DNA from: Nannocystis bainbridge
GTDB lineage: Bacteria > Myxococcota_A > Polyangia > Nannocystales > Nannocystaceae
Direction of reading: 5' to 3'
NCBI RefSeq assembly: GCF_028368995.1
Contig: NZ_JAQNDL010000004.1
Location: forward strand, 480,001 to 544,000
Length of the DNA stretch: 64,000 nt
This document shows, in pieces, positions 1 to 64,000 of the stretch. The first letter of the stretch is position 1; the number at the start of each line of letters is the position of its first letter. The notes under the pieces are model-generated. The model was given only the letters and a program-made list of their open reading frames with translations. It was not told the DNA's origin and searched no databases. Made by a program: the position numbers and the translations under genes.

Positions 1-245
1 AGGGCCGAAGGGGCTCAAGGGCCACGCCACCGCGACGAGCGCCGAAACGCGGCGGCTGCAATGCCCGGCGCAGCGTGAGCACTCGTGGCGCTGCTGCGAG
101 GCCGAGGGCCGGCGGCGGCGAACACACACGCGGGGCGGAACCCCGCCAGGACGGCCGCAGGAGGGGGCCCTGGGGCGGATCGGGCGCGGCGGGCCGCGAG
201 CGCCCTTGCCTCCCGGCCGGGGCGCGCGCTATCCGTGGGCGCGCC

Positions 246-1517
246 ATGCTCCACGCCGACCGCTGGGCCGCCCGCTACGGCTTTCTCCGCGAGCTGTGGG
301 CCGGCCGCAGCCGCGTGCTCGCCGACCCCGCGCTCGAGGCGGCGCTGCGCGGGGCGAAGTCGCTGCCAGCCCCGTTCGCGGCGCTGCTGGCCGAGCTGCT
401 GCCGGGGGCTGGCAACCAGGCGTGGCTGCTGGCGCACGAGGCGAGGCCGGGCACGGGTCGCGGTCGCACGGGCGCGCGGGTGGCGGAATTCGACGCGTTC
501 GAGGAGCTGCTGGCGGAGGCGCCGTGGCAGGTGGCGATCGTCGACCTGGCGCGCCACTTCGTCGATGCGGCCAGCCTGACGCGGTTCGCGGCGCGGGCCC
601 AGACGCGGCTGGAGAATCGCCTCGAGACGCGGGCGTTCCGGCTGCTGACGGCGCTGGCGGAGGGGGCAGAGGCCGGGCGGGTCGTGGTGGTGACCGCCCC
701 GGGCGAGGCCGCCGGGGGGCTCGAGCTGGGGCTGTTCCAGGAGCTGGTGACGCAGCATTTCCCGCGGGCGCGGATCTACGCGCTGGCGCTGACGCGCGCG
801 GCCAGCGTGGTGGACTGCGGCGAGGTCACCAGCGACGAGATCGAGGACGAGGAGGCCGACGAGCGCGGGCCGGTGCCGCTGGCCTTCGACAACAGCCTCG
901 GCGAGGACGCGGGCTTCGAGTGCCTGATCGCGGTGGTGGGCGCGCGCGACGTGCCGCGCGGGGTGACGCTGCTCGAGCTGCCGCCGACGGCCCCGCCAGC
1001 CGAGCCGGCGCGCCCGGAGCGAGCTCGGCCGGAGCGGGCCCGCGACGAGGAGAGCGAGTCGCTGCGCGGGCAATTGGCCCAGGCGCGGCGGCAGATCGAG
1101 CTGGCGAGCATCGCCCGCCAGTCGCTGGTGGAGCAGCTCGACGCGGCCCAGGGCCGGATCGATGCGCTCGAGGATCAGCTCGCGGGGCGGGCGCCGGCGG
1201 CCGCGAAGGCCAACGAGCCCGACGAGGAGGGGCCGCGACGGATTGACGCGGCGGCGGCGGCGCTGCAGAGCGCCCGCTGGGAGCTCGAGCAGCTGCAGGG
1301 CGAGCTGCGGCGGGTGACGGCGCGGCCGGTGGACGCGCTGGAGCGGTCGTTGGCGGCCGCCGAGGCGCGGCTGGGGGCGCTCCACGCCTGCGCCGCGACG
1401 GTCGACGCACTGGCGCAGCGGGCCGGAGCGGACGAACCGCTGGCCGCCGAGCTGCAGACCCTCCGCGACCGTCTGCTCGAGCTCGCCGGGCCGCCCGCGA
1501 CCGACGAATCGGCGTGA
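246..1517 (+). CDS. hypothetical protein with C-terminal coiled-coil
   Basis: ORF 75..1517 with GC3-rich codons from ATG 246; heptad-like C-terminus (LRGQLAQARRQIELA...LEQLQGELRR). Start uncertain. Confidence 0.65.
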   Translation: MLHADRWAARYGFLRELWAGRSRVLADPALEAALRGAKSLPAPFAALLAELLPGAGNQAWLLAHEARPGTGRGRTGARVAEFDAFEELLAEAPWQVAIVDLARHFVDAASLTRFAARAQTRLENRLETRAFRLLTALAEGAEAGRVVVVTAPGEAAGGLELGLFQELVTQHFPRARIYALALTRAASVVDCGEVTSDEIEDEEADERGPVPLAFDNSLGEDAGFECLIAVVGARDVPRGVTLLELPPTAPPAEPARPERARPERARDEESESLRGQLAQARRQIELASIARQSLVEQLDAAQGRIDALEDQLAGRAPAAAKANEPDEEGPRRIDAAAAALQSARWELEQLQGELRRVTARPVDALERSLAAAEARLGALHACAATVDALAQRAGADEPLAAELQTLRDRLLELAGPPATDESA

Positions 1518-1722
1518 ACCGGCGCTCGCCGGGCGGGCATCGCCGCGACATGGTTGCCGGGGCCGGGCGCGCCGGACTATCCTGGCGGAGGCGCGCTGGT
1601 GCCCAGACCGGCGCTCCTCCCCGTGCGGCCGCAAACCTGTCTGCGCTTGACCACCGCGGACTTCGGGCCGGTCACGGGTGCGCACCGACCCATCACCCCC
1701 CTAGAGCGGAAGCGACTTAGCC

Positions 1723-2370
1723 ATGCGAGTTTCCCCCGAAGCGCCAGTCCCCGACTGGTCGGCCCTTGAAACCTCTTTTGAGCACAACGCCCCCGACCAC
1801 CACGCCTATCTGGATCTGCAGAACGGGCAGGTGGTCACCATCAACGACACCCGGCCCGAGGACGAGGAGAAGCGGCAGCAGATCGCGCGCTCGACCGGGC
1901 GCTTCGTCCACCTCGACCCGGCGTCGTCGCGCGAGCAGTACCGCTGGATGGAGCGATTCGTCGCCTCGGTCGAAGATCCCGCGCTGCGCGAGCGGCTGAC
2001 GCTGGCGATCGACGGCAAGGGCGCGTTCCGCCGGTTCAAGGACGTGCTGCTGTCGTACCCGGTCGAGCGCGACCGGTGGTTCTCGTACCGCGCCAACCTG
2101 CTGCACATCTACATCGACGGCTGGCTGGCCAATCAGGACGTGCTGCTCGGCGCGTACCCTCCGTGGGGCAAGCCCGAGGATCCGCCGGAGCCGAACATCC
2201 CGCTCGAGAAGCCGGCGAGCGAGCGCGCGCCGGGGCCGTCCGAGACGCTGCGCCGGACCGCGCGCGATCTCATCGATCGCCTGCCCGCGATCGAGCTCCC
2301 GGCCGCCATCGCCTACCTGCAGTACTTGCTCGACAAGCAGCCTTCGGTCCACGTCGAGCCGACGACGTGA
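1723..2370 (+). CDS. UPF0158 family protein
   Basis: Motifs AYLDLQNGQV, SREQYRWMERFV and LAIDGKGAFRRFKDVL...ERDRWFSYR typical of UPF0158. Confidence 0.85.
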   Translation: MRVSPEAPVPDWSALETSFEHNAPDHHAYLDLQNGQVVTINDTRPEDEEKRQQIARSTGRFVHLDPASSREQYRWMERFVASVEDPALRERLTLAIDGKGAFRRFKDVLLSYPVERDRWFSYRANLLHIYIDGWLANQDVLLGAYPPWGKPEDPPEPNIPLEKPASERAPGPSETLRRTARDLIDRLPAIELPAAIAYLQYLLDKQPSVHVEPTT

Positions 2371-2378
2371 TCCGGCCG

Positions 2379-3353
2379 ATGGAGCTGTCCCTTGCGACAT
2401 CTCCGGCGCGACGCTTCACCCGCTTCATCGGCGTCGCTCTCGGCGGCGGCCGCGGCAAGACGACCGCGGTCGCTCGCCTCGAGCGCGTCGACGAGGAGGG
2501 CGAGACGCCGCGCGTGCGCCTGGCGGAGGCTCGGCTCCGCCACGGCCACCGCGGCAGCGGCGAAGAGGGCGGCGAGGCCAGCGGCGATCCGTTGTTTCGC
2601 GACGAGGTGCTGGTCGCGTACCTGCAGCGGTGGGTGACCGACGACGCGGTGGTGGCGATCGACGCGCCGCTGACGTTGCCGCCGTGCATCCGCTGTCCGC
2701 TGGCCTGTCCCGGAGTGCAGGCGTGCACCGTGCCGGTGGTGGCGTGGATGCGGAAGCACGCGCCGGCCTTGCACGCGGCCCGGCGCTCCGATCCGGGCAA
2801 GCCGGCGGTCACGCCGTACACGCAGCGCGCGGTCGACGTCCTGTTGACGCACGTGGGCCTGTCGCCGCGCGAGTCGCTGGGGCAGGGCATGGGGCCGCTG
2901 GCGGCGCGGGCGGCGTATCTGCGGCGCGTGCTGTCGCCGCTGCTGCGACTGCACGAGAACCTGATCGAGGTCCACCCGCCGGCCACGGTGACGCGGCTGT
3001 TCGGGGCCGAGGTCGAGCGTCGGCACCGGCGCAGCGACAGCGAGCAGGCGTGGGAGCTGCGCAAGCGGATGCTGACGGCGCTCGAACCGTGCCTCGCGTT
3101 CGACTTCGTGTGGCCCGAGGTTGTGGTCCGCAGCCCGCACGTATTCGACGCGGTCATCGCCGGCCTCACGGCGTTCTTGTGGGCGCATCAGAGCTGGCAG
3201 GGTCCGCTCGATCTGCAACCGGCGCAGTCTGCGGCGACTCAGGAGGCGGTCGCGCCCGATCCGCTGCGCGCCGCGATCGCGGGGCTCGAGGACCGCTGGC
3301 TCGAAGACGGCTGGATCTGGGTCCCACCGGCTCCTGGAGGCGGACGCGTGTGA
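2379..3353 (+). CDS. DUF429-like predicted nuclease (RNase H fold) with Cys cluster
   Basis: FIGVALGGGRGKTTAVARL, VVAIDAPLTLP, CIRCPLACPGVQAC, LIEVHP, FDAVIAG motifs; starts at ATG 2379 or GTG 2367, the latter overlapping the upstream stop. Confidence 0.75.
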   Translation: MELSLATSPARRFTRFIGVALGGGRGKTTAVARLERVDEEGETPRVRLAEARLRHGHRGSGEEGGEASGDPLFRDEVLVAYLQRWVTDDAVVAIDAPLTLPPCIRCPLACPGVQACTVPVVAWMRKHAPALHAARRSDPGKPAVTPYTQRAVDVLLTHVGLSPRESLGQGMGPLAARAAYLRRVLSPLLRLHENLIEVHPPATVTRLFGAEVERRHRRSDSEQAWELRKRMLTALEPCLAFDFVWPEVVVRSPHVFDAVIAGLTAFLWAHQSWQGPLDLQPAQSAATQEAVAPDPLRAAIAGLEDRWLEDGWIWVPPAPGGGRV

Positions 3354-3469
3354 TTCTGCACGATTTGTGGCAGACCCGGCCCCGCAGCGGGCCGTTGCTT
3401 CCCCTGCTTGCCTGCGATGCGCCGCCAGGTGCACAGTAGACAGGCTACAGGCCCTCGGACCCCAGACGC

Positions 3470-4477
3470 ATGCGAGACCCGGCCCACGGCAGCGACTTCA
3501 CCCCTGACGAGCTCGATCTCCTGGAGGACGCGCTCGAGTGGATGGAGGATCCCGCGCGCCGCGCCGAGCTCGAGGCGATGCCCGCGCCGCTGCGTCAGCG
3601 CGCCGACGAGTACGCGTCGATCCTGGCGATGACGCGCGAGGCGATGCCCGCGGAGGACGTGGCGCCGGGGGTGCTCGACGGCATCCTCGCCGAGGCCCGG
3701 CGATCGGCGCCGCCGCCTTCGCAGCCGGCGGCCGAGGGCCCGAGCCTGTGGGAGCGGCTGCGACGCTCGTTCCTGCTGCCGGGCGTGGCGCTGGCCGGGA
3801 CCGCCGCGCTGCTGCTGTGGGTGGCGCGGCCGACCGACGAGGCGGGGCCGTCGATCCGCGAGGAGGCGGCGCCTTCGCCCGCGCCGGCGGCTCCCGAGGC
3901 CCGCGAGCCGCGAGCGGCGCCCGAGTCGGATGGCCCCAAGGACATGTCCCCGCCGACAGACGACGCGAAGGGCGAGGCTTCGGCGGCCGTCGAGGTCGCA
4001 CCTGCGCCGGCCGCCGACGCGGCGAGCGTGCCCGGGGCGGTCTACCAGGAGCCGGCGTCGCCGGCGATGAAGGCCATGCGCGGCGGAGCGCCGGCCAAGA
4101 AGAAGGCGATCGACGTCGACGAGGGGCCGTTGCCGGGCATCTCCGTGCCGGAGGCGCAGCGCATCGACGCCGACAAGGAGTCGGTCCGCGATCAGCTCGA
4201 GAGCGGCGACCGGGCCCGCAACAAGGGCCGCTGCGACGTCGCCGAGGCCGAGTACGCGGCGGTGGCGAACAGCAACGGACCGGCGGCAGAGCGGGCGCGA
4301 GCCCTCGCGGGCCTGGGGCTGTGTCGAGAGGCCGCCGGCAAGTCGGCGGACGCGGAGCGCTACTTCGACGCGGCGCGCTCGCTCGACTCCGGGGTCGAGC
4401 GCTGGCTCGGCGGCGAGTCCGAGGTGGTGAAGAAGAAGACCACGAAGATGGCCAAGCCGAAGAGCGAGGCGCCGTAG
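3470..4477 (+). CDS. membrane-anchored hypothetical protein (anti-sigma-like N-terminus, TM helix, Pro/Ala linker, C-terminal TPR-like helices)
   Basis: TM segment FLLPGVALAGTAALLLWVA; C-terminal RARALAGLGLCREAAGKSADAERYFDAA resembles a TPR. Confidence 0.65.
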   Translation: MRDPAHGSDFTPDELDLLEDALEWMEDPARRAELEAMPAPLRQRADEYASILAMTREAMPAEDVAPGVLDGILAEARRSAPPPSQPAAEGPSLWERLRRSFLLPGVALAGTAALLLWVARPTDEAGPSIREEAAPSPAPAAPEAREPRAAPESDGPKDMSPPTDDAKGEASAAVEVAPAPAADAASVPGAVYQEPASPAMKAMRGGAPAKKKAIDVDEGPLPGISVPEAQRIDADKESVRDQLESGDRARNKGRCDVAEAEYAAVANSNGPAAERARALAGLGLCREAAGKSADAERYFDAARSLDSGVERWLGGESEVVKKKTTKMAKPKSEAP

Positions 4478-4515
4478 GTCGATCGCGGCGCGGGCCCCGG
4501 CCGACGCGCGGGACA

Positions 4516-4599
4516 TGGGCTTCGGGGCATGTCGCAGAGGCCAGGTGCGTTCGAGCATGTTCTGAACGACATGACGGAAGATACATGTCGTCAGGGACA
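4516..4599. repeat. array of 6 degenerate 14-bp TGTC-N6-GACA units
   Basis: tgggcttcggggca|tgtcgcagaggcca|ggtgcgttcgagca|tgttctgaacgaca|tgacggaagataca|tgtcgtcagggaca in exact 14-bp register. Confidence 0.85.
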
Positions 4600-4697
4600 G
4601 TCGCCTGCGCGGCGGGCAAGGGGTCGCAAGGACCAGGCGCGCCGAACGGTTCAGTGCAGGCGCGTCGGTGCCCGCGGGCTCACGCTGAACGGGCAGG

Positions 4698-4909
4698 CGC
4701 AGCGATGCCGCGCGGACGCGCTGCCGCTCGCATCAATCGACGTCGACCGCGAAGTCGACGCCGACGCTGAGCGTGCGGGCGCAGCGGTGCCGCGCTGCCG
4801 CTCGCATCAATCGACGTCGACCGCGACGCGACGCCGAGCGGGCTAGGGCAGCGGTGCCGCGCTGCCGCTCGCATCAATCGACGTCGACCGCGAAGTCGAC
4901 GCCGACGCT
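4698..4909. repeat. three ~60-70 bp direct repeats duplicating the 3' end of the 4874..5563 gene
   Basis: gctgccgctcgcatcaatcgacgtcgaccgcga occurs three times; the third copy contains the real stop codon. Confidence 0.9.
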
Positions 4910-5563
4910 CGGGCCGTCGTAGCCGGGGAAGCGGTGGTCGAACACGGCCTTGCGGGCGCACGGGACGATGCCCCACACGCTCAGGCTCGCGGGGGCCTTG
5001 ACCGACACGCTCTCGACCTTGCCCGAGGGCAAAAGGCGCAGCTGAACAGCGAGGCGGCCGCTGCCGACGTCGCCGTAGCGGCTGGCCGTGATCACGCAGT
5101 CGGTGATCTTCGGCGTGATCTTGGCGAAATGCTGGTCGAGGACGCGCTCGCTGGGCCGCTCGCTGCCGGCCTCGAGGTCGATCGTCTGGGTCTTGTCGCT
5201 CGAGAACTGGGGGATCTTGCGATCGTCGACAGGCACGAAGGGGGGCAGCTTTTCGGCCGGGGTCTCGGCCTCCTCGACCTCGTCGCCCGGCGCTGTCGCG
5301 GGCTCGGAGCCGTGGCCCGCGGCTGAGGCCGCCGTGGTCCGGCGCACGCGCTTCTTCTTGCGGCGCTTCTTCTTCTTTTTGCCGTCGTCGGTGACGGGTG
5401 GCGCGGCCGGGGCGTCGACGACGCACTGGCCCTCGACGCAGCTGCTCCCGGGGTCGCAGGGCGTGGCGCACTCGGGCTTCGGTGCGGGTTCGCACGCGAA
5501 CGAGGTCACCAGCGCCAGCGCGACGAGGCGGGCGAAACGGGCGCCCGGCGGATGCTCACCCAT
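4874..5563 (-). CDS. putative lipoprotein with Cys-rich knot and TonB-C/AgmX-like C-terminal domain
   Basis: Signal LVALALVTSFAC, CATPCDPGSSCVEGQC, basic KKKKKRRKKKR stretch, C-terminal GRLAVQLRLLPSGKVESVSV...CARKAV...FP. Confidence 0.7.
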   Translation of the reverse strand: MGEHPPGARFARLVALALVTSFACEPAPKPECATPCDPGSSCVEGQCVVDAPAAPPVTDDGKKKKKRRKKKRVRRTTAASAAGHGSEPATAPGDEVEEAETPAEKLPPFVPVDDRKIPQFSSDKTQTIDLEAGSERPSERVLDQHFAKITPKITDCVITASRYGDVGSGRLAVQLRLLPSGKVESVSVKAPASLSVWGIVPCARKAVFDHRFPGYDGPSVGVDFAVDVD

Positions 5564-5653
5564 GGGCCCGGATGATGCCGGCCGCAGCGGCGCGGTTCAA
5601 GCTCACGGCCCGAGATCTGGCCCGCGGGCAGCCGACCATGGCAGCTTGCGCGC

Positions 5654-6022
5654 GTGTCCACGGTGCCCTCCCGAGAGCTCGCTTCGTTCGTCAATCCCCG
5701 CCCCGGGCGCGACTACGAGGTCCGCTTCGATTGCCCTGAATTCACCTGTCTGTGCCCGATGACGGGCCAACCGGACTTCGCCACGATCCGGATCCGCTAC
5801 CGCCCGCGCGCGCGCTGCGTCGAGCTCAAGAGCCTCAAGCTGTACCTGTGGTCCTTCCGGGACACGGGGGCGTTTCACGAGGCCGTCACCAACCAGATCC
5901 TCGACGACCTGGTCGCGGTTCTGGACCCGGAGTGGGTCGAGGTCGAGGGCGACTTCCTGGTCCGCGGCGGGATCCACACGGTCGTGCGAGCCCGCCACGT
6001 CGGCGCGCCGCTGCCGGGCTGA
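5654..6022 (+). CDS. queF: NADPH-dependent 7-cyano-7-deazaguanine (preQ0) reductase
   Basis: [16 protein letters not shown] and [14 protein letters not shown]...FHE...RGGIHT signature motifs. Confidence 0.95.
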
Positions 6023-6065
6023 AAGCGGCGGGCGGGCGTGATAACGTCCGCCCGGACTCGCAGCC

Positions 6066-7493
6066 ATGCCCATGTTCTCGACCCTCGCCGGCGCCCTGAT
6101 CGCTCTCCTCCTCGACGGTCCCTTCAACTACGAGTTCTCGCGCGTCACCGACGAGAAGAGTCAAGCCCACGTGATCCTGCGGGCCAACGAGGACCTGCAG
6201 GCGATGGAAGTGACGATCAGCGGCGACCGCCAGACGATCCGCAAGAAGATCCCGGCGCTCAAGGCCGGCAAAGAGTTCAAGATCGCCTGGACGCAGAACG
6301 GCGACAACGCGGCCTACGAGATGGCGATCGTGTCGTCGGCGGGCGAGGCCAACGCCAACTTCGAGGTCGCGCGCGGAGCCAGTAAGCCGTCGGGCGGCGG
6401 TGGCGGCGGTGGTGGCGGCGGCGCGGCCGGCAAGGTCACGGCGATGGCATCCGCGGCCGACATCCTCTTCGACCACAAGGTCGCGTACACGACCAGCTTC
6501 GAGGTCAGCGGCTACGAGTTCAAGGTCTACAACACCGACGGCGACGTGATCCACACGGACGCGGGCGCCGGCGGCTGGAAGGCCAACGAGCGCATCGACC
6601 TCAAGTGGGACACGACCGACGACGTGTTCCTGGTCAAGGTCCGGTTCGAGGGCGCGCAGGGCCAGTTCGGCGAGCACATCCTGGCGCCGATGGCGATCGA
6701 CATCCCGCACACCGAGGTCGTGTTCGACAGCGGCAAGGCGATCATCCGCGGCGAGCAGGCGCCGAAGATCGACGAGGCCGCGGCGGTGGCGATGCACAAG
6801 CTGGCGGCGGTCGAGAACGCCAAGAAGGCGGTGGGCAACGCGCTCGAGGGCGCCGGTTACGTGCCCAAGCTGTTCATCGCCGGCTACACCGACACCGTCG
6901 GCAAGCCGGGCGACAATCAAAAGCTCTCGGAGGGGCGCGCGCGGGCGATCGCGGAGCGCTTCCACGAGCGGGGCGTGTGGTCCGAGATCTATTACACGGG
7001 CATGGGCGAGAAGGGCCTGAAGGTCCAGACGCCGGACTCGTTCGACGAGGAGAAGAATCGCCGCGCGGTCTATGTCATCAGCTTCCAGCCGCCGACGGGG
7101 CCGTGGTTCCCGTCGCCAGGGGCGTGGAAGAAGGTGGCAGGCGCGCGCGCGCGTCCGTCCGAGCTGCCGCCGTACCCGGAGAAGTGGAAGGAGCACGAGG
7201 ACAACAAGCGCTACGGCAAGCCGGGCGCGGGCTCCTCGTCGGGCGACAGCAGCAGCGGCAGCAGCAGCTCGAGTGATTCGTCGAGCGACGACAGCTCGGG
7301 CACGTCGGGCAGCAGCAGCAGCTCGGGCGGCGAGCCATACATGGGCTCGGCCGAAGGCCCGCCGGAGGTCGGCGGGGAGCCGGGCGCGAGCAAGAAGGGC
7401 TGCAACGTGGTGGCCGAGCCGACCCCCGGGGCGACGATCCTGCTGCTCGCGGGGCTGCTGACGCTCCGTCGCCGTCGCGTCCGCGCGGCGTGA
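6066..7493 (+). CDS. OmpA-domain protein with Ser-rich linker and MYXO-CTERM-like tail
   Basis: FDSGKA...IAGYTDTVG...NQKLSEGRARAI...GMGE...NRRA OmpA_C motifs; C-terminal KKGCNV...LLLAGLLTLRRRR. Confidence 0.9.
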   Translation: MPMFSTLAGALIALLLDGPFNYEFSRVTDEKSQAHVILRANEDLQAMEVTISGDRQTIRKKIPALKAGKEFKIAWTQNGDNAAYEMAIVSSAGEANANFEVARGASKPSGGGGGGGGGGAAGKVTAMASAADILFDHKVAYTTSFEVSGYEFKVYNTDGDVIHTDAGAGGWKANERIDLKWDTTDDVFLVKVRFEGAQGQFGEHILAPMAIDIPHTEVVFDSGKAIIRGEQAPKIDEAAAVAMHKLAAVENAKKAVGNALEGAGYVPKLFIAGYTDTVGKPGDNQKLSEGRARAIAERFHERGVWSEIYYTGMGEKGLKVQTPDSFDEEKNRRAVYVISFQPPTGPWFPSPGAWKKVAGARARPSELPPYPEKWKEHEDNKRYGKPGAGSSSGDSSSGSSSSSDSSSDDSSGTSGSSSSSGGEPYMGSAEGPPEVGGEPGASKKGCNVVAEPTPGATILLLAGLLTLRRRRVRAA

Positions 7494-7551
7494 ACGCTGC
7501 CGAGGTCGCCTCACGCCCGTTCGCCGACGCGAGCGGGCGTTTTGCGTCTCA

Positions 7552-7811
7552 GATGCAACGGGGCGGTGCGACCGATGGTGAGCGGTCGCTGCCGTGCAGA
7601 GATGGGCTGCCCGCACGGGTGCGGCTCGCTTCGCGTTTCGGATGCACGGGGCGGTGCGACCGATGGCGAGCGGTCGCTGCCGTGCAGAGATGGGCTGCCC
7701 GCACGGGTGGGAGGCGCTTCGCGTTTCGGATGCACGGGGCGAAGCGACCGATGGCGAGCGGTCGCTGCCGTGCAAAGGGGGGCTGCCCGCATGGGTGCGG
7801 CTCGCTTCGCG
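7552..7811. repeat. three tandem ~88-bp palindromic (REP/BIME-like) repeats
   Basis: Units start at 7552, 7641 and 7729; each contains the imperfect hairpin tgcacgg..gcgaccg..cggtcgc..ccgtgca. Confidence 0.9.
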
Positions 7812-8229
7812 GGCGGCGTAATGGGGTCGTCGCCCGCGGGTGACTTCGAGGCATCGACACGACCAGGGCAGGTCGTCGTGCGGGCCTTCATCCGCGGCGG
7901 CGGCGACGGTGCCGATGCATGCACGAGGGCCCGGATCGCGCGGCGTCGCTCCGAAGCAGGCGTCGAGGCGGCGGGCCGGGAGCAGCGCACGCGCATGGTG
8001 TGCGAGGGGATCGGCGATGTCGTCGCCGCGATCGGGTCGCGACTCCCAATCGTCGATGCGGCGAGAAATGCCTCAGAGGTGCATGCAGGGCCATGAATTC
8101 GCCGGATCGGTCGACGTGGCCTTTGGGACCTGCGCCACGCGGCAGGTCGCCACGCTCGGCCCGTGATCGACGGGAGAGTTGCAGGCTCGCCAACGTGTTC
8201 CAGACTTGCGCCGCAGAAGGAGTGAGAGC

Positions 8230-8553
8230 ATGGCACGTAGCAATCGGACAAAGCAGAGTGGGCCGGCGCGGGCCGGCGCGAAAGTACGCAAGGCGGCTTC
8301 GGCCAAGACCGCTGCCCCGTCGCGGACGAAGAGCGCCGCGGTGAAGGGCAAGACGACGGCGGCCAGCAAGGCGACGAGCAAGCCGGCCGCGCGCGCGAGC
8401 AAGCAAACCGCGGCGCCCGCTTCGACGACCCGCAGCGAGGCGGCGAAGAAGGGCTGGGAGACCCGTCGTCGCCGGGCCGCGAAGGCGTCCCCGACGACGA
8501 CGCGCAAGGCCGCCGCCGGCAGCACGAAGGCGAAGAAGACCCGGGCCCGCTAG
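8230..8553 (+). CDS. small basic Lys/Ala/Thr-rich histone-like protein
   Basis: ATG 8230 after aggagtgagagc; 107 aa, almost no acidic residues; contains SEAAKKGWETRRRR. Confidence 0.7.
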   Translation: MARSNRTKQSGPARAGAKVRKAASAKTAAPSRTKSAAVKGKTTAASKATSKPAARASKQTAAPASTTRSEAAKKGWETRRRRAAKASPTTTRKAAAGSTKAKKTRAR

Positions 8554-9022
8554 CGAGATGTCCTTCGGGACATGTCCCACAGGCGGCCAGCCGCAGGACC
8601 GCGCGGCTGGCCGAGTCGCGGACGGGCGCACAGGACCGCGTGCGCCCGTCCGCTCGTGACAGCGGACGAGGCGGCGACGCCGACGCGACGGCGTGACGCA
8701 GACCGGACGAGGCACGAGACCGCGTGGCTCGTCCGGCAGCAGAAGCGACGAGGTTGCGAGGCTCGCCGCGTCGGCGCGTGAAAGCAGAGGACGAGGGTGA
8801 CGGCCGGCTCACCCGACAAGACGGCGAGCCACGAGACCGTGTGGCTCGCCGTCGCTTTCATGGAGACCGCGGGATACGCCGGCGCTGTCAGAGACGGGGA
8901 GCCTCGAGATCGTGGGACTCGACCCGGCATCTGCCGACGAGGCGCGAAGCGCTCGTGCGATGAGGAATCGGCGCCGGGCAGTGGGAATCATTCCCCCGCG
9001 TCGGTCTGGAAGTCAGTGGCTG

Positions 9023-10099
9023 TCAGGCGGGCTGGCCTTTGGGACAGGAGTTTTGCAGGCAGTGCTGCAGCCCGCACTTGAGGCTCGGCGTGGCGGGCAG
9101 GCGGGCCAGCTCGGGGCACACGGTCACGAGCTGGGCGACGGCGTCGGTGCCGACGCCCGAGAGCACGCACGCGGCCCCGAGGCGACGGACCGCGTGGGCG
9201 ATCTGGGCCACGGATTCGGCGTTGACGGTGTCGATCGCCTCGATCGCTTGCAGGTCGAGCACCACCCACGCGGCCTGTTGGCGCGAGATCGTCTCGGCGA
9301 GGCCGCCGATCGTCGCGGCCTGGCGGTCGCCGTCGAGGTGGCCGATCAGCGGCACCGCGAGCACGCCGTCCCAGATCTCGAGCACCGGCGAGGTGAGGCG
9401 CGCGATCTCCTGGCGCTGCGCGTGGATGACCGACATCTTGTGAAGCAGGTCGCGCTCGGCGGTGCGGCGGCGATCGGTCTCGAGCGCGAGCGTGACGGCG
9501 TCGGCGAGCGAGGCGACGAAGGCCAGCTCGTCGTCGGTCCAGACCCGCGGGCCGCCGATCGACTCGCAGCAGAGCACGCCCGACAGGCCGCCGCGCGAGC
9601 GGATCGGGGCGTCGAGGGTGGCGGACACGTCGTGCCGGCGAAAGTAGATGCTGCCGAACTCGCGGGTGCGGGGGTCGGTCTGCGCGTTCGCGGCGTCCAG
9701 CACCCGCGTGGTCGCCAGCGTGGCGAAATAAATCGGGAAATCGCAGCGGTAGAGCACGGCACCGGACGAGTGCGCGGAGGTCGCCACGTCGTACACGTCG
9801 GCGCACTCCAGGGCCGAAGCGTCGGGGGTAAAGAACCACACGCCGGCGCGATGGATGTCGAGGACTTCGGTCGCGGTCTCGGTGACGCGGCGGAGGGCGG
9901 TGGCGAGGTCGACGTCGGGCCGCTCACGGTCGCGGGACAGCTCGAGCAGCGCTCTCAGCTGGCGGGCGAGGTTGGAGTTGTCGCTCGCCGCGTCGCCGCC
10001 ACACATCAGCTCGGCGAGCACGCGCGCCCTGGCCCGGTCCGGGTCCTCTGCGATGCGGGCGGCGGCGACGATCCGCGCGGCTCGATCGAGCAGGTTCAT
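9023..10099 (-). CDS. GAF + STAS domain protein (RsbR-like)
   Basis: GAF (ATLDAPIRSRGGLSGVLCCE...RVWTDDELAFVASLA) then STAS (SPVLEIWDGVLAVPLIGHLD...VVLDL...IDT). Confidence 0.9.
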   Translation of the reverse strand: MNLLDRAARIVAAARIAEDPDRARARVLAELMCGGDAASDNSNLARQLRALLELSRDRERPDVDLATALRRVTETATEVLDIHRAGVWFFTPDASALECADVYDVATSAHSSGAVLYRCDFPIYFATLATTRVLDAANAQTDPRTREFGSIYFRRHDVSATLDAPIRSRGGLSGVLCCESIGGPRVWTDDELAFVASLADAVTLALETDRRRTAERDLLHKMSVIHAQRQEIARLTSPVLEIWDGVLAVPLIGHLDGDRQAATIGGLAETISRQQAAWVVLDLQAIEAIDTVNAESVAQIAHAVRRLGAACVLSGVGTDAVAQLVTVCPELARLPATPSLKCGLQHCLQNSCPKGQPA

Positions 10100-10251
10100 A
10101 CTTCCCCTCCAGAGCGAAGTATGACCGGCAACACCGGACGCGCGAGCGGCGAAGCCGCCCGATCGACATCACATGTCCCCAGGGACAGATCGAGGGCGGC
10201 CCGGGCGCTGGCGCCTGGGCGGGCAGATCGACGGTCAAGCTCGACCGCGTG

Positions 10252-10992
10252 TCACTCGAAGGTGACGACGAAGACCTCCTGCTCGCTGTCGGTGCCGGCG
10301 GCGCCGCTGGTGGCACTGTCATCTCCGCGGCGCGCGCGACGGATCTCGACCTCGCTGCGGTAGCCGAGCGCCTCGAGGGCGTTGACCGTGGTCTGAAACA
10401 GCGGGCGGCCGGGGTCCGCGAGCACGATCCGGCCGCCCGGGCGGCACAGGCGGGCCAGCGCCGGGGCGACCTGATCGGCGAGGCCGGCCTCGTAGACGAC
10501 ATCGCTGGCGAGCACGAGGTCGGCGGTGCCGAGGGCGGCGACCAGGGCGTCGGGGTCGGCGACGTCGCCCTGGTGATAGGCGATGACGGCGTCGTTGAGG
10601 GCGGCGTTGCGGCGCAGCAGGGCGAGCACGTCGGGGTGGGCGTCGCAGGCGAGGACGTGAGCGCCGAGGCGGGCGGCGACCAGGCCGGGCAGGCCGAGGC
10701 CGCAGCCGACCTCGATGACCCGGCGGCCGCGGACCAGCGCCGGTCGCTCGCCGAGGTGGGCCGCGAGCGCGCGGCCTGCCGACCACAGGGTGCCGAAGTA
10801 CGGGACGAGGCGCAGCGCCTCGGCGTCGTCGAGGCTGCGGCCGACCTCGTCGCACAGGGCGTCGATGGCGGCGTCGAGGCTGGCGACGACGTCGAGCTCG
10901 ACGACGACGCCGCCGCACAGCTCGCGGACGCGGCGCAAGGGGTAGTCGAAGCGGCTGCCCGAAAGGACAGGTGAAGCGGCGGGGGGGGTCAT
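10252..10992 (-). CDS. class I SAM-dependent methyltransferase (Methyltransf_16-like)
   Basis: PYFGTLWSAGRALA, VIEVGCGLGLPG, DLVLASDVVYE, LADPGR motifs. Confidence 0.85.
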   Translation of the reverse strand: MTPPAASPVLSGSRFDYPLRRVRELCGGVVVELDVVASLDAAIDALCDEVGRSLDDAEALRLVPYFGTLWSAGRALAAHLGERPALVRGRRVIEVGCGLGLPGLVAARLGAHVLACDAHPDVLALLRRNAALNDAVIAYHQGDVADPDALVAALGTADLVLASDVVYEAGLADQVAPALARLCRPGGRIVLADPGRPLFQTTVNALEALGYRSEVEIRRARRGDDSATSGAAGTDSEQEVFVVTFE

Positions 10993-11138
10993 GGTCGGGG
11001 AGGGGGTCCGAAGGGACAGGCGAGGTGCGGGTCAGCGGTCGCGCGGGACCGTGGAGAATGGCTGCCCGAAAGGACAGGCGAAGAGACGGGGTTGCGAGGC
11101 GGAGGGGCGGGTGTTCCTCGTGGATGTCCGAAGGGACA
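10956..11138. repeat. four dispersed TGTC-N6-GACA-like sites within a locally duplicated segment
   Basis: tgcccgaaaggaca (twice), ggtccgaagggaca, and perfect tgtccgaagggaca at 11125. Confidence 0.75.
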
Positions 11139-11156
11139 GGTGAACCTTCGCCCGCG

Positions 11157-12197
11157 TCAGCGGTCGATCGTGAGGACCACCTTGCCGAACTGTTCGCGGC
11201 GGTCGAGGTAGCGGTGGGCGGCCTCGGCCTCGGCGAGGGGGAAGGTGCGGTCGAGGATGGGCTTCAGCTCGCCGCGGCCGACGTGGGCGAGGATCGGGAA
11301 CAGCATCGACTTGCTGCCCATGGTGCTGCCGAGGACCTGCAACTGCCGGAAGAACACCTGGCGCAGGTCGGTGGTGGCGGCGTGGCCCGAGGTCGCGCCG
11401 CAGGTGACGACCGCGCCGCCGCGCTTGCAAAGGCGCAGGCTGGCCTCCCAGGTGGCGGCGCCGGTGTGCTCGAACACGACGTCGACGCCGCGCTTGTGCA
11501 CCCACGGCACGCCCCGCACGCGCCGCTCCCACTCGGGGTCGTCGCTGCGGAAGGTGAGCTCGGCCCCGAGCTCGCGCGCGCGGGCCAGCTTGGCGTCGGT
11601 GCTGGCGAGGGCGATCACGCGGGCGCCGAACAGGCGGGCGATCTGCAGGCCGGCGACGCCGACGCCGCTGCCGACGGCGTGGATCAGGACCGTCTGCCCG
11701 GGCTTCACCTGCGCGCGCGCGACCAGCATCTGCCAGGCGGTGAGGAAGGTCAGCGGGACGGCGGCGGCGCTGACGAAATCGAGGTTTTCGGGCTTGGGCA
11801 GCAGGTTCTGGGCCGGCACGGCGATCTGCTCGCAGTAGCCGCCGGGGAGCTGCTCGCCGAGGATGCCGTACTTGGGGCACAGGTTGTCCCAGCCCGACAG
11901 GCAGGCCTCGCACTGGCCGCACGAGACGCCGGGGCTGACGACGACCTCGGCGCCGACCCTGGCCGGGTCGACGCCGGGACCCACGGCGGTGACGACGCCG
12001 GCGATGTCGCAGCCGAGCACGTGCGGCAGCGGCAGCTTGAGGCCCGGCAGGCCGCCGCGGACCCACAGGTCGAGGCGGTTGAGGGCGCAGGCGCGGACCT
12101 CGACCAGCGCCTGACCGGGGCCGGGCTCGGGGTCGGGCAGGTCGGCGAGCTCGAGGACGCTGGGGTCGCCGTGGCGGCGGAGGACGACGGCTCTCAT
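11157..12197 (-). CDS. zinc-binding MDR-family alcohol dehydrogenase/oxidoreductase
   Basis: ALNRLD, CGQCEACLSGWDNLC Zn site, HAVGSGVG, GATSG, FGKVVL. Confidence 0.93.
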   Translation of the reverse strand: MRAVVLRRHGDPSVLELADLPDPEPGPGQALVEVRACALNRLDLWVRGGLPGLKLPLPHVLGCDIAGVVTAVGPGVDPARVGAEVVVSPGVSCGQCEACLSGWDNLCPKYGILGEQLPGGYCEQIAVPAQNLLPKPENLDFVSAAAVPLTFLTAWQMLVARAQVKPGQTVLIHAVGSGVGVAGLQIARLFGARVIALASTDAKLARARELGAELTFRSDDPEWERRVRGVPWVHKRGVDVVFEHTGAATWEASLRLCKRGGAVVTCGATSGHAATTDLRQVFFRQLQVLGSTMGSKSMLFPILAHVGRGELKPILDRTFPLAEAEAAHRYLDRREQFGKVVLTIDR

Positions 12198-12270
12198 GGC
12201 GGCAGCTCCAGGTGCGAGGGACAGGGCGAAACGGACAGGCGAGGACCGCGGTCGGATGCTGAGAGGGAAG

Positions 12271-12354
12271 GATCGCGGAGGACAGGGCGAAACGGACAGG
12301 TCGGAGAGGACAGGTCGGAGAGGACAGGTCGCGGAGGACAGGTCGGAGAGGACA
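12271..12354. repeat. array of 6 14-bp units (GGTC-N6-GACA variant)
   Basis: gatcgcggaggaca|gggcgaaacggaca|ggtcggagaggaca|ggtcggagaggaca|ggtcgcggaggaca|ggtcggagaggaca. Confidence 0.9.
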
Positions 12355-12362
12355 GGCGAGCG

Positions 12363-13355
12363 TCAGCGAAGGGCGGCGAAGTTGACGTTCTCGCCGTCGT
12401 GCACGGCGTCGACGAACTCCTGCACGACCGCGCTGATGTCGCCCGAGCGGGCCTTGCCGGCCTTGATCGCCTGCGACAGGGCGTCGGCGGCGGCGGCGTA
12501 GTCGGCCAGGCTCTCGGCGAACTGCGGCAGCCAGAACACGGCCGACGCGGCCTTCGGGTCGGAGTCGTAGGCGGCGCGGAACTCGGCGTAGGCGCCGGTG
12601 AAGGCGCCGTGGAAGGCCTCGCACACGCCGGCGGTGAACTCGTCGTGGTCGCCGATGCAGCGCACGTACGGCTTGGCCTGGATGAGGGCGTTGCGGGTGT
12701 GCCACTCGAGGCCGGCGCCGACGCGGGCCTCGATCTCGGCCAGGACCGCGGCGTCGAGCCGGCCCTGGCGGGCGGCGATCTGCTCCTCGAGGCCGCGCCG
12801 CGACTCGTCCCAGGCGCGGTAGGCGTCGCTGAAGTTGTTGTAGATCGGCGAGCGCTCGCCGTCCTCTTCGATCGAGGATGACCTGTGCGACATGTCCTCG
12901 CGGACAGCGTCGATGGTGGCGGCGAACACTTTGGAGGTGTCGTTGTAGACCGCGGCGGCCTGCTCGAGCGCCGGCTGCGGCGGCTTGAGCAGCGGCCCCT
13001 CGCGCTCGGCCTTGTCGCACTGGCCGAGCGCCTCCGGCGGGATCTCGGCCGGCGGGGTGCGGGTGCGCCCGGCGAACGCGGCCGCGCCCTCGCGGTAGGC
13101 GTCGTACAGCGGCACGCGGGTGGCGCCGACGCAGTCGACGTAGAGCCGGAGCTTGTTGAGGACGAGCTCGGGCGGCAGCCGGTCGGGCTCCTCGGGCCGC
13201 TTCTTGTCGGTCGAGGTCAGGCCCTGCTGCAGGCGCTCGCTGATCTGCCGCTGGAGCCCCGCGACGCCGCCGTTGCAGGCGAGGCCGGCGCACAGCGGCG
13301 CGGCGAGCAGCAGCCCGCGGAGCCGAGAGTCGTGCGTGGCCGGGCCCAGGGTCAT
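12363..13355 (-). CDS. putative helical lipoprotein (DUF3829/YiiG-like)
   Basis: Lipobox-like LCAGLAC; NKLRLYVDCV and CDKA...PPQPALEQAAAVY resemble DUF3829. Confidence 0.6.
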   Translation of the reverse strand: MTLGPATHDSRLRGLLLAAPLCAGLACNGGVAGLQRQISERLQQGLTSTDKKRPEEPDRLPPELVLNKLRLYVDCVGATRVPLYDAYREGAAAFAGRTRTPPAEIPPEALGQCDKAEREGPLLKPPQPALEQAAAVYNDTSKVFAATIDAVREDMSHRSSSIEEDGERSPIYNNFSDAYRAWDESRRGLEEQIAARQGRLDAAVLAEIEARVGAGLEWHTRNALIQAKPYVRCIGDHDEFTAGVCEAFHGAFTGAYAEFRAAYDSDPKAASAVFWLPQFAESLADYAAAADALSQAIKAGKARSGDISAVVQEFVDAVHDGENVNFAALR

Positions 13356-13459
13356 TGCGAGCGGCAGAGCAGCGTGCCAGGGCCGACCGCGCCCCGCAAG
13401 CGCCCGGGCGGCCAGCGAGCCCGTCGACGCGGCGCGGAGGTCATGAGGAACGGCGCGCG

Positions 13460-14515
13460 TCAGACCCAGTGCGGGTCTTCGGGGACGATGATGCGCAGGT
13501 AGTGGAAGAGGTTGCGGATCCGGTAGTGATCGGTCGACACGTACTCTTCGCCGTCGATCTGCGAGGGGACCGGGCCCATGCCTGCGGGGCGGAAGATCTT
13601 GACCTCGATCTGCGAGCCGCGCGGGATCTGCTTGGGCGCGAGGCCGAGGACCGCGAGGTCGTCCTGGGTCACCGGGTTGCGCTTGTGGGCCCGGATCGTG
13701 ATGGCGCCCCAGTCGGCGGGGTTGTCGACGATGATGACCTCGAACTTGCCGTCGTCGGGCTTGCTGGTGGGGTCGAAGATCCAGTCGCCGCCGTACAGGA
13801 CGGTGCCCTTGATGACGATGTCGTTGATGCCGCCGAGCTCGCGGGTCTCGCCGTCAATGGTGATGATCGCGGCGAAGCGGGCCTTGCCGATCAGCGACTT
13901 GAGGGCGTTCTTGGCCAGGCTCGACAGGCCGGCGCGGATGTACACCAGCTTGTCGCGGTAGAGCTGGCGCAGAACCGGGATCTTGGCGACGATCTTGCGG
14001 TCGCGGTTGCGCTTGGCCAGGATCTGCGCCGAAAGGCCGAGGCCCCAGCTGTCGAACCAGAGGTCCTGATCGACGACCTCGCCGGCGGCGTCGATGGCCT
14101 CGACCTGGCCGACGTCGAGCCACTGCTCGACGCCGCCGGCGATGATGGCGATGTTGTGGGGCAGCGCCTTGAGGCCGGAGTGGATGCCGAAGCTGCGGCC
14201 CTGGTCGTTGGCGGTGCCCATCGGCAACATGCCCATCGGCGTGTCGCTGCCGCAGCGCTCGCGGGCGAGGATGATGCCCTTGGCGGTCTCGGCGAAGGTG
14301 CCGTCGCCGCCGAGGTAGATCACCCGGGCGACGTCGCCGCGCTCGAGCCGTTCGGCGAGCGCCGCGACCGTGGCTCCCTGCGGAAGCGTGGAGAAGAACT
14401 CGGGCTCGAGGCGGGCCTTCGTCAGACCCTCCATCGCCGCGGCGATCGCCGCCTCGGCCTTGCCGCTGCGAGCCGTGGGGTTGCCGACGAGCAGCGAGAC
14501 GCGAGGGCGAGGCAC
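13460..14515 (-). CDS. diacylglycerol kinase family lipid kinase
   Basis: NPTARSG, GGDGT, LPMGTAND, DDGKFEV, QIDGE motifs. Confidence 0.92.
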   Translation of the reverse strand: MPRPRVSLLVGNPTARSGKAEAAIAAAMEGLTKARLEPEFFSTLPQGATVAALAERLERGDVARVIYLGGDGTFAETAKGIILARERCGSDTPMGMLPMGTANDQGRSFGIHSGLKALPHNIAIIAGGVEQWLDVGQVEAIDAAGEVVDQDLWFDSWGLGLSAQILAKRNRDRKIVAKIPVLRQLYRDKLVYIRAGLSSLAKNALKSLIGKARFAAIITIDGETRELGGINDIVIKGTVLYGGDWIFDPTSKPDDGKFEVIIVDNPADWGAITIRAHKRNPVTQDDLAVLGLAPKQIPRGSQIEVKIFRPAGMGPVPSQIDGEEYVSTDHYRIRNLFHYLRIIVPEDPHWV

Positions 14516-14705
14516 GGCGGCGGAAGGCTAAACCTCCGGGCCCGCGGCGGGCAAGTCCGCGCGAGGGAGCGCACGCGTCGCGCGGCCGGGTCGCGCCGGC
14601 CGCCGGGCCCCGGTCGCGTCCTGCTTCGGGTTTCAGCGCCCCGCACCCGGGGAGGTCACGCGAGCGCGACGCGCAGCCGCCGCGCGGATCTGATACCCAA
14701 CCGGG

Positions 14706-16979
14706 ATGCTCCGCACCCTCCCCGCAGCGCTGCCTTCCAGCCTCACCCTCGTGCTCCTGATCGCCGGTTGCGCCGGCAAGGGCGCCGACTCGGCCACGCC
14801 GAACGGCGGCGGCGAGAGCGTGACCCAAGAGCCAGATCAGGCCAAGGCCACGGTCAAGTTCGAGAACCCCGGCGGGATGTGGATGCCCGGGCAGATGACG
14901 GCCCACGCGGAGACGCTGAAGAGCCTCGGGCTCACCTACGACCCGGCCGCGCTGACCGACCCGACGGCGTTCCCGCTCGGCGCGATCGTCAGCCTCGGCG
15001 GCTGTTCGGCCTCGTTCGTGTCGCCCGAGGGCCTGATCGTCACCAACCACCACTGCGTGACGCGCTACCTGCAGTCCAACTCGACGCCCGAGAACAACCT
15101 GCTCGATAACGGCTACCTGGCCAAGACCCGCGCCGACGAGAAGTCGGGTGGCCCGGCGGCGCGCGTGTTCGTGACGACCGCGTTCACCGACGTGACCGAC
15201 AAGGTGGTCGGCGGGCTCGAGGGCGTGGCGGACGACAAGCGCGGGGGCCAGATCGAGGATCGCCGCAAGCAGCTGGTCGGCACGTGCGAGGGCGGCCGCG
15301 CGGGCGTGCGCTGCACGGTGGCGAGCTTCTACGAGGGGGCGCAGTTCTACCAGATCGAGCAGACCGAGCTCCGCGACGTGCGCCTGGTGTACGCGCCGCA
15401 CGAGGGCATCGGCGTGTTCGGCGGCGACATCGACAACTGGCGCTGGCCGCGTCACACCGGCGACTTCTCGTTCCTGCGCGCGTACGTCGGCAAGGACGGC
15501 CAGCCGGCCGACTACTCGCCCGAGAACGTGCCGTTCAAGCCGAAGCACCACCTGAAGGTGGCGACCGACAAGGCGACCGAGGGCAGCCTGGTGATGGTGG
15601 CCGGCTACCCGGGCCGCACGCAGCGGCTCAAGACGTCGGCCGAGGCGCAGCAGGCGGCCGACTGGTACTACAGCCGCCAGATCCAGCTGTACGAGGAGCT
15701 GATCGCGGTCATGGAGGGCATCGGCAAGCTGGACCCGAAGGCGTCGATCGCCGGGGCGTCGCGGCTGCGCGGGCTCCACAACTACCTGCTCAACTTCCGC
15801 GGCATGCGCGACGGCCTGGTCAAGGGCGGGGTGGCCGGCGACAAGGCCCGCATCGAGGGCGAGCTGCAGACTTGGATCGAGGCCGACGAGGCGCGCAAGG
15901 CCAAGTACGGCGACGTGCTGGCGCAGATGGCGGCGCTGACGACCGAGAAGGCCAAGACGCGCGAGCGCGACGCGGCCCACGACGAGCTGGTGCGCGGCTC
16001 GCTGCTGCTCGGTGCGGCCGAGACGATCGTGCGCCTGGCCGACGAGCGGGCCAAGCCCGACGACCAGCGCCGGCTCGGCATGCAGACCCGCGACGAGCGG
16101 GACCTCGAGCAGTCGATGCAGGCGCTGCAGGCCAACTACCACCCCGACCTCGATCGCGCGGTGTTCCGCCTGTACCTGCAGCGCGCGTCCAAGCTGCCGG
16201 AGGCCGAGCGGCCCGAGGTGCTGACGGCGATCGTCGGCAAGAAGGGCACGATCACCGACCTCGACATCGACCGCGCGCTCGACAAGCTCTACAAGGCGAC
16301 CAAGCTCGGCGACGCGGTGGTCCGGCTCGAGGCGCTGCGGGCGGCCAGCACCAAGTCGATCAAGGCCAGCAGCGATCCGTTCATCAAGCTGGCGCTCAAG
16401 CTGAAGCCGCTCAACGAGGCCAACAAGAAGCAGAGCGAGGCGACCACCGGGGCGATGGCCTCGCTGCGCCCGCGCTACATCGAGGCGCTGCGCGCGTTCC
16501 ACAACGGGACGCTGGCGCCCGACGCCAACTCGACGCTGCGCGTGACCTTCGGGACCATCCGCGGCTACTCGCCGTCGGCCGGCGCGCCGGTCTACAAGCC
16601 GTTCACCTCGGTGTCGGAGATGGTGAAGAAGAACACCGGCGAGGAGCCGTTCGCGGCGCCCAAGGGGGCCCTCGACGCGGTCTCGGCCCGGCGCTTCGGG
16701 CCCTACGCGGCGCCGGAGCTCGGCGAGGTGCCGGTCAACTTCCTCGCCGACCTCGACATCACCGGCGGCAACTCGGGCTCGGCGACGCTCAACGCTCGCG
16801 GCGAGATCACCGGCCTGGTGTTCGACGGCAACATCGAAGCGATGGCCAGCGACTGGGTGTTCATGCCGCCGATCACCCGCTCGATCCACGTCGACATCCG
16901 CTACGTGCTGTGGGTGATGGACGCGGTCGACGGCGCCGACCACCTGCTCACCGAGCTCGGCGTGACCCCGGCGGTCTGA
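14706..16979 (+). CDS. S46 family dipeptidyl peptidase (lipoprotein)
   Basis: GGMWMP, GGCSASFVSPEGLIVTNHHC, DNWRWPRHTGDFS, DITGGNSGS; lipobox LIAGC. Confidence 0.95.
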   Translation: MLRTLPAALPSSLTLVLLIAGCAGKGADSATPNGGGESVTQEPDQAKATVKFENPGGMWMPGQMTAHAETLKSLGLTYDPAALTDPTAFPLGAIVSLGGCSASFVSPEGLIVTNHHCVTRYLQSNSTPENNLLDNGYLAKTRADEKSGGPAARVFVTTAFTDVTDKVVGGLEGVADDKRGGQIEDRRKQLVGTCEGGRAGVRCTVASFYEGAQFYQIEQTELRDVRLVYAPHEGIGVFGGDIDNWRWPRHTGDFSFLRAYVGKDGQPADYSPENVPFKPKHHLKVATDKATEGSLVMVAGYPGRTQRLKTSAEAQQAADWYYSRQIQLYEELIAVMEGIGKLDPKASIAGASRLRGLHNYLLNFRGMRDGLVKGGVAGDKARIEGELQTWIEADEARKAKYGDVLAQMAALTTEKAKTRERDAAHDELVRGSLLLGAAETIVRLADERAKPDDQRRLGMQTRDERDLEQSMQALQANYHPDLDRAVFRLYLQRASKLPEAERPEVLTAIVGKKGTITDLDIDRALDKLYKATKLGDAVVRLEALRAASTKSIKASSDPFIKLALKLKPLNEANKKQSEATTGAMASLRPRYIEALRAFHNGTLAPDANSTLRVTFGTIRGYSPSAGAPVYKPFTSVSEMVKKNTGEEPFAAPKGALDAVSARRFGPYAAPELGEVPVNFLADLDITGGNSGSATLNARGEITGLVFDGNIEAMASDWVFMPPITRSIHVDIRYVLWVMDAVDGADHLLTELGVTPAV

Positions 16980-16997
16980 GGCCGCGGTGAAACGAGC

Positions 16998-17036
16998 ACG
17001 ACCCCGGGGGCGCGGCTCCCGGGGTCGTTCTTCTTC
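16998..17036 (+). terminator. probable intrinsic terminator
   Basis: Stem acgaccccggg / cccggggtcgt followed by tcttcttc, just after the S46 stop. Confidence 0.6.
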
Positions 17037-17136
17037 ATGGTGCGAGCACGACGCGAGAGCGCGGCCTTCGGCGCCGCGGCCTTGCGCTTGTCGCCCGCGC
17101 GGGCCCGGCCTAGGCTGGGGAACCGGAGGAGCGCCC

Positions 17137-17958
17137 GTGAACCTCGTCTGCCCGCGGATCACCAGGGACATGCTCGCGCGCGACTGCGCGGCGCTCGGCG
17201 TCGGGCCGGGCGACACGGTGATGGTGCACGCGTCGCTGCGCGCGGTCGGGCCGCTGCTCGGTGGGCCCGATGCGCTGATCGACGCGATCCTCGAGGCGGT
17301 CGGCGCGGCGGGGACGATGATGGTCTACCTCGGCTGTCCTTCGCCGTACGACGACCTCGGTCGCGGGCTCTACTCGGCCGAGGACGAGCGCTTCATCGAA
17401 GAGCACTGTCCGCCGTTCGACCCGTACCTGACGCGGGCGAGCCGCGATTTCGGGATCCTGGCCGAGTTCTTCCGCGGCCACCCGCGGGTCCGCTGCAGCG
17501 CCAATCCGGGCATGCGCATGGCCGCCGTGGGGGCGCGCGCCGAATTCCTGACCCGCGACCACGGGCCGGACTTCGGGCTCGGCGAGGGCTCGCCGCTGGC
17601 GCGGCTGTGCGACGTCGGCGGCAAGGTGCTGCTGGTCGGCTCCGACCTCGACCAGGTGACGCTGCTGCACTACGCCGAGGCGGTGGCGTCGATCGAGGGC
17701 AAGCGGCTGGCCCACGTGCGCGTGCCGGTGCTGCGCGAGGGGGTCCGCGTGTGGCAGGACGCCGTGGAGTTCGACACCAACCACGGGATCTGCGACTGGC
17801 CCGATCGGTTCTTCGGCACGATCGTGGAGGGGTTCATCGCCGCCGGTCACGCGCGCAGCGGGCCGATCGGCCAGGCGGGCTGCCACCTGCTGCCGGGCCG
17901 CGCGTTGGTCGAGTTCGCGGCGCCGATCATGGCGGCGACGGCGCGGCAGGCGGGGTGA
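17137..17958 (+). CDS. aminoglycoside 3-N-acetyltransferase family protein (Antibiotic_NAT)
   Basis: GDTVMVHASLRAVG, PPFDP...ASRDFGILAE, GEGSPLARL, TLLHYAE; GTG 17137 preceded by GGAGGA. Confidence 0.9.
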   Translation: MNLVCPRITRDMLARDCAALGVGPGDTVMVHASLRAVGPLLGGPDALIDAILEAVGAAGTMMVYLGCPSPYDDLGRGLYSAEDERFIEEHCPPFDPYLTRASRDFGILAEFFRGHPRVRCSANPGMRMAAVGARAEFLTRDHGPDFGLGEGSPLARLCDVGGKVLLVGSDLDQVTLLHYAEAVASIEGKRLAHVRVPVLREGVRVWQDAVEFDTNHGICDWPDRFFGTIVEGFIAAGHARSGPIGQAGCHLLPGRALVEFAAPIMAATARQAG

Positions 17959-18054
17959 GCGAAGGGACATGTCCGATGGGACATTCCCTCGAGGACATGG
18001 GCTTCGGGGCAGGTCTTTGGGAGCATGTCCGATAGGACATGACGTGAGGCGACA
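17956..18054. repeat. array of ~7 TGTC-N6-GACA-like units beginning at the stop codon
   Basis: tgagcgaagggaca|tgtccgatgggaca|ttccctcgaggaca|tgggcttcggggca|ggtctttgggagca|tgtccgataggaca|tgacgtgaggcgaca (last unit 15 bp). Confidence 0.88.
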
Positions 18055-18119
18055 TGGGCCGGCGCCGACGCGACGAGCGTGGCCGGCGTGCTGACCCCCA
18101 GCGCGGGGGAATGCGCCGC

Positions 18120-19589
18120 TCACGGCATGCGGACGACCGGCGGGGGCACCCAGTCGCCGCGCAGGACCGGCTCCTTGGGCCAGTAGAGGCGCATGATCAG
18201 GTTGAACGGGCCGGCGGGCGCGGGCAGCCAGTTGGCCTCGCGGGCCTTGCCGGGCGACTCGTGCTGGATGTAGAGGTCGAGCGAGCCGTCGCGGTTGCGC
18301 TTCAGCTTGTCGCGCTGGCCGAGGCCGTAGCGATCGAGCGGGTTGTCGACGAAGTAGTGCTGGGCGTCGTAGAGGGTGACCGACCAGAAGCCCGCGACCG
18401 GCGGGGTCTCACCCTTGTCGAAGTGGAGGACGTAGCGGCTCGCGCCGGTCAGCGGCTGGCCCTCGCCGTCGACGCTGGCGACCGGATAGACAGCGTCCTG
18501 CGGCAGGTTGGCGCCGAGGCCGACCTCGGCGATGAGGGCCCGCAGCTCGTAGTCGACGCCGTACTGGCCGATGTCGGTGGTGATCCGCCAGCCGTTGACC
18601 TGGTCGCCCGGCAGATGATGGGCCGCGGCCGCCAGCTCGGCGCGAGCGTCGGCGAAGCCCTCGTCCAGCGCCAGGGTCTCGGCCGGCGTGAGGGCGTCCG
18701 GGTTCCACGGCCGGCCGCGCTCGAGCCGGAGCTCGCGCATGGCCGCGACCATGGCGGCGTCGGCCTCGGCCGGCGGGTTCTCGGGCAAGAGCTCGGCGAC
18801 GCGGGCGAGGAACGCCTCGGGGGCCATGGCGAGGACCTGCTGCGGGGGCGGGGTGCTGACGTCGACGCCGGTGGTCAGCGGCGTGGGCTCGGGCGCGACG
18901 GCCATCGGGCCCCAGCCGGACAGCGGGGTGAGCTTGTACTGATCTTGCAGCTTGTGGACGGCGAGGGTGTCGAGCTCGCTGGTGACCTCGGTGCGGCCGA
19001 TGATCCAGACGATGTCGGTCGGGGCGCGCAGCTCGACGAGGCCTTCGGGCAGCGCGCCCTGCCAGGTCGGTCCGACCACGGCGAACTGCTGGGCCTTGTT
19101 GCCGGTGGTGCGCGTGCCGGGCGAGGCGAACACGTTGGTCCAGGCGTCGAGCATCGGCATGAGCCAGTAGCGCTTGCCCATGTCGGGGACGCTGAGCACG
19201 ACGGGCTCGCGGGCGAGGTCGAGCCAGGCCGAGGAGTAGAGGGTGTCGGCGTTGGGGCTGACGACGTCGTGGAACTTGGCGCTGGGGAAGGCGCGCAGGT
19301 GCTGGAAGCTGTTGACCGCGGTCTGCGAGGTCATGACCTGGCGGGTGAGGTCCATGAGCACGAGCGGGTAGGCGAAGGTGTAGACCTGCTGGGCGATCCG
19401 GCGCAGCCGCGGATCGGCGGTCGGCTCGGGCGGCGGCGGCTCGGGTGCCAGCTCGCGGACGGGCTCGACCGGCGCTGCCACCTGCGGCGCGGGCGCGTGG
19501 GCGAGGCTGCGACCGCGGTGACAGGCGAGGGCGAGCAAGCCGAGGGCGAGGACCGGGACGAGCGAGCGGCAGGACGGGCTCCGGTGCAT
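18120..19589 (-). CDS. DUF1254/DUF1214 domain lipoprotein
   Basis: YTFAYPLVLMD, VVSPNADTLYSSAWLDL, PPVAGFWSVTLYD, NWLPAPAGPF...RLYWP; lipobox LALAC from ATG 19589. Confidence 0.92.
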   Translation of the reverse strand: MHRSPSCRSLVPVLALGLLALACHRGRSLAHAPAPQVAAPVEPVRELAPEPPPPEPTADPRLRRIAQQVYTFAYPLVLMDLTRQVMTSQTAVNSFQHLRAFPSAKFHDVVSPNADTLYSSAWLDLAREPVVLSVPDMGKRYWLMPMLDAWTNVFASPGTRTTGNKAQQFAVVGPTWQGALPEGLVELRAPTDIVWIIGRTEVTSELDTLAVHKLQDQYKLTPLSGWGPMAVAPEPTPLTTGVDVSTPPPQQVLAMAPEAFLARVAELLPENPPAEADAAMVAAMRELRLERGRPWNPDALTPAETLALDEGFADARAELAAAAHHLPGDQVNGWRITTDIGQYGVDYELRALIAEVGLGANLPQDAVYPVASVDGEGQPLTGASRYVLHFDKGETPPVAGFWSVTLYDAQHYFVDNPLDRYGLGQRDKLKRNRDGSLDLYIQHESPGKAREANWLPAPAGPFNLIMRLYWPKEPVLRGDWVPPPVVRMP

Positions 19590-19704
19590 CGGGCAAGGCT
19601 GGCCGAGGCCCGCCGCGGCGCAAGCAGGCGGGCGGGCCGGAAGCGGCGATGCGGGGCGGCAATTGCGGGCTGCAGGTCGAGGACGGCGCGGCCGTGCGTC
19701 AGGA

Positions 19705-19926
19705 TGTCTCTCGGGACATGTCACTCGCGCTCGCCGAGTGGATGTCTCTCGGGACATTTCACTCGCGCGCTCGTCGGCGTCGAGTGGATGTCTCTCGGGA
19801 CGTTTCACTCGCGCGCTCGCCCGCGCCCGGCACATGTCCCGAGGGACATGTCACTCGGGACATGTGCCGGGTACATGTCTCTCGGGACATGTCACTCGCG
19901 CGCTCGCACGCATGACCCGAAGGACA
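19705..19926. repeat. dense cluster of TGTC-N6-GACA units in ~38-46 bp duplications
   Basis: Perfect sites at 19705, 19743, 19835, 19849, 19876; repeated ggatgtctctcgggaca..tcactcgcgc. Confidence 0.9.
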
Positions 19927-19947
19927 TGCGCGCGCGCGGGTGCCGCC

Positions 19948-22749
19948 TCACTCGGCTTCGCGGTACTCGAGCGCGAGCTCGCAGTAGGGGTCGAGGTAGA
20001 GGGCGCGGTCGAAGCACTCGCGGGCGTTGTCGCTGGCGCCCATGCTGACGTAGATCGCGCCGCGGTAGGCGTGGAGGATCGCCAGGCTCGGGTTGATGCT
20101 CTCGGCGTAGTCGAGCAGCTCGAGCGAGTTCTGGCCGATGTCGGGGTCGCAGCCGCTGGCGCGGTAGCGGGCGAACGCGAGGTGGGCGTGCAGGTCGGCG
20201 GTGTCGAAGCCGGTGTTGTAGGCGTCCTCGAACAGGGCCACGGCGGTGTCGTAGTCACCCTCGCGCATGGCGGCCTCGGCCTCGCCGTAGCGCACTGCCG
20301 CGTAGCTGGCAGCCCCGCCGTCGCCGCTGTTGGCGTCGTCGTTGGCCCCGACGAAGGTGTTCTCGCCGCTGGCGAGCATCGGCTCGTCGGCGTAGCCGGC
20401 GTCGTCGTCACCGATCTCGGCGTCCTCGTCGAGCTCGTCGAGCTCCTCGGCGTCGTCGTCCTCGTCGCCGAGGTCACCGAGGTCGGCCGAGAGCACGCCG
20501 GAGACGTTGGGATCGCCGAGGTCGGCCAGGTCGACCGCGAGCGACAGATCGCCGGAGACGTTGGGATCGAGCGGGGCGCCGTCGAGGTCGTCGCCGAGGT
20601 CGCCGGCGAGGTCGCCGAGGTCGTCGCCCAGGTCGAGGCCGTCGAGGTCGTCGAGCTCGGGCAGCGGCTCGTCGCCGTCGCCGAGCAAGAGGTCGTCGTC
20701 GACGCCAGCGAGCAGCTCGTCGGGGTCGAGGCCAGCGTCGGGGTCAAGGCCAGCGTCGGGGTCGGTGCCGGGACCCTCGTCGGCGAGCACGGCGGCGAGC
20801 GACTGCACGCCGCTCTCACCGGCGAGGTCGCCGAGGTCGCCGAGGTCGCCGAGGTCACCTGGTTCTTCGGGCAGGTCGGCGAGCGGCTCGAGCGCGAGGC
20901 TGGCGGGCGTGAGGGTGGCCGGCGGCTCGGGATCGAGGTCGCCGCGGCCGAGCTCCGCGAGGTCGGCGAAGGCGCCGTCGGCAGGCGCTGCTTCGGGCTC
21001 GCTCGCGGCGGCGATCGCCGGCTCTTCAGGCGCTGCGTCGTCGGCCGGAGCGTCGTCGCCCGCGTCGGTCGGATCGTCGAGCATCTCGTCGTCGTCGAGC
21101 TCCTCGAGCTCTTCGATGTCCTCGAGCGGCTCGTCGTCGGCGTCGGTCTCGTCGGGGATGGCGATGCCGGCGAGGGACTCGTCAGGGAGGGGCTCGTCGA
21201 CGAGGGCGAGGCCCACGAGCGACTCGTCGGGCAGGGGCTCGTCGGGCAGGGCGATGCCGGCGAGCGACTCGTCGGGCAGGGCGATGCCGGCGAAGGACTC
21301 GTCGGGGAGCGGATCGTCGGGCAGGGCGAGGCCGGCGAGCGACTCTTCGGGGAGGGCGATGCCGGCGAGTGATTCGTCAGGCAGGGCGACGGTGGCGAGC
21401 GCGTCGTCGCCGAGCAGGTCGTCGGGATCGCCGAGGTCGTCGGGCAGCTCGGGCTCGGCGAGCAGGGCCAGCGCGGCGCTGGAGGGCGAGAGGTCGGGCG
21501 CGGGCGCGGCGACCGGCGGGTCCTTGCGCAGCGAGGACAGGCCGGGCGGGGGGCCGAGCTTGTGGGTCGCGGGCGTCGGCGCGGGGGCGCGGATCGAGTC
21601 CTCGGGGCCGTCGCGCAGGTCGCTGAAGTCGGTCTCGGCGTCGAAGGCCCCCGAGACGTCGGCGGACGGGGCGGGCGTGAGCGTCGGCGCGATGGCGGGC
21701 GCGGGGCGAGGGATGATCTCGCGAGCGGCGGCCGCCTGCAGCTTGGCCCGCAGGTTGCGCGGGTCGGTGACGATGCTCTCGTCGACGTTGAGGCCGCGGA
21801 ACATCTCCTCGTCCTCGGTCGGCAGCAGCGGGACCCGCGGGTTGCGGCTCGAGGAGGCGCCGAGGTCGATCGGGAGCCGGCTCGGCAGCGGGGTGTCCTC
21901 GTACTCGCCGATGGTCGAAAGGACCTCGAAGCCGGGCGCGAGCTGGTCCTCGGGCAAGGTCGGCGGGGTCAGGTTGGGCCGCAGCGGGGCCAGGCGCCGC
22001 GGCGATTTGGTCTCGAGCGGGTCGACGACGCCGGCGCTGAGGAGGCCGAGCAGCAGGGTCGAGAGCTGCGGGACCTCGAGGTCGGGGCGGCGCGACAGCA
22101 GCTCGTCGGTGGAGCGGCTGCCGTCGATGCAGCGCAGGAAGTACAGCTCCTCGGGCAGGAGCTCGAGGCCGGCCGCGTCGCCGCTCCAGCGCGGGCTCGG
22201 GGTCGGGTACCTGTCGGCGAACGGTTTGAGGGCCTCGCGCGCGCGCTCGTCGGTGAAGCGCTCCTGGATCGCGGCGAGGATCAGCGCCTCGATGGTGCCG
22301 GCCGGCGGGGTGCCAGTGATGCCGGGCTCGGCCCCGGACTTGAACTGGAACCGGCCCTCGTCCCAGGCGAAGATCTCGAACAGCTTGCGCCGCAGCTGCT
22401 CCTCCAGGCCGTAGCGCAGGTTGTGCTCGGAGAGGATGCCCATCTCGACCAGCAGCTCGCCCTGCTTCTTGCCGGTGCGGCGGATGGCCTCGAGGGTGTT
22501 GTCGCACTGCTCCTGCGTGATGAGGCCCTGATCGGTCAGGACCTGGCCGAGGAACTCGGTGGCGAGGTTGCTGCGCACGACCGTGGGCTGGCCGTCGACG
22601 AAGAACACGACCTTCTTCGTGTCCCCGCTCATCAGGTACAGGCTGCCGGTGATGCCGGCGCCGGCGATGTCGCGCAGCAGGCTGGAGAACGGCACGCGCT
22701 TGAGCGAGCCCTTGGTCGGAAACCCGAGGTCGGTGTCAGCGGAGGTCAT
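19948..22749 (-). CDS. DUF4388 (PatA-N-like) protein with long acidic repeat region and C-terminal TPR
   Basis: KGSLKRVPFSSLL...TGSLYL...KKVVFFVDG...LGQVL...FAWDEGRFQF; PDESLAGIAL and GDL repeats; YRGAIY...FDRALYLDP TPR. ATG 22749. Confidence 0.85.
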   Translation of the reverse strand: MTSADTDLGFPTKGSLKRVPFSSLLRDIAGAGITGSLYLMSGDTKKVVFFVDGQPTVVRSNLATEFLGQVLTDQGLITQEQCDNTLEAIRRTGKKQGELLVEMGILSEHNLRYGLEEQLRRKLFEIFAWDEGRFQFKSGAEPGITGTPPAGTIEALILAAIQERFTDERAREALKPFADRYPTPSPRWSGDAAGLELLPEELYFLRCIDGSRSTDELLSRRPDLEVPQLSTLLLGLLSAGVVDPLETKSPRRLAPLRPNLTPPTLPEDQLAPGFEVLSTIGEYEDTPLPSRLPIDLGASSSRNPRVPLLPTEDEEMFRGLNVDESIVTDPRNLRAKLQAAAAREIIPRPAPAIAPTLTPAPSADVSGAFDAETDFSDLRDGPEDSIRAPAPTPATHKLGPPPGLSSLRKDPPVAAPAPDLSPSSAALALLAEPELPDDLGDPDDLLGDDALATVALPDESLAGIALPEESLAGLALPDDPLPDESFAGIALPDESLAGIALPDEPLPDESLVGLALVDEPLPDESLAGIAIPDETDADDEPLEDIEELEELDDDEMLDDPTDAGDDAPADDAAPEEPAIAAASEPEAAPADGAFADLAELGRGDLDPEPPATLTPASLALEPLADLPEEPGDLGDLGDLGDLAGESGVQSLAAVLADEGPGTDPDAGLDPDAGLDPDELLAGVDDDLLLGDGDEPLPELDDLDGLDLGDDLGDLAGDLGDDLDGAPLDPNVSGDLSLAVDLADLGDPNVSGVLSADLGDLGDEDDDAEELDELDEDAEIGDDDAGYADEPMLASGENTFVGANDDANSGDGGAASYAAVRYGEAEAAMREGDYDTAVALFEDAYNTGFDTADLHAHLAFARYRASGCDPDIGQNSLELLDYAESINPSLAILHAYRGAIYVSMGASDNARECFDRALYLDPYCELALEYREAE

Positions 22750-22960
22750 GCGCGAGAGCTCTGGAGCCGAGCGGGCCAACGATACCCCGGCGGCCACAAG
22801 CCGGGCAGCCCGGTCCGCGTAGGGTCTGCGCTGGATCGGGCGCCGGACGAGGCGCGCAGGCCCACGGGCGGGCAGTGTCACAGTCGAGCTTCGCGGTGCG
22901 CTCTTTGCGCAGCGCGGGGAGCCGGCGGGCCGCGCAGATCTGCCCCCGCGCGGGCGGGCC

Positions 22961-24919
22961 TCACGCAGGCTCGTGGAGCGGCAGACGGATGACGACGGCG
23001 GCGCCGCCGAGCTCGCTGTCCTCGACCCGGACCTCGCCGTTGTGGTCGAGCACGACCTTCTTGACGATCGCAAGGCCGAGGCCGGTGCCCTCCTTGCGGG
23101 TCGACTCGTAGGGCTCGAAGACCCGCTCGCGCCGCTCGATCTCGATGCCGGGGCCGTTGTCGTCGACGCGCAGCTCGACGAACCCGGGCTCGCCCCGGGC
23201 CGGCCGCGCGGCCACCCGCACGTGCACGGGGCCGCGCTGCCGCTGCGACAGCACCGCGTTCTCGACCAGGTTGACCAGGCATTGCTTGAGCAGCTGGCGG
23301 TCGCCGAGGATGACGAGCGAGGCCGGGGCGGGCATGACCTCGAGGACATCGGCGTCGCGCTCGGTGAGGTGGCCGTAGGCGCGCTCGAACTCGCCGAGGA
23401 TCCGCGCGACCAGGGTCGGCTCGAGCTGGGCCTCGGGGACCTTGGCGAAGCGCGAGAAGCTGGTGACCATGCGCCGCAGCGACTCGATCTCGTCCTCGAC
23501 GATCTCGACCGAGGAGCGGAGCAGGCGCGAGAAGTTCTCGTCGGTGCCGGGGTCCTTCTCGCGCAGCTGCTGGGCGGCCAGCTGGATCGGGGTGAGCGGG
23601 TTCTTGATCTCGTGGGCGATCCGCCGCGCCATCTCCTGCCAGGCGCCGACCCGCTGCAGGTAGGACAGCTTGCGCTGGGCCGAGGCGAGCTCGTCGAGCA
23701 TGCCGTTGAAGGCGGCGCCGAGCTGGCCGAGCTCGTCGTTGCCGAGCTCGGGCACGCGCGCCAGCAGGTCGCCGCCGGCGACCCGCAGCATGGCGTCGCT
23801 GAGCATGCTGAGCTTGCGCGTGGTGGCCCGCGCGAGCAGGAAGCCGGCGATGAAGGCGACCATCAGCACGAGCGCGCTGGCGGCCCCGATCGCGCGGTAG
23901 ACGGCCCGCTCGAGCTCGCCGCGGTCGACGACGTTGCCGTCGACGGTGACGTAGTCGAGGCCGCGCTTGATCATGCCGAGCGACTGGTAGTCGCGGTCGA
24001 GCGCGGGGTCGAGGGCGAAGATGGCGGCGAGGCGATCCTGGTCGGTGGGACCTGTCGCTTTGAACATGTTCAAAGGGACAGGCCCGGACATGACCCAGAT
24101 CCGCGCGCCCTCGTCCTCGGGCAGCAGATCGCGCCGCTCGGCCAGGGCGTGGTGCGGGCCGTTGATCTCCAGCTCGACGAGGTCGGGCTCGCGGCGCAGC
24201 AGGGCGTGCAGCAGCTCGCGCGGGCCGGCGGGGTCGTCGGCGGTCAGCTCGCCGCGGGCGGCGGCCAGCTCGAGCTCGCGGGCCATGGCCTCGAGGCGGG
24301 CGCGGTAGGTCTCCTTGCGGGCCTTGACGTAGCCGTCGTAGAAGGGCAGCGAGAGGGCGACGGCGTCGTCGCTCTTCTGGGTGGCGGCGCCGACGATGCC
24401 CTCGAAGTACTGGACGGTGAGGGCGACGAGGTAGGCCGAGGCGCCGACGCAGAGGATGCCGAGGCAGACGAGCGCGGTGATCACCCGCGACTCGAGCCGA
24501 CCCCACCACGGCACACGCGGGGCGGCGACGATGCGCTGACCGATCCGCGTCATGCGGATCCGCGAGAGGTCGCTCGGGCGCGAGTCGGCGGCGCCGAAGC
24601 GGAAGAAAGAAGAAGTGCGGGCCCCGGCCTTGTCGGCGCGCGGGTGGACGCTGGACTCGGGGCGCGCGGCCGGGGTGACGGCGGAGGGCGGGCGCGCGGC
24701 GGTCCGGGCTCGCGGCCGCGAGGGCTCGCCGAGCCTGGGGCGCGGATCGAGGTCGTCGCGCGGGCCCGCGGGCAATTCGTCGGAGGCGGCCGGCGTGGTG
24801 CGCGAGCCGGATCGTCGCGGGAGGTCGTCGCGCGATCCGGCTTGATGCGTCGCGTCGCGCGCGCCGGGCGGGTTCACCGGGCGCGGGGCGTCGTCGTCGC
24901 TGGGGCCGCGCGCGCTCAT
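22961..24919 (-). CDS. HAMP-HisKA-HATPase sensor histidine kinase (NtrY-like)
   Basis: AWQEMARRIAHEIKNPLTPIQL H-box, NLVENA, DDNGPG, GTGLGL; two TM segments and HAMP. Confidence 0.93.
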   Translation of the reverse strand: MSARGPSDDDAPRPVNPPGARDATHQAGSRDDLPRRSGSRTTPAASDELPAGPRDDLDPRPRLGEPSRPRARTAARPPSAVTPAARPESSVHPRADKAGARTSSFFRFGAADSRPSDLSRIRMTRIGQRIVAAPRVPWWGRLESRVITALVCLGILCVGASAYLVALTVQYFEGIVGAATQKSDDAVALSLPFYDGYVKARKETYRARLEAMARELELAAARGELTADDPAGPRELLHALLRREPDLVELEINGPHHALAERRDLLPEDEGARIWVMSGPVPLNMFKATGPTDQDRLAAIFALDPALDRDYQSLGMIKRGLDYVTVDGNVVDRGELERAVYRAIGAASALVLMVAFIAGFLLARATTRKLSMLSDAMLRVAGGDLLARVPELGNDELGQLGAAFNGMLDELASAQRKLSYLQRVGAWQEMARRIAHEIKNPLTPIQLAAQQLREKDPGTDENFSRLLRSSVEIVEDEIESLRRMVTSFSRFAKVPEAQLEPTLVARILGEFERAYGHLTERDADVLEVMPAPASLVILGDRQLLKQCLVNLVENAVLSQRQRGPVHVRVAARPARGEPGFVELRVDDNGPGIEIERRERVFEPYESTRKEGTGLGLAIVKKVVLDHNGEVRVEDSELGGAAVVIRLPLHEPA

Positions 24920-25560
24920 GACGACACCAGATAGAAGCCCGGGACGGTTTTTATTGCGAAGGTCTGCTCGGCGCTCTGGGTGGCGCGGACGAAGATGCCG
25001 ACCCACCGCGAGAACACCGAGAGGTCGCGGCCCTGGCCGCGGTCCCACTCGTCGCCGGACTGCGGGGCGAGCAGGTCGCGGTCGATCGGGTTGCGCTGGC
25101 CGACGACGGTGGCGAAATAGACGGCCTCAGGGCCGCGCTGGAGGGCGCTGACGCGGGCGATGCGGACGCGGTCGAGGGTGGTGGCGCGGGCGATCGCCTC
25201 GTCGCGATCGGTGTAGTAGCGGATCTGCGGGGCGCGCCCGGGATCGCTGGTGGTGACCACGTAGCGCTCTTTCCACGGGTTGTACTGGATCTTGACGACG
25301 CGCGAGCGCTGGTCGACCGGGAGGCTGTGGCCGGTGCGATAGACGACGATCTCGAACACGAGGGTGGTGGCGAACGCCGACTCGAGCGAGGCCATGGCGT
25401 CGTCGTCGCGCGTGGGCAGGAGCTCGGGCATGGCGGCGGTCATGAGCACGCCGTCGCCGACCTCCTCGAACTTGGCCCGGCGGTTGCGCAGCAGCTCGAG
25501 GCCGCTGGCGCCCAGCAGCGGCAAGGAGAGGCCGGCGAGCAGGAGGGCGCGCCGCTTCAC
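24916..25560 (-). CDS. DUF4390-like periplasmic protein
   Basis: Signal peptide; KIQYNPWKERYVV motif; start and stop overlap both neighbouring genes. Confidence 0.7.
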   Translation of the reverse strand: MKRRALLLAGLSLPLLGASGLELLRNRRAKFEEVGDGVLMTAAMPELLPTRDDDAMASLESAFATTLVFEIVVYRTGHSLPVDQRSRVVKIQYNPWKERYVVTTSDPGRAPQIRYYTDRDEAIARATTLDRVRIARVSALQRGPEAVYFATVVGQRNPIDRDLLAPQSGDEWDRGQGRDLSVFSRWVGIFVRATQSAEQTFAIKTVPGFYLVSS

Positions 25561-27122
25561 AGCGGGGTCCTCCGCAGGACGTTGCCGACGCTGAACTCGA
25601 GCGCGCCGACGACGGTCTCGAGGCGCAGGCCGAAGTTGGCGTTGAAGCCGACCGGGGCGGCCCACTCGCCGGCGGCGCGGTGGAGGGCCCGCTCGGCGGC
25701 GTCGCCGGCGAAGGTGAAGATGCCGGTCGACCACACGAGATAGCCGGCCTTGATCCCGCGCACGCGGTTGCGCTGGAACAGCGGCCACACGTACTCGAGG
25801 TCGACGCGCGCGAACAACGAGCCGAGGACGCGGCGATCGACGCCGGTATTGAAGACGTCGACCGGGCTGCGGGTGGTGTAGATGAGACCCAGCTCGCGCC
25901 CGGGGGTCCAGTCGCTGAGATCGCCGGCGAAGAAGCGCTCGAACCGCGGGGCCCGGCCGGCGATCTGGCCGGCGACGAGGCTGGGGGTGATCCAGTGGCC
26001 CCAGGGCAGGCGGAAGCTGTAGGCGGCGCCGGCGACCAGCTTGATGTACTCGTACTCGCTGCCGACCAGCGGGGAGCTGAGCTGGAGGTCGAGGGCGACG
26101 CGGGCGCCCTTGCCGAGGCGCGCGGCCTCGTCGCGGCCGTCGTAGTTGAGGCCGAAGTTGAAGGAGGTGAGGCGGTGGACGCCGCCGAGCAGCTCGAGGT
26201 CGACCGGGCGGGTCTCGCCGAGCGGCGAGGTGTAGGTCGGGTCGCCGGGCGGCTGGGCGTTGACGCGCTCGAACCGGTAGTCGAGGCCGAAGACGAGGCG
26301 GTTGCCGGCGTTGAAGGTGGTGCCGAGGATGCCGCCGATCCGGCCGTAGTCGACGGTGCGGAACAGCGACGGGTCAGGGTCCTCGGGGCGGCCGGCGATC
26401 CGGAACGGCTCGCTGGCAGAGGTGACGTAGATGGTGCCGGCGAGGCCGAACCGCGAGCCACGCAGGCGCGGGGCGGCGAGGTGGAGCCGGAAGGCCTGCT
26501 GCCGCCGGCTGCGCGGGACCTGCCGCGGCAAGCTGCCCCACACGAAGCCGCCGCCGAGGTGCAGGGCGCGGCCGAGGAAGTTGCGCTCGAGCGCCTGGAC
26601 GCCGCCGCGGAAGGGGGTGAAGCGAGATGTCCCGAGGTACAGGTCGGTGACCTCGAGCGAGCTGCGCTCCTCGACCTCGACGGTCAAGGTGACGCTGCCC
26701 GGGTCGTCGGCGAGGGGGCGCAGGCGCAGGGTGACGCGCTCGAAGGCGTCGGTCTGGAGCAGGCGCAGGCGGGCCCGCTGGACCCGCGCGTCCTCGGGCC
26801 ACAACAAGGTGGCGCCCTCGCGCAGGCCCTCGGCGGCGAGGATTTCGACGATCCGCGCGCTCGGGGTCTGCTCGGTGCCGCGGACGGTGAGCGCGGCGAT
26901 GGTGACGCTGCGCCGCTCCTGAGCGCCGGCGGTCGCTGCGCCTGGACCGGGGCCCGGATCGGCGGGGGCGACGACGACAGGTCGGGCGGGTGGACCGGCA
27001 GCCGCGGCGGTCCACGGCAGGATACCTGCCGCGAAGAGCCCCCACGCGGGGCCGCACGACCACCGACTCGGAGCAGGCCGCCGGGATCGGCGGTCGCCTG
27101 CGCGGGCGTCAGGGGCGTGCAT
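25557..27122 (-). CDS. Omp85/BamA-TamA family outer membrane protein (one POTRA + beta-barrel)
   Basis: TIAALTVRGTEQT...RLLQTDAFERV...VEVEER POTRA; ERNFLGR; APRFERFFAG; amphipathic beta strands. Confidence 0.85.
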   Translation of the reverse strand: MHAPDARAGDRRSRRPAPSRWSCGPAWGLFAAGILPWTAAAAGPPARPVVVAPADPGPGPGAATAGAQERRSVTIAALTVRGTEQTPSARIVEILAAEGLREGATLLWPEDARVQRARLRLLQTDAFERVTLRLRPLADDPGSVTLTVEVEERSSLEVTDLYLGTSRFTPFRGGVQALERNFLGRALHLGGGFVWGSLPRQVPRSRRQQAFRLHLAAPRLRGSRFGLAGTIYVTSASEPFRIAGRPEDPDPSLFRTVDYGRIGGILGTTFNAGNRLVFGLDYRFERVNAQPPGDPTYTSPLGETRPVDLELLGGVHRLTSFNFGLNYDGRDEAARLGKGARVALDLQLSSPLVGSEYEYIKLVAGAAYSFRLPWGHWITPSLVAGQIAGRAPRFERFFAGDLSDWTPGRELGLIYTTRSPVDVFNTGVDRRVLGSLFARVDLEYVWPLFQRNRVRGIKAGYLVWSTGIFTFAGDAAERALHRAAGEWAAPVGFNANFGLRLETVVGALEFSVGNVLRRTPL

Positions 27123-27183
27123 CGGCCGCGAGTGTAACGCAAGGCGCGCCCGCGCCGCTCCGTTGTCCGCTAGACTGCGTCCC

Positions 27184-27567
27184 GTGGTGGGCCGCAAGCT
27201 CGTCGTCTACATCGAGGACAACCCGAGCAACTTCGCTCTGGCCCGCAAGATCCTCGAGCTGTCCGGCGACTACGAGGTCATCGGCGCCAAGGACGGGGTG
27301 TCCGGCCTGGCCCTGGTGCGCGACCGGCGACCGGACGTGGTCCTCCTCGACCTCGATCTGCCGGGGATCAGCGGGATCGAGGTGGTGCAGCGGATCCGCG
27401 CGAGCCCCGACATCGCGGGGACGCCGGTGCTGGCGGTGACGGCGAGCGTGATGAAACGCGAGCGCCGCCAGGCGATGGACGCGGGGTGCGACCGCTTCAT
27501 CGAGAAGCCGTTCGACATCCACGAGCTGCGCAGCCAGGTCGACGAGGTCGCGGCGATCCAGCGCTGA
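27184..27567 (+). CDS. single-domain response regulator (DivK/CheY-like)
   Basis: YIEDNPSN, PDVVLLDLDLPGISG, AVTA, GCDRFIEKP. Confidence 0.92.
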   Translation: MVGRKLVVYIEDNPSNFALARKILELSGDYEVIGAKDGVSGLALVRDRRPDVVLLDLDLPGISGIEVVQRIRASPDIAGTPVLAVTASVMKRERRQAMDAGCDRFIEKPFDIHELRSQVDEVAAIQR

Positions 27568-27668
27568 AGCCGAGCGGGTGCGCCTGGCCGAAGGGGCAGG
27601 TGCGCGGGGCGGCGGGTGAGGAGTCGGCCGAATCGGCGACCTGGCGGCGGTGAGCGGTCGCGCGAGGC

Positions 27669-27766
27669 TGTCCGAAGGGGCAGGTCCCAAGGGGAATGTC
27701 CGAAGGGGCAGGTCTGAAGGGGCAGGTCCCAAGGGGCATGTGCCAGGGGACATGCCCGAAGGGTCA
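27669..27766. repeat. array of 7 14-bp units ending on the glmU stop codon
   Basis: tgtccgaaggggca|ggtcccaaggggaa|tgtccgaaggggca|ggtctgaaggggca|ggtcccaaggggca|tgtgccaggggaca|tgcccgaagggtca. Confidence 0.9.
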
Positions 27767-28522
27767 GGCGGTGCGGGCGGCCAGGATCTCGGCGAGGGCG
27801 GCCAGCTGCTCGGGGGTGTTGACGCCGGCGACCTCGTCGGCGGGGACCTCCACGGTGAGGACGCCGCGCTCGGCGGCGCGGGCCACCAGGTCGGTGAGGT
27901 AGATCTCTCCCTGGGCGTTGGCCTGCCCGAGGCCCGGCAGCTCGCTGCGCAGCAGCTCGGCGCGGGCGCAGTAGACCCCGGCGTTGCACTCCCGGAGCGC
28001 GCGCGTGGCCGCGTCGGCGTCGCGCTCCTCGACGACGGCGTGGATCCGCCCGCGGTCGTCGCGGACGATCCGGCCGTAGCCGTGCGGGTCTTCGGGCGTG
28101 AAGGTGGCGAGCGCGAGACCGGCGCCGCTGGCTGCGCAGGCTTCGACGAGGCCGGCGAGGGTGGCCGGTCGCAGCAGCGGGACGTCGCCCGAGAGGATGA
28201 GCACCGGACCTTCGTGGTCGGCGATCGCGGGTAGTGCGCACTGTACCGCGTGCCCGGTGCCGAGCTGCTCGGCCTGCACGACGAAGCGGAGGTCGGTGAA
28301 CACGGGCCCGAGGGCCGCTTCCACCTGCTCGGCCCCGTGACCGACGACGACGACGAGGCGGGCGACGCCGGCCGCCCGGGCGCTGCGCAGGACGTGCACG
28401 GCCAGCGGCTCGCCGGCCAGCGGGTGCAGGACCTTGGGCAGGTCGGAGCGCATGCGGGTGCCCTTGCCCGCGGCGAGGACGACGGCGATCGGCGAAACGG
28501 CGGTGACGGGCTGCTGTGGCAC
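27764..28522 (-). CDS. glmU: GlmU-like N-acetylglucosamine-1-phosphate uridyltransferase domain only
   Basis: VLAAGKGTRMRSDLPKVLH, QLGTGHAV, GDVPLL, GYGRIVR, NAQGEIYLTD, GVNT; stops at 252 aa with no hexapeptide domain. Confidence 0.85.
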   Translation of the reverse strand: MPQQPVTAVSPIAVVLAAGKGTRMRSDLPKVLHPLAGEPLAVHVLRSARAAGVARLVVVVGHGAEQVEAALGPVFTDLRFVVQAEQLGTGHAVQCALPAIADHEGPVLILSGDVPLLRPATLAGLVEACAASGAGLALATFTPEDPHGYGRIVRDDRGRIHAVVEERDADAATRALRECNAGVYCARAELLRSELPGLGQANAQGEIYLTDLVARAAERGVLTVEVPADEVAGVNTPEQLAALAEILAARTA

Positions 28523-28746
28523 GCGCGGCGGACCTTAGCAAAATCGCCGGGCGCGGGTGTCCGGGCCGCCGTGCGCTGCGCAGGTGCGAGCTCGCTCGCG
28601 TAAGGCAAGGTGGGACGCGAGCGGCGGCCGTCGCTGCGCCGCCGGGGGGCCGCTCCGGGCCGCCAGGTTGCGCCGCAAGGTAGCCTGTGCGACCGTTGGT
28701 GTCGGTCCGCGCGCGTATCGGGATGGCACTCCGTCGCAACAGATTG

Positions 28747-31700
28747 ATGGGTTGGAGCTCCGCGTCGATCGCTGCGGCGGTGCTGGCGCTGGCGTGCGGT
28801 CCGGGCGTTCGCTCGGAGGCCGGGCCCGATCTGGCCAACCTGGCGGGCAAGAGCGGGGCCGACGAGCCGATCCGCCGCGAGCCGCCGATCTCGCTGACGG
28901 CCGCCGACGGGGCCGAGCTGCCGCTGCGGGTGCTGCGGGTGCGGGCGGTGCTCGATCAACCGCTGGCGTTCACGGAGCTCGAGCTGGCGTTCGACAACCC
29001 GGAGGGCCGCCCGCTGGCCGGCCGCCTGGCGCTGGCGATCCCGCCGGGCGCCCGCGTGACCCGGTTCGCGGCGTTCCGCGACGGGGCCTGGCAAGAGGCC
29101 GAGGTGGTGCCGCGGCGGACGGCGATCCAGGAGCTGGCGCTGAACCACGCGCCGCAAGAGCCGCAGCTGGTCGGGGCGCCGGAGGGCGAGCGCTTCGTGG
29201 CTCGCGTCGAGCCGATCGCGGCGCGGCAACAGACGCGGCTGATCGTGGCGTACACGCAGGAGATGCGCGGCCGCAGCGAGCCGTACCGGGTGCCGGTGGC
29301 CGGGCTGGCGCCGCTGCGCGAGCTGGCGGTGGCGCTGCGCTCGCGGGCGCCGCTGGTGATGGCCGGCGACCCACTGTTCGCGGGGGTCCGCGGCGACGGC
29401 GAGTTCTACCGGTTCGCCGACGTGCGTCCGACCGGCGACATCGTGGTCCAGCCGCACGGGCCGCGCGAGCTGGGGCTGCGCCACGACAACATGGTGGTGG
29501 CCCGGATCTCGCCGATCCCCCACGACCACCCGGATCCGGTCGAGAGCCTGGCGATCCTGTTCGACACCAGCGCCTCGCAGGCGCTCGGCTGGGACACCCA
29601 CGTCGACCGCCTGGGGCAGGTGATCGAGGAGCTGGTCGCGCGGGTCCCGAAGGACTTCCCGCTGCGGGTGGTGGCGTTCGACCAGGGCGCCGAGACGGCG
29701 TACGAGGGGACGATCCGCGGGTTCGGCGAGGCGGCGCTGGCGGCGATCCGCTCGCGGCGGCCGCTCGGCGCCTCGAACCTGCTGGGCGCGCTGCGCTTCG
29801 CGGCCCGCAGCGGCGAGCGACCGGCCCGGCGCATGCTGGTGATGACCGACGGGCTCATCACCGCCGGGGCGCACACCGAGGCGGCGCTGGTCGCCGAGGC
29901 CGAGCGGCTGCGCAAGGACGGGGTGGCCCGGCTCGACGTGATGCTCGAGGGCGGTGCGGCCGATCCGGCGCGGCTGCGCGGGCTGACGGCGCTGACGCAT
30001 TTGGGCGCGCAGCCGGAGACGCTCAAGGCGATGGGCCACGAGCTGGCGCCGTCGCGGCCGGGGCTGGTGCTGCGCAGCGGGGTGACGCCGCGGGTCGCGG
30101 CGCATCGGCTGACCCGCACGGTGGTGCGCGACGTCGAGGTGCGCGTGCCCGGCAGCGGCTGGGTCTACCCGCAGAAGCTCGAGAGCGTGCAGGCCGGCGA
30201 CGACGTGCTGGTCTACGCCGAGTACGCGGAGGACGAGCTCGAGGTCGAGCTGGTCGGGCACGAGGTCGCGGCGCGCCACGGCGTGGCGCTGACGCGCTCG
30301 CCGTCGCCGCTGCTGCAGGACGCGTGGGCGGGGGCCCGCGCGGCCTGGCTGATCGACCAGGCCCGCTCGTGCGCCCGCGGGCCCGACGACACCTGCGACA
30401 AGTTCCGCGAGCGCGCGGTCGAGTTCTCGCTGTCGAACCGGATCGTCAACGACGCCACGGCGATGGTGGTGATCGGCTCGGCCCACGACTACGCCCGCTT
30501 CGGCCTCGACGGCACCTCGCTGCGCGACGTGCTGACGGTCGGCAAGTTCGGGCCCGAGTGGCGCGAGGCGGCCCCGGTGCCGCTGCCCGACGAGCGGGCC
30601 GCGCCGCCGTCGCACGCGCTGCTGGCCGGGCTGCGCATGTCGAGCTTCGACGCCGCGCCGGCGCCGACCACCGCCGCGGCCCCGCCGGTGCCGCCGGTGC
30701 CTGTCCGATCGCGCAGGTCCGAACGGCAAGGTCCCAAGAGACCTGTCCGAGAGAACAGCCGACCCGACGCCGCCGCCGATCAGGCCGGCGAGGACGCGCG
30801 CGACCGCATGCGCGACAAGGACGCCGGGCTGCGCTTCGGGCCCCAGCGCACGCCGGCCGACGCCTACGAGGGCAACTTCCTGGCGGTGATGAACCTGCTC
30901 GGCGCGTGGGACGACAAGCGCAACGCGCTCGGGGTGGCGGAGCGGTGGCAGCGGGCGGCGCCGGCCGACGTGATGGCGCTGCTGGCCCTCGGCGAGGCGC
31001 TCGAGGCCAACGGCCGCGACGACCTGGCGGCCCGCGCCTACGGCTCGCTGATCGATCTGTACCCCGGCCGCGCCGACGTGCGGCGGACCGCGGCGGGCCG
31101 GCTCGAGCGGACCGGCGAGGGCGCGGGCGGGCTGGTCCTCGACGCCTACAGCCGCGCGGTCGAGCAGCGCTACGACGATCCGGCCGGCTATCGCCTGTAC
31201 GCCTACGCGCTGCTGCGGGCCGGCTACTTCGGCGAGGCGTGGGCGGCCCTGCTCGACGGCATGGCGTGGGCCCGCGTCGAGCCGAAGACCCGCGGGCTCG
31301 AGCGCGTGTTCAAGGACGATCTCGGCCTGGTCGCGGCGGCGTGGATCCGTCGCTGGCCCGACCAGCGCGACTACGTGATGGAGGCGCTGCGGGTGCAGGA
31401 GGCCGAGCTGGCCGAGCAGCCGTCGCTGCGGTTCGTGCTCAGCTGGGACGACGCGCAGAGCGACCTCGACCTGCACGTGCGCGACGGCCACGGCTGGCAC
31501 GCCTTCTACCGCGAGAAATCACTCGAGTCGGGCGGCCGCCTGCTCGACGACATGGACGCGGGCTACGGGCTCGAGGCGTTCGTGATCGACGGAACGGCCG
31601 CGGCCTACCCGTACCGGCTCGAGGTCGGCTACTACGGCCGGGGCTCCGACTACGGGGCGGGCAAGGTCCAGATCGTCGAGCACGACGGCGCGGGCCAGCT

Positions 31701-31827
31701 GTACTTCGACGAGCGGCCGTTCGTGGTCCTCAAGCAGCGCGGCTACGTCGACCTCGGGGCGCTGACGGGCTCGCTGGCGCCCGCGAGCCGGAGCACGGTC
31801 GCCGCGCTGGCGCCGACCGGCAAATGA
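28747..31827 (+). CDS. VIT + vWA + TPR + DUF2135-like lipoprotein
   Basis: PLAFTELELAFDNPEGRPLAG (VIT), ILFDTSAS and MTDG (vWA), RAYGSLIDLYP, SLRFVLSWDDAQSDLDLHV...GYGLEAF; lipobox LALAC. Start may be 28723. Confidence 0.85.
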   Translation: MGWSSASIAAAVLALACGPGVRSEAGPDLANLAGKSGADEPIRREPPISLTAADGAELPLRVLRVRAVLDQPLAFTELELAFDNPEGRPLAGRLALAIPPGARVTRFAAFRDGAWQEAEVVPRRTAIQELALNHAPQEPQLVGAPEGERFVARVEPIAARQQTRLIVAYTQEMRGRSEPYRVPVAGLAPLRELAVALRSRAPLVMAGDPLFAGVRGDGEFYRFADVRPTGDIVVQPHGPRELGLRHDNMVVARISPIPHDHPDPVESLAILFDTSASQALGWDTHVDRLGQVIEELVARVPKDFPLRVVAFDQGAETAYEGTIRGFGEAALAAIRSRRPLGASNLLGALRFAARSGERPARRMLVMTDGLITAGAHTEAALVAEAERLRKDGVARLDVMLEGGAADPARLRGLTALTHLGAQPETLKAMGHELAPSRPGLVLRSGVTPRVAAHRLTRTVVRDVEVRVPGSGWVYPQKLESVQAGDDVLVYAEYAEDELEVELVGHEVAARHGVALTRSPSPLLQDAWAGARAAWLIDQARSCARGPDDTCDKFRERAVEFSLSNRIVNDATAMVVIGSAHDYARFGLDGTSLRDVLTVGKFGPEWREAAPVPLPDERAAPPSHALLAGLRMSSFDAAPAPTTAAAPPVPPVPVRSRRSERQGPKRPVRENSRPDAAADQAGEDARDRMRDKDAGLRFGPQRTPADAYEGNFLAVMNLLGAWDDKRNALGVAERWQRAAPADVMALLALGEALEANGRDDLAARAYGSLIDLYPGRADVRRTAAGRLERTGEGAGGLVLDAYSRAVEQRYDDPAGYRLYAYALLRAGYFGEAWAALLDGMAWARVEPKTRGLERVFKDDLGLVAAAWIRRWPDQRDYVMEALRVQEAELAEQPSLRFVLSWDDAQSDLDLHVRDGHGWHAFYREKSLESGGRLLDDMDAGYGLEAFVIDGTAAAYPYRLEVGYYGRGSDYGAGKVQIVEHDGAGQLYFDERPFVVLKQRGYVDLGALTGSLAPASRSTVAALAPTGK

Positions 31828-31842
31828 GATCACGCTCGGGGC

Positions 31843-32736
31843 ATGCGCTTCGAGAAGGGCTACCGCAGCGACGACGTCATCGACCGCCGGGGTCAGCGCA
31901 GCTTCGGCGGCGGAGGCGGCGGGGGCGGGGCGATGCTCGGCCTGGTCGGCATGCTGCTGCGCTCGCGGTTCGGGTGGTTCGGCGTGATCGTCATGCTCAT
32001 CCTCTATGCGACGATGGGCCGCTGCGAGCAGCAGGGCTCGTACCTGGCCGGGCAGCAGGACGCGCCGGTCGCCGAGGGCAAGGCCGACGACCTGTCGAGC
32101 TACGTCGCCTACGCGCTCGACGACGTGCAGTCGTCGTGGCAGGCGCGCTCGCCGATCGCGGTGTCGGGCGCCGGGCCGACGCCGTACCAGAAGGCCAAGC
32201 TGGTGCTGTTCACCGACCGGACCCCGACCGGCTGCGGCTACGGCGAGGCGGCGTCGGGTCCGTTCTACTGCCCGGCCGATCAGCGCGTGTACATCGACCT
32301 CGGGTTCTACCGCGAGCTGCGCGACCGCCTCGGGGCCACCGGTGATTTCGCCCAGGCCTACGTGATCGCCCACGAGGTCGCGCATCACCTGCAGAACCTG
32401 CTCGGGCTGTCCGACAAGGTCCACGCCGCGTCGCCGCGCCAGCTGCAGGGGCCCGGCGGGCTGTCGGTGCGGCTCGAGCTGCAGGCCGACTGCCTCGCCG
32501 GCGTGTGGGCCCGCGACGCCGAGCTGCGCGGCAAGCTCGACCCGGGCGACATCGACGAGGCGATGCGCGCGGCCGAGGCGATCGGCGACGACCGCCTGCA
32601 GAAGATGGCGCGCGGCACGGTCCAGCCGGAGTCGTTCAGCCACGGGACGTCGCAGCAGCGCGCGCGGTGGTTCGCCCGCGGCCACGACTCGCACGACCCG
32701 GCCCGCTGCGACACCTTCAACGCGGCCGAGCTTTGA
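31843..32736 (+). CDS. neutral zinc metallopeptidase (YpfJ family)
   Basis: [51 protein letters not shown]. Confidence 0.95.
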
Positions 32737-32738
32737 TG

Positions 32739-32780
32739 TGAACCTCGGGACATGTCGTGTCGGACATGTCCCGAAGGTCA
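32739..32780. repeat. three 14-bp units
   Basis: tgaacctcgggaca|tgtcgtgtcggaca|tgtcccgaaggtca directly after the peptidase stop. Confidence 0.8.
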
Positions 32781-32973
32781 CGCACCTGAGGAGTGCGGCG
32801 CGCGTGGCGCGCGCCGCTCGAGGGCGAATGTCAAAGCAAGACATCCGTCCGCGGGGCGCTGGTGGAGGCGGGTGCGCGCGGCTTTATGAATGCGGCTTAA
32901 CGCCGGGTTCACCGCGAGCCGCGAGTACAGCGTTCATGCTGGCCGGGCCGCGCAGCGCGGCGCTCGGTGCTTC

Positions 32974-35900
32974 ATGTCGACCGCCACGGCCCATCCGCTT
33001 TCGTTCGACGCGCCGCCGCAGCCCGCGGCGCGCCCCGACGTGCGCGAGCGCCTGCAGGCGGCGCTGGAGCACGCGTCGCACTACTTGCCGGCCCAGGCGC
33101 CGCTCGAGGTGTTCGTCCACCACAACACGCTGCACGCGTTCCAGCACCTGCCGTTCCACGCGGCGATCCGCGAGGCCCAGACCAAGCTGCGGGTCCGCGG
33201 GTACCTGACCAAAGAGACATATCGTGAGTTGTTGGCGAGCGGACGGATCCGCGAGGACGACCTCGACGCGGTGCTGGCCGACGAGCGGTTCCCGGGCGAG
33301 CCGATCGCGCCCGGGTTCCCGAGCCGCGACGTCGCCGCGGCGCTGGTGATCCGCCACGGGGTCGGCGCCGAGACGATCGCCCACCTGCGCTGGAACCTGG
33401 TCGAGAAGGACGCGGCCAACCGGTTCGACGGCGACATCCGCCAGGGGCCGCGCGACGCGATCGTCCGCAGCACGCGGGCCTGGCTCGAGCAGGAGGTCGC
33501 GGCCGCCGGCGGGCCGGCGGGCGCGCGCGAGGTCGCGGCCAAGGTCGTGAGCCCGACGCCCGGCGAGCGCGCCCTCGATCCGCTGCGCAAGCTCGGCGCG
33601 CTGCTCGGCCGCCGCGTCGACCCACGCGACCTGATGGGGGCGTTCGCGTGCAACCCGGAGCTGTTCTCGGTGCGCGCGCTGTGGACCGCCTGCGTCCGCG
33701 CGTGCGAGCACCTCGAGGGCCAGCCGTGCCCGCAGGACACGCCGGCGGTGTTTCATCGCGACCTGCTGCTGCGCACCAGCGGCGAGGATCCGAACGACCT
33801 GGTCCACGCCCACCTGATCCCGCTGTGCGCGGCGTTCCTCGACCGCGGGCAGTCGTACTGGACGATGCCGGACCGCGAGCGCGGGTTCTTCCGCGCGTGG
33901 TCGAAGGTGCTGTCGTCGGGCCTCGGCGTGCGCCCGGCGTGGCTGGCGGGCCTCGGCGAGCGTCTGCGCGACTGGGACGCGCGCAAGCTCGGGGCCGAGG
34001 ACGTGGTGGTCGAGCTGCTGGCCGAGCTCGGGATCGCCGACGACGAGCTCGCGGCGTTCGTCGAGCACACGCTGCTGCAGCTGCCGGGGTGGGCGGGGAT
34101 GTTCCACCGGCTGGAGAGCGCGCCGGGGCCGATCGGTCGCACGCGCGCGCAGGTCCACTTGATCGACTACATGGCGGTGCGGCTGACGCTCGACCTGTTC
34201 GCGTACTGCGACGTCGGGGCGCGGCTCGGCCTGCGCGGCCAGGCCCGCGCGATCCGGGCGGCCTGCGCCGGGCTGCCGCAGATCTCGGGGCCGAAGCAGC
34301 GCGGCCGCCACGACACCTCGTGGCCGCTGTTCCGCCTGTGTCAGCTCGCGGGGGTGTCGGCGGCGACGATCTACGCGGCCAGCCGGGCCGACGTCGAGGC
34401 GGTGCTGGCGTTCCTCGACGAGCTCGACGAGCCGACCCGGCTGCGCGTGCTCCACGAGGCGTACGAGCGCCGCTACCGGGTCGAGCTGCTCGACGCGCTG
34501 GCGGCCAACCTGGCCGCGCCGCCGCCGGTGACGACGCGGCCGCGGCATCAGGTGGTGTTCTGCATCGACGATCGCTTCGAGTCGTCGCGCCGCCACCTCG
34601 AGGAGATCGCGCCCGAGTGCGAGACCCTCGGCGCGGCCGGGTTCTTCGGCCTGGCGATCGCGTACCAGGGCATCGACGATCCGAGCACGTTCCCGCTGTG
34701 CCCGGTGGTGGTCGAGCCGCAGCACCGGATCGAGGAGCAGGCGCTGACGCGGCAGTTCAGCATCGCCGAGCTGCGCGCGAGCCGGCGCCGCCAGCTGGGC
34801 GAGATCGAGACGGCGTGGGGCCGGATGTCGCGCTCGCTGCTGCTCGGCTCGATCGTCACCGCGGTCGCCGGGTTCTTCGCCGCGATCCCGCTGCTGGCGA
34901 GCGTGTTCTCGCCGCGCGCGGCCGGGCGGATGCGCAAGGCGATCGCGCGCTGGTGGCTGCCCGAGCCGATGACCCGGCTGACGGAGCTGCGCGCCGAGCA
35001 GGACGGGACGCGCACGGCGCAGGTGATGTCGGGCTTCACGCTCGACGAGATGGCGACCCGGGTGGCGTCGCTGCTCGAGAACATGGGGATCGTGCACCGG
35101 TTCGGGAAGCTGATCGTGGTGCTCGGCCACGACTCGTCGAGCGTCAACAACCCGTACTTCCCGGCCTACTCGTGCGGGGCGTGCGGCGGCCGCTCGGGCG
35201 GGCCCAACGCGCGGCTGTTCGCGCGCATGGCCAATCAGTCGGGGGTGCGCGAGCGACTGGCAGCGCGCGGGATCGAGGTGCCGGCCGACACGGTGTTCGT
35301 CGGCGGGCTCTACGACACCGCCAACGACATGATCCGCCTCTACGACGCCGAGGACCTGCCCGACGCGGCGCTGCTCGAGCTGCGGGTGCTGTCGCCGCAG
35401 CTCGAAGAGATGTGCCGCCGCAACGCGCACGAGCGCTGCCGCCGGTTCGCGGCGGCGCCGCGGCGGGCCTCGCCCGAGCGCGACCAGCGGCACGTCGAGG
35501 GCCGCGCGTTCGACCTGGCGCAGGCGCGCCCGGAGCTCGGCCACGCGACCAATGCGGCCTGCTTCGTCGGCCGGCGCCCGCTGACCGCGGGCCTGTTCCT
35601 CGACCGGCGGGCGTTCCTCGTCTCGTACGATCCGGAGCAAGATCCGAAGGGCGCGATCCTCGAGCGGATCTTGCTGGCCGTCGGCCCCGTCGGCGCCGGC
35701 ATCAACCTCGAGTATTTCTTCTCGACCGTCGACGCCGAGCGGCTCGGCGCCGGGACCAAGCTGCCGCACAACGTCACCGGCCTGTTCGGGGTCATGAACG
35801 GGGCCAGCAGCGACCTGCGGACCGGGCTGCCGCGGCAGATGACGGAGATCCACGAGCCGGTGCGGCTGCACCTGGTGGTCGAGGCGACGCCGGCGACGCT

Positions 35901-36126
35901 GCTGGCGATCGCGGGCCGCCAGCCGATCGTCGCCGAGCTGGTGACGAACGAGTGGCTGCGGCTGTGCGCGGTCGACCCGGACACGCGCGCGATCCAGGTG
36001 TTCGACGCCCGCTTCGGCTTCCGCCCCTACACGCCCGTCAGCGCCGGGCTGCCGCGCGTCGCTCGCTCCGGCGACTGGTACGCCGGGCGCGACGGGTTCT
36101 TGCCGCCGGCGCTGATCCGTCCCTGA
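32974..36126 (+). CDS. dabA: DabA (DUF2309/UPF0753) inorganic carbon transporter, beta-CA-like subunit
   Basis: PLEVFVHHNTLHAF, FCIDDR.E..RRHLE, GHDSS.NNPY...CGACGG, ARPELGHATNA, LDRRAFLVSYDP, GINLEYFFS, GAGTKLPHNV, HEPVRL. Confidence 0.93.
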   Translation: MSTATAHPLSFDAPPQPAARPDVRERLQAALEHASHYLPAQAPLEVFVHHNTLHAFQHLPFHAAIREAQTKLRVRGYLTKETYRELLASGRIREDDLDAVLADERFPGEPIAPGFPSRDVAAALVIRHGVGAETIAHLRWNLVEKDAANRFDGDIRQGPRDAIVRSTRAWLEQEVAAAGGPAGAREVAAKVVSPTPGERALDPLRKLGALLGRRVDPRDLMGAFACNPELFSVRALWTACVRACEHLEGQPCPQDTPAVFHRDLLLRTSGEDPNDLVHAHLIPLCAAFLDRGQSYWTMPDRERGFFRAWSKVLSSGLGVRPAWLAGLGERLRDWDARKLGAEDVVVELLAELGIADDELAAFVEHTLLQLPGWAGMFHRLESAPGPIGRTRAQVHLIDYMAVRLTLDLFAYCDVGARLGLRGQARAIRAACAGLPQISGPKQRGRHDTSWPLFRLCQLAGVSAATIYAASRADVEAVLAFLDELDEPTRLRVLHEAYERRYRVELLDALAANLAAPPPVTTRPRHQVVFCIDDRFESSRRHLEEIAPECETLGAAGFFGLAIAYQGIDDPSTFPLCPVVVEPQHRIEEQALTRQFSIAELRASRRRQLGEIETAWGRMSRSLLLGSIVTAVAGFFAAIPLLASVFSPRAAGRMRKAIARWWLPEPMTRLTELRAEQDGTRTAQVMSGFTLDEMATRVASLLENMGIVHRFGKLIVVLGHDSSSVNNPYFPAYSCGACGGRSGGPNARLFARMANQSGVRERLAARGIEVPADTVFVGGLYDTANDMIRLYDAEDLPDAALLELRVLSPQLEEMCRRNAHERCRRFAAAPRRASPERDQRHVEGRAFDLAQARPELGHATNAACFVGRRPLTAGLFLDRRAFLVSYDPEQDPKGAILERILLAVGPVGAGINLEYFFSTVDAERLGAGTKLPHNVTGLFGVMNGASSDLRTGLPRQMTEIHEPVRLHLVVEATPATLLAIAGRQPIVAELVTNEWLRLCAVDPDTRAIQVFDARFGFRPYTPVSAGLPRVARSGDWYAGRDGFLPPALIRP

Positions 36127-36230
36127 CCTTTCGGACATGTTATTCAAGACATGCTCGAATCCACCCCGCTGCTGCCGATCCGTCCCTGACCTTTCGGACA
36201 TGGTCTTCGCGTCATGCTCGACCCCAACAC
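36111..36230. repeat. 63-bp tandem duplication of the dabA stop / dabB start junction containing 14-bp units
   Basis: gatccgtccctgacctttcggacatg..catgctcga occurs twice, 63 bp apart (units at 36124, 36138, 36187, 36201). Confidence 0.85.
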
Positions 36231-37554
36231 GCTCGCACACGTGATCGCGCTGGCCCCGGCCGCGCCGGCGCTCGGCGGCCTCGTCATCGCCGTCCTGCTG
36301 GCGGCGCGGCTGGCCGGCGAGCGCGTGGTGGCGGCGGTGGCCCAGACGGCGATCGGCCTGGGCCTGTTGGGCCTGCTGGTGGGCTTGGTCGGCTGGGCGC
36401 TCGGGCCCGCGGGTCCGCTCGAGCTCGGGTTCGGCTCGTGGTACTCGGGCGCGGGCTACGACTTCCGCATCGACCTGCTGATCGACGGCCGCTCGGCGGC
36501 GGTGTCGGCCCTGGTGTCGCTGCTGCTGCTGGCGACCAGCCGGTTCTCGATCGCGTACCTGCACCGCGAGCCGGGCTTCAACCGGTTCTTCCTGCTGATG
36601 CTGCTGTTCGGCGCGGGCATGCAGACGCTGGTGCTGGCGGGCAACCTCGAGCTGCTGTTCGTCGGCTGGGAGATCGTCGGCATGACCTCGGTGCTGCTGG
36701 TCGGGTTCTTCCACGACCGCCAGGGGCCGGTGAAGGCGGCGACCCGGGTGCTGGTGACGTACCGGCTGTGTGACATCGGCCTGCTGACCGCGGGGGTGTC
36801 GCTGCATCGCTGGCTGCACACGAGCGACTGGATGGCGGCCGAGCAGGCGGCGCTGACGAGCCCGTGGCCTGCGACGTTCGTCGGCCTGTCGCTGGTGTTC
36901 GCGGCGATGGGCAAGTCGGCCCAGTTCCCGCTCGGGGGCTGGCTGCCGCGGGCGATGGAGGGGCCGACGGCCTCGTCGGCGGTGTTCTACGGCAGCCTCT
37001 CGGTGCACGCGGGGGTGTACCTGCTGCTGCGCGCGGCGCCGCTGCTCGAGCACTCGCTGGCGGCGCAGACGATGATGATCACGGTCGGCGCGATCACGGC
37101 GGTGATCTCGGCGATGAGCAGCCAGGCGAGCCCGGACGCGAAGTCGGCGGTGGCCTACGCGACGGCCAGCCAGGTCGGGCTGATGTTCGTCGAGATCGGG
37201 TTCGGGCTCTACACGATCGCGACGGTCCACCTCGTGGCCCACGCGATGCTGCGCTACTACCAGTTCCTGCGCACGCCATCGGCCTTGCAGGACGCGCTGG
37301 CCCGCCGCGCGGCGCTCGGCCGCACGGAGGCCGACGAGGGCGCGGTCCGCTGGGAGGCGCTCGGGCTGCGCACGCGCCGTTACGTGTACCGCATGGCGAT
37401 CGAGCGCTTCGACGTCGAGATCGCGCTCGACCGCTATGTGGTGCGCCCGGTGATGGCGCTGTCGCGCCGGCTCGATCGCCTCGAGTCGCAGCTGCTGGCG
37501 CTGCACGGCGAGTCGGACCGGCGCGGGCGCGGGTCGAAGGAGGATCGGCGATGA
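36214..37554 (+). CDS. dabB: DabB / NuoL-like proton-translocating membrane subunit
   Basis: YLHREPGFNRF, LFVGWEIVG, GKSAQFPLGGWLPRAMEGPTASSA, ASQVGLMF; adjacent to dabA. Confidence 0.88.
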   Translation: MLDPNTLAHVIALAPAAPALGGLVIAVLLAARLAGERVVAAVAQTAIGLGLLGLLVGLVGWALGPAGPLELGFGSWYSGAGYDFRIDLLIDGRSAAVSALVSLLLLATSRFSIAYLHREPGFNRFFLLMLLFGAGMQTLVLAGNLELLFVGWEIVGMTSVLLVGFFHDRQGPVKAATRVLVTYRLCDIGLLTAGVSLHRWLHTSDWMAAEQAALTSPWPATFVGLSLVFAAMGKSAQFPLGGWLPRAMEGPTASSAVFYGSLSVHAGVYLLLRAAPLLEHSLAAQTMMITVGAITAVISAMSSQASPDAKSAVAYATASQVGLMFVEIGFGLYTIATVHLVAHAMLRYYQFLRTPSALQDALARRAALGRTEADEGAVRWEALGLRTRRYVYRMAIERFDVEIALDRYVVRPVMALSRRLDRLESQLLALHGESDRRGRGSKEDRR

Positions 37555-39023
37555 ACGCGTGGGTGCAGTACTCGCTGATCGTGCTGTGGCTGATGCCGCT
37601 GCTGGCCGCGGCGGCGCTGCGCTGGGGGGTGCGCGGGGCGAGCAAGCAGCGCGCGCTGGCGCTGGGGTTCGCGCTGCCGATCTTCGTGATCGCGTGCGCG
37701 CTGTTCGTCCACGAGGGCACGCGCCACGCGTACGCGGAGGATCACCTCGAGCAGGGTCTGGGCTGGTGGCACAGTCACTTCGCGATCGACGGGCTGAACG
37801 CGGTGCTGCTGCCGCTGACGGCCGGGCTGACGCTGGTGGCGCTGCTGATGACGCCGCGCGCCGACATGCGCGCGGGGCTGGCGGCCAAGATCATGGTGGT
37901 CGAGGGGGCGCTGATGGGCAGCTTCCTCGCGCTCGACGCGGGGGTGCTGTCAGGCTTCGTGGTGCTGTCGCTGCTGCCGCTGTGGTTCGACGCCAGGCAC
38001 CGCGGGTCGCGGCCGCTGCAGGTGATCCTGAAGTCGCTGGTGGTGGCGACGGGGCTGGCGCTGACGGTGGCGATGGTCGGGCTGGCGCTCGAGGCGTCGG
38101 CGGCGGGGGTGCAAAACCCGCTGGACCTGGTGGCGCTGGCCAAGAGCACGTACACGCCGTCGCCGTGGATCGGGACGCTGGTCCTGGCGGTGGCGCTGCT
38201 GCGCATGGGGATCGTGCCGCTGCACCTGTGGTTCCCGGCGACGGCGCAGCACAGCACGCCGCACCTGGCCCTCGTGACATGTTTGACGCCGCTCGGGTCG
38301 TTCATGCTGGCCCGCCTGGCGCTGGCGATCTTCCCGCGGGTGTTCGGACCGGCGGCGCCGCTGCTGATGGCGCTGGGGGTGGTCACTGCGCTGTACGGGG
38401 CGTTCCTGGCGCTGGGACAGTTCGACCTGCGCCGGATCGTGGCGTGGTTCTGGGTCAGCCAGTCCGGGCTGGTGCTGGCAGGCTTCGCAGGGCTCGACGA
38501 CGCGAGCGTGTCCGGGGCGCTGCTGCAGGCGATGTCGACGGTGGTGGAGTGCGGGGGGCTGATGCTGCTGACGCTGGCGGTGGAGGTGCGGGCGAACACG
38601 ACGGACCTGCGCAAGCTCGGGGGGCTGGCCCACAATGCGCCGCGGATGGCGACGGCGTACCTGATCCTGGCAGCCGCGGCGGTGGGGTTCCCGGGGACGA
38701 TCTCGTTCGTGGCGGAGGACCTGGTCGGGCAAGGGCTGCTGCGCGAGCACCCGTTCGTGGTGGGGCTGCTGTTCATCGTGACGGCGGTGAACGGGATCAC
38801 GCTGTGGCGGGCGTTCAAGCGCACGTTCCTGGGGCCGCCGTCGCCGCACGCGGACGATCTGCGCGGGTTCGAGGATCTGCGGCAGTGGGAGACGTATGCG
38901 ATCGCGGGGATGATCGGGACGCTGCTGCTCGGGGGGTTCCTGCCGGAGCCGCTGCTGGCGGTGCGGCGCGGGGTAGTCGATGCGATTGGGCGTATCGAGG
39001 CGCCGGTGGTCGACGGGCATTGA
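37551..39023 (+). CDS. NuoM/MrpD-like second membrane subunit
   Basis: IDGLNAVLL, RMGIVPLHLWFP, LGGLAHNAP, GFPGTISFVAED; ATGA overlap with the dabB stop. Confidence 0.85.
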   Translation: MNAWVQYSLIVLWLMPLLAAAALRWGVRGASKQRALALGFALPIFVIACALFVHEGTRHAYAEDHLEQGLGWWHSHFAIDGLNAVLLPLTAGLTLVALLMTPRADMRAGLAAKIMVVEGALMGSFLALDAGVLSGFVVLSLLPLWFDARHRGSRPLQVILKSLVVATGLALTVAMVGLALEASAAGVQNPLDLVALAKSTYTPSPWIGTLVLAVALLRMGIVPLHLWFPATAQHSTPHLALVTCLTPLGSFMLARLALAIFPRVFGPAAPLLMALGVVTALYGAFLALGQFDLRRIVAWFWVSQSGLVLAGFAGLDDASVSGALLQAMSTVVECGGLMLLTLAVEVRANTTDLRKLGGLAHNAPRMATAYLILAAAAVGFPGTISFVAEDLVGQGLLREHPFVVGLLFIVTAVNGITLWRAFKRTFLGPPSPHADDLRGFEDLRQWETYAIAGMIGTLLLGGFLPEPLLAVRRGVVDAIGRIEAPVVDGH

Positions 39024-39054
39024 GCGGGCTCGCGTTTGCGGGGGGCGGGGGGTT

Positions 39055-39422
39055 CGCGTATTGCCGGATGTGACTCGCAAGGGGTCCGGGGATGACTCGG
39101 CTGCGAGTTCAGCGTCCCGATGACACCTCCTGCGTCGGGGTCATCCTGGCCTCGTATTCGCATCCGAGCCATCCCCGGACCCCGTGCACGACACAGCCGT
39201 GAGAAGCCGACCCTCCGTCGTGGGCTTCGATGTCGGCTGGTCTTCGGGACAGGTCGCTTGCGGCCTGTTCGACGGCCGTTCGGCCGCCGAACAGACCGCT
39301 TTCTGGGGTCCTTTCGGAGGGCCCCCGAGGGCCGGGGGGGCGCGTATTGCCGGATGAGCGGTTCGAGGGGTCCGGGGATGACTCGGCGGCGAGTTCAGCT
39401 TCCCGAGGACCCTCTTGCGTTC
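39055..39422. repeat. two ~85-bp direct repeats plus an inverted partial copy (REP/MITE-like)
   Basis: cgcgtattgccggatg...ggggtccggggatgactcgg..gcgagttcagc at ~39055 and ~39341; ccgagccatccccggacccc at ~39164 is the reverse complement of the core with 1 mismatch. Confidence 0.75.
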
Positions 39423-39480
39423 GGCTCGGTTCGGCTCGGGAGCGGCCTGGTGAGGCGATGAGAGAGGGCTTGATGGAGGA

Positions 39481-39581
39481 TGGCCTTCAAGACATGTCGA
39501 TGAGGACATGTCTCGGGGCGTGATGCGCTGAGGACGATGTGGCCTTCGGGGCATGTTCATGAGGACATGTCTCGGAAGACT
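39481..39581. repeat. two triplets of 14-bp units (59-bp duplication)
   Basis: tggccttcaagaca|tgtcgatgaggaca|tgtctcgg.. and tggccttcggggca|tgttcatgaggaca|tgtctcggaagact. Confidence 0.85.
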
Positions 39582-39596
39582 TGTTGTGACGGCGAG

Positions 39597-42509
39597 TCAG
39601 GCGTCGGGGCGTTTGGCGGCGAGATCGGCGATGAAGGCTTCGATCTCGGCTTCGCAGGCGATCTGCGGCGAGCGGGATGGGTCGAAGGGGGGCAGTTCGG
39701 GCGGGGGCAGGCCGAGGGCGGCGAGTAGGCGAGTGCACAGGCGCAGCTCGTCGAACCAGGCGAACGGGGGGCCGTCGGCCCAGGCTTCGCGGTAGGCTTC
39801 GAGGGCCAGCGGGCGGGCGAGGTCGGGTTCGCCGAGGGCGAGGTGGGCTTCGGCGAGGGGGCGGTCGGCGGCGTCGTGGGCGTCGGCGAGGAACCGGCGG
39901 GCTTCGGCGGGGCGGCCGAGGTGGGCGAGGCAGGTGGCGAGGCGGGCGCGGTAGCCGGCGTGGGTGGCGCCCATGCGGCGCGCGAGCCGGAGGGCCTCGT
40001 TCAGGTGGGGCTCGGCGTCGGCGTAGGCGCCGGCAGCCATGGCGATGCGGGCGAGGAGCGCGTGCAGCTGGGCGGTGTCGAAGACGCGAGGGGTCCGTTC
40101 GAGCTCGCGCCAGGCGGCCGCGAGCCACGGCGCCGGATCGTCGCCGCGGTAGATCGCGAGCTCGATGCGGTTGCGGGTGAGGGTGAGGCGGTCGTTGGTG
40201 TCGAGCTCGCCGTCGTCGATCGCGGCGAGGTCGGCCTCGGCGTCGTGCCATCGTCCGAGCTCGATGGCGAGGCGGGCGCGGTGGCGCAGCGGGAGGGCCT
40301 GCTTGCCGCCGGCAGCGACGGCGAGGCGGTGGGCGAGGTCGAAGGTCCGCAGGGCCGCGTGGGTGTGGTCCTCGGCCTCGATCGAGAGGGCCCAGTTGAC
40401 GAGGCTGACGACCACGGCGTCGGGGTTGCGGCGTCGGAGGTTGATGCGGATGCTGAGCTCGCGCAGGGCCTCGGCGTCGCGGTCGCGCCCGACGAGCGCG
40501 AGCGCGTTGGAGAGGAGGGTGATCGCCACGCTCTGGCCCCAGGGGTCGGACAGCGCGGGCGGCTCGCGCAGGCCGCGGGTGAAGAGGGGGGTCAGCAGCT
40601 CGACGATGGTGGCGAAGGCCGAGAGGCGCTCGTCGAGCGGAGCGCTCAGACGGTCGTAGTACAGCTCGAAGGCGGCGTAGAAGTCGCCGGCGCCGATGAG
40701 CGCGCTGTAGATCTCGATGGTGCGCTGGAGGTCGGCGAGGCTGCGGACGCTGGCCTTGGGCTCGGGTGGGAGCTGCTCGAAGTGATCGCGGATCGCCTCG
40801 AAGGCGGCGGTGCGATCGGGGCCGGCGAGGCGCTCGAAGGCGTGGGCGCGGATGACCGGGTGGAGGTCGTGGCGGTTGCTGCCGCGGTCCCAGTGCAGGA
40901 AGCCGCGGGCCTCGAGCAGGCACAGGTCGGCGTGGACGCCGGCGTAGTGGGCGAGGACGCCGGGCAGGCGAGCGTAGGTGCCGGCGAGCGCGTGATAGAC
41001 GTCCCAGGCGTCTCGGCGGGCGCGGAGCTCGTCGTGGCGGTCCTGCAGATAGGTGAGGGTGCCCGGCGAGGTCTCGTCGGCGAGGGCGCGCTCGAGCTGG
41101 CGCAGCGGCGCGAGGGGCTGCGGAGGCGGGCGTCGCAGGCCGAGCGGGGGCGGATCGGCGAGGGCGAGCACGGTGTCGATGCCGACCGGCGCGCGCAGGG
41201 CGGCGATCCGCGACAGCAGCCGGGCGGCGCGGGCCGGCAAGAGCTCGAAGGCGGTGTCGAGGATGTGCGCGCGCAAGACGGCGGGCGCCTCGTGGGCGCG
41301 GCCGCTGATGGTCGTGGGCCGGGCGTAGTCGTGCATGCAGCCGGCGAGCAGGCGCCACAGCAGGCTGGAGTGGCCGAGCTTCGCCATCGTCTGCGTGGTC
41401 GAGTCGACCCACCACGCTTCGGGGTCGAGCCCGTGCGCGCGCAACAGGCCGGGGATGTCGGCGGGATCGAGGCCCTGGGCCGCGGAGAGCTCGACGCCGG
41501 GGACCAGCGCTTCACCGTCGCGCAGGTCGCTCGGGAAGATCCGCGAGGTCGCCAGCAGCCGCGACGGGCTGGCCTGGACCAGCGCGCGCAGGAACCTGCC
41601 ATCGCGCGGGTCGGTGCAGGCGTGAAGGTCGAGGGCGGCGTCGGCGACATCGTCCGGCAGGCGCGCGGCGTCGAGGCGGTGGTAGGCGACGAGGGCTCGC
41701 TCGAGGCCGTCGAGCACGAGCAGGAACGGGCGCGCCTGCAGGGCGGCGAGGATCCGCTGCTCGAGGGCGGGTCGGTCGGCGCGCAGGGCGTCGAGCGGCG
41801 CCATGCCGGTGGCGTAGATCGCAAGGTGGCGGATCAGGGCGTCGAAGTCGGCGCCGCCCTCGTAGAAGCTCCACCACAGGCAACCAGCCCAGGGCGCGTC
41901 GACGAGCCGCCGCTGCAGCCAGGCCCAGGCGAGGGCGCTCTTGCCGACGCCGCCGAGAGCGACGAGGACCCGCGCCGGCTGGCCATGCGCGAGCCAGAGG
42001 TCGAGCTCCGCGAGGTCGGCGGTGCGGCCGGTGAAGACGCGCGATTGAAAGTAGGGGTGGACGAGGTAGGGGGCCGGTAGCGGCGGCGGAGCGGGGAGAT
42101 GGGCGTCGAGGGCGGTGGTGGTGGCGTCGCCTTTGGCGGCGTCGTCCTCGTCCTCGTCCTCGTCATCGTCCTCGACGTCGTCATTGCCATCGTCATCATC
42201 ATCCTCATCGCCGGCATCCTCATCGACGTCGCCGACGTCATCGACGTCGGCATCCTCGCTGCTCTCTGCAGGCAAACCGAGCAGGCGCAGTTCGGCGTAG
42301 GCGGCGGGGCCGATGTTCGCGCCCTCCGGGAGGCGCAGGTCGGCGGGGCCGGGGTCATTGCCGATGCGGACGACCAGCGCGGTCTCGGCATCCTCGGTCT
42401 CTTCGGATATGTCGCATGGGACATGTCCTGCGCGCCATGCGGCGTCGAAGACGGCGGTATGGGCGGGTTCGGGGGCGAAGACGACGACGCGTCGGGGCGG
42501 CATCGCCAC
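39597..42509 (-). CDS. STAND-class P-loop NTPase with TPR-like C-terminus, acidic linker and degenerate DUF4062-like N-terminus
   Basis: FTGRTADLAEL, Walker A GGVGKS, WWSFYE, Walker B LLVLDGLE, DLHPVIR, helical repeats; D/E run near aa 80-125. Confidence 0.85.
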   Translation of the reverse strand: MAMPPRRVVVFAPEPAHTAVFDAAWRAGHVPCDISEETEDAETALVVRIGNDPGPADLRLPEGANIGPAAYAELRLLGLPAESSEDADVDDVGDVDEDAGDEDDDDDGNDDVEDDDEDEDEDDAAKGDATTTALDAHLPAPPPLPAPYLVHPYFQSRVFTGRTADLAELDLWLAHGQPARVLVALGGVGKSALAWAWLQRRLVDAPWAGCLWWSFYEGGADFDALIRHLAIYATGMAPLDALRADRPALEQRILAALQARPFLLVLDGLERALVAYHRLDAARLPDDVADAALDLHACTDPRDGRFLRALVQASPSRLLATSRIFPSDLRDGEALVPGVELSAAQGLDPADIPGLLRAHGLDPEAWWVDSTTQTMAKLGHSSLLWRLLAGCMHDYARPTTISGRAHEAPAVLRAHILDTAFELLPARAARLLSRIAALRAPVGIDTVLALADPPPLGLRRPPPQPLAPLRQLERALADETSPGTLTYLQDRHDELRARRDAWDVYHALAGTYARLPGVLAHYAGVHADLCLLEARGFLHWDRGSNRHDLHPVIRAHAFERLAGPDRTAAFEAIRDHFEQLPPEPKASVRSLADLQRTIEIYSALIGAGDFYAAFELYYDRLSAPLDERLSAFATIVELLTPLFTRGLREPPALSDPWGQSVAITLLSNALALVGRDRDAEALRELSIRINLRRRNPDAVVVSLVNWALSIEAEDHTHAALRTFDLAHRLAVAAGGKQALPLRHRARLAIELGRWHDAEADLAAIDDGELDTNDRLTLTRNRIELAIYRGDDPAPWLAAAWRELERTPRVFDTAQLHALLARIAMAAGAYADAEPHLNEALRLARRMGATHAGYRARLATCLAHLGRPAEARRFLADAHDAADRPLAEAHLALGEPDLARPLALEAYREAWADGPPFAWFDELRLCTRLLAALGLPPPELPPFDPSRSPQIACEAEIEAFIADLAAKRPDA

Positions 42510-42559
42510 GCATGATCGTCGATGCCGTGGTGGGTGGGAAGCAGGTCGCCCCGGAGGTC

Positions 42560-42893
42560 GTCCTTCGGTCCGCTGGGCGGCACGGACTGCTTCCTGATCG
42601 GGCGTCCGGGGTCGCCGGCGGGGACGCTGGAAGACGTCGAGGCGTTCCTCGCCGGCTGCTGCGTCCCTTGTCGGCTACCGGCGGACGACACGGCCGATGG
42701 CCCCGGGGCGTTCCCGCGCTGGCTGAGTGAACGGCGAGGTGCCCTGTGCCCCGGGTGGCCTGGGCGCGCTGCTGTCGCGCCTGACGTCGCAGCCGATCGC
42801 GGCGCTGTGGGACGAGCTCGAGCTGTTAGCGAGGCGCAGCTCGGCGTGGCGCGCGGTCGTACCCGCTGCAGCTCATGCGCTGCGGCTACGTGA
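42560..42893 (+). pseudogene. possible frameshifted remnant of a small hypothetical protein
   Basis: LIGRPGSPAGTLEDVEAFLAG...FPRWLSERRG..W in one frame, continuing as LLSRL..IAALWDELELL in another. Confidence 0.3.
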
Positions 42894-42919
42894 CCGCGGG
42901 CACGGCGAAGCGGTCTGGA

Positions 42920-43003
42920 TGACCGCAGGCACATGTTTTAATGGACATGTTCCAGAGGACATGTCCTCGGCGGCATGTCGCGCGGGACATGCCGCTCAGG
43001 ACA
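42920..43003. repeat. array of 6 14-bp units
   Basis: tgaccgcaggcaca|tgttttaatggaca|tgttccagaggaca|tgtcctcggcggca|tgtcgcgcgggaca|tgccgctcaggaca. Confidence 0.9.
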
Positions 43004-43006
43004 GGC

Positions 43007-47250
<4,244 letters not shown>

Positions 47251-47613
47251 GGGGACGATACGGCAGTTGCCCGCGAGCGGCACGTGATCTGCGCGAGAAA
47301 AAGCCTGTGCGCTAGTGTTTCTGCGCAACGAACGGCAAGGCCGAGGTCCCTGGACCCCGACTTCGGCGCGATTCGCCCCTGAGGGCACAAAATCGCGCAG
47401 AACGCCGTTTATTGTGCGTTTCGTCCGCTCATGGTCCGCCCGCGAGGGGTTGGATCGCCGCCTCGGGGATCGGAGCATTTCCCGTTGCAATTCGGCACTT
47501 CGCCGGCGCGTGCCCCAGCCGCGCCCGGCCCTGAGCGACGCGACGCGAACGCCTCGCCCGGCACTACGCCGGTCGAGGCTCGCGCCACCGGACTCGTACC
47601 CCGCAGGACCCCC

Positions 47614-49164
<1,551 letters not shown>

Positions 49165-49174
49165 GCGGCACGGC

Positions 49175-49258
49175 TGTACCTCGGGACATGTCCCTGGCGG
49201 CATGTCCCGAGCGACATGGGCTCGAGGGCATGTCGCTTGGAGCATGTCCTCGAGGACA
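49175..49258. repeat. array of 6 14-bp units
   Basis: tgtacctcgggaca|tgtccctggcggca|tgtcccgagcgaca|tgggctcgagggca|tgtcgcttggagca|tgtcctcgaggaca. Confidence 0.9.
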
Positions 49259-49303
49259 GGACACGGCCCGAGCGCCGCGGACCAGGCGCGGCTGTCCAGG
49301 GCC

Positions 49304-51079
49304 TCAGGCGCGGGGGTTGACGAGGGCGCTGGCGAGGGCGTCGCCGAGGGCCTCGATGTGCTCGCCGGCCAGCGCCGGGACCAGGGTCGCCGGGGCGGCG
49401 GAGAAGATGACGCTGGCGCCGCGGGCGACCAGGCCGCGGGCGGCTTCCTGGACGGTCTCGGCGGTGGTCGGCTCGACGCCGGTGACGCCGGTGAAGTCGA
49501 CGATCAGCGTGCGTGGGCCGGGGGGCACGTCGGCGGTGGCCTCGAGCAGCTGCTGGGCGCGGGCGTCGTCGAGCGCGCCGGTCACCGGGATGACCGCGAG
49601 CTCGTCGATGATCGCCAGCACCGGCACGGCGCGGCGGGCCAGCAGGCCGCCCTGGCGCTCGAGCAGGACGTCGCGGCCCTCGAGCCGGTGGCGCTCGGCG
49701 CGGGCGTCCTCCGAGGTGTCGAGCAGGACGCCGACGGCCTTGCCGGCGACGCCCGCGAGCGGGGCGGCGAACACGGCCAGGGCCGGCTCGCCGACAAGGT
49801 CGCGGCGCAACTCGGCGCCGGCGCCGAGAGCCTCGGCGAGGGCGGCGGCGACCGGGAGGTGGGCGCCACCGGTCAGGCCGAGGGCGGTCCAGCGCGCATT
49901 GCCCTGCAGATCCTCGCCGGCGCCGATCACCGCCGCGACGGGCACGGCCTCGAGATCGTGGGGAGCAGCGGCGGCGGCCTCGGCGAGCAGCGCCCGGCCG
50001 GCCAGGCTGACCGCGGCGGGGCCCGCCAGCGCGACGTAGAGGCGGCGCAGGGCGGTCGGCAGCGGGCGCGGCGACGACCAGCCGAGCTCGAGCAGGGCGA
50101 CCTCACGCCCGCCCCAGGCCAGCGGCAGCAGCAGGGTGGCGCCGTGGGTGGCGCCGTCGGGACCCGTGGGCTCGGCCTGGCGGGGGGTCGGCGCGCCGGG
50201 CTCGATCTCGGACGGGGTGTCCGATCGGACCTGTTCGAACAGCCATGGCTCGTTGGGCCTGGCGAACAGGCCAGCCAGGTCGGCGAGCGGGCGCGTGGCC
50301 GGACCGGGGCCGGCGCGCAGCACCAGGTGGGTCGGGTCGGCGGGGTCGCGCAGCCACAGCGCGGCGGTCGAGGCGTCGATCGCCTGGGCCGGCTCGGCCA
50401 GCGCGGCCAGCGTCTCCTCGAGGTCAGCGGACTCGGTCAGCGCCAGCGCGGCCACGTACATCGTGTTGGCTTCGTCGATGGCGCGCTGGTGGTCGCGCAG
50501 GGCGTCGCGGGCGACCAGCAGCGAGGCGACGGCGGCGCCGAGCATGTCGTAGACGAGCCGCTCGCGCGGGCTCGGGATGTGGACGATCCGCCACGACAGC
50601 ACCAGCACACCGGGCCAGCGCGCCTCGGGGCCGCCGGTGGTGAGCGGCAGGACGACCAGGGCCTGGGCGCTGCGCTCGCTCGGGTGCGCGGCGGGGCGCG
50701 GGTCGGCCGAGAGGTCGTGCACCACCAGCGCTTGCCGCGGCGCCGCCAGCCAGCGCGCCAGCACCGGGTGGTCGGCGAGCGCGAACGGCCGCCCGAGCAG
50801 CGGGTCGGTGGCCGGGCAGATGCCGGCCTGCCACACGCTCGAGAGCTCGGCGTGGGTCGGCACGCTGGCGTCGGTCTGGGCCGGGCGCGGGCCGCTGCGG
50901 TCGATGAAGCGCGGGTCGTGCGAGCCGAGGTCGCCGGGGTCGTCGCGCAAAGTGTAGAGGCGGATCAGCGACGGGCCGTAGCTGCCGACCGCCGAGGCGA
51001 CGGCGCGCAGGACGGCGTCGTCGGTGTCGGCTTCGACGAGGGCGAGCAGGGCCCGGGCGAAGGTCGTGGCCAGTTCCAC
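49304..51079 (-). CDS. multi-GAF-like + STAS domain protein (RsbR-like)
   Basis: Two GAF-like segments (ALVVLPL...GVLVLSW; TLLLPL...LELGW) and C-terminal STAS (VPVLAI..LAVIPVTGALD..LIVDFTGV). Start uncertain, up to 51127. Confidence 0.75.
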   Translation of the reverse strand: MELATTFARALLALVEADTDDAVLRAVASAVGSYGPSLIRLYTLRDDPGDLGSHDPRFIDRSGPRPAQTDASVPTHAELSSVWQAGICPATDPLLGRPFALADHPVLARWLAAPRQALVVHDLSADPRPAAHPSERSAQALVVLPLTTGGPEARWPGVLVLSWRIVHIPSPRERLVYDMLGAAVASLLVARDALRDHQRAIDEANTMYVAALALTESADLEETLAALAEPAQAIDASTAALWLRDPADPTHLVLRAGPGPATRPLADLAGLFARPNEPWLFEQVRSDTPSEIEPGAPTPRQAEPTGPDGATHGATLLLPLAWGGREVALLELGWSSPRPLPTALRRLYVALAGPAAVSLAGRALLAEAAAAAPHDLEAVPVAAVIGAGEDLQGNARWTALGLTGGAHLPVAAALAEALGAGAELRRDLVGEPALAVFAAPLAGVAGKAVGVLLDTSEDARAERHRLEGRDVLLERQGGLLARRAVPVLAIIDELAVIPVTGALDDARAQQLLEATADVPPGPRTLIVDFTGVTGVEPTTAETVQEAARGLVARGASVIFSAAPATLVPALAGEHIEALGDALASALVNPRA

Positions 51080-51216
51080 GCCCTGAGGGCCGTGGAAACC
51101 TGCTTCGGCGCGCGGGTCTGGGATCATGAGAGCCGCTAGAGACGATGAGCCGAGCGGCGGCCGAGCACAAGCGCTTTCTGTGGCGCGACCCTCTGCACCC
51201 GCGCTATAGCGCCGGC

Positions 51217-52281
51217 ATGCGCGAATGGGTGCTGTACGGCGCCAATGGTTACACCGGCGAGCTCATCGCCCGTCAGGCGGCCTCCGAGGGTCTGCGCCCG
51301 ATCCTGGCCGGCCGCGACGCGCCGGCGATCCGCCGGCTGGCCGGCGAACTCGGGCTCGAAGCGCGGGTGTTCGCCCTCGACGATCCGGAGGCCCTGCGCC
51401 GCGGGCTCGCAGGCGCCGCCCTGGTGCTGCACGCCGCCGGGCCGTTCTCGCGGACCAGCGCGCCGATGGTCGCGGCCTGCCTCGAGAGCGAAGTCCATTA
51501 CCTCGACATCACCGGTGAGATCCCCGTGTTCGAGGCCTGCAGGGCCCAGGACGCCCGCGCGCGCGAGCGCGGCGTGGTCCTGATGCCCGGCGTCGGCTTC
51601 GACGTGGTGCCCTCGGACTGCCTGGCCAAGGCGCTGGCCGAGGCCCTGCCGGAGGCGACGCGGCTCGAGCTGGCGATCCTGGCGCTCGGCGAGCTCAGCC
51701 GTGGCACCACCAAGACGATGATCGAGCACCTCGGCGCCGGCGGGGTGGTGCGCGAGGGCGGCCGCCTGGTCCCGATCGCCCCGGGCTCGCGCACCCGCAC
51801 CGTCCGCCTCGGCGGGCGCGAGCGCCTGGTGGTGGCGGTGCCGTGGGGCGATCTGGCGACCGCGTACGCGTCGACGGGGATCGAGAACATCACCACGTGG
51901 ATGAGCTTCCCGAAGGCGCAGATCCGCGGCATGCGGGCGCTCCGGCTGCTGGCGCCGCTGCTGCGCCTCCGGCCGGTGATCAAGGTGCTGCAGGCGCTGG
52001 TCGACCGCCGGGTCACCGGACCCGACGAGCAGGTCCGCGAGGCCGGCTCGAGCGAGATCTGGGGCCGCGTCGAGGCGCCCGACGGCCGGGCCGTGGAGGG
52101 CCGGGTGCGCACGCCCGAGGGCTACAAGTTCACGGTGATCGCGTCGCTGGCGAGCGTCCGTCGCATGCTCGAGGCGGCGCCGGCCGCCGGCTACCAGACG
52201 CCGGCGACGGCGTTCGGCAGCGGCTTCGTCGCCACGCTGCCGGGCTGCTCGCTGACGGTGCCCGAGACGGCTGGCGCTTAG
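51217..52281 (+). CDS. saccharopine dehydrogenase-like NAD(P)-binding oxidoreductase
   Basis: VLYGANGYTG, LAGR, HAAGPF, HYLDITGE, GFDVVPSD, GYQTPA. Confidence 0.92.
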   Translation: MREWVLYGANGYTGELIARQAASEGLRPILAGRDAPAIRRLAGELGLEARVFALDDPEALRRGLAGAALVLHAAGPFSRTSAPMVAACLESEVHYLDITGEIPVFEACRAQDARARERGVVLMPGVGFDVVPSDCLAKALAEALPEATRLELAILALGELSRGTTKTMIEHLGAGGVVREGGRLVPIAPGSRTRTVRLGGRERLVVAVPWGDLATAYASTGIENITTWMSFPKAQIRGMRALRLLAPLLRLRPVIKVLQALVDRRVTGPDEQVREAGSSEIWGRVEAPDGRAVEGRVRTPEGYKFTVIASLASVRRMLEAAPAAGYQTPATAFGSGFVATLPGCSLTVPETAGA

Positions 52282-52340
52282 GGCATGTTTGAACGGGCAT
52301 GTCCGAGCGGCCATGTCCGTTCGGGCATGTCCGAGCGCGG
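52272..52340. repeat. array of ~5 14-bp units spanning the stop codon
   Basis: tggcgcttagggca|tgtttgaacgggca|tgtccgagcggcca|tgtccgttcgggca|tgtccgagcg. Confidence 0.8.
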
Positions 52341-52344
52341 TGGG

Positions 52345-52863
52345 TCACTGGTTCAGGTGCAGTGGAAACTCGCAGTCGTCGCACGGCTCGACGAGCTCGT
52401 AGGTGTATTCGCGGACCACGGTGCAGCCCTTGCCGGCCCAGGCGCAGCTGCCGTCGTCCTGCCAGTCGCTCGTGATCCGGCTGCGCACCGTCTCGCCGTC
52501 GACGGGCTCGACCTCGATGCGCTCGGTCCCCCGGCAACCGCTTGGCTGCCCCTCGTGGGCGTACTCGCCGGTCTGCGCGTCGCGGGCGACGTGCTCGAAG
52601 ACATAGCCGGTCAGGGCCACGCACGCCTCGCAGGAGGCGGAGATGCCGAGAAATTCGGTGTAGGGCACCTTGAACCCGTCTCTCTCGACGTGGACGACCT
52701 CTTCCCCGACGAAGCTGTCGTCGAGCTTCGGGTGGCAGTCGTTCTCGAGGGTGACGGCGGAGATCCGGTAGACCCCGGACGGCGGTGACGCTTCGGGCTC
52801 GGGGCCGCAACCGGGAGAGCCGACCAGGACAGCCGCGAGCGCGAGGGCAGGGCGAGCGAACAT
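52345..52863 (-). CDS. hypothetical Cys-containing lipoprotein
   Basis: Signal MFARPALALAAVLVGSPGC; several Cys pairs. Confidence 0.6.
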   Translation of the reverse strand: MFARPALALAAVLVGSPGCGPEPEASPPSGVYRISAVTLENDCHPKLDDSFVGEEVVHVERDGFKVPYTEFLGISASCEACVALTGYVFEHVARDAQTGEYAHEGQPSGCRGTERIEVEPVDGETVRSRITSDWQDDGSCAWAGKGCTVVREYTYELVEPCDDCEFPLHLNQ

Positions 52864-52909
52864 GGTGGCGAGGCTAGCGCGGCGACCCAGGTGGTGCACG
52901 TCGGGGCCG

Positions 52910-53680
52910 TCAGTCGGTGCGCAGGGCGGTGCAGTGGCCCTCGCCGTTGATGTGGCCGAGGGTGGCGGTCAGCTGCTCGACGAACGACCACAGGTCGGTG
53001 ATGTTCGTCAGGTTGCCGACTTGATAGCGCTCCTGGGTGGTGATGTCGACGCCGCGCAGGTCGTCGGCGGTCAGCTCGCCGTCGCCGTCGTCGCTGGCGG
53101 CGATCAGGTCGAAGGCGACCTTCGGGTTCTCGGCGAACAGGTCGTCGTAGAACAGGTGGTCGGCGTGGATGGTGAGCTGGACGTCGGTCGAGCCGGCCAG
53201 GTCGCAGCCGCTGTAGCGGGTGCGGGTCGAGAAGCCCCAGATGAAGTTCAGCGACTCGCCGCCGCGGGTGGCCTTGCCCTCGACGTAGATCGAGTGGCCG
53301 CCGGTCTTCATCAGCGCGACGTCGTCCTCGGTGGCGTTGCCGGCGATCACGTCGCTGCTCGGGCCGACGACGTAGTCGGCGCTGGGGTTCTCGGCGGTGA
53401 TCGTGCCGTCGATGATCGGGAAGCCAGCGCCATCGCTGGCCTGGGCGAGGTCGAAGATCCGGTACGGCTCGTCCTCTTCGCCGAGCGGCTGATCGGCGAC
53501 GCGGATGTCGCCGACGCTGACGAGGAACTTGTCGAAGCTGACGGACCAACCGTCGGAGAAGATGGCGGTGGGGATGCCCTCTTCGATGAACTCCTCGCCG
53601 TAGACGGAGGCCTCGTAGGTGCGCTCGGTGGCGGTGGTGCAGGCGCAGACGAGCAGGAGCGGGATCAGGACGGTGCGCAT
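52910..53680 (-). CDS. lipoprotein associated with TonB-dependent receptor
   Basis: MRTVLIPLLLVCAC; YGEEFIEEGIP, DGWSVSFDKFLV, TIHADHLFYD, C-terminal HINGEGHC. Confidence 0.8.
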   Translation of the reverse strand: MRTVLIPLLLVCACTTATERTYEASVYGEEFIEEGIPTAIFSDGWSVSFDKFLVSVGDIRVADQPLGEEDEPYRIFDLAQASDGAGFPIIDGTITAENPSADYVVGPSSDVIAGNATEDDVALMKTGGHSIYVEGKATRGGESLNFIWGFSTRTRYSGCDLAGSTDVQLTIHADHLFYDDLFAENPKVAFDLIAASDDGDGELTADDLRGVDITTQERYQVGNLTNITDLWSFVEQLTATLGHINGEGHCTALRTD

Positions 53681-53693
53681 GGCGATTCTCCGG

Positions 53694-54452
53694 TCAGAGA
53701 GGAGCGACAGTGTAGAACACGTGAGACTGTAAGGCGCGCCGGACGAGGTTGTGCGCGGGGTCGCCGGGGCCGATGCGCACCGGGGTGCCGTCGCCCGGAT
53801 CGAGGGCGGCGAAGTCGATGCCGTCGAACAGCGCGGCGCCGCTGCCGTCGTCGCGCAGGCGCAGCTGGAGGCCGAGCGTCTCGGTGGTGCCCTCGTCGAT
53901 CTCGAGGTCGAACGGCGCGCCGACGACGGCGGCGCTGTCGTCGAGGTCGAGGATCGCGGTGAAGCCGAGCTCACGGCCGTCCTTGCGGGCGGTGCCGACG
54001 AACTGGGCGGTGTGACCGGCGAGCGGGTCCGCGGCCGGCAGCTCGTCGGCGCGGCGGAAGGCGATGTTGCAGCCGTGGTAGTTGCCGGTCAGCAGCTCGG
54101 CGCGCCCGAGCTCGTCGCCGTCGCCGGCGACCCAGTCGAGCACGAAGCTGCCCGGCAAGGCGCCGGTGACGTCGCCGCCGGCGTAGTGCCCGGGGTGGGC
54201 GATCGCGGGCGGGACGAGCAGATCCCACAGGCGGGCGAGGGCGTGCATCTCGCCCTGGATCGTGAACTCGAGGTCGCCAGCGGCGATACGCGCGGTGTCG
54301 AGGTGGATCGTCCAGCCGAGGTCGGTGGCGGCGTCGACGAGCCGGCCGGCGTCGACGGCGACGGCGAGCTCGACCCGGGTGGCCTCCTGGCTGGGGGCGC
54401 ACGCGGTGGCGAGACAGGTCGCAAGGGACAGGGCGGAGAGGACAGGTCGCAT
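53694..54452 (-). CDS. lipoprotein with AHPGH motif associated with TonB-dependent receptor
   Basis: Signal from ATG 54452 (LATAC); TDLGWTI; AIAHPGHYAGGDVTG. Confidence 0.78.
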   Translation of the reverse strand: MRPVLSALSLATCLATACAPSQEATRVELAVAVDAGRLVDAATDLGWTIHLDTARIAAGDLEFTIQGEMHALARLWDLLVPPAIAHPGHYAGGDVTGALPGSFVLDWVAGDGDELGRAELLTGNYHGCNIAFRRADELPAADPLAGHTAQFVGTARKDGRELGFTAILDLDDSAAVVGAPFDLEIDEGTTETLGLQLRLRDDGSGAALFDGIDFAALDPGDGTPVRIGPGDPAHNLVRRALQSHVFYTVAPL

Positions 54453-54512
54453 CGTGAGGCCCGAAGGACATGTCATGAGGGACAGGGCGTAAAGGACAGG
54501 TCGATGCATGTC
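54403..54512. repeat. 14-bp units within a duplicated signal-peptide start
   Basis: ggtcgcaagggaca|gggcggagaggaca and tgtcatgagggaca|gggcgtaaaggaca; translates as MHRPVLYALSLMTC followed by MRPVLSALSLATC. Confidence 0.8.
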
Positions 54513-54513
54513 G

Positions 54514-56571
54514 TCACAACCACAGGGTGGCGCCGATCCGGGCGGTCAGCGGCGGGCCGGCGAGGAAGTGGAGGACGGGGATGGTGCTGCGCGGCTCGCT
54601 GCGGTCCCACCACGAGGCGTAGTGGTACTCGCCCTCTTTCCAGCCGGCGTTGGTGACGTTGTCGATCTGGAGGTCGAGCTGCAACGGGCCGACACGGTAG
54701 CCGAGGCTGAGGTCGAGCAGGGCGTAAGCCGAGGTGCGGGCGCCGTGCGGGAGGGCGCGGCTGCCGACGACGAGGAAGCGAGCGCCGGCGCGGAACCCCG
54801 AGGGGTGGACGACGGTGAGGCCCGTGGCCGACATGAACGGCGGGGCGAGCGGGACCGGGGCGCCCGAGTCGACGAAGCGGGCCTGCACGAGGCTCAGGTC
54901 CTGGCGCAGCTGTAGCCACCGCCGCGGCCACACGGCGAGGTCGAAGTCGATGCCGAGCCGACGGGTGCGGTTGAGCTCGATGTTGACGGCGGACACGTGA
55001 TCGAAGACGAGCTCGCGCGCGATCCAGGTGCCGAACAGCGACAGGCCGGCGCTGACGAGTTCGCGGTGCTGGAAGCGGGCGCCGACCTCGACGCTGTCGG
55101 AGGCGATGATGCGCGCCGGGCCGCCGCGGTAGCGATCGAGCGCGGTGTCCTCGGGCACGGCGGCGCCGCCGAGCACGGCGCGGGCCTCGGGGGCCCGCAG
55201 GCCGCGGCCGTAGGCGAGGAAGAGGTGGGCGAACGGGGCCAGGCGGACGCTGGCGTTGATGCGCGGCGAGGGCAGGGCGAGGACCTTGCGGGCGCGACGC
55301 TCTGGGTCGATAAGGTCGCGGACGTTGTAGGCGACGAGGTCGAGGCGGGCGCCGGCCTCGAGGACGAAGCGATCGACGGGCCGCCAGCGCAGGCCGGCGC
55401 GCGCGTGGGCCTGGTGCTGGCCGGCGCCGAGGTCCCAGTTGCGGGTGACGACCTCGTGGTGGGCGTCGACGCGCACGTCGTGCTGGCGGAGGAGGTCGCC
55501 CTGCCAGGCGCCGCCGGCCAGCAGCTCGACGGTGCGGTGGAGCGGGCGCCGGTACTCGAGCTGATAGCCGAGGCTGGCGAAGCGGTGCCGCTGGTTGCGA
55601 CGATCGCCGGCGAGCGGATCGAGGAGGTAGCCGGTGAAGTCCTCGACGAGGTCGAGGGCGCGCAGCTGGCCGTGGAGGCGGTGCTCGAGCTTGCCGACGC
55701 CGAGGTCGAGCTGGTGACGCAGGGCGGTGAAGAGGCGGTCGGAGCGGCCGCCGCCGTCGTCGCGGTAGACGCCGGCGAATCCGACGCGACCGCTGGCGAC
55801 GTCGTCGGCGCGCACGGCCCCGGGGGCGTCGAAGCGGGCGACGTAGACGCCGGCGGTGAGGTCGAGGGCGCCGTGGGTCTTGCTGTCGAGCAGGCGGATC
55901 TGGCCGAGGAAGGTGGCGCGCCGGGCGGCCCTGGCGGCGGCGAAGCCCTTGTCGGTCATGGCCTCGACCGCGAAGAATGTCTCTTTGGACATGTTCTTCG
56001 GGGCATGTACGAACACGCCGCGGTGCCGCAGGGTGCTGCCGAACTCGTAGCCGACCCGGCTGCCGCGCGCTTCAGGCTCGACGCCGAGGTCGAAGCGGAT
56101 GGTGCCGGCGTTGGCGAAGTTGCCCTGGTCGAGCAGGAACGGGCCCTTGTTGGCGGTGACGCGGCGGACGACCTCGGGGATGACGAAGCCGAGGTCGACG
56201 TAGCCCTGGCCGTGGATGTTGGAGAGCTCGTTGACGGTGACGCCGGCGACCTTGACCTCGATGTCGGCGCCGTGGGCCGCGTCGAAGCCGCGCATGAACA
56301 TCTGCTGGCCCTTGCCCTCGGCGCCGTGCTGGATCAGGAGGACGCCGGGCACGAGCCGCAGGAGGTCGTCGGCGCTGCGCCGACGCGGACTGGCGGCGAT
56401 CTCGGCGGGACCGACGACCCGCTGCGACGCCGTTCGCGGGCTGCGGTCGCTGACGACGACGGTGGCGTATCGCCTGTCCTTGGGGACATCATGCGCCGCG
56501 GCGGCCGCAGGGGCGGCCAGGACGGCGAGGAGCGCAAAGGCGCGCAACAGGGGCTCGCTCGGTCGGCGCAC
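54514..56571 (-). CDS. TonB-dependent receptor
   Basis: Plug ADDLLRLVPG..QHGAEGKGQQMFMRGFDAAHG...HGQGYVDL..PE; C-terminal LDLQIDNVTN...GPPLTARIGATLWL. Confidence 0.92.
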   Translation of the reverse strand: MRRPSEPLLRAFALLAVLAAPAAAAAHDVPKDRRYATVVVSDRSPRTASQRVVGPAEIAASPRRRSADDLLRLVPGVLLIQHGAEGKGQQMFMRGFDAAHGADIEVKVAGVTVNELSNIHGQGYVDLGFVIPEVVRRVTANKGPFLLDQGNFANAGTIRFDLGVEPEARGSRVGYEFGSTLRHRGVFVHAPKNMSKETFFAVEAMTDKGFAAARAARRATFLGQIRLLDSKTHGALDLTAGVYVARFDAPGAVRADDVASGRVGFAGVYRDDGGGRSDRLFTALRHQLDLGVGKLEHRLHGQLRALDLVEDFTGYLLDPLAGDRRNQRHRFASLGYQLEYRRPLHRTVELLAGGAWQGDLLRQHDVRVDAHHEVVTRNWDLGAGQHQAHARAGLRWRPVDRFVLEAGARLDLVAYNVRDLIDPERRARKVLALPSPRINASVRLAPFAHLFLAYGRGLRAPEARAVLGGAAVPEDTALDRYRGGPARIIASDSVEVGARFQHRELVSAGLSLFGTWIARELVFDHVSAVNIELNRTRRLGIDFDLAVWPRRWLQLRQDLSLVQARFVDSGAPVPLAPPFMSATGLTVVHPSGFRAGARFLVVGSRALPHGARTSAYALLDLSLGYRVGPLQLDLQIDNVTNAGWKEGEYHYASWWDRSEPRSTIPVLHFLAGPPLTARIGATLWL

Positions 56572-56808
56572 GCGTCGGGCCAGGATACGCGAGGGGACGG
56601 GCGGCGGATCGGGCGAACGGGACGCGCGGCCGGAGGCTCGCAGGCGCGCGGGCGCTTGGGTCCGTCATTCGGAACTCGAGCGCGGTGCGTGGGCACGGTG
56701 CGGCGGACCGGGCGGCACGCTCGCGCACGCGAGCCATGGGAGGATGCGCGGTGAAGCGGGTGCACGAGCGCGGTCGCAGACGTGCCACGAGGAGCGGGCG
56801 AACAACGA

Positions 56809-56835
56809 GAGCACCCTCGCGGGGCGAGGGTGCTC
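56809..56835 (-). terminator. 12-bp perfect hairpin downstream of the HADH/crotonase gene
   Basis: gagcaccctcgc-ggg-gcgagggtgctc; weak U-tract on the minus strand. Confidence 0.5.
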
Positions 56836-56863
56836 GTGCGTGGACGCGGGGGCGCGCGCGGGC

Positions 56864-58936
56864 TCAGGCGAGCGGGTGCTCGAAGGCCGGCGGCTTGCCG
56901 CGGCTCATGGCGGTGACGCCGACCTTCGCGGCCGACTGGCACAGGCTGTCGGCCGCGCGCTGCTCCTCGAGGGCGCCGGCGGCGGCGACGTCGAGGGCGT
57001 TGGCGTCCGCGATCGTGCGGGCGAGGAGGTCGCGCAGCTGGGCGTCGAGCACGACCCCCTGCTCGTTGCGCGGATCGACGTCGCGGTCGACCTCGATCTC
57101 GGCGGGGCCGGTGCGGAACGGCGGGAGCGGAGCTGTCCCTCGGGCCAGGGCGAGGGCGAGCTCGCCGCTGGCGCGCGGCAGGTCGCGCACCGGGACGACG
57201 GCGCTGACGAGGCCGAGCTCCTGCGCGCGCGCGGCCGAGATGCTCTTGCCGGTCAGCAGCAGCTCGTTGAGGGCGGCGTAGTGCTCGGGGGCGCTGCTGC
57301 GGTGGAGCAGGTGGCAGCCGCCGAGGCCGGGGATGACGCCGACGGTCGGCTCGGGCTGGGCGATGACGGCGCCCTCGCCGGCGATGCGGGCGTGGCAGGA
57401 GCTGGCGAGCTCCATGCCGCCGCCGAGCGCGCGACCGACGATCGCGGCGACGGTCGGCTTGCCGGCGCGCAGCTTGGCGAGGGCGTGCTTCCAGCCCTGG
57501 ATCAGCGCGAGCGCGCCGTCCCGCTTGCCGAGCACGGGCACGAAGGCGCCGATGTCGGCGCCGTGGCCGAAATCGCGGTTGAAGAGGCCGTCAGGGGCGA
57601 CGACGATCGCCTCGACGGCCGGGTCGGCCTGGAGGGCGTCGACGGCCCGCCCGAGCTCGGCCAGCAAGGTGTGGCCGAGGGTCGAGCGCTTGAGCGAGAT
57701 CAGGCCGACGCCGCCGCTGACGCTGCGGCCGACGTAGATGCTGTCCCATCCGACATGTTCTCCGGGACCTGTCCGCGAGAACACGTCGAGCGGGGCGACC
57801 TCGTCGGCGCGGGTGATCTGCTGGTCGACGAGGAAGGCGCGGGTGAGCGCGGCGGCCTGCTCGAGGCCGAGCGCGGCGATCAGCGCGGGCGGGCCGTCGC
57901 GGAAGGCGAGGGCCTTCTCGGCCAGGTAGTTGAGGGCGTCGGCGCCGACGATCTTGTGGGCGAGCATGCGCGCGGTGAGGGCGAACAACATGCCGAACAT
58001 GCGCGCGCGGACGGTGGCGACGCCCTCGGGCGGGCACTTCTGGCCGCGCTCGTAGGGCCACTGCTTGCCGGGGTCGGCGATGTACGGCTTCCAGGCGTCG
58101 GGGATGGCGTAGAGGCTGCTGTCGACCTCCTCGCGCATGAGCTCCATGCAGTGGGCCGACAGGCTGTTGGCGCCGCGGATCAGGTTGTGGACGAAGAACG
58201 GCGAGGTGCCGAGCAGCTGCTTGCAGGCGTCGTCGATCTGCGCCGGGCTGAGGCCGGTGCTCTCGTGGATCCGCACGGCCTCGAGCATCATCCCGCAGAA
58301 CAGGCGGTCGGCGGCGAAGCTCGGCACGTCACCGACCGAGATCAGCGTCATGCCGGCGCGACCGAGGAAGGCCTTGATCTGCTTGAGCGTGGCGGCGCCG
58401 GTGACGGCGCCCTGCTCGGGCAGCTCCCACAACTTGTTGGTGAGGTGGGGGAAGAACGGGTGGAGGACGCCGCAGCGATCGGCGCCCGGCAGGCCGTCGA
58501 ACAGGTGACGGGTGGTGAAGCCGCTGGTGGCGGAGAAGATGAGGGCCTCGGGATCGCGGGCCCGGATGGCGGCGTAGAGCGGCTTCTTGATGGCGAGGCT
58601 CTCGGGCACGGCCTCGAACACGAGGCCGATCTTGAGCTCGGCGGGGATGTCGGCGATGCCGCCGCGGATCGGGATGATGGCCCGGGTGATGGCCTCGATC
58701 TCGGCCGGGGAGACGCGCGGGGCGAACTGCTCGGCGAGCTTGGCGGCGACCTGGTCGACGGCGGGCGAGAGGTCGAGGGCGATCACGGGCACGCCGTGGC
58801 GGGCGAGGATGCGCGCGAGCTGGCCCAGCTTGCCGAAACCGACGTTGCCGCAGCAGCCGGCGACGAGCAGGGCCCGCGGCGGACCCCCGTCGGGCTGAAA
58901 GATGGCTGCTACCGAGGGATCGCGCGCGTTTTCCAT
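56864..58936 (-). CDS. 3-hydroxyacyl-CoA dehydrogenase / enoyl-CoA hydratase fusion (HADH N-terminal, crotonase C-terminal)
   Basis: VFEAVPESLAIKK, SATSG, GVLHPFFP, DVPSFAADR; crotonase ALGGGMELA and QPEPTVGVIPGLGG. Confidence 0.9.
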   Translation of the reverse strand: MENARDPSVAAIFQPDGGPPRALLVAGCCGNVGFGKLGQLARILARHGVPVIALDLSPAVDQVAAKLAEQFAPRVSPAEIEAITRAIIPIRGGIADIPAELKIGLVFEAVPESLAIKKPLYAAIRARDPEALIFSATSGFTTRHLFDGLPGADRCGVLHPFFPHLTNKLWELPEQGAVTGAATLKQIKAFLGRAGMTLISVGDVPSFAADRLFCGMMLEAVRIHESTGLSPAQIDDACKQLLGTSPFFVHNLIRGANSLSAHCMELMREEVDSSLYAIPDAWKPYIADPGKQWPYERGQKCPPEGVATVRARMFGMLFALTARMLAHKIVGADALNYLAEKALAFRDGPPALIAALGLEQAAALTRAFLVDQQITRADEVAPLDVFSRTGPGEHVGWDSIYVGRSVSGGVGLISLKRSTLGHTLLAELGRAVDALQADPAVEAIVVAPDGLFNRDFGHGADIGAFVPVLGKRDGALALIQGWKHALAKLRAGKPTVAAIVGRALGGGMELASSCHARIAGEGAVIAQPEPTVGVIPGLGGCHLLHRSSAPEHYAALNELLLTGKSISAARAQELGLVSAVVPVRDLPRASGELALALARGTAPLPPFRTGPAEIEVDRDVDPRNEQGVVLDAQLRDLLARTIADANALDVAAAGALEEQRAADSLCQSAAKVGVTAMSRGKPPAFEHPLA

Positions 58937-59218
58937 GGCCCGGGAGCATAAAAGGCGCCCGCGGCGAGCCGCTCCCGGCCTAGGTTGAGCTTCCCCACGC
59001 CCTGGTCGGATTGTGTATTCGCCGTCATGTGCCATCTGCCGCCCGCTCCCGCGGCGAACGGCGAGAAGGGCCATGATCCTTCTATATAGCGGGTGTTCGC
59101 CCGCTTGCGCAACAGGCGCCGCTCTTTTCTCTCGATCGTTGCCGGATTGGCGGTGATCGGACTACAGTGCCGTTCACGACTCGATCGACCCTCGATCAAG
59201 GCACGTAGGAGACTCGTC

Positions 59219-59482
59219 ATGAAGCACACCAAGATCGCTCTTGCGGCCCTCGCCGCGATGTCCCTGTCCCTCCCGGCTTGCGGCGGGGACGCCAAGAAGG
59301 AAGAGAAGAAGGAAGAGAAGAAGGTCGAGACCAAGGTCGAGACCACCAAGACGGTCGAGACCCCGAAGCCGGTCGAGGCCAAGCCCGAGGTGAAGCCCGA
59401 GGACGCCAAGCCCGTGGATCCGGCCGCTCCGGCCCCCGGTGGCGCCGCGGTCCCGCCGCCCGCCCCCGAAGCCGGCAAGTAA
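59219..59482 (+). CDS. small Lys/Glu/Pro-rich lipoprotein
   Basis: AGGAG RBS; signal MKHTKIALAALAAMSLSLPAC; low-complexity mature part. Confidence 0.8.
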   Translation: MKHTKIALAALAAMSLSLPACGGDAKKEEKKEEKKVETKVETTKTVETPKPVEAKPEVKPEDAKPVDPAAPAPGGAAVPPPAPEAGK

Positions 59483-59509
59483 TCGGCTCCTCTTCTCAGC
59501 CACCAAGCA

Positions 59510-59551
59510 AGACACGGCGAGGCGCCAGGATGGCACCTCGCCTTGTTTTTT
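59510..59551 (+). terminator. intrinsic terminator
   Basis: Stem ggcgaggcgcca / tggcacctcgcc followed by ttgtttttt. Confidence 0.75.
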
Positions 59552-59622
59552 GGGTCGAGGTCGATGCGCGCCGCGTCACCGCGTGCACAGCGAAGAGCGG
59601 TCGGGTTTTGCTAGGGTGAGCC

Positions 59623-60369
59623 ATGCGCCACGACGGCCGCGCCCTCGATCAACTCCGTCCCTTCTCCCTCGAGCCCGGCTTCATCGGCTCGGCCCTCGGC
59701 TCCGTGCTGGTGGCCACCGGCCGCACCCGGGTGATCTGCACCGCGAGCCGCGAGGCCAAGCCGCCGGGCTGGCTGACCCATGGCGGCTGGGTGACCGCCG
59801 AGTACGCGATGCTGCCCGGCGCGGTCCGGCCGCGCGCACGCCGGGAGCCCGACGGCCGCGCGAAGGAGATCCAGCGGCTCATCGGCCGCTCGCTGCGAGC
59901 GGCGATCGATCTCGAGAAGCTGGTCGGTCCGCAGGGCCCGGTGGCGCTGACGGTCGATTGCGACGTGATCGAGGCCGACGGCGGGACGCGCACGGCGGCG
60001 ATCACCGGCGGGATGGTGGCGCTGGCGCTGGCGCTGCAGACGCTGCAACGCGACGGGGTGTTGACGGCCGATCCGGTGCGGGCGCTGGTGGCGGCGGTCT
60101 CGGTCGGCGTGTGCCCGCTGGACGGCGCCGAGGTGCCGATGCTCGACCTGGCTTACACGGAAGACAGCCAGGCGATCGTCGACTGCAACGTGGTGATGCT
60201 GGAGCGCGGCGGGCTGGTCGAGATCCAGGGCACCGGCGAGCGCGGCGGGTTCGACCGGTCGACGCTGTCGCGCATGCTCGACCTGGCCGAGTCCGGCGCG
60301 GCGTCGCTGTTCGCGGGCCAGCGGGCGGCGCTGGAAGGTGGCGGAGCAGGCAGGATCGTGAGTTCGTAG
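59623..60369 (+). CDS. rph: ribonuclease PH
   Basis: RHDGRALDQLR, GWVTAEYAMLP, EIQRLIGRSLRA, ADGGTRTAAITG, EIQGTGE. Confidence 0.96.
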   Translation: MRHDGRALDQLRPFSLEPGFIGSALGSVLVATGRTRVICTASREAKPPGWLTHGGWVTAEYAMLPGAVRPRARREPDGRAKEIQRLIGRSLRAAIDLEKLVGPQGPVALTVDCDVIEADGGTRTAAITGGMVALALALQTLQRDGVLTADPVRALVAAVSVGVCPLDGAEVPMLDLAYTEDSQAIVDCNVVMLERGGLVEIQGTGERGGFDRSTLSRMLDLAESGAASLFAGQRAALEGGGAGRIVSS

Positions 60370-60393
60370 ATGATCGCGCAGGAAGGTTCGGAC

Positions 60394-61032
60394 ATGTCCC
60401 GAAGGCTGGTGCTGGCGACCGGCAACCCGCACAAGGTGGCGGAGCTGGCGGCGATGGTGCGCGCGGCCGGGCTGCCGCTGACGGTCTGCTCGGCGCGCTC
60501 GCTCGGGCCGGCGCCGGAGATCGCGGAGGACCAGGGCAGCTTCGAGGCGCACGCGCGGCTCAAGGCGGAGGGGATCGCGGAGTGGCTGCGAGGTCGCGGC
60601 GAGCCGGGCTCGACGCTGGTGCTGGCCGACGATTCGGGGATCTGCGTGGCGGCGCTGGACGGGGCGCCAGGCGTCGATTCGGCGATCTTCGCGGGGCCGC
60701 AGGCAGACGACGCGGCCAACAACGCCCGGCTGGTGGCGGAGCTGGGCGCACGCGGGCTGGAGCGGTCGCCGGCACATTACCTGTGCGTGCTGGCGCTGAC
60801 GCGGGTCGACGCGGGCGCGGACGCGGTGCGGCTGTTCACGGGCCGCTGGGACGGCGAGGTCCGGACGACGCCGCGCGGGTCAGGCGGGTTCGGCTACGAC
60901 CCGTACTTCTGGCCCGACGGCAGCGCCCGCTCGTCGGCCGAGCTGCCGGCGGCCGAGAAGAACGCGCAGTCGCACCGCGGGCGGGCGACGGCGCTGCTGC
61001 TGGCAGCGCTGCCGGCGGTGCTGGAGGCGTAG
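60394..61032 (+). CDS. rdgB: non-canonical purine NTP pyrophosphatase (HAM1 family)
   Basis: LATGNPHKV, ADDSG, GAPGVDSA, GFGYDP, KN..SHR. Confidence 0.95.
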   Translation: MSRRLVLATGNPHKVAELAAMVRAAGLPLTVCSARSLGPAPEIAEDQGSFEAHARLKAEGIAEWLRGRGEPGSTLVLADDSGICVAALDGAPGVDSAIFAGPQADDAANNARLVAELGARGLERSPAHYLCVLALTRVDAGADAVRLFTGRWDGEVRTTPRGSGGFGYDPYFWPDGSARSSAELPAAEKNAQSHRGRATALLLAALPAVLEA

Positions 61033-61237
61033 AGGGCGAGGGCGGCGATCGCCGGATGCGCGGCAGATGGCATCGCTGCGGCGGCGGAGGTGAGGACGTG
61101 GTGGCGCTGCGATGGCGCGGAGGTCGCGGAGAATCGGCGAGGACGCGGCGCGAGGCCGTCTCGCGCGCGCGAGGCTGCGGGGCGCGTGCTTCGTGGCGCT
61201 GGATCGCAGCCCGGGGGTCGTGTATGGTCCGGCCGCT

Positions 61238-61314
61238 CGGGGCGTAGCGCAGTCTGGTAGCGCGCCTGCTTTGGGAGCAGGATGCCGGAGGTTCGAATCC
61301 TCTCGCCCCGACCA
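61238..61314 (+). tRNA. tRNA-Pro(TGG)
   Basis: cggggcg...cgccccg-ACCA acceptor; anticodon arm cctgc-tttggga-gcagg; GGTTCGAATCC T-loop. Confidence 0.97.
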
Positions 61315-61363
61315 TTTTTGTTTCACGGCCCTTCGGGGCCTGTTCCACGGCCCTTCAGGCCCG

Positions 61364-61437
61364 GCGCCCATAGCTCAGTTGGATAGAGCATCGGCCTTCT
61401 AAGCCGAGGGTCCCAGGTTCGATTCCTGGTGGGCGCG
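61364..61437 (+). tRNA. tRNA-Arg(TCT)
   Basis: gcgccca...tgggcgc-g; anticodon arm tcggc-cttctaa-gccga; GGTTCGATTCC; CCA not encoded. Confidence 0.96.
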
Positions 61438-61456
61438 TCGCGTTCGCGCCCAGGCG

Positions 61457-62245
61457 TCACGCGTGGGCGCGAGCGGCCCGGTAGGCGTCGGCGAAGCGAC
61501 GCGCGCGCTCGGGATCGACGGGGCCGCCGGCGCGACCGTCGGCCCGCAGGGCGCTGCCGACGATGACGCCGTCGCACAGGCCGGCGAGGATCGGCAGGGC
61601 GGCCTCGGTGGCGCCGCTGGCGACGTAGAGCGGGACGCCGCCGGCGGCCGCCCGCACGCGCCGCAGGTGCTCGGGGTCGACGGCCTCGCCGGTGCCGCTG
61701 CCGGTGACGAGGACGGCGTCGGCGAGGCTGCGCTGGACGAGGTCGCGGGTCTCGTCGGCGAGGTCGCGCGCGGCCAGCGGGGCGGAGTGCTTGACCGCGA
61801 CGTCGCCCCAGATCCGCAGGTCGGGTCGGCCGAGCTCGCGGCGCAGGCGGACGACCTCGGCGGCCTGGCCCTCGACGAGGCCCTGATCGGTGACGCGGGC
61901 GCCCGAGAGCACGTTGATGCGCACGCACTCGGCGCCGACGACGACGGCGACGGCGACCGCGGCGAGGCCGTCGTTGCGCAGGACGTTGATGCCGAGCGCG
62001 AGGTCGGGGCAGGCGTCGCGCACGGCGAGGGCGCAGGCGGTGATGCCGGCGATCGTGACCGGAGGGACAGGTCCCTTGAAGAAGGGGATGTCGCCGAAGT
62101 TCTCGACGACGGCGAGGTCGAAGCCGGCGGCGGCGAGGGCCTGGGCGTCGCGGGCGACGGCGCGGGCGATCGCGGCGACGGGCTCGCGGCTGCGCGGGCT
62201 GCCGGGCAGCGGCGGGAGGTGCAGGACGCCGACGAGGCTGCGCAT
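61457..62245 (-). CDS. BtpA/SgcQ family TIM-barrel protein
   Basis: GVLHLPPLPGSP, VENFGDIPF, GINVLRND, TDQGLVEG, DVAVKHS, VTGSGTG, IVGS; ATG 62245. Confidence 0.92.
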   Translation of the reverse strand: MRSLVGVLHLPPLPGSPRSREPVAAIARAVARDAQALAAAGFDLAVVENFGDIPFFKGPVPPVTIAGITACALAVRDACPDLALGINVLRNDGLAAVAVAVVVGAECVRINVLSGARVTDQGLVEGQAAEVVRLRRELGRPDLRIWGDVAVKHSAPLAARDLADETRDLVQRSLADAVLVTGSGTGEAVDPEHLRRVRAAAGGVPLYVASGATEAALPILAGLCDGVIVGSALRADGRAGGPVDPERARRFADAYRAARAHA

Positions 62246-62581
62246 GGCGGCGAAGGTAGCAGCGATGCCGCGCGCATGCAGCCGCGCGGCTTCGCGGAAC
62301 CGACGCGGGCGAGCTCTGCGAGGAACGTCGCGGATGATGAGATGCGAGATCCGTCGGGCGCCGGCTCGCGGGAGTCGATGCCGGGCGTGGGTGTGCGCAG
62401 CGGGCTGCGCCGCGACGATGGAGACAGAGGTCGCCCCGCGGCGCGCCGTGGGCGAAGGGACCGATCTGCGGCCTCGCGTGCGCGCGTGGCCGCGATCGCC
62501 GTTGCCGGGGTCCGGCGGTGATCGCCCGCACTTCAGGCGCACACGCGGCGACGCTAGCGTCGGACGCAGGAGGTGTTCGGC

Positions 62582-63661
62582 ATGCGGGGGACGTGGACGA
62601 TCGCGGCGGTGTTGGTGCTCGGAGGTTGTGGCGACAGCGGGCCGGGGACCGGCACGGGAGGGATCAGCGAGGGCACGACGACGGCGGCGTCGACCGATCC
62701 GATGACGACGACGACGGGGCCGACGACCTCGGAGCCGGAGCCGACGACATCGACGACGACCACCACCACGATGACGCCGACGACGACCTCGCCGACCACC
62801 GGCGAGCCGGCGGAGTGTCAGACGGCCGCCGATTGTCAGGCGCCGACCTGCCAGGCGCCGACCTGCGAGGCGGGGGCGTGCGGGACGATGAACATGGCCG
62901 AAGGGACAGCCGTGGACGACCTGCCCGGCGACTGTCGGGCCACGGTGTGCGACGGGGCCGGCGGGACCAAGGAGATCCCGATCGACGATCCGCCGTCGCA
63001 GGCCGCGGGCGACTGCAAGCTGGTGGGATGTCTTCAGGGACAGGTGGAGTACACGCCGGCCGACGACGATCTGCCCAGCGACGGCAACGACTGCACGATC
63101 GACACCTGCATGACCGGCGAGGCGGTGTTCACGGCCAAGCCGATGCACAGCCCGTGCGGGCCGATGGGGTCGCAGTTCTGCCACGCCGACGCGAGCTGCC
63201 AGGCGTGCAAGGAGGTCACCGACGCGTGCGAGGACTACGGGTCGGAGCCGCACGAGACGCAGGCGACCGCCCACAGCCTCGGCGAGATCACCGACGCCGA
63301 CGCCAACGGGTCGTTCGCGTGCGGCACGGTCCAGGGCGCCGGCGACGTCGACTGGTTCACGTTCTCCGGCGTCGACGCGTTCCTCAACATGGTCGACCCG
63401 TCGCGCACGCTGGTGGCCGAGAACGACGCGGGGCGGCTGTGCGTGTACATGCAGTGCGAGAAGGGCACGACGACGGTGACGTGCGGGGCCAACGACACGC
63501 CCGACACCGCGCCGCTGGGCCAGAAGGGCTGCTGCGGGCAAGGCACGGTGTCGCCAGGGCTGAACTGCACGGGCCTCGACGACTCGGCCAAGGTGTGGAT
63601 CAAGGTCGACAACCCGGACATGCTGGCCTGCGTGCCGTACCGGCTCGACTATCACTTCTAG
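62582..63661 (+). CDS. Cys-rich lipoprotein with Thr-rich linker and pre-peptidase-C-like C-terminal domain
   Basis: Lipobox LGGC; poly-Thr linker; DGNDCTIDTC repeats; EPHET...DVDWFTF...YRLDYHF. Confidence 0.8.
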   Translation: MRGTWTIAAVLVLGGCGDSGPGTGTGGISEGTTTAASTDPMTTTTGPTTSEPEPTTSTTTTTTMTPTTTSPTTGEPAECQTAADCQAPTCQAPTCEAGACGTMNMAEGTAVDDLPGDCRATVCDGAGGTKEIPIDDPPSQAAGDCKLVGCLQGQVEYTPADDDLPSDGNDCTIDTCMTGEAVFTAKPMHSPCGPMGSQFCHADASCQACKEVTDACEDYGSEPHETQATAHSLGEITDADANGSFACGTVQGAGDVDWFTFSGVDAFLNMVDPSRTLVAENDAGRLCVYMQCEKGTTTVTCGANDTPDTAPLGQKGCCGQGTVSPGLNCTGLDDSAKVWIKVDNPDMLACVPYRLDYHF

Positions 63662-63737
63662 GCGCGGGGCTGCGGAGCGGCAGCGGCGGGACGGGCTGCA
63701 TCGCGGGGCGGGGACGCAGTGGCGCTCCTGCTGGTGA

Positions 63738-63852
63738 TGTCTCGAGGGGCGAGTGTGCTTCGATGTGTCCCAAGGGACATGTTGATCTCTCGTGCCTCGA
63801 TATGTCCCGAAGGACAGACGATCGCGCTTGCATCGAAGTGTCTCGAAGGACA
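63738..63852. repeat. cluster of TGTC-N6-GACA sites at ~36-37 bp spacing
   Basis: Perfect sites at 63766, 63803, 63839; degenerate site at 63738. Confidence 0.85.
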
Positions 63853-64000
63853 GGTGGTCGAGGGCGCGATGCGAGGGGCAGGCTCGGCGAGGGGGGCCGA
63901 CGTCACCGCGCGCTCGCGTGGCTCCGCGCGTCGTTCGGCAGCGGCGACGTCGGCGCCCGTCCGCCAGCGCGGCGATGATCTCGCGGGGGCATGGCTGCGA

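Follow-up and report, generated by a model that had tools for sequence, protein, structure and literature searches.

The window, by which we mean the whole 64-kb stretch of Nannocystis DNA analysed here, carries 30 exact copies of the palindrome TGTC-N6-GACA (pattern count), lying past the ends of genes on both strands and inside some of them (table 1). All 29 positions given in an earlier note on this DNA are exact matches, and the additional copy is at 44143. The same note's estimate of less than one copy expected per 64 kb agrees with dinucleotide-preserving shuffles of the window (mean 0.54, largest 4; 0 of 100 shuffles reach 30).

Table 1. Units and arrays of the palindrome in the window, with their state at orthologous loci and RNA folds.
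Positions	Feature	Gene context	Other genomes; repeats and folding
2386..2399	Single unit	15 nt past stop of + gene 1831-2370	Half-sites identical in 5/5 syntenic genomes; centre differs in G010
3945..3958	Intragenic unit	Gene 3470-4477 (+)	Kept in 4/5 syntenic genomes
4530..4599	Three units, 28-bp spacing; 4530 and 4558 degenerate, 4586 exact	Convergent region 4477-4874	Units in 5/5 other genomes, differing in number, with 75-bp block repeats
8559..8572	Single unit and adjoining further TGTCC		Aligned, kept in G001 and G003
10174..10187	Single unit	64 nt past stop of - gene 10252-10992	Same position 5/5; half-sites kept or 1 change; centre cccagg, elsewhere tggaag/tggagg/tgaaga
11019..11138	Three units, two with degenerate left half TGNC	Past stop of - gene 11157-12197	2-5 units in 55-100 bp block repeats
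12261..12356	Period-14 direct array, junction GACAGGTC		TRF 5.6 copies (12278-12356), consensus GAGGACAGGTCGGA; shorter arrays, same place, in 5 other genomes
12893..12906	Intragenic unit	Gene 12363-13355 (-)	Identical 5/5
17964..18045	Array, about 6 phased units, 2 exact	Between convergent 17137-17958 (+) and 18120-19589 (-); starts 11 nt past stop	Fold -39.7 kcal/mol, z -3.0
19705..19911	Array, 5 exact and degenerate units; 38-46-bp blocks and period-14 core		TRF 19724-19911, 19828-19898 (5.1 copies); orthologues not alignable, yet arrays in all
27670..27768	Longest period-14 array of the window, GGGCA variant	Convergent region 27567-27764	TRF 7.1 copies, consensus GTCCGAAGGGGCAG
32747..32785	Two abutting units, long hairpin	16 nt past stop of 31843-32736 (+)	Fold -35.3 kcal/mol, z -4.5; flanking GGACATG cores kept 5/5
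39495..39575	Unit cluster	Past stop of - gene 39597-41804	
42410..42423	Unit	Weakly supported ORF or variable region	
42920..43003	Array, about 6 phased units	Ends 4 nt before stop of - gene 43007-45430	TRF 42957-43003; fold z -5.2
44143..44156	Intragenic unit	Gene 43007-45430 (-)	Half-sites kept 5/5
45562..45601	Unit and degenerate neighbour		Half-sites kept 5/5, centre and flanks changed; found by TRF
49174..49258	Array, 6 phased units	Fills convergent region 49164-49304	Fold -63.5 kcal/mol, z -7.6; in G010 and G001 different genes inserted, every gene end with units
52281..52337	Period-14 array, GGGCATGTCC variant	Fills 63-bp convergent region	TRF 4.1 copies
54457..54500	Two or three units	61-bp gap, tandem - genes 54514-56571 / 53694-54452	Gap 23-244 bp; units in 4/5, in G003 only a unit-like degenerate stretch
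55978..55991	Exact match, probably chance		5/5 other genomes: GGCCA for GGACA, coding stretch otherwise identical
56475..56488	Intragenic unit	Gene 54514-56571 (-)	Half-sites kept 5/5, centre varies
57742..57755	Intragenic unit	Gene 56864-58936 (-)	Identical 5/5
63029..63042	Intragenic unit	Gene 62573-63661 (+)	4/5
63766..63852	Three exact units, 37- and 36-bp spacing	About 100 nt past stop of 62573-63661 (+)	

Abundance and position relative to genes

Across the genome scanned (11 Mb in five contigs, 71.5% G+C, extreme GC3), a TGTC/GACA spacer scan returned 3663 copies at N6 and 29-155 at each of N0-N5 and N7-N15; the N6-specific excess, a check put forward in the earlier note, holds genome-wide. 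With the half-sites extended to TGTCC/GGACA, 1987 exact copies are found at N4 against 3-16 at neighbouring spacers and, at up to one mismatch, 6195 against 86-254 at other spacers; the extended consensus is (A/C)TGTCC-N4-GGACA(T/G), and that of the left flank G/A-A-C-A. Genome-wide, GACATGTC occurs 2237 times and TGTC-N10-TGTC, in 14-bp register, 1576 times, and the commonest 16-mer word has only 43 copies. The motif is indeed pervasive, with 2681 clusters (about one per 4 kb) and a fairly even density on all five contigs (23-105 units per full 200-kb bin). Inside coding sequences the excess survives a codon-aware null: 982 N6 copies stand against 55-63 in five synonymous-codon shuffles, and the other spacers tested exhibit no excess except a small one at N5 (27 vs. 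7-13).

Units peak 2-22 nt past the stop codon, the closest starting 2 nt past it. Among 6519 genes, 1716 have a unit between 60 nt before and 400 nt after the stop, and in 637 the first unit falls 0-30 nt past it; upstream of starts the profile is flat. Gene positions were taken from a custom, crude GC3-based caller (77-79% of each contig called coding), so that counts by intergenic type are approximate: at gaps of 80-199 bp a unit is present at 503 of 847 convergent 3' ends and 181 of 811 tandem ones, and density is 1.77 per kb in convergent versus 0.49 per kb in divergent regions. When intergenic regions of 250-800 bp are divided into deciles running from the stop to the following start, the unit counts are 116, 93, 72, 55, 35, 35, 35, 24, 17, and 16, and this stop-ward gradient persists in long convergent regions, where no promoter needs avoiding. 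About 85% of copies lie outside genes; about 500 units are intragenic, roughly 9-16 times a codon-aware null, sharing the extended consensus and spreading evenly along genes. Of the 104 tRNA/tmRNA genes predicted, just 9 are followed by a unit within 150 nt, and thus the motif is not a general transcript-end signal. Canonical terminators (GC hairpin plus T tract) are rare in the 40 kb scanned, and two convincing ones (16998-17028 and 56809-56835) stand at gene ends without the motif. Clusters had been described as recurring regardless of the genes around them; they are instead anchored to stop codons, reach maximum density between convergent genes and avoid promoter regions. The parallel claim that this is no ordinary regulon is supported. 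Such anchoring suggests a role at gene ends, as with REP/BIME elements, rather than in segregation or nucleoid occlusion.

Half-sites, arrays, and evolutionary range

The two half-sites differ in tolerance from position to position. Single changes at G1 or C12 are found in at most 25 copies each, versus 1987 for TGTCC-N4-GGACA, and any one change at position 2 or 11 in 178-451; roughly every second unit is mismatched at 2/11, halfway along its 5-bp stem. Symmetric positions are independent, with Watson-Crick pairing of 0.591 at 4/9 (0.571 expected) and 0.330 at 5/8 (0.333 expected), and almost no covariation was found at either pair across the genome's units. In the 1171 of 3663 units that are isolated, flank pairing is 0.526 at -1/+14 (0.489 expected) and at expectation elsewhere; stems extended by at least 5 bp number 36, against about 10 expected. 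Given no covariation at 4/9, 5/8, or the flanks of isolated units, about a third of units would thus be 4-5 bp stems. No T tract follows the unit in the position table. Half-site independence, the lack of stem extension, near-invariant G1/C12, and loose 2/11 are easier to reconcile with a dimeric sequence reader than with a plain hairpin; a dimeric DNA-binding protein had been proposed in the earlier note. A hint of RNA-level pairing is given by the compensatory TGCC...GGCA form (146 vs. about 60, about 2.4 times expectation) and, on the sense strand of tandem 3' regions, by the G.U-compatible variant (T,G), with 113 copies against 61 of its mirror (C,A), and by GGGCATGTC, with 131 against 76 of GACATGCCC; a transcription-linked mutation bias would yield the same sense-strand asymmetry.

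Units occur singly or in arrays that reach 7 copies in 14-bp phase, distances between successive units peaking at 14 (144), 28 (88), 42 (61), and 56 (36). Runs of 6-7, as first described, hold when degenerate copies are counted (TRF 7.1), exact-only runs being shorter; the genome's largest exact-unit cluster numbers 9. Since abutting units resemble or complement each other in their centres no more than the null or random pairs do, the 14-bp register is not a relic of slippage, an origin already disfavored in the earlier note. Block duplications of 38-112 bp are seen around arrays. Folded as RNA, arrays form strong hairpins (z down to -7.6 in ten stretches folded), 3 of the 10 having z above -1.3.

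Both within the genome and between species, conservation holds for the half-sites and leaves the centre free. In 32 intergenic units aligned between G000 and G010, a small sample in which alignments may be pulled onto the motif, identity reaches 0.90 over the half-sites (0.97 for G1 and C12), against 0.63 for the centre and 0.73 for the far flanks. Single sites hold their place in 5/5 genomes with the centre altered, and motif and arrays recur at syntenic loci in five other genomes of the genus, contrary to an assembly artefact. Turnover is nonetheless fast: of 69 units with syntenic anchors on both sides, 23 cannot be aligned between two species, and each species compared has its own array sizes. 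The 16-mer is present in all 10 other genus genomes (16-576 copies) and in both genomes of the sister genus g2 (23 and 24); of 23 other family or class genomes, 20 lack it and three have 1 copy each (reversed control, 0-1). A second species exhibits the same spacer specificity (136 N6 vs. 0-8) and 3' anchoring. The motif is thus lineage specific, and the sister genus, with only about 24 copies, suggests that the reader predates the expansion.

A proposed REP-like gene-end element and competing readings

The Nannocystis palindrome looks like a new, genus-specific relative of bacterial REP repeats. We tentatively favor, at a probability of about 0.4, a gene-end element of REP/BIME type in which a putative sequence-specific dimeric factor would recognise each unit. 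The genome carries a genus-wide family of short palindromic units (about 3700 exact, roughly 6000 or more near-exact in this genome) in which selection would keep two half-sites at a fixed distance and leave the centre free, with most units in the first tens of bases past stop codons, chiefly between convergent genes, and abutting 14-bp arrays that grow and shrink fast through block duplication. The factor, which like the role of the arrays we infer, would most simply be a DNA-binding protein or, alternatively, a protein reading the transcribed hairpin. Because arrays are symmetric, transcription entering from either flank would be affected; an array may act as a roadblock to it or terminate it, form a structure that protects 3' ends, or offer a landing pad for the management of supercoils, a role proposed for Escherichia coli BIMEs. 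A DNA-binding protein alone leaves the 2-nt proximity of units to stop codons unaccounted for, and the hints of RNA-level pairing and the strong array hairpins also sit uneasily with a reading at the DNA level.

The units share several traits with the GTAG-tagged, RAYT-associated REP/BIME elements of Enterobacteria and Pseudomonas, as presented by Di Nocera et al. (2013; PMC3733652): a short palindrome is repeated hundreds to thousands of times, its copies stand singly, in pairs, or in clusters, related species differ in them, and some are intragenic. Those elements too are described mostly between unidirectional and convergent genes, near stop codons, and termination, mRNA stabilisation, and supercoiling have been suggested as their roles. 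On the other hand, the Nannocystis unit is 14 bp long rather than 20-40 bp, has its own left flank in place of a GTAG tag and no RAYT gene found, conserves half-sites only, and combines a strict abutting register with stems that do not covary. Work on gyrase and BIME-2, and on stop-codon-proximal REPs, reportedly supports the likeness. Of the analogues first listed, parS, matS, NBS, and SBS are far off in number, and the REP type, the closest kind, was missing from that list. The CGTC-tagged REP superfamily, from the same paper (Di Nocera et al. 2013; PMC3733652), shares the lack of a transposase, loops of 4-5 nt, and intragenic copies; its tag is "changed to TGTC" in many repeats, and its mostly head-to-head dimers would yield a GACA/TGTC-like junction. 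Yet there the tag is unpaired, stems of 8-9 bp open with A-T pairs, a CCA-like tail is present, and clusters are rare, whereas in Nannocystis TGTC pairs with GACA, no further stem or CCA tail follows, and clusters are common. A four-word search of that main text returned no myxobacteria, and we found no description of the gene-end palindrome in print.

PadR-family operators are another close kind. ATGTCC-N4-GGACAT is an instance of the PadR dyad ATGT-8N-ACAT, as given in a passage of PMC10295242, and in the sister genus the palindrome is operator-like, standing in AT-rich intergenic DNA, divergent regions included. However, the PadR Pfam family has no match in the genome (the control matches 14/14 reference genomes), and thousands of gene-end sites are unlike a repressor operator set. 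No regulator was seen among the 10 genes scanned beside sister-genus sites.

A somewhat unlikely alternative is that units act purely as RNA, 3' UTR hairpins that, as has been shown for E. coli REPs, end transcription or hold up 3'-5' exonucleases, no dedicated sequence reader being involved. A palindrome gives an identical hairpin on both transcripts, and tight post-stop placement, convergent enrichment, the surplus of G.U-compatible variants on the sense strand, array folds at z -3.0 to -7.6, and the scarcity of canonical terminators, the two convincing ones lying at motif-free ends, are all in line; yet pairing suffices for a hairpin, whereas G1/C12 are near-fixed and 2/11 mismatched in about half of units. 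The missing covariation and T tract, the intragenic excess, the three weakly folding stretches, and the rarity of units at tRNA genes likewise argue against it. Intrinsic (Rho-independent) terminators share the post-stop position and a symmetry suiting convergent genes, but the units lack a T tract and have short stems of conserved sequence that do not covary, and canonical terminators occur separately in the window.

We consider it unlikely that selfishness or drive spread the units, as in a REPIN/MITE-like mini-element or an uptake-type signal, which would then accumulate where harmless and have no gene-end function. Y1/RAYT transposases had no match in G000, G008, and four g2/g4 genomes (six other genera of the family have them), no long unit is conserved, orthologous single sites keep half-sites as adjoining bases change, and the stop-ward gradient holds even where promoters are absent; such a history would nevertheless suit thousands of copies in one genus only, the fast turnover, the block duplications, and promoter avoidance with intragenic excess, a combination reported for uptake sequences and, by Di Nocera et al. 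(2013), for intragenic REPs. DUS/USS and cyanobacterial HIP1 are also lineage-specific short words in thousands of copies, genic and intergenic, with inverted DUS/USS pairs behind genes, but the Nannocystis motif, a fixed-spacing palindrome with a free centre, is largely extragenic and forms phased arrays, and known uptake sequences are unlike it. CGTC-type REPs likewise have no dedicated transposase (PMC3733652).

The earlier note's own reading, of nucleoid-organising, segregation, self-marking, or modification sites read chromosome-wide, appears distinctly improbable: anchoring to stop codons and convergent regions is unexpected for such systems, and parS/matS/NBS/SBS-type sets come nowhere near this copy number or these arrays, even if the even density, the intragenic and intergenic sites, the dimer-type half-sites, and the strict lineage specificity would agree with it. 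Finally, the idea that base composition, codon usage, or assembly produces the excess, in a genome whose G+C content and GC3 distort word frequencies, is refuted by the dinucleotide shuffles, the spacer scan, the synonymous-codon shuffles, and the motif's presence at syntenic places in five independently assembled genomes.

Copy number and anatomy of the palindrome

The perfect palindrome TGTC-N6-GACA occurs 30 times in the 64-kb window: all 29 positions counted by hand in the earlier note were recovered, with one more at 44143, and dinucleotide-preserving shuffles give 0.54, in line with the expectation of less than one copy that had been claimed. The observation is confirmed, and it is stronger than could be seen from the window alone. 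Across the Nannocystis bainbridge assembly (11.05 Mb in 5 contigs, 71-72% G+C; window at C4:480001-544000), the N6 spacing suspected of being specific has 3663 copies, against 29-155 for each of the remaining spacers in the range N0-N15. The extended form TGTCC-N4-GGACA is present in 1987 exact copies versus 3-16 at neighbouring spacers, in 6195 copies with at most one mismatch versus 86-254 at other spacers, and in 13080 with at most two mismatches versus 1730-4079; since these mismatch-tolerant counts lie far above those of other spacers, the family comprises roughly 6000-10000 members. The most frequent non-coding 10-mers are GGACATGTCC-like words, plus a GGGCATGTCC variant, and a search by k-mer counts for a long repeat behind the units found none, the top 16-mer having 43 copies only.

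Units frequently abut. The junction GACATGTC occurs 2237 times in the genome, the spacing between successive exact units peaks at 14 bp (144), 28 (88), 42 (61), and 56 (36), and period-14 arrays detected by TRF reach 7.1 copies in the window, agreeing with the runs of up to 6-7 units noted by eye. Grouped at gaps of at most 150 bp, the exact units fall into 2681 clusters, of which 2038 consist of one unit. In non-coding DNA the word GGACA is accompanied by its N4 partner in 48% of cases and by its junction partner in 34%; because the former is commoner, the N6 unit is the primary association.

A position table of the 3663 units gives the consensus (A/C)TGTCC-N4-GGACA(T/G), with 854 distinct centre hexamers and flanks (G/A-A-C-A and T-G-T-C) lacking a GTAG tag. 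With the other nine positions fixed, substitutions of G1 or C12 (unit positions numbered 0-13) leave at most 25 copies each versus 1987, and the six single substitutions at position 2 or 11 have 178-451 copies each. The two halves vary independently, complementarity being 0.591 observed versus 0.571 expected at the symmetric pair 4/9 and 0.330 versus 0.333 at 5/8. A compensatory TGCC...GGCA form reaches about 2.4 times expectation (146 vs ~60); the remaining compensatory pairs are not raised (G-C 78 vs 76, A-T 25 vs 21 expected). Where no half-site adjoins the unit (1171 units), flank pairing is not above composition expectation, and the stem extends outward by at least 5 bp in only 36 (about 10 expected). 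The unit is 14 bp long with a self-complementary part of 4-5 bp; arrays do fold into long hairpins. The earlier argument against minisatellite slippage is borne out by the 144 pairs at 14-bp spacing, in which centre identity does not exceed the null distribution, and copied blocks appear at 42-bp spacing only (15 of 61 pairs match at 5 or more of the 6 centre bases). Arrays were also considered as large perfect palindromes or direct repeats, a description rejected since abutting centres are neither complementary nor identical beyond a random-pair null.

Placement at gene ends and conservation between species

Placement was assessed with two devices: gene calls from our own GC3-based ORF picker, which are crude and make 77-79% of each contig coding, and GC3 periodicity in the 120 nt on each side of every unit. 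By periodicity, 49% of units lack a coding flank versus 17% of random positions, 790 stand after a gene end and 344 before a gene start, and 566 (15%) lie inside genes versus 53% of random positions. Density per kb is 1.77 in convergent, 0.83-0.94 in tandem, and 0.49 in divergent intergenic regions. For the 6519 high-GC3 genes, the first exact unit lies 0-30 nt past the stop in 637, and 1716 have a unit between -60 and +400 nt of it; the profile upstream of gene starts is flat. Mapped base by base, the nearest units start 2 nt past the stop codon, and no unit overlaps it. Within intergenic regions of 250-800 bp, counts descend from 116 units in the decile nearest the upstream stop to 16 in that nearest the downstream start; units lean toward the stops in long convergent regions and lie mid-region in long divergent ones. 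Allowing one mismatch, a unit is found at 503 of 847 convergent gene ends with a gap of 80-199 bp, at 177 of 414 with a gap of 30-79 bp, and at 12-28% of tandem gene ends. The same holds in 476 kb of another Nannocystis genome, G010, where the N6 form is found 136 times and other spacers 0-8 times; of 78 first units, 22 are no more than 20 nt away from a stop. Thus the earlier picture of a pervasive cis-element, specific to its lineage and with sites patterned as for a dimer, stands, whereas its placement regardless of genes does not, the units being tied to gene ends; the interpretation built on it is partly supported.

Inside genes, units are sparse (0.04-0.10 per kb), with no trend against gene length, yet exceed a codon-aware null: 982 units fall within the interiors of 5299 long high-GC3 ORFs, a figure inflated by over-long ORF calls, versus 55-63 in five synonymous-codon shuffles. 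Of the 566 in the stricter periodicity class, 488 lie within a called gene on the same strand. In-gene units have the same extended consensus as elsewhere and are evenly spread along genes, and six of those in the window are retained in four or five of the five other genomes. The unit at 55978, present in N. bainbridge alone among the compared genomes, appears to be a chance match.

Synteny with five further genomes of the genus extends over the entire window, DNA identity of the genes being 80-94%. The window's peptidase S46 gene has 90-92% protein identity to five named Nannocystis records with the same surrounding gene order. Stretches of 76-80 kb containing the syntenic region hold 26-37 exact units in each of the five. 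In the window's contig, 69 exact units have syntenic anchors on both sides, and 46 of these fall in an aligned block. At the single site 10174 a unit occupies the same spot in all five, its centre changing from cccagg to tggaag and similar. As had been noted within the window, half-sites are kept and centres vary: identity to G010 over 32 aligned intergenic units is 0.90 for half-sites and 0.63 for centres. By position it is 0.97 at G1/C12, 0.84 at position 2, 0.78 at position 11, 0.78 at 4/9, and 0.73 in the far flanks, a profile of n=32 only whose alignments may be pulled toward the motif; it parallels the information content measured within the genome. Between species the array regions are not alignable, yet arrays of differing copy number are present there in every species, along with block repeats of 38-112 bp, and where whole genes have been inserted in other species, units flank each gene end.

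The 16-mer ATGTCC-N4-GGACAT has 652 copies in N. bainbridge; each of the 10 other genomes of the genus also contains it, with 16-576 copies, the smaller counts coming from incomplete assemblies. A survey of related genomes, proposed at the outset, counted 23 and 24 copies in the sister genus g2 (two genomes), 22 in another sister genus (g4), and almost none in other genomes of the family and class: in 23 of these, four of them of 9.6-12.3 Mb, the 16-mer is absent from 20 and single in three. The reversed pattern, used as a control, scores 0-1 in every genome. The evidence from g4 is weak because the 8 of 22 sites examined in G013, which were chosen for their common centre, are copies of one IS-like coding repeat. 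This multi-copy repeat (L136-L143), with one exact 16-mer in each of the 8 copies examined, is probably an insertion-sequence transposase gene. The g2 palindromes (genomes of ~60% G+C) have AT-rich centres and stand in AT-rich intergenic DNA, at some sites after stop codons and at others between divergent genes.

A proposed protein reader and its alternatives

We favor a gene-end element read by a protein, to which we assign a probability of about 0.42. Several features point to a reader of sequence: the fixed spacing; the near-invariant G1/C12 beside a loose mid-stem 2/11; independent halves, the lack of stem extension, and a free, fast-evolving centre; the in-gene excess; and the small, operator-like set of sites in a sister genus.

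That the units act as plain RNA hairpins is rather unlikely, even though they stand directly after stop codons and between convergent genes. Of ten folded stretches, six gave array folds with z of -3.0 to -7.6, but the other four gave -2.2, -1.3, -0.8, and -0.3. In tandem 3' regions, the sense strand has an excess of G.U-compatible variants, (T,G) 113 vs (C,A) 61, and likewise GGGCATGTC 131 vs GACATGCCC 76 and GGCATGTCC 108 vs GGACATGCC 69. This bias runs opposite to the local base composition, in which C and T are slightly in excess; it is suggestive at most, since a transcription-linked mutation bias predicts the same. Centre orientation shows no bias relative to the upstream gene. An intrinsic terminator is expected to have a T/U tract after a GC-rich stem-loop, which is absent at the units: the sense-oriented table of the 790 gene-end units has no T tract past position +16. 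As a weak test of a general terminator role, units lie downstream (within 150 nt) of 9 of 104 predicted tRNA/tmRNA genes and upstream of 3; the window's tRNA genes at 61238-61311 (+) and 61364-61437 (+) have no unit after either. Rfam covariance models give no match at the motif, the window's matches being the two tRNAs and a TPP riboswitch. A search with window positions 16000-21000 listed no RNA dataset and five metagenomic ones that share 6-7% of its words, and no RNA-seq run of N. bainbridge was among the entries.

Selfish or drive-type spread without a host function we consider unlikely. A search for a mover found no RAYT/Y1 transposase, PF01797 having 0 matches in the N. bainbridge genome (90% complete). 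It also has 0 in five further motif-bearing genomes (G008 of Nannocystis and G011, G039, G013, and G040 of the sister genera), with matches present in six other genera of the family and in control genomes.

More improbable still is a role in chromosome-wide organisation or marking. The sites are spread fairly evenly along the contigs in 200-kb bins and number in the thousands; parS, matS, NBS, and SBS comprise tens of sites, with an ori- or ter-related distribution and a known reader family. As the units are tied to gene ends, we place them with REP/BIME-like elements and not with segregation or nucleoid-occlusion sites. An artefact has a negligible probability.

As to who might read the gene-end element, HTH_Crp_2 has 13 matches in N. 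bainbridge, six of them strong; in CRP-type sites the half-sites are separated by 2 bp more than here. The geometry of a PadR regulator fits, the 652 copies of ATGTCC-N4-GGACAT satisfying the PadR operator dyad ATGT-8N-ACAT (PMC10295242), yet PadR was rejected as the reader: PF03551 has 0 matches in N. bainbridge and matches in 14 of 14 control genomes. Around 16 sites in G011 (g2), 10 neighbouring ORFs were scanned and include no DNA-binding protein; among them are a desaturase, TonB-C (twice), a hydrolase, CAP, and MoCF.

A more specific and rather doubtful proposal is that Nannocystis made genome-wide gene-end punctuation out of an ancestral regulator's operator through a dedicated dimeric protein. 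The sister genus has about 24 sites, and the Nannocystis protein would read at least 6000 palindromes, which, stacked in 14-bp register after stops, would mark transcription-unit ends and insulate them from both directions. If true, gene ends would be marked here by a protein that recognizes a specific sequence, a system without a described bacterial counterpart. Myxobacterial genomes are very large and G+C-rich, and their transcription-unit ends are poorly known; in the window canonical terminators are rare, and the palindrome stands at over half of the mid-sized convergent gene pairs. Should a specific factor read the units, they would offer a tractable case of sequence-defined gene-end marking and of a small binding-site set expanded about 27-fold within one genus.

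Relation to REP elements and local features of the window

A literature search found no bacterial description of the motif, the GGACATGTCC matches listed being non-bacterial and mostly p53 sites. A palindrome with a free centre is unlike the DNA uptake sequences (DUS/USS) known to us. The closest known kind is the REP family, whose ecology the Nannocystis units share. REPs are 20-40 bp palindromes found mostly between unidirectional and convergent genes, some being intragenic, and often near or overlapping stop codons; GTAG-tagged families have RAYTs, whereas CGTC-tagged families have no transposase, stems of 8-9 bp, loops of 4-5 nt, a CCA tail, and a tag that is often TGTC (Di Nocera et al., PMC3733652). 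The main text of that paper names no myxobacterium. Like GTAG-type REPs, the units are high-copy, extragenic, convergent-rich palindromes (3663 exact; 1.77 vs 0.49 per kb in divergent regions), but they have neither the GTAG tag nor a RAYT gene. The unit measures 14 bp with 4-5 bp of self-complementarity, the GTAG-type imperfect palindrome 20-40 nt with a stem of 5-13 bp. With the CGTC type they share the TGTC end, a 4-nt centre, and the lack of a transposase, but not the 8-9 bp stem or the CCA tail. Unlike both superfamilies, they carry no tag outside the stem, and they are distinct in their 14-bp register and half-site-only conservation. If they are REP-like passengers, the REP phenomenon would extend to Myxococcota, without a transposase and with a 14-bp unit conserved in its half-sites only, a form hard to fit to the RAYT model. 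For practical purposes the motif marks the genus, probably gives rise to assembly breaks and gene-order variation, and is to be considered when moving or engineering Nannocystis biosynthetic genes.

In 40 kb of the window 16 terminator-like sites were listed, two of them convincing (table). Three unit-bearing intergenic regions, beginning at 17958, 42515, and 49164, are spots of gene gain or loss between species. The ~450-bp gene missing from N. bainbridge carries a conserved in-frame unit in the other five genomes, exact in three and with GACC for GACA in two.

Features of the window near units and gene ends
Position	Strand	Feature	Remarks
4717-4909		Tandem repeat, 67 bp, 2.7 copies (TRF)	Spans stop of gene 4874-5563
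7544-7811		Tandem repeat, 88 bp, 3.0 copies (TRF)	
16979-17137		Site of ~450-bp gene in five other genomes, absent in N. bainbridge	Between S46 peptidase and aminoglycoside N-acetyltransferase-like genes
16998-17028	+	Canonical GC-hairpin and T-rich terminator	Directly after S46 peptidase stop; gene end without motif
17958-18120		Gene gain/loss region	2.2-kb insertions in four other genomes
32890-37554		DabA-like inorganic-carbon transporter subunit gene, then proton-antiporter-like (DabB-type) gene	
39040-39320		Dispersed repeat, ~270 bp	Partial second copy ~39335-39420; adjoins motif cluster
42515-43007		Gene gain/loss region	Variable content of 1.5-1.8 kb between species
42913-42930		Weak terminator-like site, 5 pairs	Edge of array 42920-43003
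47159-47251	-	TPP riboswitch (RF00059, 61.6 bits)	Upstream of - strand gene 45427-47121
47614-49164		DUF4215 cysteine-rich repeat protein gene	Internal 96-bp and 192-bp DNA repeats
49164-49304		Gene gain/loss region	Different genes inserted: kinase-like gene in G010, repeat protein in G001 (both Nannocystis)
56809-56835	-	Canonical GC-hairpin and T-rich terminator	Directly after stop of gene 56864-58936; gene end without motif

The ~270-bp dispersed repeat has no Rfam match, and a DNA search that used window positions 20001-40000 as query showed that each of the five other genomes has dozens of copies, 69-83% identical. Orthologous regions contain block repeats similar to the tandem repeats found by TRF, duplicating a gene end plus its unit. 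Further families typical of myxobacteria are also encoded in the window (DUF4388 and a MopE-like motif). Finally, all 4-kb bins over the 64 kb have positive GC skew and the cumulative skew climbs steadily; the window therefore lies within one replichore, without an origin or terminus.

What the first reader, a model, noticed from the sequence alone, without database searches (positions are those of the whole stretch)
24053..57783. The 14-bp motif arrays are embedded inside protein-coding genes, overriding codon bias
Seen: runs of 2-4 in-register units within ORFs. Examples: histidine kinase ~24053 (tgtcgctttgaaca|tgttcaaagggaca), VIT protein 30702-30757 (4 units), dabA ~33206 (one degenerate unit), STAND NTPase 42410, thiC 45562, TonB receptor 55978 and 56475, HADH fusion 57742-57783 (3 units), and also 3931-3958 and 12879-12906. 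These patches carry A/T-ending codons (aaa, aca, ttg, gga) that are otherwise rare in these genes. Inference: selection acts on the DNA sequence, keeping sites at regular density even through long genes, as known for DUS, HIP1 and matS.
Basis: partly seen in the sequence, partly recalled or inferred. Interest (0 to 1): 0.75.

Follow-up and report, generated by a model that had tools for sequence, protein, structure and literature searches.

The report
Genus-wide palindromic DNA motif inside genes
A 14-base palindromic DNA unit that fills the gaps after genes in this myxobacterial genome (apparently Nannocystis) also sits about 2,500 times inside real genes, where its bases are kept even at silent, codon-unfriendly positions.

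Summary
The unit TGTCC-N4-GGACA (junction GGACATGTCC) has 17 strict hits in the window against 0.08 expected. Six of them lie in Pfam-confirmed genes. Genome-wide, 695 strict sites lie inside 5,749 confident genes, against 16-29 after synonymous shuffling. Sites occur in all three frames. A/T-ending codons are 21.8% inside sites and 4.8% elsewhere.

Orthologue alignments show most patches arose in place by substitution, in linkers and tails. With sites defined in a third genome, arm bases at third codon positions diverge 2-4 times more slowly than background. The N4 spacer diverges faster.

"Regular density" is not supported. Gaps between clusters are over-dispersed (CV 1.22), and intragenic sites do not fill gaps.

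Its intergenic arrays hug stop codons, with 9.8 units/kb in convergent spacers and 0.84 in divergent ones. No RAYT transposase was found, and there is no RNA-strand asymmetry.

Best reading: a highly iterated DNA palindrome recognised as DNA by an unidentified factor. A genome-wide directional pressure spreads it, and protein-coding cost limits it. It resembles uptake sequences and HIP1 and sits where REP elements sit. It is a new variant of a known kind.

The parts
3931..3958 (.). Two-unit patch (9/10 and 9/10) inside the TPR-protein gene 3470-4477 (+)
   Evidence: The arms are kept in G005, G001 and G003.
12879..12906 (.). Two-unit patch (8/10 and 10/10) inside the DUF3829 gene 12363-13355 (-)
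24053..24080 (.). Two-unit patch in the histidine kinase 22961-24919 (-), residues about 280-289, between the sensor and the HAMP domain. In this genome it is a near-perfect 32-nt palindrome.
   Evidence: It aligns without a gap to two of the five outgroups, and the other three have deletions there. The spacers differ in all four close genomes.
30702..30757 (.). Four-unit patch (8, 7, 7, 9 of 10) in a Pro/Ala-rich linker of the VIT-domain protein 28780-31827 (+)
33206..33219 (.). A single degenerate unit (8/10) in DabA 32974-36126 (+). It may be chance.
42396..42428 (.). Units near the 5' end of the predicted TPR/STAND-like ORF 39597-42509 (-). The coding status here is uncertain.
45562..45575 (.). 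Perfect unit in the C-terminal tail of ThiC 45427-47121 (-), residues 516-520, after the end of the Pfam domain at residue 505. It lies within a 27-42 nt insertion relative to more distant relatives.
55978..56005 (.). Two units (9/10 and 8/10) in the TonB-dependent receptor 54514-56571 (-), residues 189-198, formed in place. An Ala-to-Ser change specific to this genome improves the motif.
56475..56488 (.). Perfect unit in the same receptor, residues 28-33, before the plug domain
57742..57783 (.). Three units (9, 8, 9 of 10) in the linker between the 3HCDH and ECH domains of gene 56864-58936 (-), residues 384-398. There is no indel in 9 of the 10 orthologues aligned, including some at about 70% identity that lack the motif.
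12261..12356 (.). Intergenic array of the direct-repeat type, after the stop of gene 12363-13355. It does not fold.
17956..18043 (.). Intergenic array between convergent genes
27655..27780 (.). Intergenic array between convergent genes. It folds into a long hairpin (z -6.1).
42920..43007 (.). Intergenic array directly after the stop of gene 43007-45430 (-)
49175..49262 (.). Intergenic array between convergent genes. It folds into one long hairpin, -68.6 kcal/mol, z -7.1.
52272..52341 (.). Intergenic array between convergent genes. It folds into a long hairpin (z -6.8).
54413..54504 (.). Array after the stop of the TonB receptor gene. It reaches into the predicted 5' end of gene 53694-54452.
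63766..63816 (.). Two perfect units after the stop of gene 62573-63661 (+)

Best explanation
The patches are the intragenic members of a genus-specific family of highly iterated 14-bp palindromic units, TGTCC-N4-GGACA. Neighbouring units join as GGACATGTCC. The genome holds about 6,200 units at 9/10 or better.

Shown:
- Most units form head-to-tail arrays just after stop codons, above all between convergent genes.
- About 2,500 units lie inside real ORFs.
- These mostly arose in place by substitution, in less conserved linkers and tails, and rarely by indel.
- They occur in every frame, but most often in the frame that uses the common codons GTC and GAC.
- Once present, the ten arm bases change 2-4 times more slowly than synonymous background, even where they force rare A/T-ending codons. 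The 4-nt spacer changes faster, often several bases at once.
- Variant patterns are the same on both strands.

Inferred:
- The unit is read as DNA, either as a duplex palindrome or as a hairpin on either strand, by a sequence-specific factor still unidentified.
- A genome-wide directional pressure from that factor pushes any tolerant sequence towards the motif. The pressure could be selection for binding sites, or a molecular drive such as biased uptake and recombination or biased repair.
- Protein and codon cost limits where the motif survives.
- The arrays after stop codons probably also act as two-way hairpin terminators.
- Fast, clustered spacer change fits template switching within palindromes.
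For: Excess over chance.
- Perfect units number 792 in coding and 1,195 in non-coding sequence. The reversed word gives 2 and 1.
- 695 strict sites lie inside genes, against 16-29 after synonymous shuffling.

DNA-level constraint.
- Arm bases also diverge less than local flanks: 5.4-8.2% against 16.5-19.8%.
- Changes away from the consensus occur at 8.2% of positions, against 14.2% at reversed-word control sites, p 9e-7.

Origin in place.
- The HADH, TonB 55978 and HK patches align codon for codon with orthologues of 56-75% identity that lack the motif.
- 234 intragenic units have synteny in G005. Of these, 180 are kept at 9/10 or better, 24 are 8/10, 20 are 7/10 or worse, 9 have gaps and 1 is unaligned.

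Cost avoidance.
- The frame bias is 402, 229 and 64.
- Density falls from 0.437 to 0.121 arrays/kb from the lowest to the highest codon-score quartile.
- Flanking codon positions 1 and 2 are less conserved than background.

Lineage-wide build-up. GGACATGTCC occurs 640-956 times in the six closest genomes, 43-206 times in five other genomes of the genus, and at most 28 times in 30 genomes of other genera. The tandem form is found in 78 stretches among 185,579 species. 75 of the 78 are in Nannocystis, Nannocystaceae or Myxococcales records.

Strand symmetry. Wobble-keeping and mirror variants number 283 and 353 inside genes, and 224 and 190 in 3' regions.

Association with 3' ends.

Spacer change. 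Changes per site are over-dispersed: 125, 51, 29, 8 and 0 sites with 0-4 changes, against a binomial 108, 80, 22, 2.7 and 0.1.
Against: - No binding factor, methylation, uptake bias or termination was observed. All of these are inferred.
- Conservation does not separate selection from drive.
- The test for change towards the consensus is only suggestive: 31 of 536 non-consensus positions against 6 of 214 in the control, p 0.096.
- Positions 4 and 11 covary within a unit (odds ratio 4.0). That fits a hairpin as well as a duplex site.
- Intergenic sites that could be aligned show arms no better conserved than background. Few could be aligned (7-14), and arrays shift register.
- Some intragenic patches do coincide with insertions: ThiC and 9 of 234 units.
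- The gene calls are my own codon-score caller, checked by Pfam only for the window's genes.
- The codon-score quartile trend is partly circular.
Confidence: 0.55

Rival explanations
1. Each site is selected individually for chromosome or nucleoid organisation, in the manner of HIP1 or matS. A structuring protein needs sites spread along the chromosome, so sites are kept inside genes where no spacer is available.
For: Arm bases are conserved at synonymous positions inside ORFs. 180 of 234 intragenic units are retained at about 10% DNA divergence. The abstract of PMC5861425 argues from the same kind of conservation for HIP1.
Against: Spacing is over-dispersed, not regular (CV 1.22). Intragenic sites do not fill gaps (p 0.47). 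They clump in certain genes (71 against 12.5 expected). Density is 8-fold higher in spacers and 12-fold higher in convergent than in divergent spacers, which follows gene ends and not distance. Long-range periodicity was not tested.
Confidence: 0.15
2. A REP/BIME-like or MITE-like mobile repeat inserts copies, and the intragenic patches are in-frame insertions that were tolerated, as in Rickettsia palindromic elements.
For: The units are palindromic and form arrays after stop codons and between convergent genes. Intergenic arrays turn over by indels: 44 with gaps and 64 unaligned of 212. The ThiC patch lies in a 27-42 nt insertion relative to more distant relatives.
Against: No Y1/RAYT transposase (PF01797) was found in this genome, which is 90.5% complete. 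The same search found it in 6 of 14 control genomes. Most intragenic patches align without indels to orthologues that lack the motif. About 40% of units are intragenic. The units are not part of a longer dispersed element. Arm bases are conserved, not decaying.
Confidence: 0.1
3. The functional form is an RNA hairpin, serving as a terminator, an RNase barrier or a binding site for an RNA-binding protein. Intragenic copies would tune mRNA decay or pausing.
For: Arrays lie right after stop codons. Arrays fold strongly, with z from -4.7 to -7.1 for 5 of 8 intergenic arrays folded. Positions 4 and 11 covary. Spacer arrangement adds 1.6-2.2 kcal/mol in non-coding arrays of 3 or more units.
Against: G-U-keeping variants are not preferred on the sense strand: 283 against 353 inside genes, and 224 against 190 in 3' regions. 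Direct-repeat arrays do not fold (z -0.4). Spacers of adjacent units in coding arrays are not complementary: 15 perfect pairs against 18 expected. No Rfam family matches. No usable RNA data were found.
Confidence: 0.1
4. There is no DNA-level feature. The pattern would come from a peptide motif, from base composition or from mis-called genes.
For: The amino-acid sequence carries part of the signal: synonymous shuffles give 16-29 sites, against 3-10 for codon-order shuffles.
Against: The motif is read in three frames as three different peptides. The same unit occurs in spacers. The period is 14 nt, which is not a multiple of three. The reversed-word control gives 3 hits against 1,987. The genes are confirmed by Pfam, and the flanks diverge with a 3-periodic pattern.
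Confidence: 0.01

Closest known systems
DNA uptake sequences (USS of Pasteurellaceae, DUS of Neisseriaceae)
   Same: Thousands of copies of a short, clade-specific motif. A third to two thirds of the copies lie in ORFs. The reading frame follows preferred codons, and copies sit at poorly conserved residues (abstract and header table of PMC2817400). Here the frame bias is 402, 229 and 64, and the flanks are less conserved. From recall, not checked in a call: uptake sequences also occur as inverted pairs in terminators.
   Different: This unit is palindromic and forms head-to-tail arrays with a 14-nt period, up to 9 units long. It is 8-fold denser in spacers. No uptake bias or competence link was tested. 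No such system is known to me in Myxococcota (recall).
HIP1 (GCGATCGC) and other highly iterated palindromes of cyanobacteria
   Same: A hyper-abundant palindrome, found within and between ORFs, and conserved beyond expectation at orthologous positions. Its function is unknown, and selection is set against biased repair (abstract of PMC5861425; listing of PMC4390886).
   Different: HIP1 is an 8-mer without arrays. Here the unit is 14 bp with a free 4-nt spacer, forms tandem arrays and is strongly associated with 3' ends. Intergenic copies are not positionally conserved here. Neither a methyltransferase link nor long-range periodicity was tested.
REP/BIME elements with RAYT transposases
   Same: Short palindromic units clustered after genes and between convergent genes, able to form hairpins.
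   Different: REPs are extragenic by definition (recall), whereas about 40% of these units are inside ORFs. No Y1/RAYT gene was found. The unit is much shorter than the 20-40 nt I recall for REPs.
Rickettsia palindromic elements (in-frame insertions in genes)
   Same: Palindromic repeats that end up inside ORFs without destroying them (recall).
   Different: RPEs are insertions of about 100-150 bp (recall). Here most patches replace existing codons one for one.
matS/MatP
   Same: A short palindrome bound as duplex DNA (recall).
   Different: matS has a few dozen copies confined to the terminus region (recall). This motif has thousands of copies on all five contigs.

Membership tests
REP/BIME (RAYT-associated) | Extragenic location | tested here: not met
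   2,569 of 6,245 units at 9/10 or better lie in called genes. Six window sites lie in Pfam-confirmed genes.
REP/BIME (RAYT-associated) | A cognate Y1 (RAYT) transposase in the genome | tested here: not met
   PF01797 gave 0 matches in this genome (90.5% complete). The same search found it in 6 of 14 control genomes.
REP/BIME (RAYT-associated) | Palindromic units clustered at 3' ends and between convergent genes | tested here: met
   Density is 9.84 units/kb in convergent, 3.05 in tandem and 0.84 in divergent spacers. 27.9% of genes have an array within 100 nt after the stop, against 8.0% before the start.
DNA uptake sequences (USS/DUS) | A clade-specific short motif in hundreds to thousands of copies | tested here: met
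DNA uptake sequences (USS/DUS) | Intragenic copies in frames that use preferred codons, at poorly conserved positions | tested here: met
   The frames are 402, 229 and 64. Flanking codon positions 1 and 2 diverge 7.6-9.3% against 4.4-6.6% background. There is no trend with whole-gene conservation.
DNA uptake sequences (USS/DUS) | Preferential uptake of motif-bearing DNA by competent cells | not testable with these tools
   This needs a transformation or uptake assay.
DNA uptake sequences (USS/DUS) | An asymmetric, oriented motif occurring singly or as inverted pairs | tested here: not met
   The unit is its own reverse complement and forms head-to-tail arrays with a 14-nt period.
Highly iterated palindromes (HIP1-like) | A palindrome over-represented many-fold | tested here: met
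   GGACATGTCC occurs 956 times, against 1 for its reversed word. Perfect units number 1,987 against 3.
Highly iterated palindromes (HIP1-like) | Sites conserved at orthologous positions within ORFs beyond the synonymous background | tested here: met
Highly iterated palindromes (HIP1-like) | Sites conserved between ORFs | tested here: inconclusive
   Only 7-14 intergenic sites could be aligned. Their arms were at about background. Half of the intergenic units show gaps or cannot be aligned.
Highly iterated palindromes (HIP1-like) | A link to an orphan DNA methyltransferase, and long-range periodicity | not tested
   No methylome was available. Periodicity was not computed, because the genome is in 5 contigs.
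matS/MatP | A few dozen sites confined to the terminus macrodomain | tested here: not met
   Density is 1.8-2.6 strict sites per 10 kb on every one of the 5 contigs.
In-frame palindromic insertions (RPE-like) | The patch is an insertion relative to orthologues | tested here: not met
   The HADH patch has no indel in 9 of 10 orthologues. TonB 55978 aligns without a gap to all 4 outgroups, and the HK patch to 2 of 5. 9 of 234 units have gaps against G005. ThiC is an exception.

The most novel reading that the evidence does not exclude
The genus, apparently Nannocystis, has a sequence-specific DNA-recognition system not yet described. It could be uptake-signal-like, repair-linked or nucleoid-binding. 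Its 14-bp palindromic site has been driven to about 6,000 copies per genome. The site rewrites tolerant stretches of proteins codon by codon, and its arrays serve as the genus's standard two-way terminator. This would be the first system of the USS/HIP type in Myxococcota, and the first built from periodic arrays.
Probability: 0.3. Interest if true: 0.8.

Novelty: new variant of a known kind. Interest (0 to 1): 0.62.

Why it matters
It offers a third, independent case beside uptake sequences and HIP1 in which a short DNA word shapes protein-coding sequence. The case lies in a different phylum and has a different architecture.

The relatives form a graded series, from roughly 9-24 copies per Mb in the other genomes of the genus (43-206 copies each) to about 50-90 per Mb in the closest six. 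That makes the build-up traceable step by step. It also makes the old question of selection against molecular drive testable.

On the practical side, the arrays are likely terminators and recombination-prone repeats. That matters for annotating and engineering these myxobacteria, which are rich in natural products.

Tried and rejected
- **RNA evidence.** Only 8 metagenome runs hold small shares (0.06-0.10) of the words, and they are kept as contigs. They cannot show RNA ends, so no reads were laid.
- **Rfam.** Only two tRNAs and the TPP riboswitch were found. Nothing matched the arrays.
- **U-tract terminators.** The scan found 6 terminator-like sites against 2.7 expected, and only one overlapped the edge of an array.
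- **Complementary spacers in adjacent units.** There is no excess in coding arrays (15 against 18.3 expected) and a small excess in non-coding arrays (65 against 29.6).
- **Strain-specific genes.** 48 genes not aligned to G005 carry 12 units (0.245/kb), against 0.32/kb in shared genes, p 0.43. This is uninformative.
- **Whole-gene conservation.** There is no trend with array density (Spearman 0.02).
- **Longer dispersed element.** The 46-, 67- and 88-nt tandem repeats of the window are local only.
- **G009 and G011 synteny.** Their stretches were not collinear with the window beyond the HADH gene, so they were used only gene by gene.
- **First conservation count.** It defined sites in this genome itself, which censors this lineage's losses. 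I replaced it with ascertainment in a third genome.
- **Literature.**
  - 'Nannocystis, repeat, genome' gave 67 papers, of which 20 were listed. None was on this motif by title or abstract.
  - 'GGACATGTCC' gave 47 papers, of which 15 were listed, all on p53 or eukaryotic topics.
  - 'myxobacteria' with 'repetitive extragenic palindromic' gave 1 unrelated paper.
  - The library omits most subscription journals, and supplements were not seen.

Full report
**What is there**

The window is G000:C4:480001-544000 of an 11.05-Mb genome in 5 contigs, with about 72% G+C. The cited coordinates carry units of the form TGTCC-N4-GGACA, laid head to tail every 14 nt so that neighbouring units join as GGACATGTCC.

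The degenerate pattern TGTYC-N4-GRACA has 17 hits in the window, against a mean of 0.08 in 100 shuffles. I called genes with a codon-score caller of my own. Pfam confirmed the cited genes:
- a histidine kinase;
- a VIT-domain protein;
- DabA;
- a TPR (STAND-like) protein;
- ThiC;
- a TonB-dependent receptor;
- a 3-hydroxyacyl-CoA dehydrogenase/enoyl-CoA hydratase fusion.

Six of the 17 strict hits lie inside these and other called genes. The patches sit between or after domains. The HADH patch covers residues 384-398, between 3HCDH and ECH. The ThiC patch covers residues 516-520, after the domain ends at 505. The TonB patches cover residues 28-33, before the plug, and residues 189-198. The HK patch lies between the sensor and HAMP.

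Two of the ten cited places are weak:
- The DabA unit is 8/10, a level at which the reversed-word control reaches 40% of the motif's coding count.
- The STAND-like site lies in a 5' stretch that does not diverge like coding sequence.

**More than chance, and against codon bias**

Genome-wide there are 2,306 strict sites. They divide as 1,407 intergenic, 773 gene-interior, 70 within 90 nt of a start, 30 within 60 nt of a stop, and 26 on a boundary.

| Match level | Coding | Non-coding | Reversed word, coding | Reversed word, non-coding |
|---|---|---|---|---|
| Perfect (10/10) | 792 | 1,195 | 2 | 1 |
| 9/10 or better | 2,569 | 3,676 | 133 | 31 |

(All.)

They hold 695 interior strict sites, against 16-29 in ten synonymous shuffles and 3-10 in ten codon-order shuffles.

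Sites occur in all three frames (402, 229 and 64). The commonest frame reads the arms as GTC and GAC. The rarest needs TGT and GGA. Codons inside sites end in A/T in 21.8% of 2,786 cases, against 4.8% of the background. ACA is about 90-fold enriched.

Runs are in register. Spacings of 14, 28 and 42 nt dominate, and 673 of 2,372 coding arrays have two or more units.

**How the patches got there**

I made codon alignments with orthologues from the five closest genomes and from more distant ones. The three-unit HADH patch replaces existing codons one for one. Orthologues at about 70% identity have the same length and no motif. One at 75% has a half-formed version. The five at 93-96% have the full patch.

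The TonB 55978 patch and the HK patch are also in place. In TonB, this genome alone has an Ala-to-Ser change that turns TGGCC into TGTCC.

The ThiC patch is different. It lies in a 27-42 nt insertion that only the close clade has.

234 intragenic units have synteny in G005. Of these, 180 are 9/10 or better there, 24 are 8/10, 20 are 7/10 or worse, 9 have gaps and 1 is unaligned. Turnover inside genes is therefore mostly by substitution. In spacers, half of the 212 units show gaps or cannot be aligned.

**Constraint on the DNA**

I fetched about 1.27 Mb of G005 and 0.87 Mb of G001. That gave 499,630 positions aligned three ways.

Defining sites in this genome itself censors this lineage's losses. 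I therefore defined sites in one genome and compared the other two.

For 42-43 strict intragenic sites:
- arm bases at third codon positions diverge 5.4-8.2%;
- background is 13.4-14.7%;
- local flanks are 16.5-19.8% (Fisher p 1e-3 to 3e-6);
- spacer third positions diverge 30-35%.

For 148-155 sites at 9/10 or better:
- arm third positions with A/T diverge 7.0-14.6%, against 26.7-30.3% for other A/T third positions (p 4e-6 to 3e-10);
- those with G/C diverge 6.1-7.5%, against 12.8-13.9%.

The three permutations share data and are not independent.

Spacer changes are clustered. Sites with 0, 1, 2, 3 and 4 changes number 125, 51, 29, 8 and 0, against a binomial 108, 80, 22, 2.7 and 0.1. The HK patch shows this clearly. 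Its left spacer differs at 2-4 bases between all four close genomes, and in this genome it has become the exact complement of the right spacer.

At near-consensus sites, changes away from the consensus are rarer than at control words (8.2% against 14.2%, p 9e-7). Changes towards it are more frequent, but not significantly so (5.8% against 2.8%, p 0.096).

**What the family looks like as a whole**

- **Distribution among genomes.** The 10-mer occurs 640-956 times in the six closest genomes and 43-206 times in five other genomes of the same genus. It occurs 0-28 times in 30 genomes of other genera, and its reversed word 0-11 times. The tandem form occurs in 78 stretches among 185,579 species. 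75 of them are in records titled Nannocystis, Nannocystaceae or Myxococcales, so the genus is most likely Nannocystis.
- **Position relative to genes.** Intergenic arrays follow gene ends. Density is 9.84 units/kb in convergent spacers (735 of 1,317 hold one), 3.05 in tandem spacers and 0.84 in divergent spacers. The median distance to a stop is 16 nt in convergent spacers. In tandem spacers it is 72 nt, against 196 nt to the next start. An array lies within 100 nt after the stop of 27.9% of genes, and before the start of 8.0%.
- **Folding.** Five of eight intergenic arrays fold into long hairpins with z between -4.7 and -7.1. Two do not fold (z -0.4 and -0.6), one of them a direct-repeat array. 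Spacer order adds a little stability in non-coding arrays, and less in coding ones.
- **Covariation.** Within a unit, positions 4 and 11 covary (odds ratio 4.0). Across the junction they do not.
- **Strand symmetry.** Variants that would keep G-U pairing in the sense RNA are not preferred: 283 against 353 inside genes, and 224 against 190 in 3' regions. This points to DNA, not RNA.
- **Mobile-element signs.** No Y1/RAYT transposase was found, no Rfam family matches, and there is no longer dispersed element.

**Spacing**

Gaps between 4,112 clusters have mean 2,638 nt, median 1,622 nt, CV 1.22 and maximum 44,349 nt. Intragenic arrays are no farther from the nearest non-coding array than random coding positions (p 0.47). 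They clump in some genes: 71 genes have four or more, against 12.5 expected. Density falls with codon-score quartile from 0.437 to 0.121 per kb (partly circular). The claim of regular density is not supported.

**Interpretation**

Shown:
- The family is real, genus-wide and strand-symmetric.
- It is under DNA-level constraint inside genes, including at bases that violate codon bias.
- It is built mostly in place, in tolerant protein segments.

Inferred:
- A sequence-specific factor reads the unit as DNA.
- A genome-wide directional pressure, either selection for sites or a molecular drive, is balanced by protein and codon cost. This is what the abstract of PMC2817400 describes for uptake sequences.
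- Arrays after stop codons probably also terminate transcription in both directions.
- Clustered spacer change fits template switching in palindromes. That mechanism is recalled from the literature and was not tested here.

Conservation cannot tell selection from drive. The abstract of PMC5861425 uses the same kind of evidence to favour selection for HIP1.

**Comparison and novelty**

The family behaves like uptake sequences and HIP1 inside genes, and like REP elements in spacers. It fails defining features of each:
- it is palindromic and arrayed, unlike USS and DUS;
- it forms arrays and is tied to 3' ends, unlike HIP1;
- it is largely intragenic and lacks a RAYT, unlike REP;
- it is not an insertion, unlike RPE;
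- it is not confined to the terminus, unlike matS.

My three literature searches found no description of it. The library is incomplete and supplements were closed. I rate it a new variant of a known kind.

Noticed in passing
window 47159-47251 (-): A TPP riboswitch (61.6 bits against a cut-off of 54.3) lies directly upstream of thiC. This supports the thiC start at 47121.
   Followed up: partly
window 7544-7811: Three tandem copies of an 88-nt unit (83-94% identical) in a spacer. BLAST finds them nowhere else in the genome.
   Followed up: partly
window 4717-4909: A tandem repeat with a 67-nt period (2.7 copies) overlapping the 3' end of gene 4874-5563 (-). It is also local only.
   Followed up: partly
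window 19694-19911: A tandem repeat with a 46-nt period. Each copy holds one motif unit plus 32 other bases, so whole composite blocks are duplicated locally.
   Followed up: partly
window 47916-48351: Repeats with a 96-nt period encoding Cys-rich modules (C..CGDG...CDDGN-like) in the secreted-protein gene 47614-49164 (+).
   Followed up: no
window 19948-22749 (-): A 933-aa ORF made largely of acidic 9-, 15- and 45-nt repeats (Asp/Glu/Leu/Pro-rich). No family search was done.
   Followed up: no
window 56809-56835 (-): A classical hairpin-plus-T-tract terminator after the HADH/ECH gene, without the motif. Motif-free terminators therefore also exist.
   Followed up: no
window 61238-61311 and 61364-61437 (+): Two tRNA genes (Rfam 69-74 bits). 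My gene caller placed ORFs over or near them, which shows its limits in spacers.
   Followed up: no
genome-wide (G000): Arrays of the direct-repeat type (GGTCG-N4-GGACA, as at 12261-12356) keep the 14-nt period but lose the palindrome. The period therefore survives without hairpin potential.
   Followed up: partly
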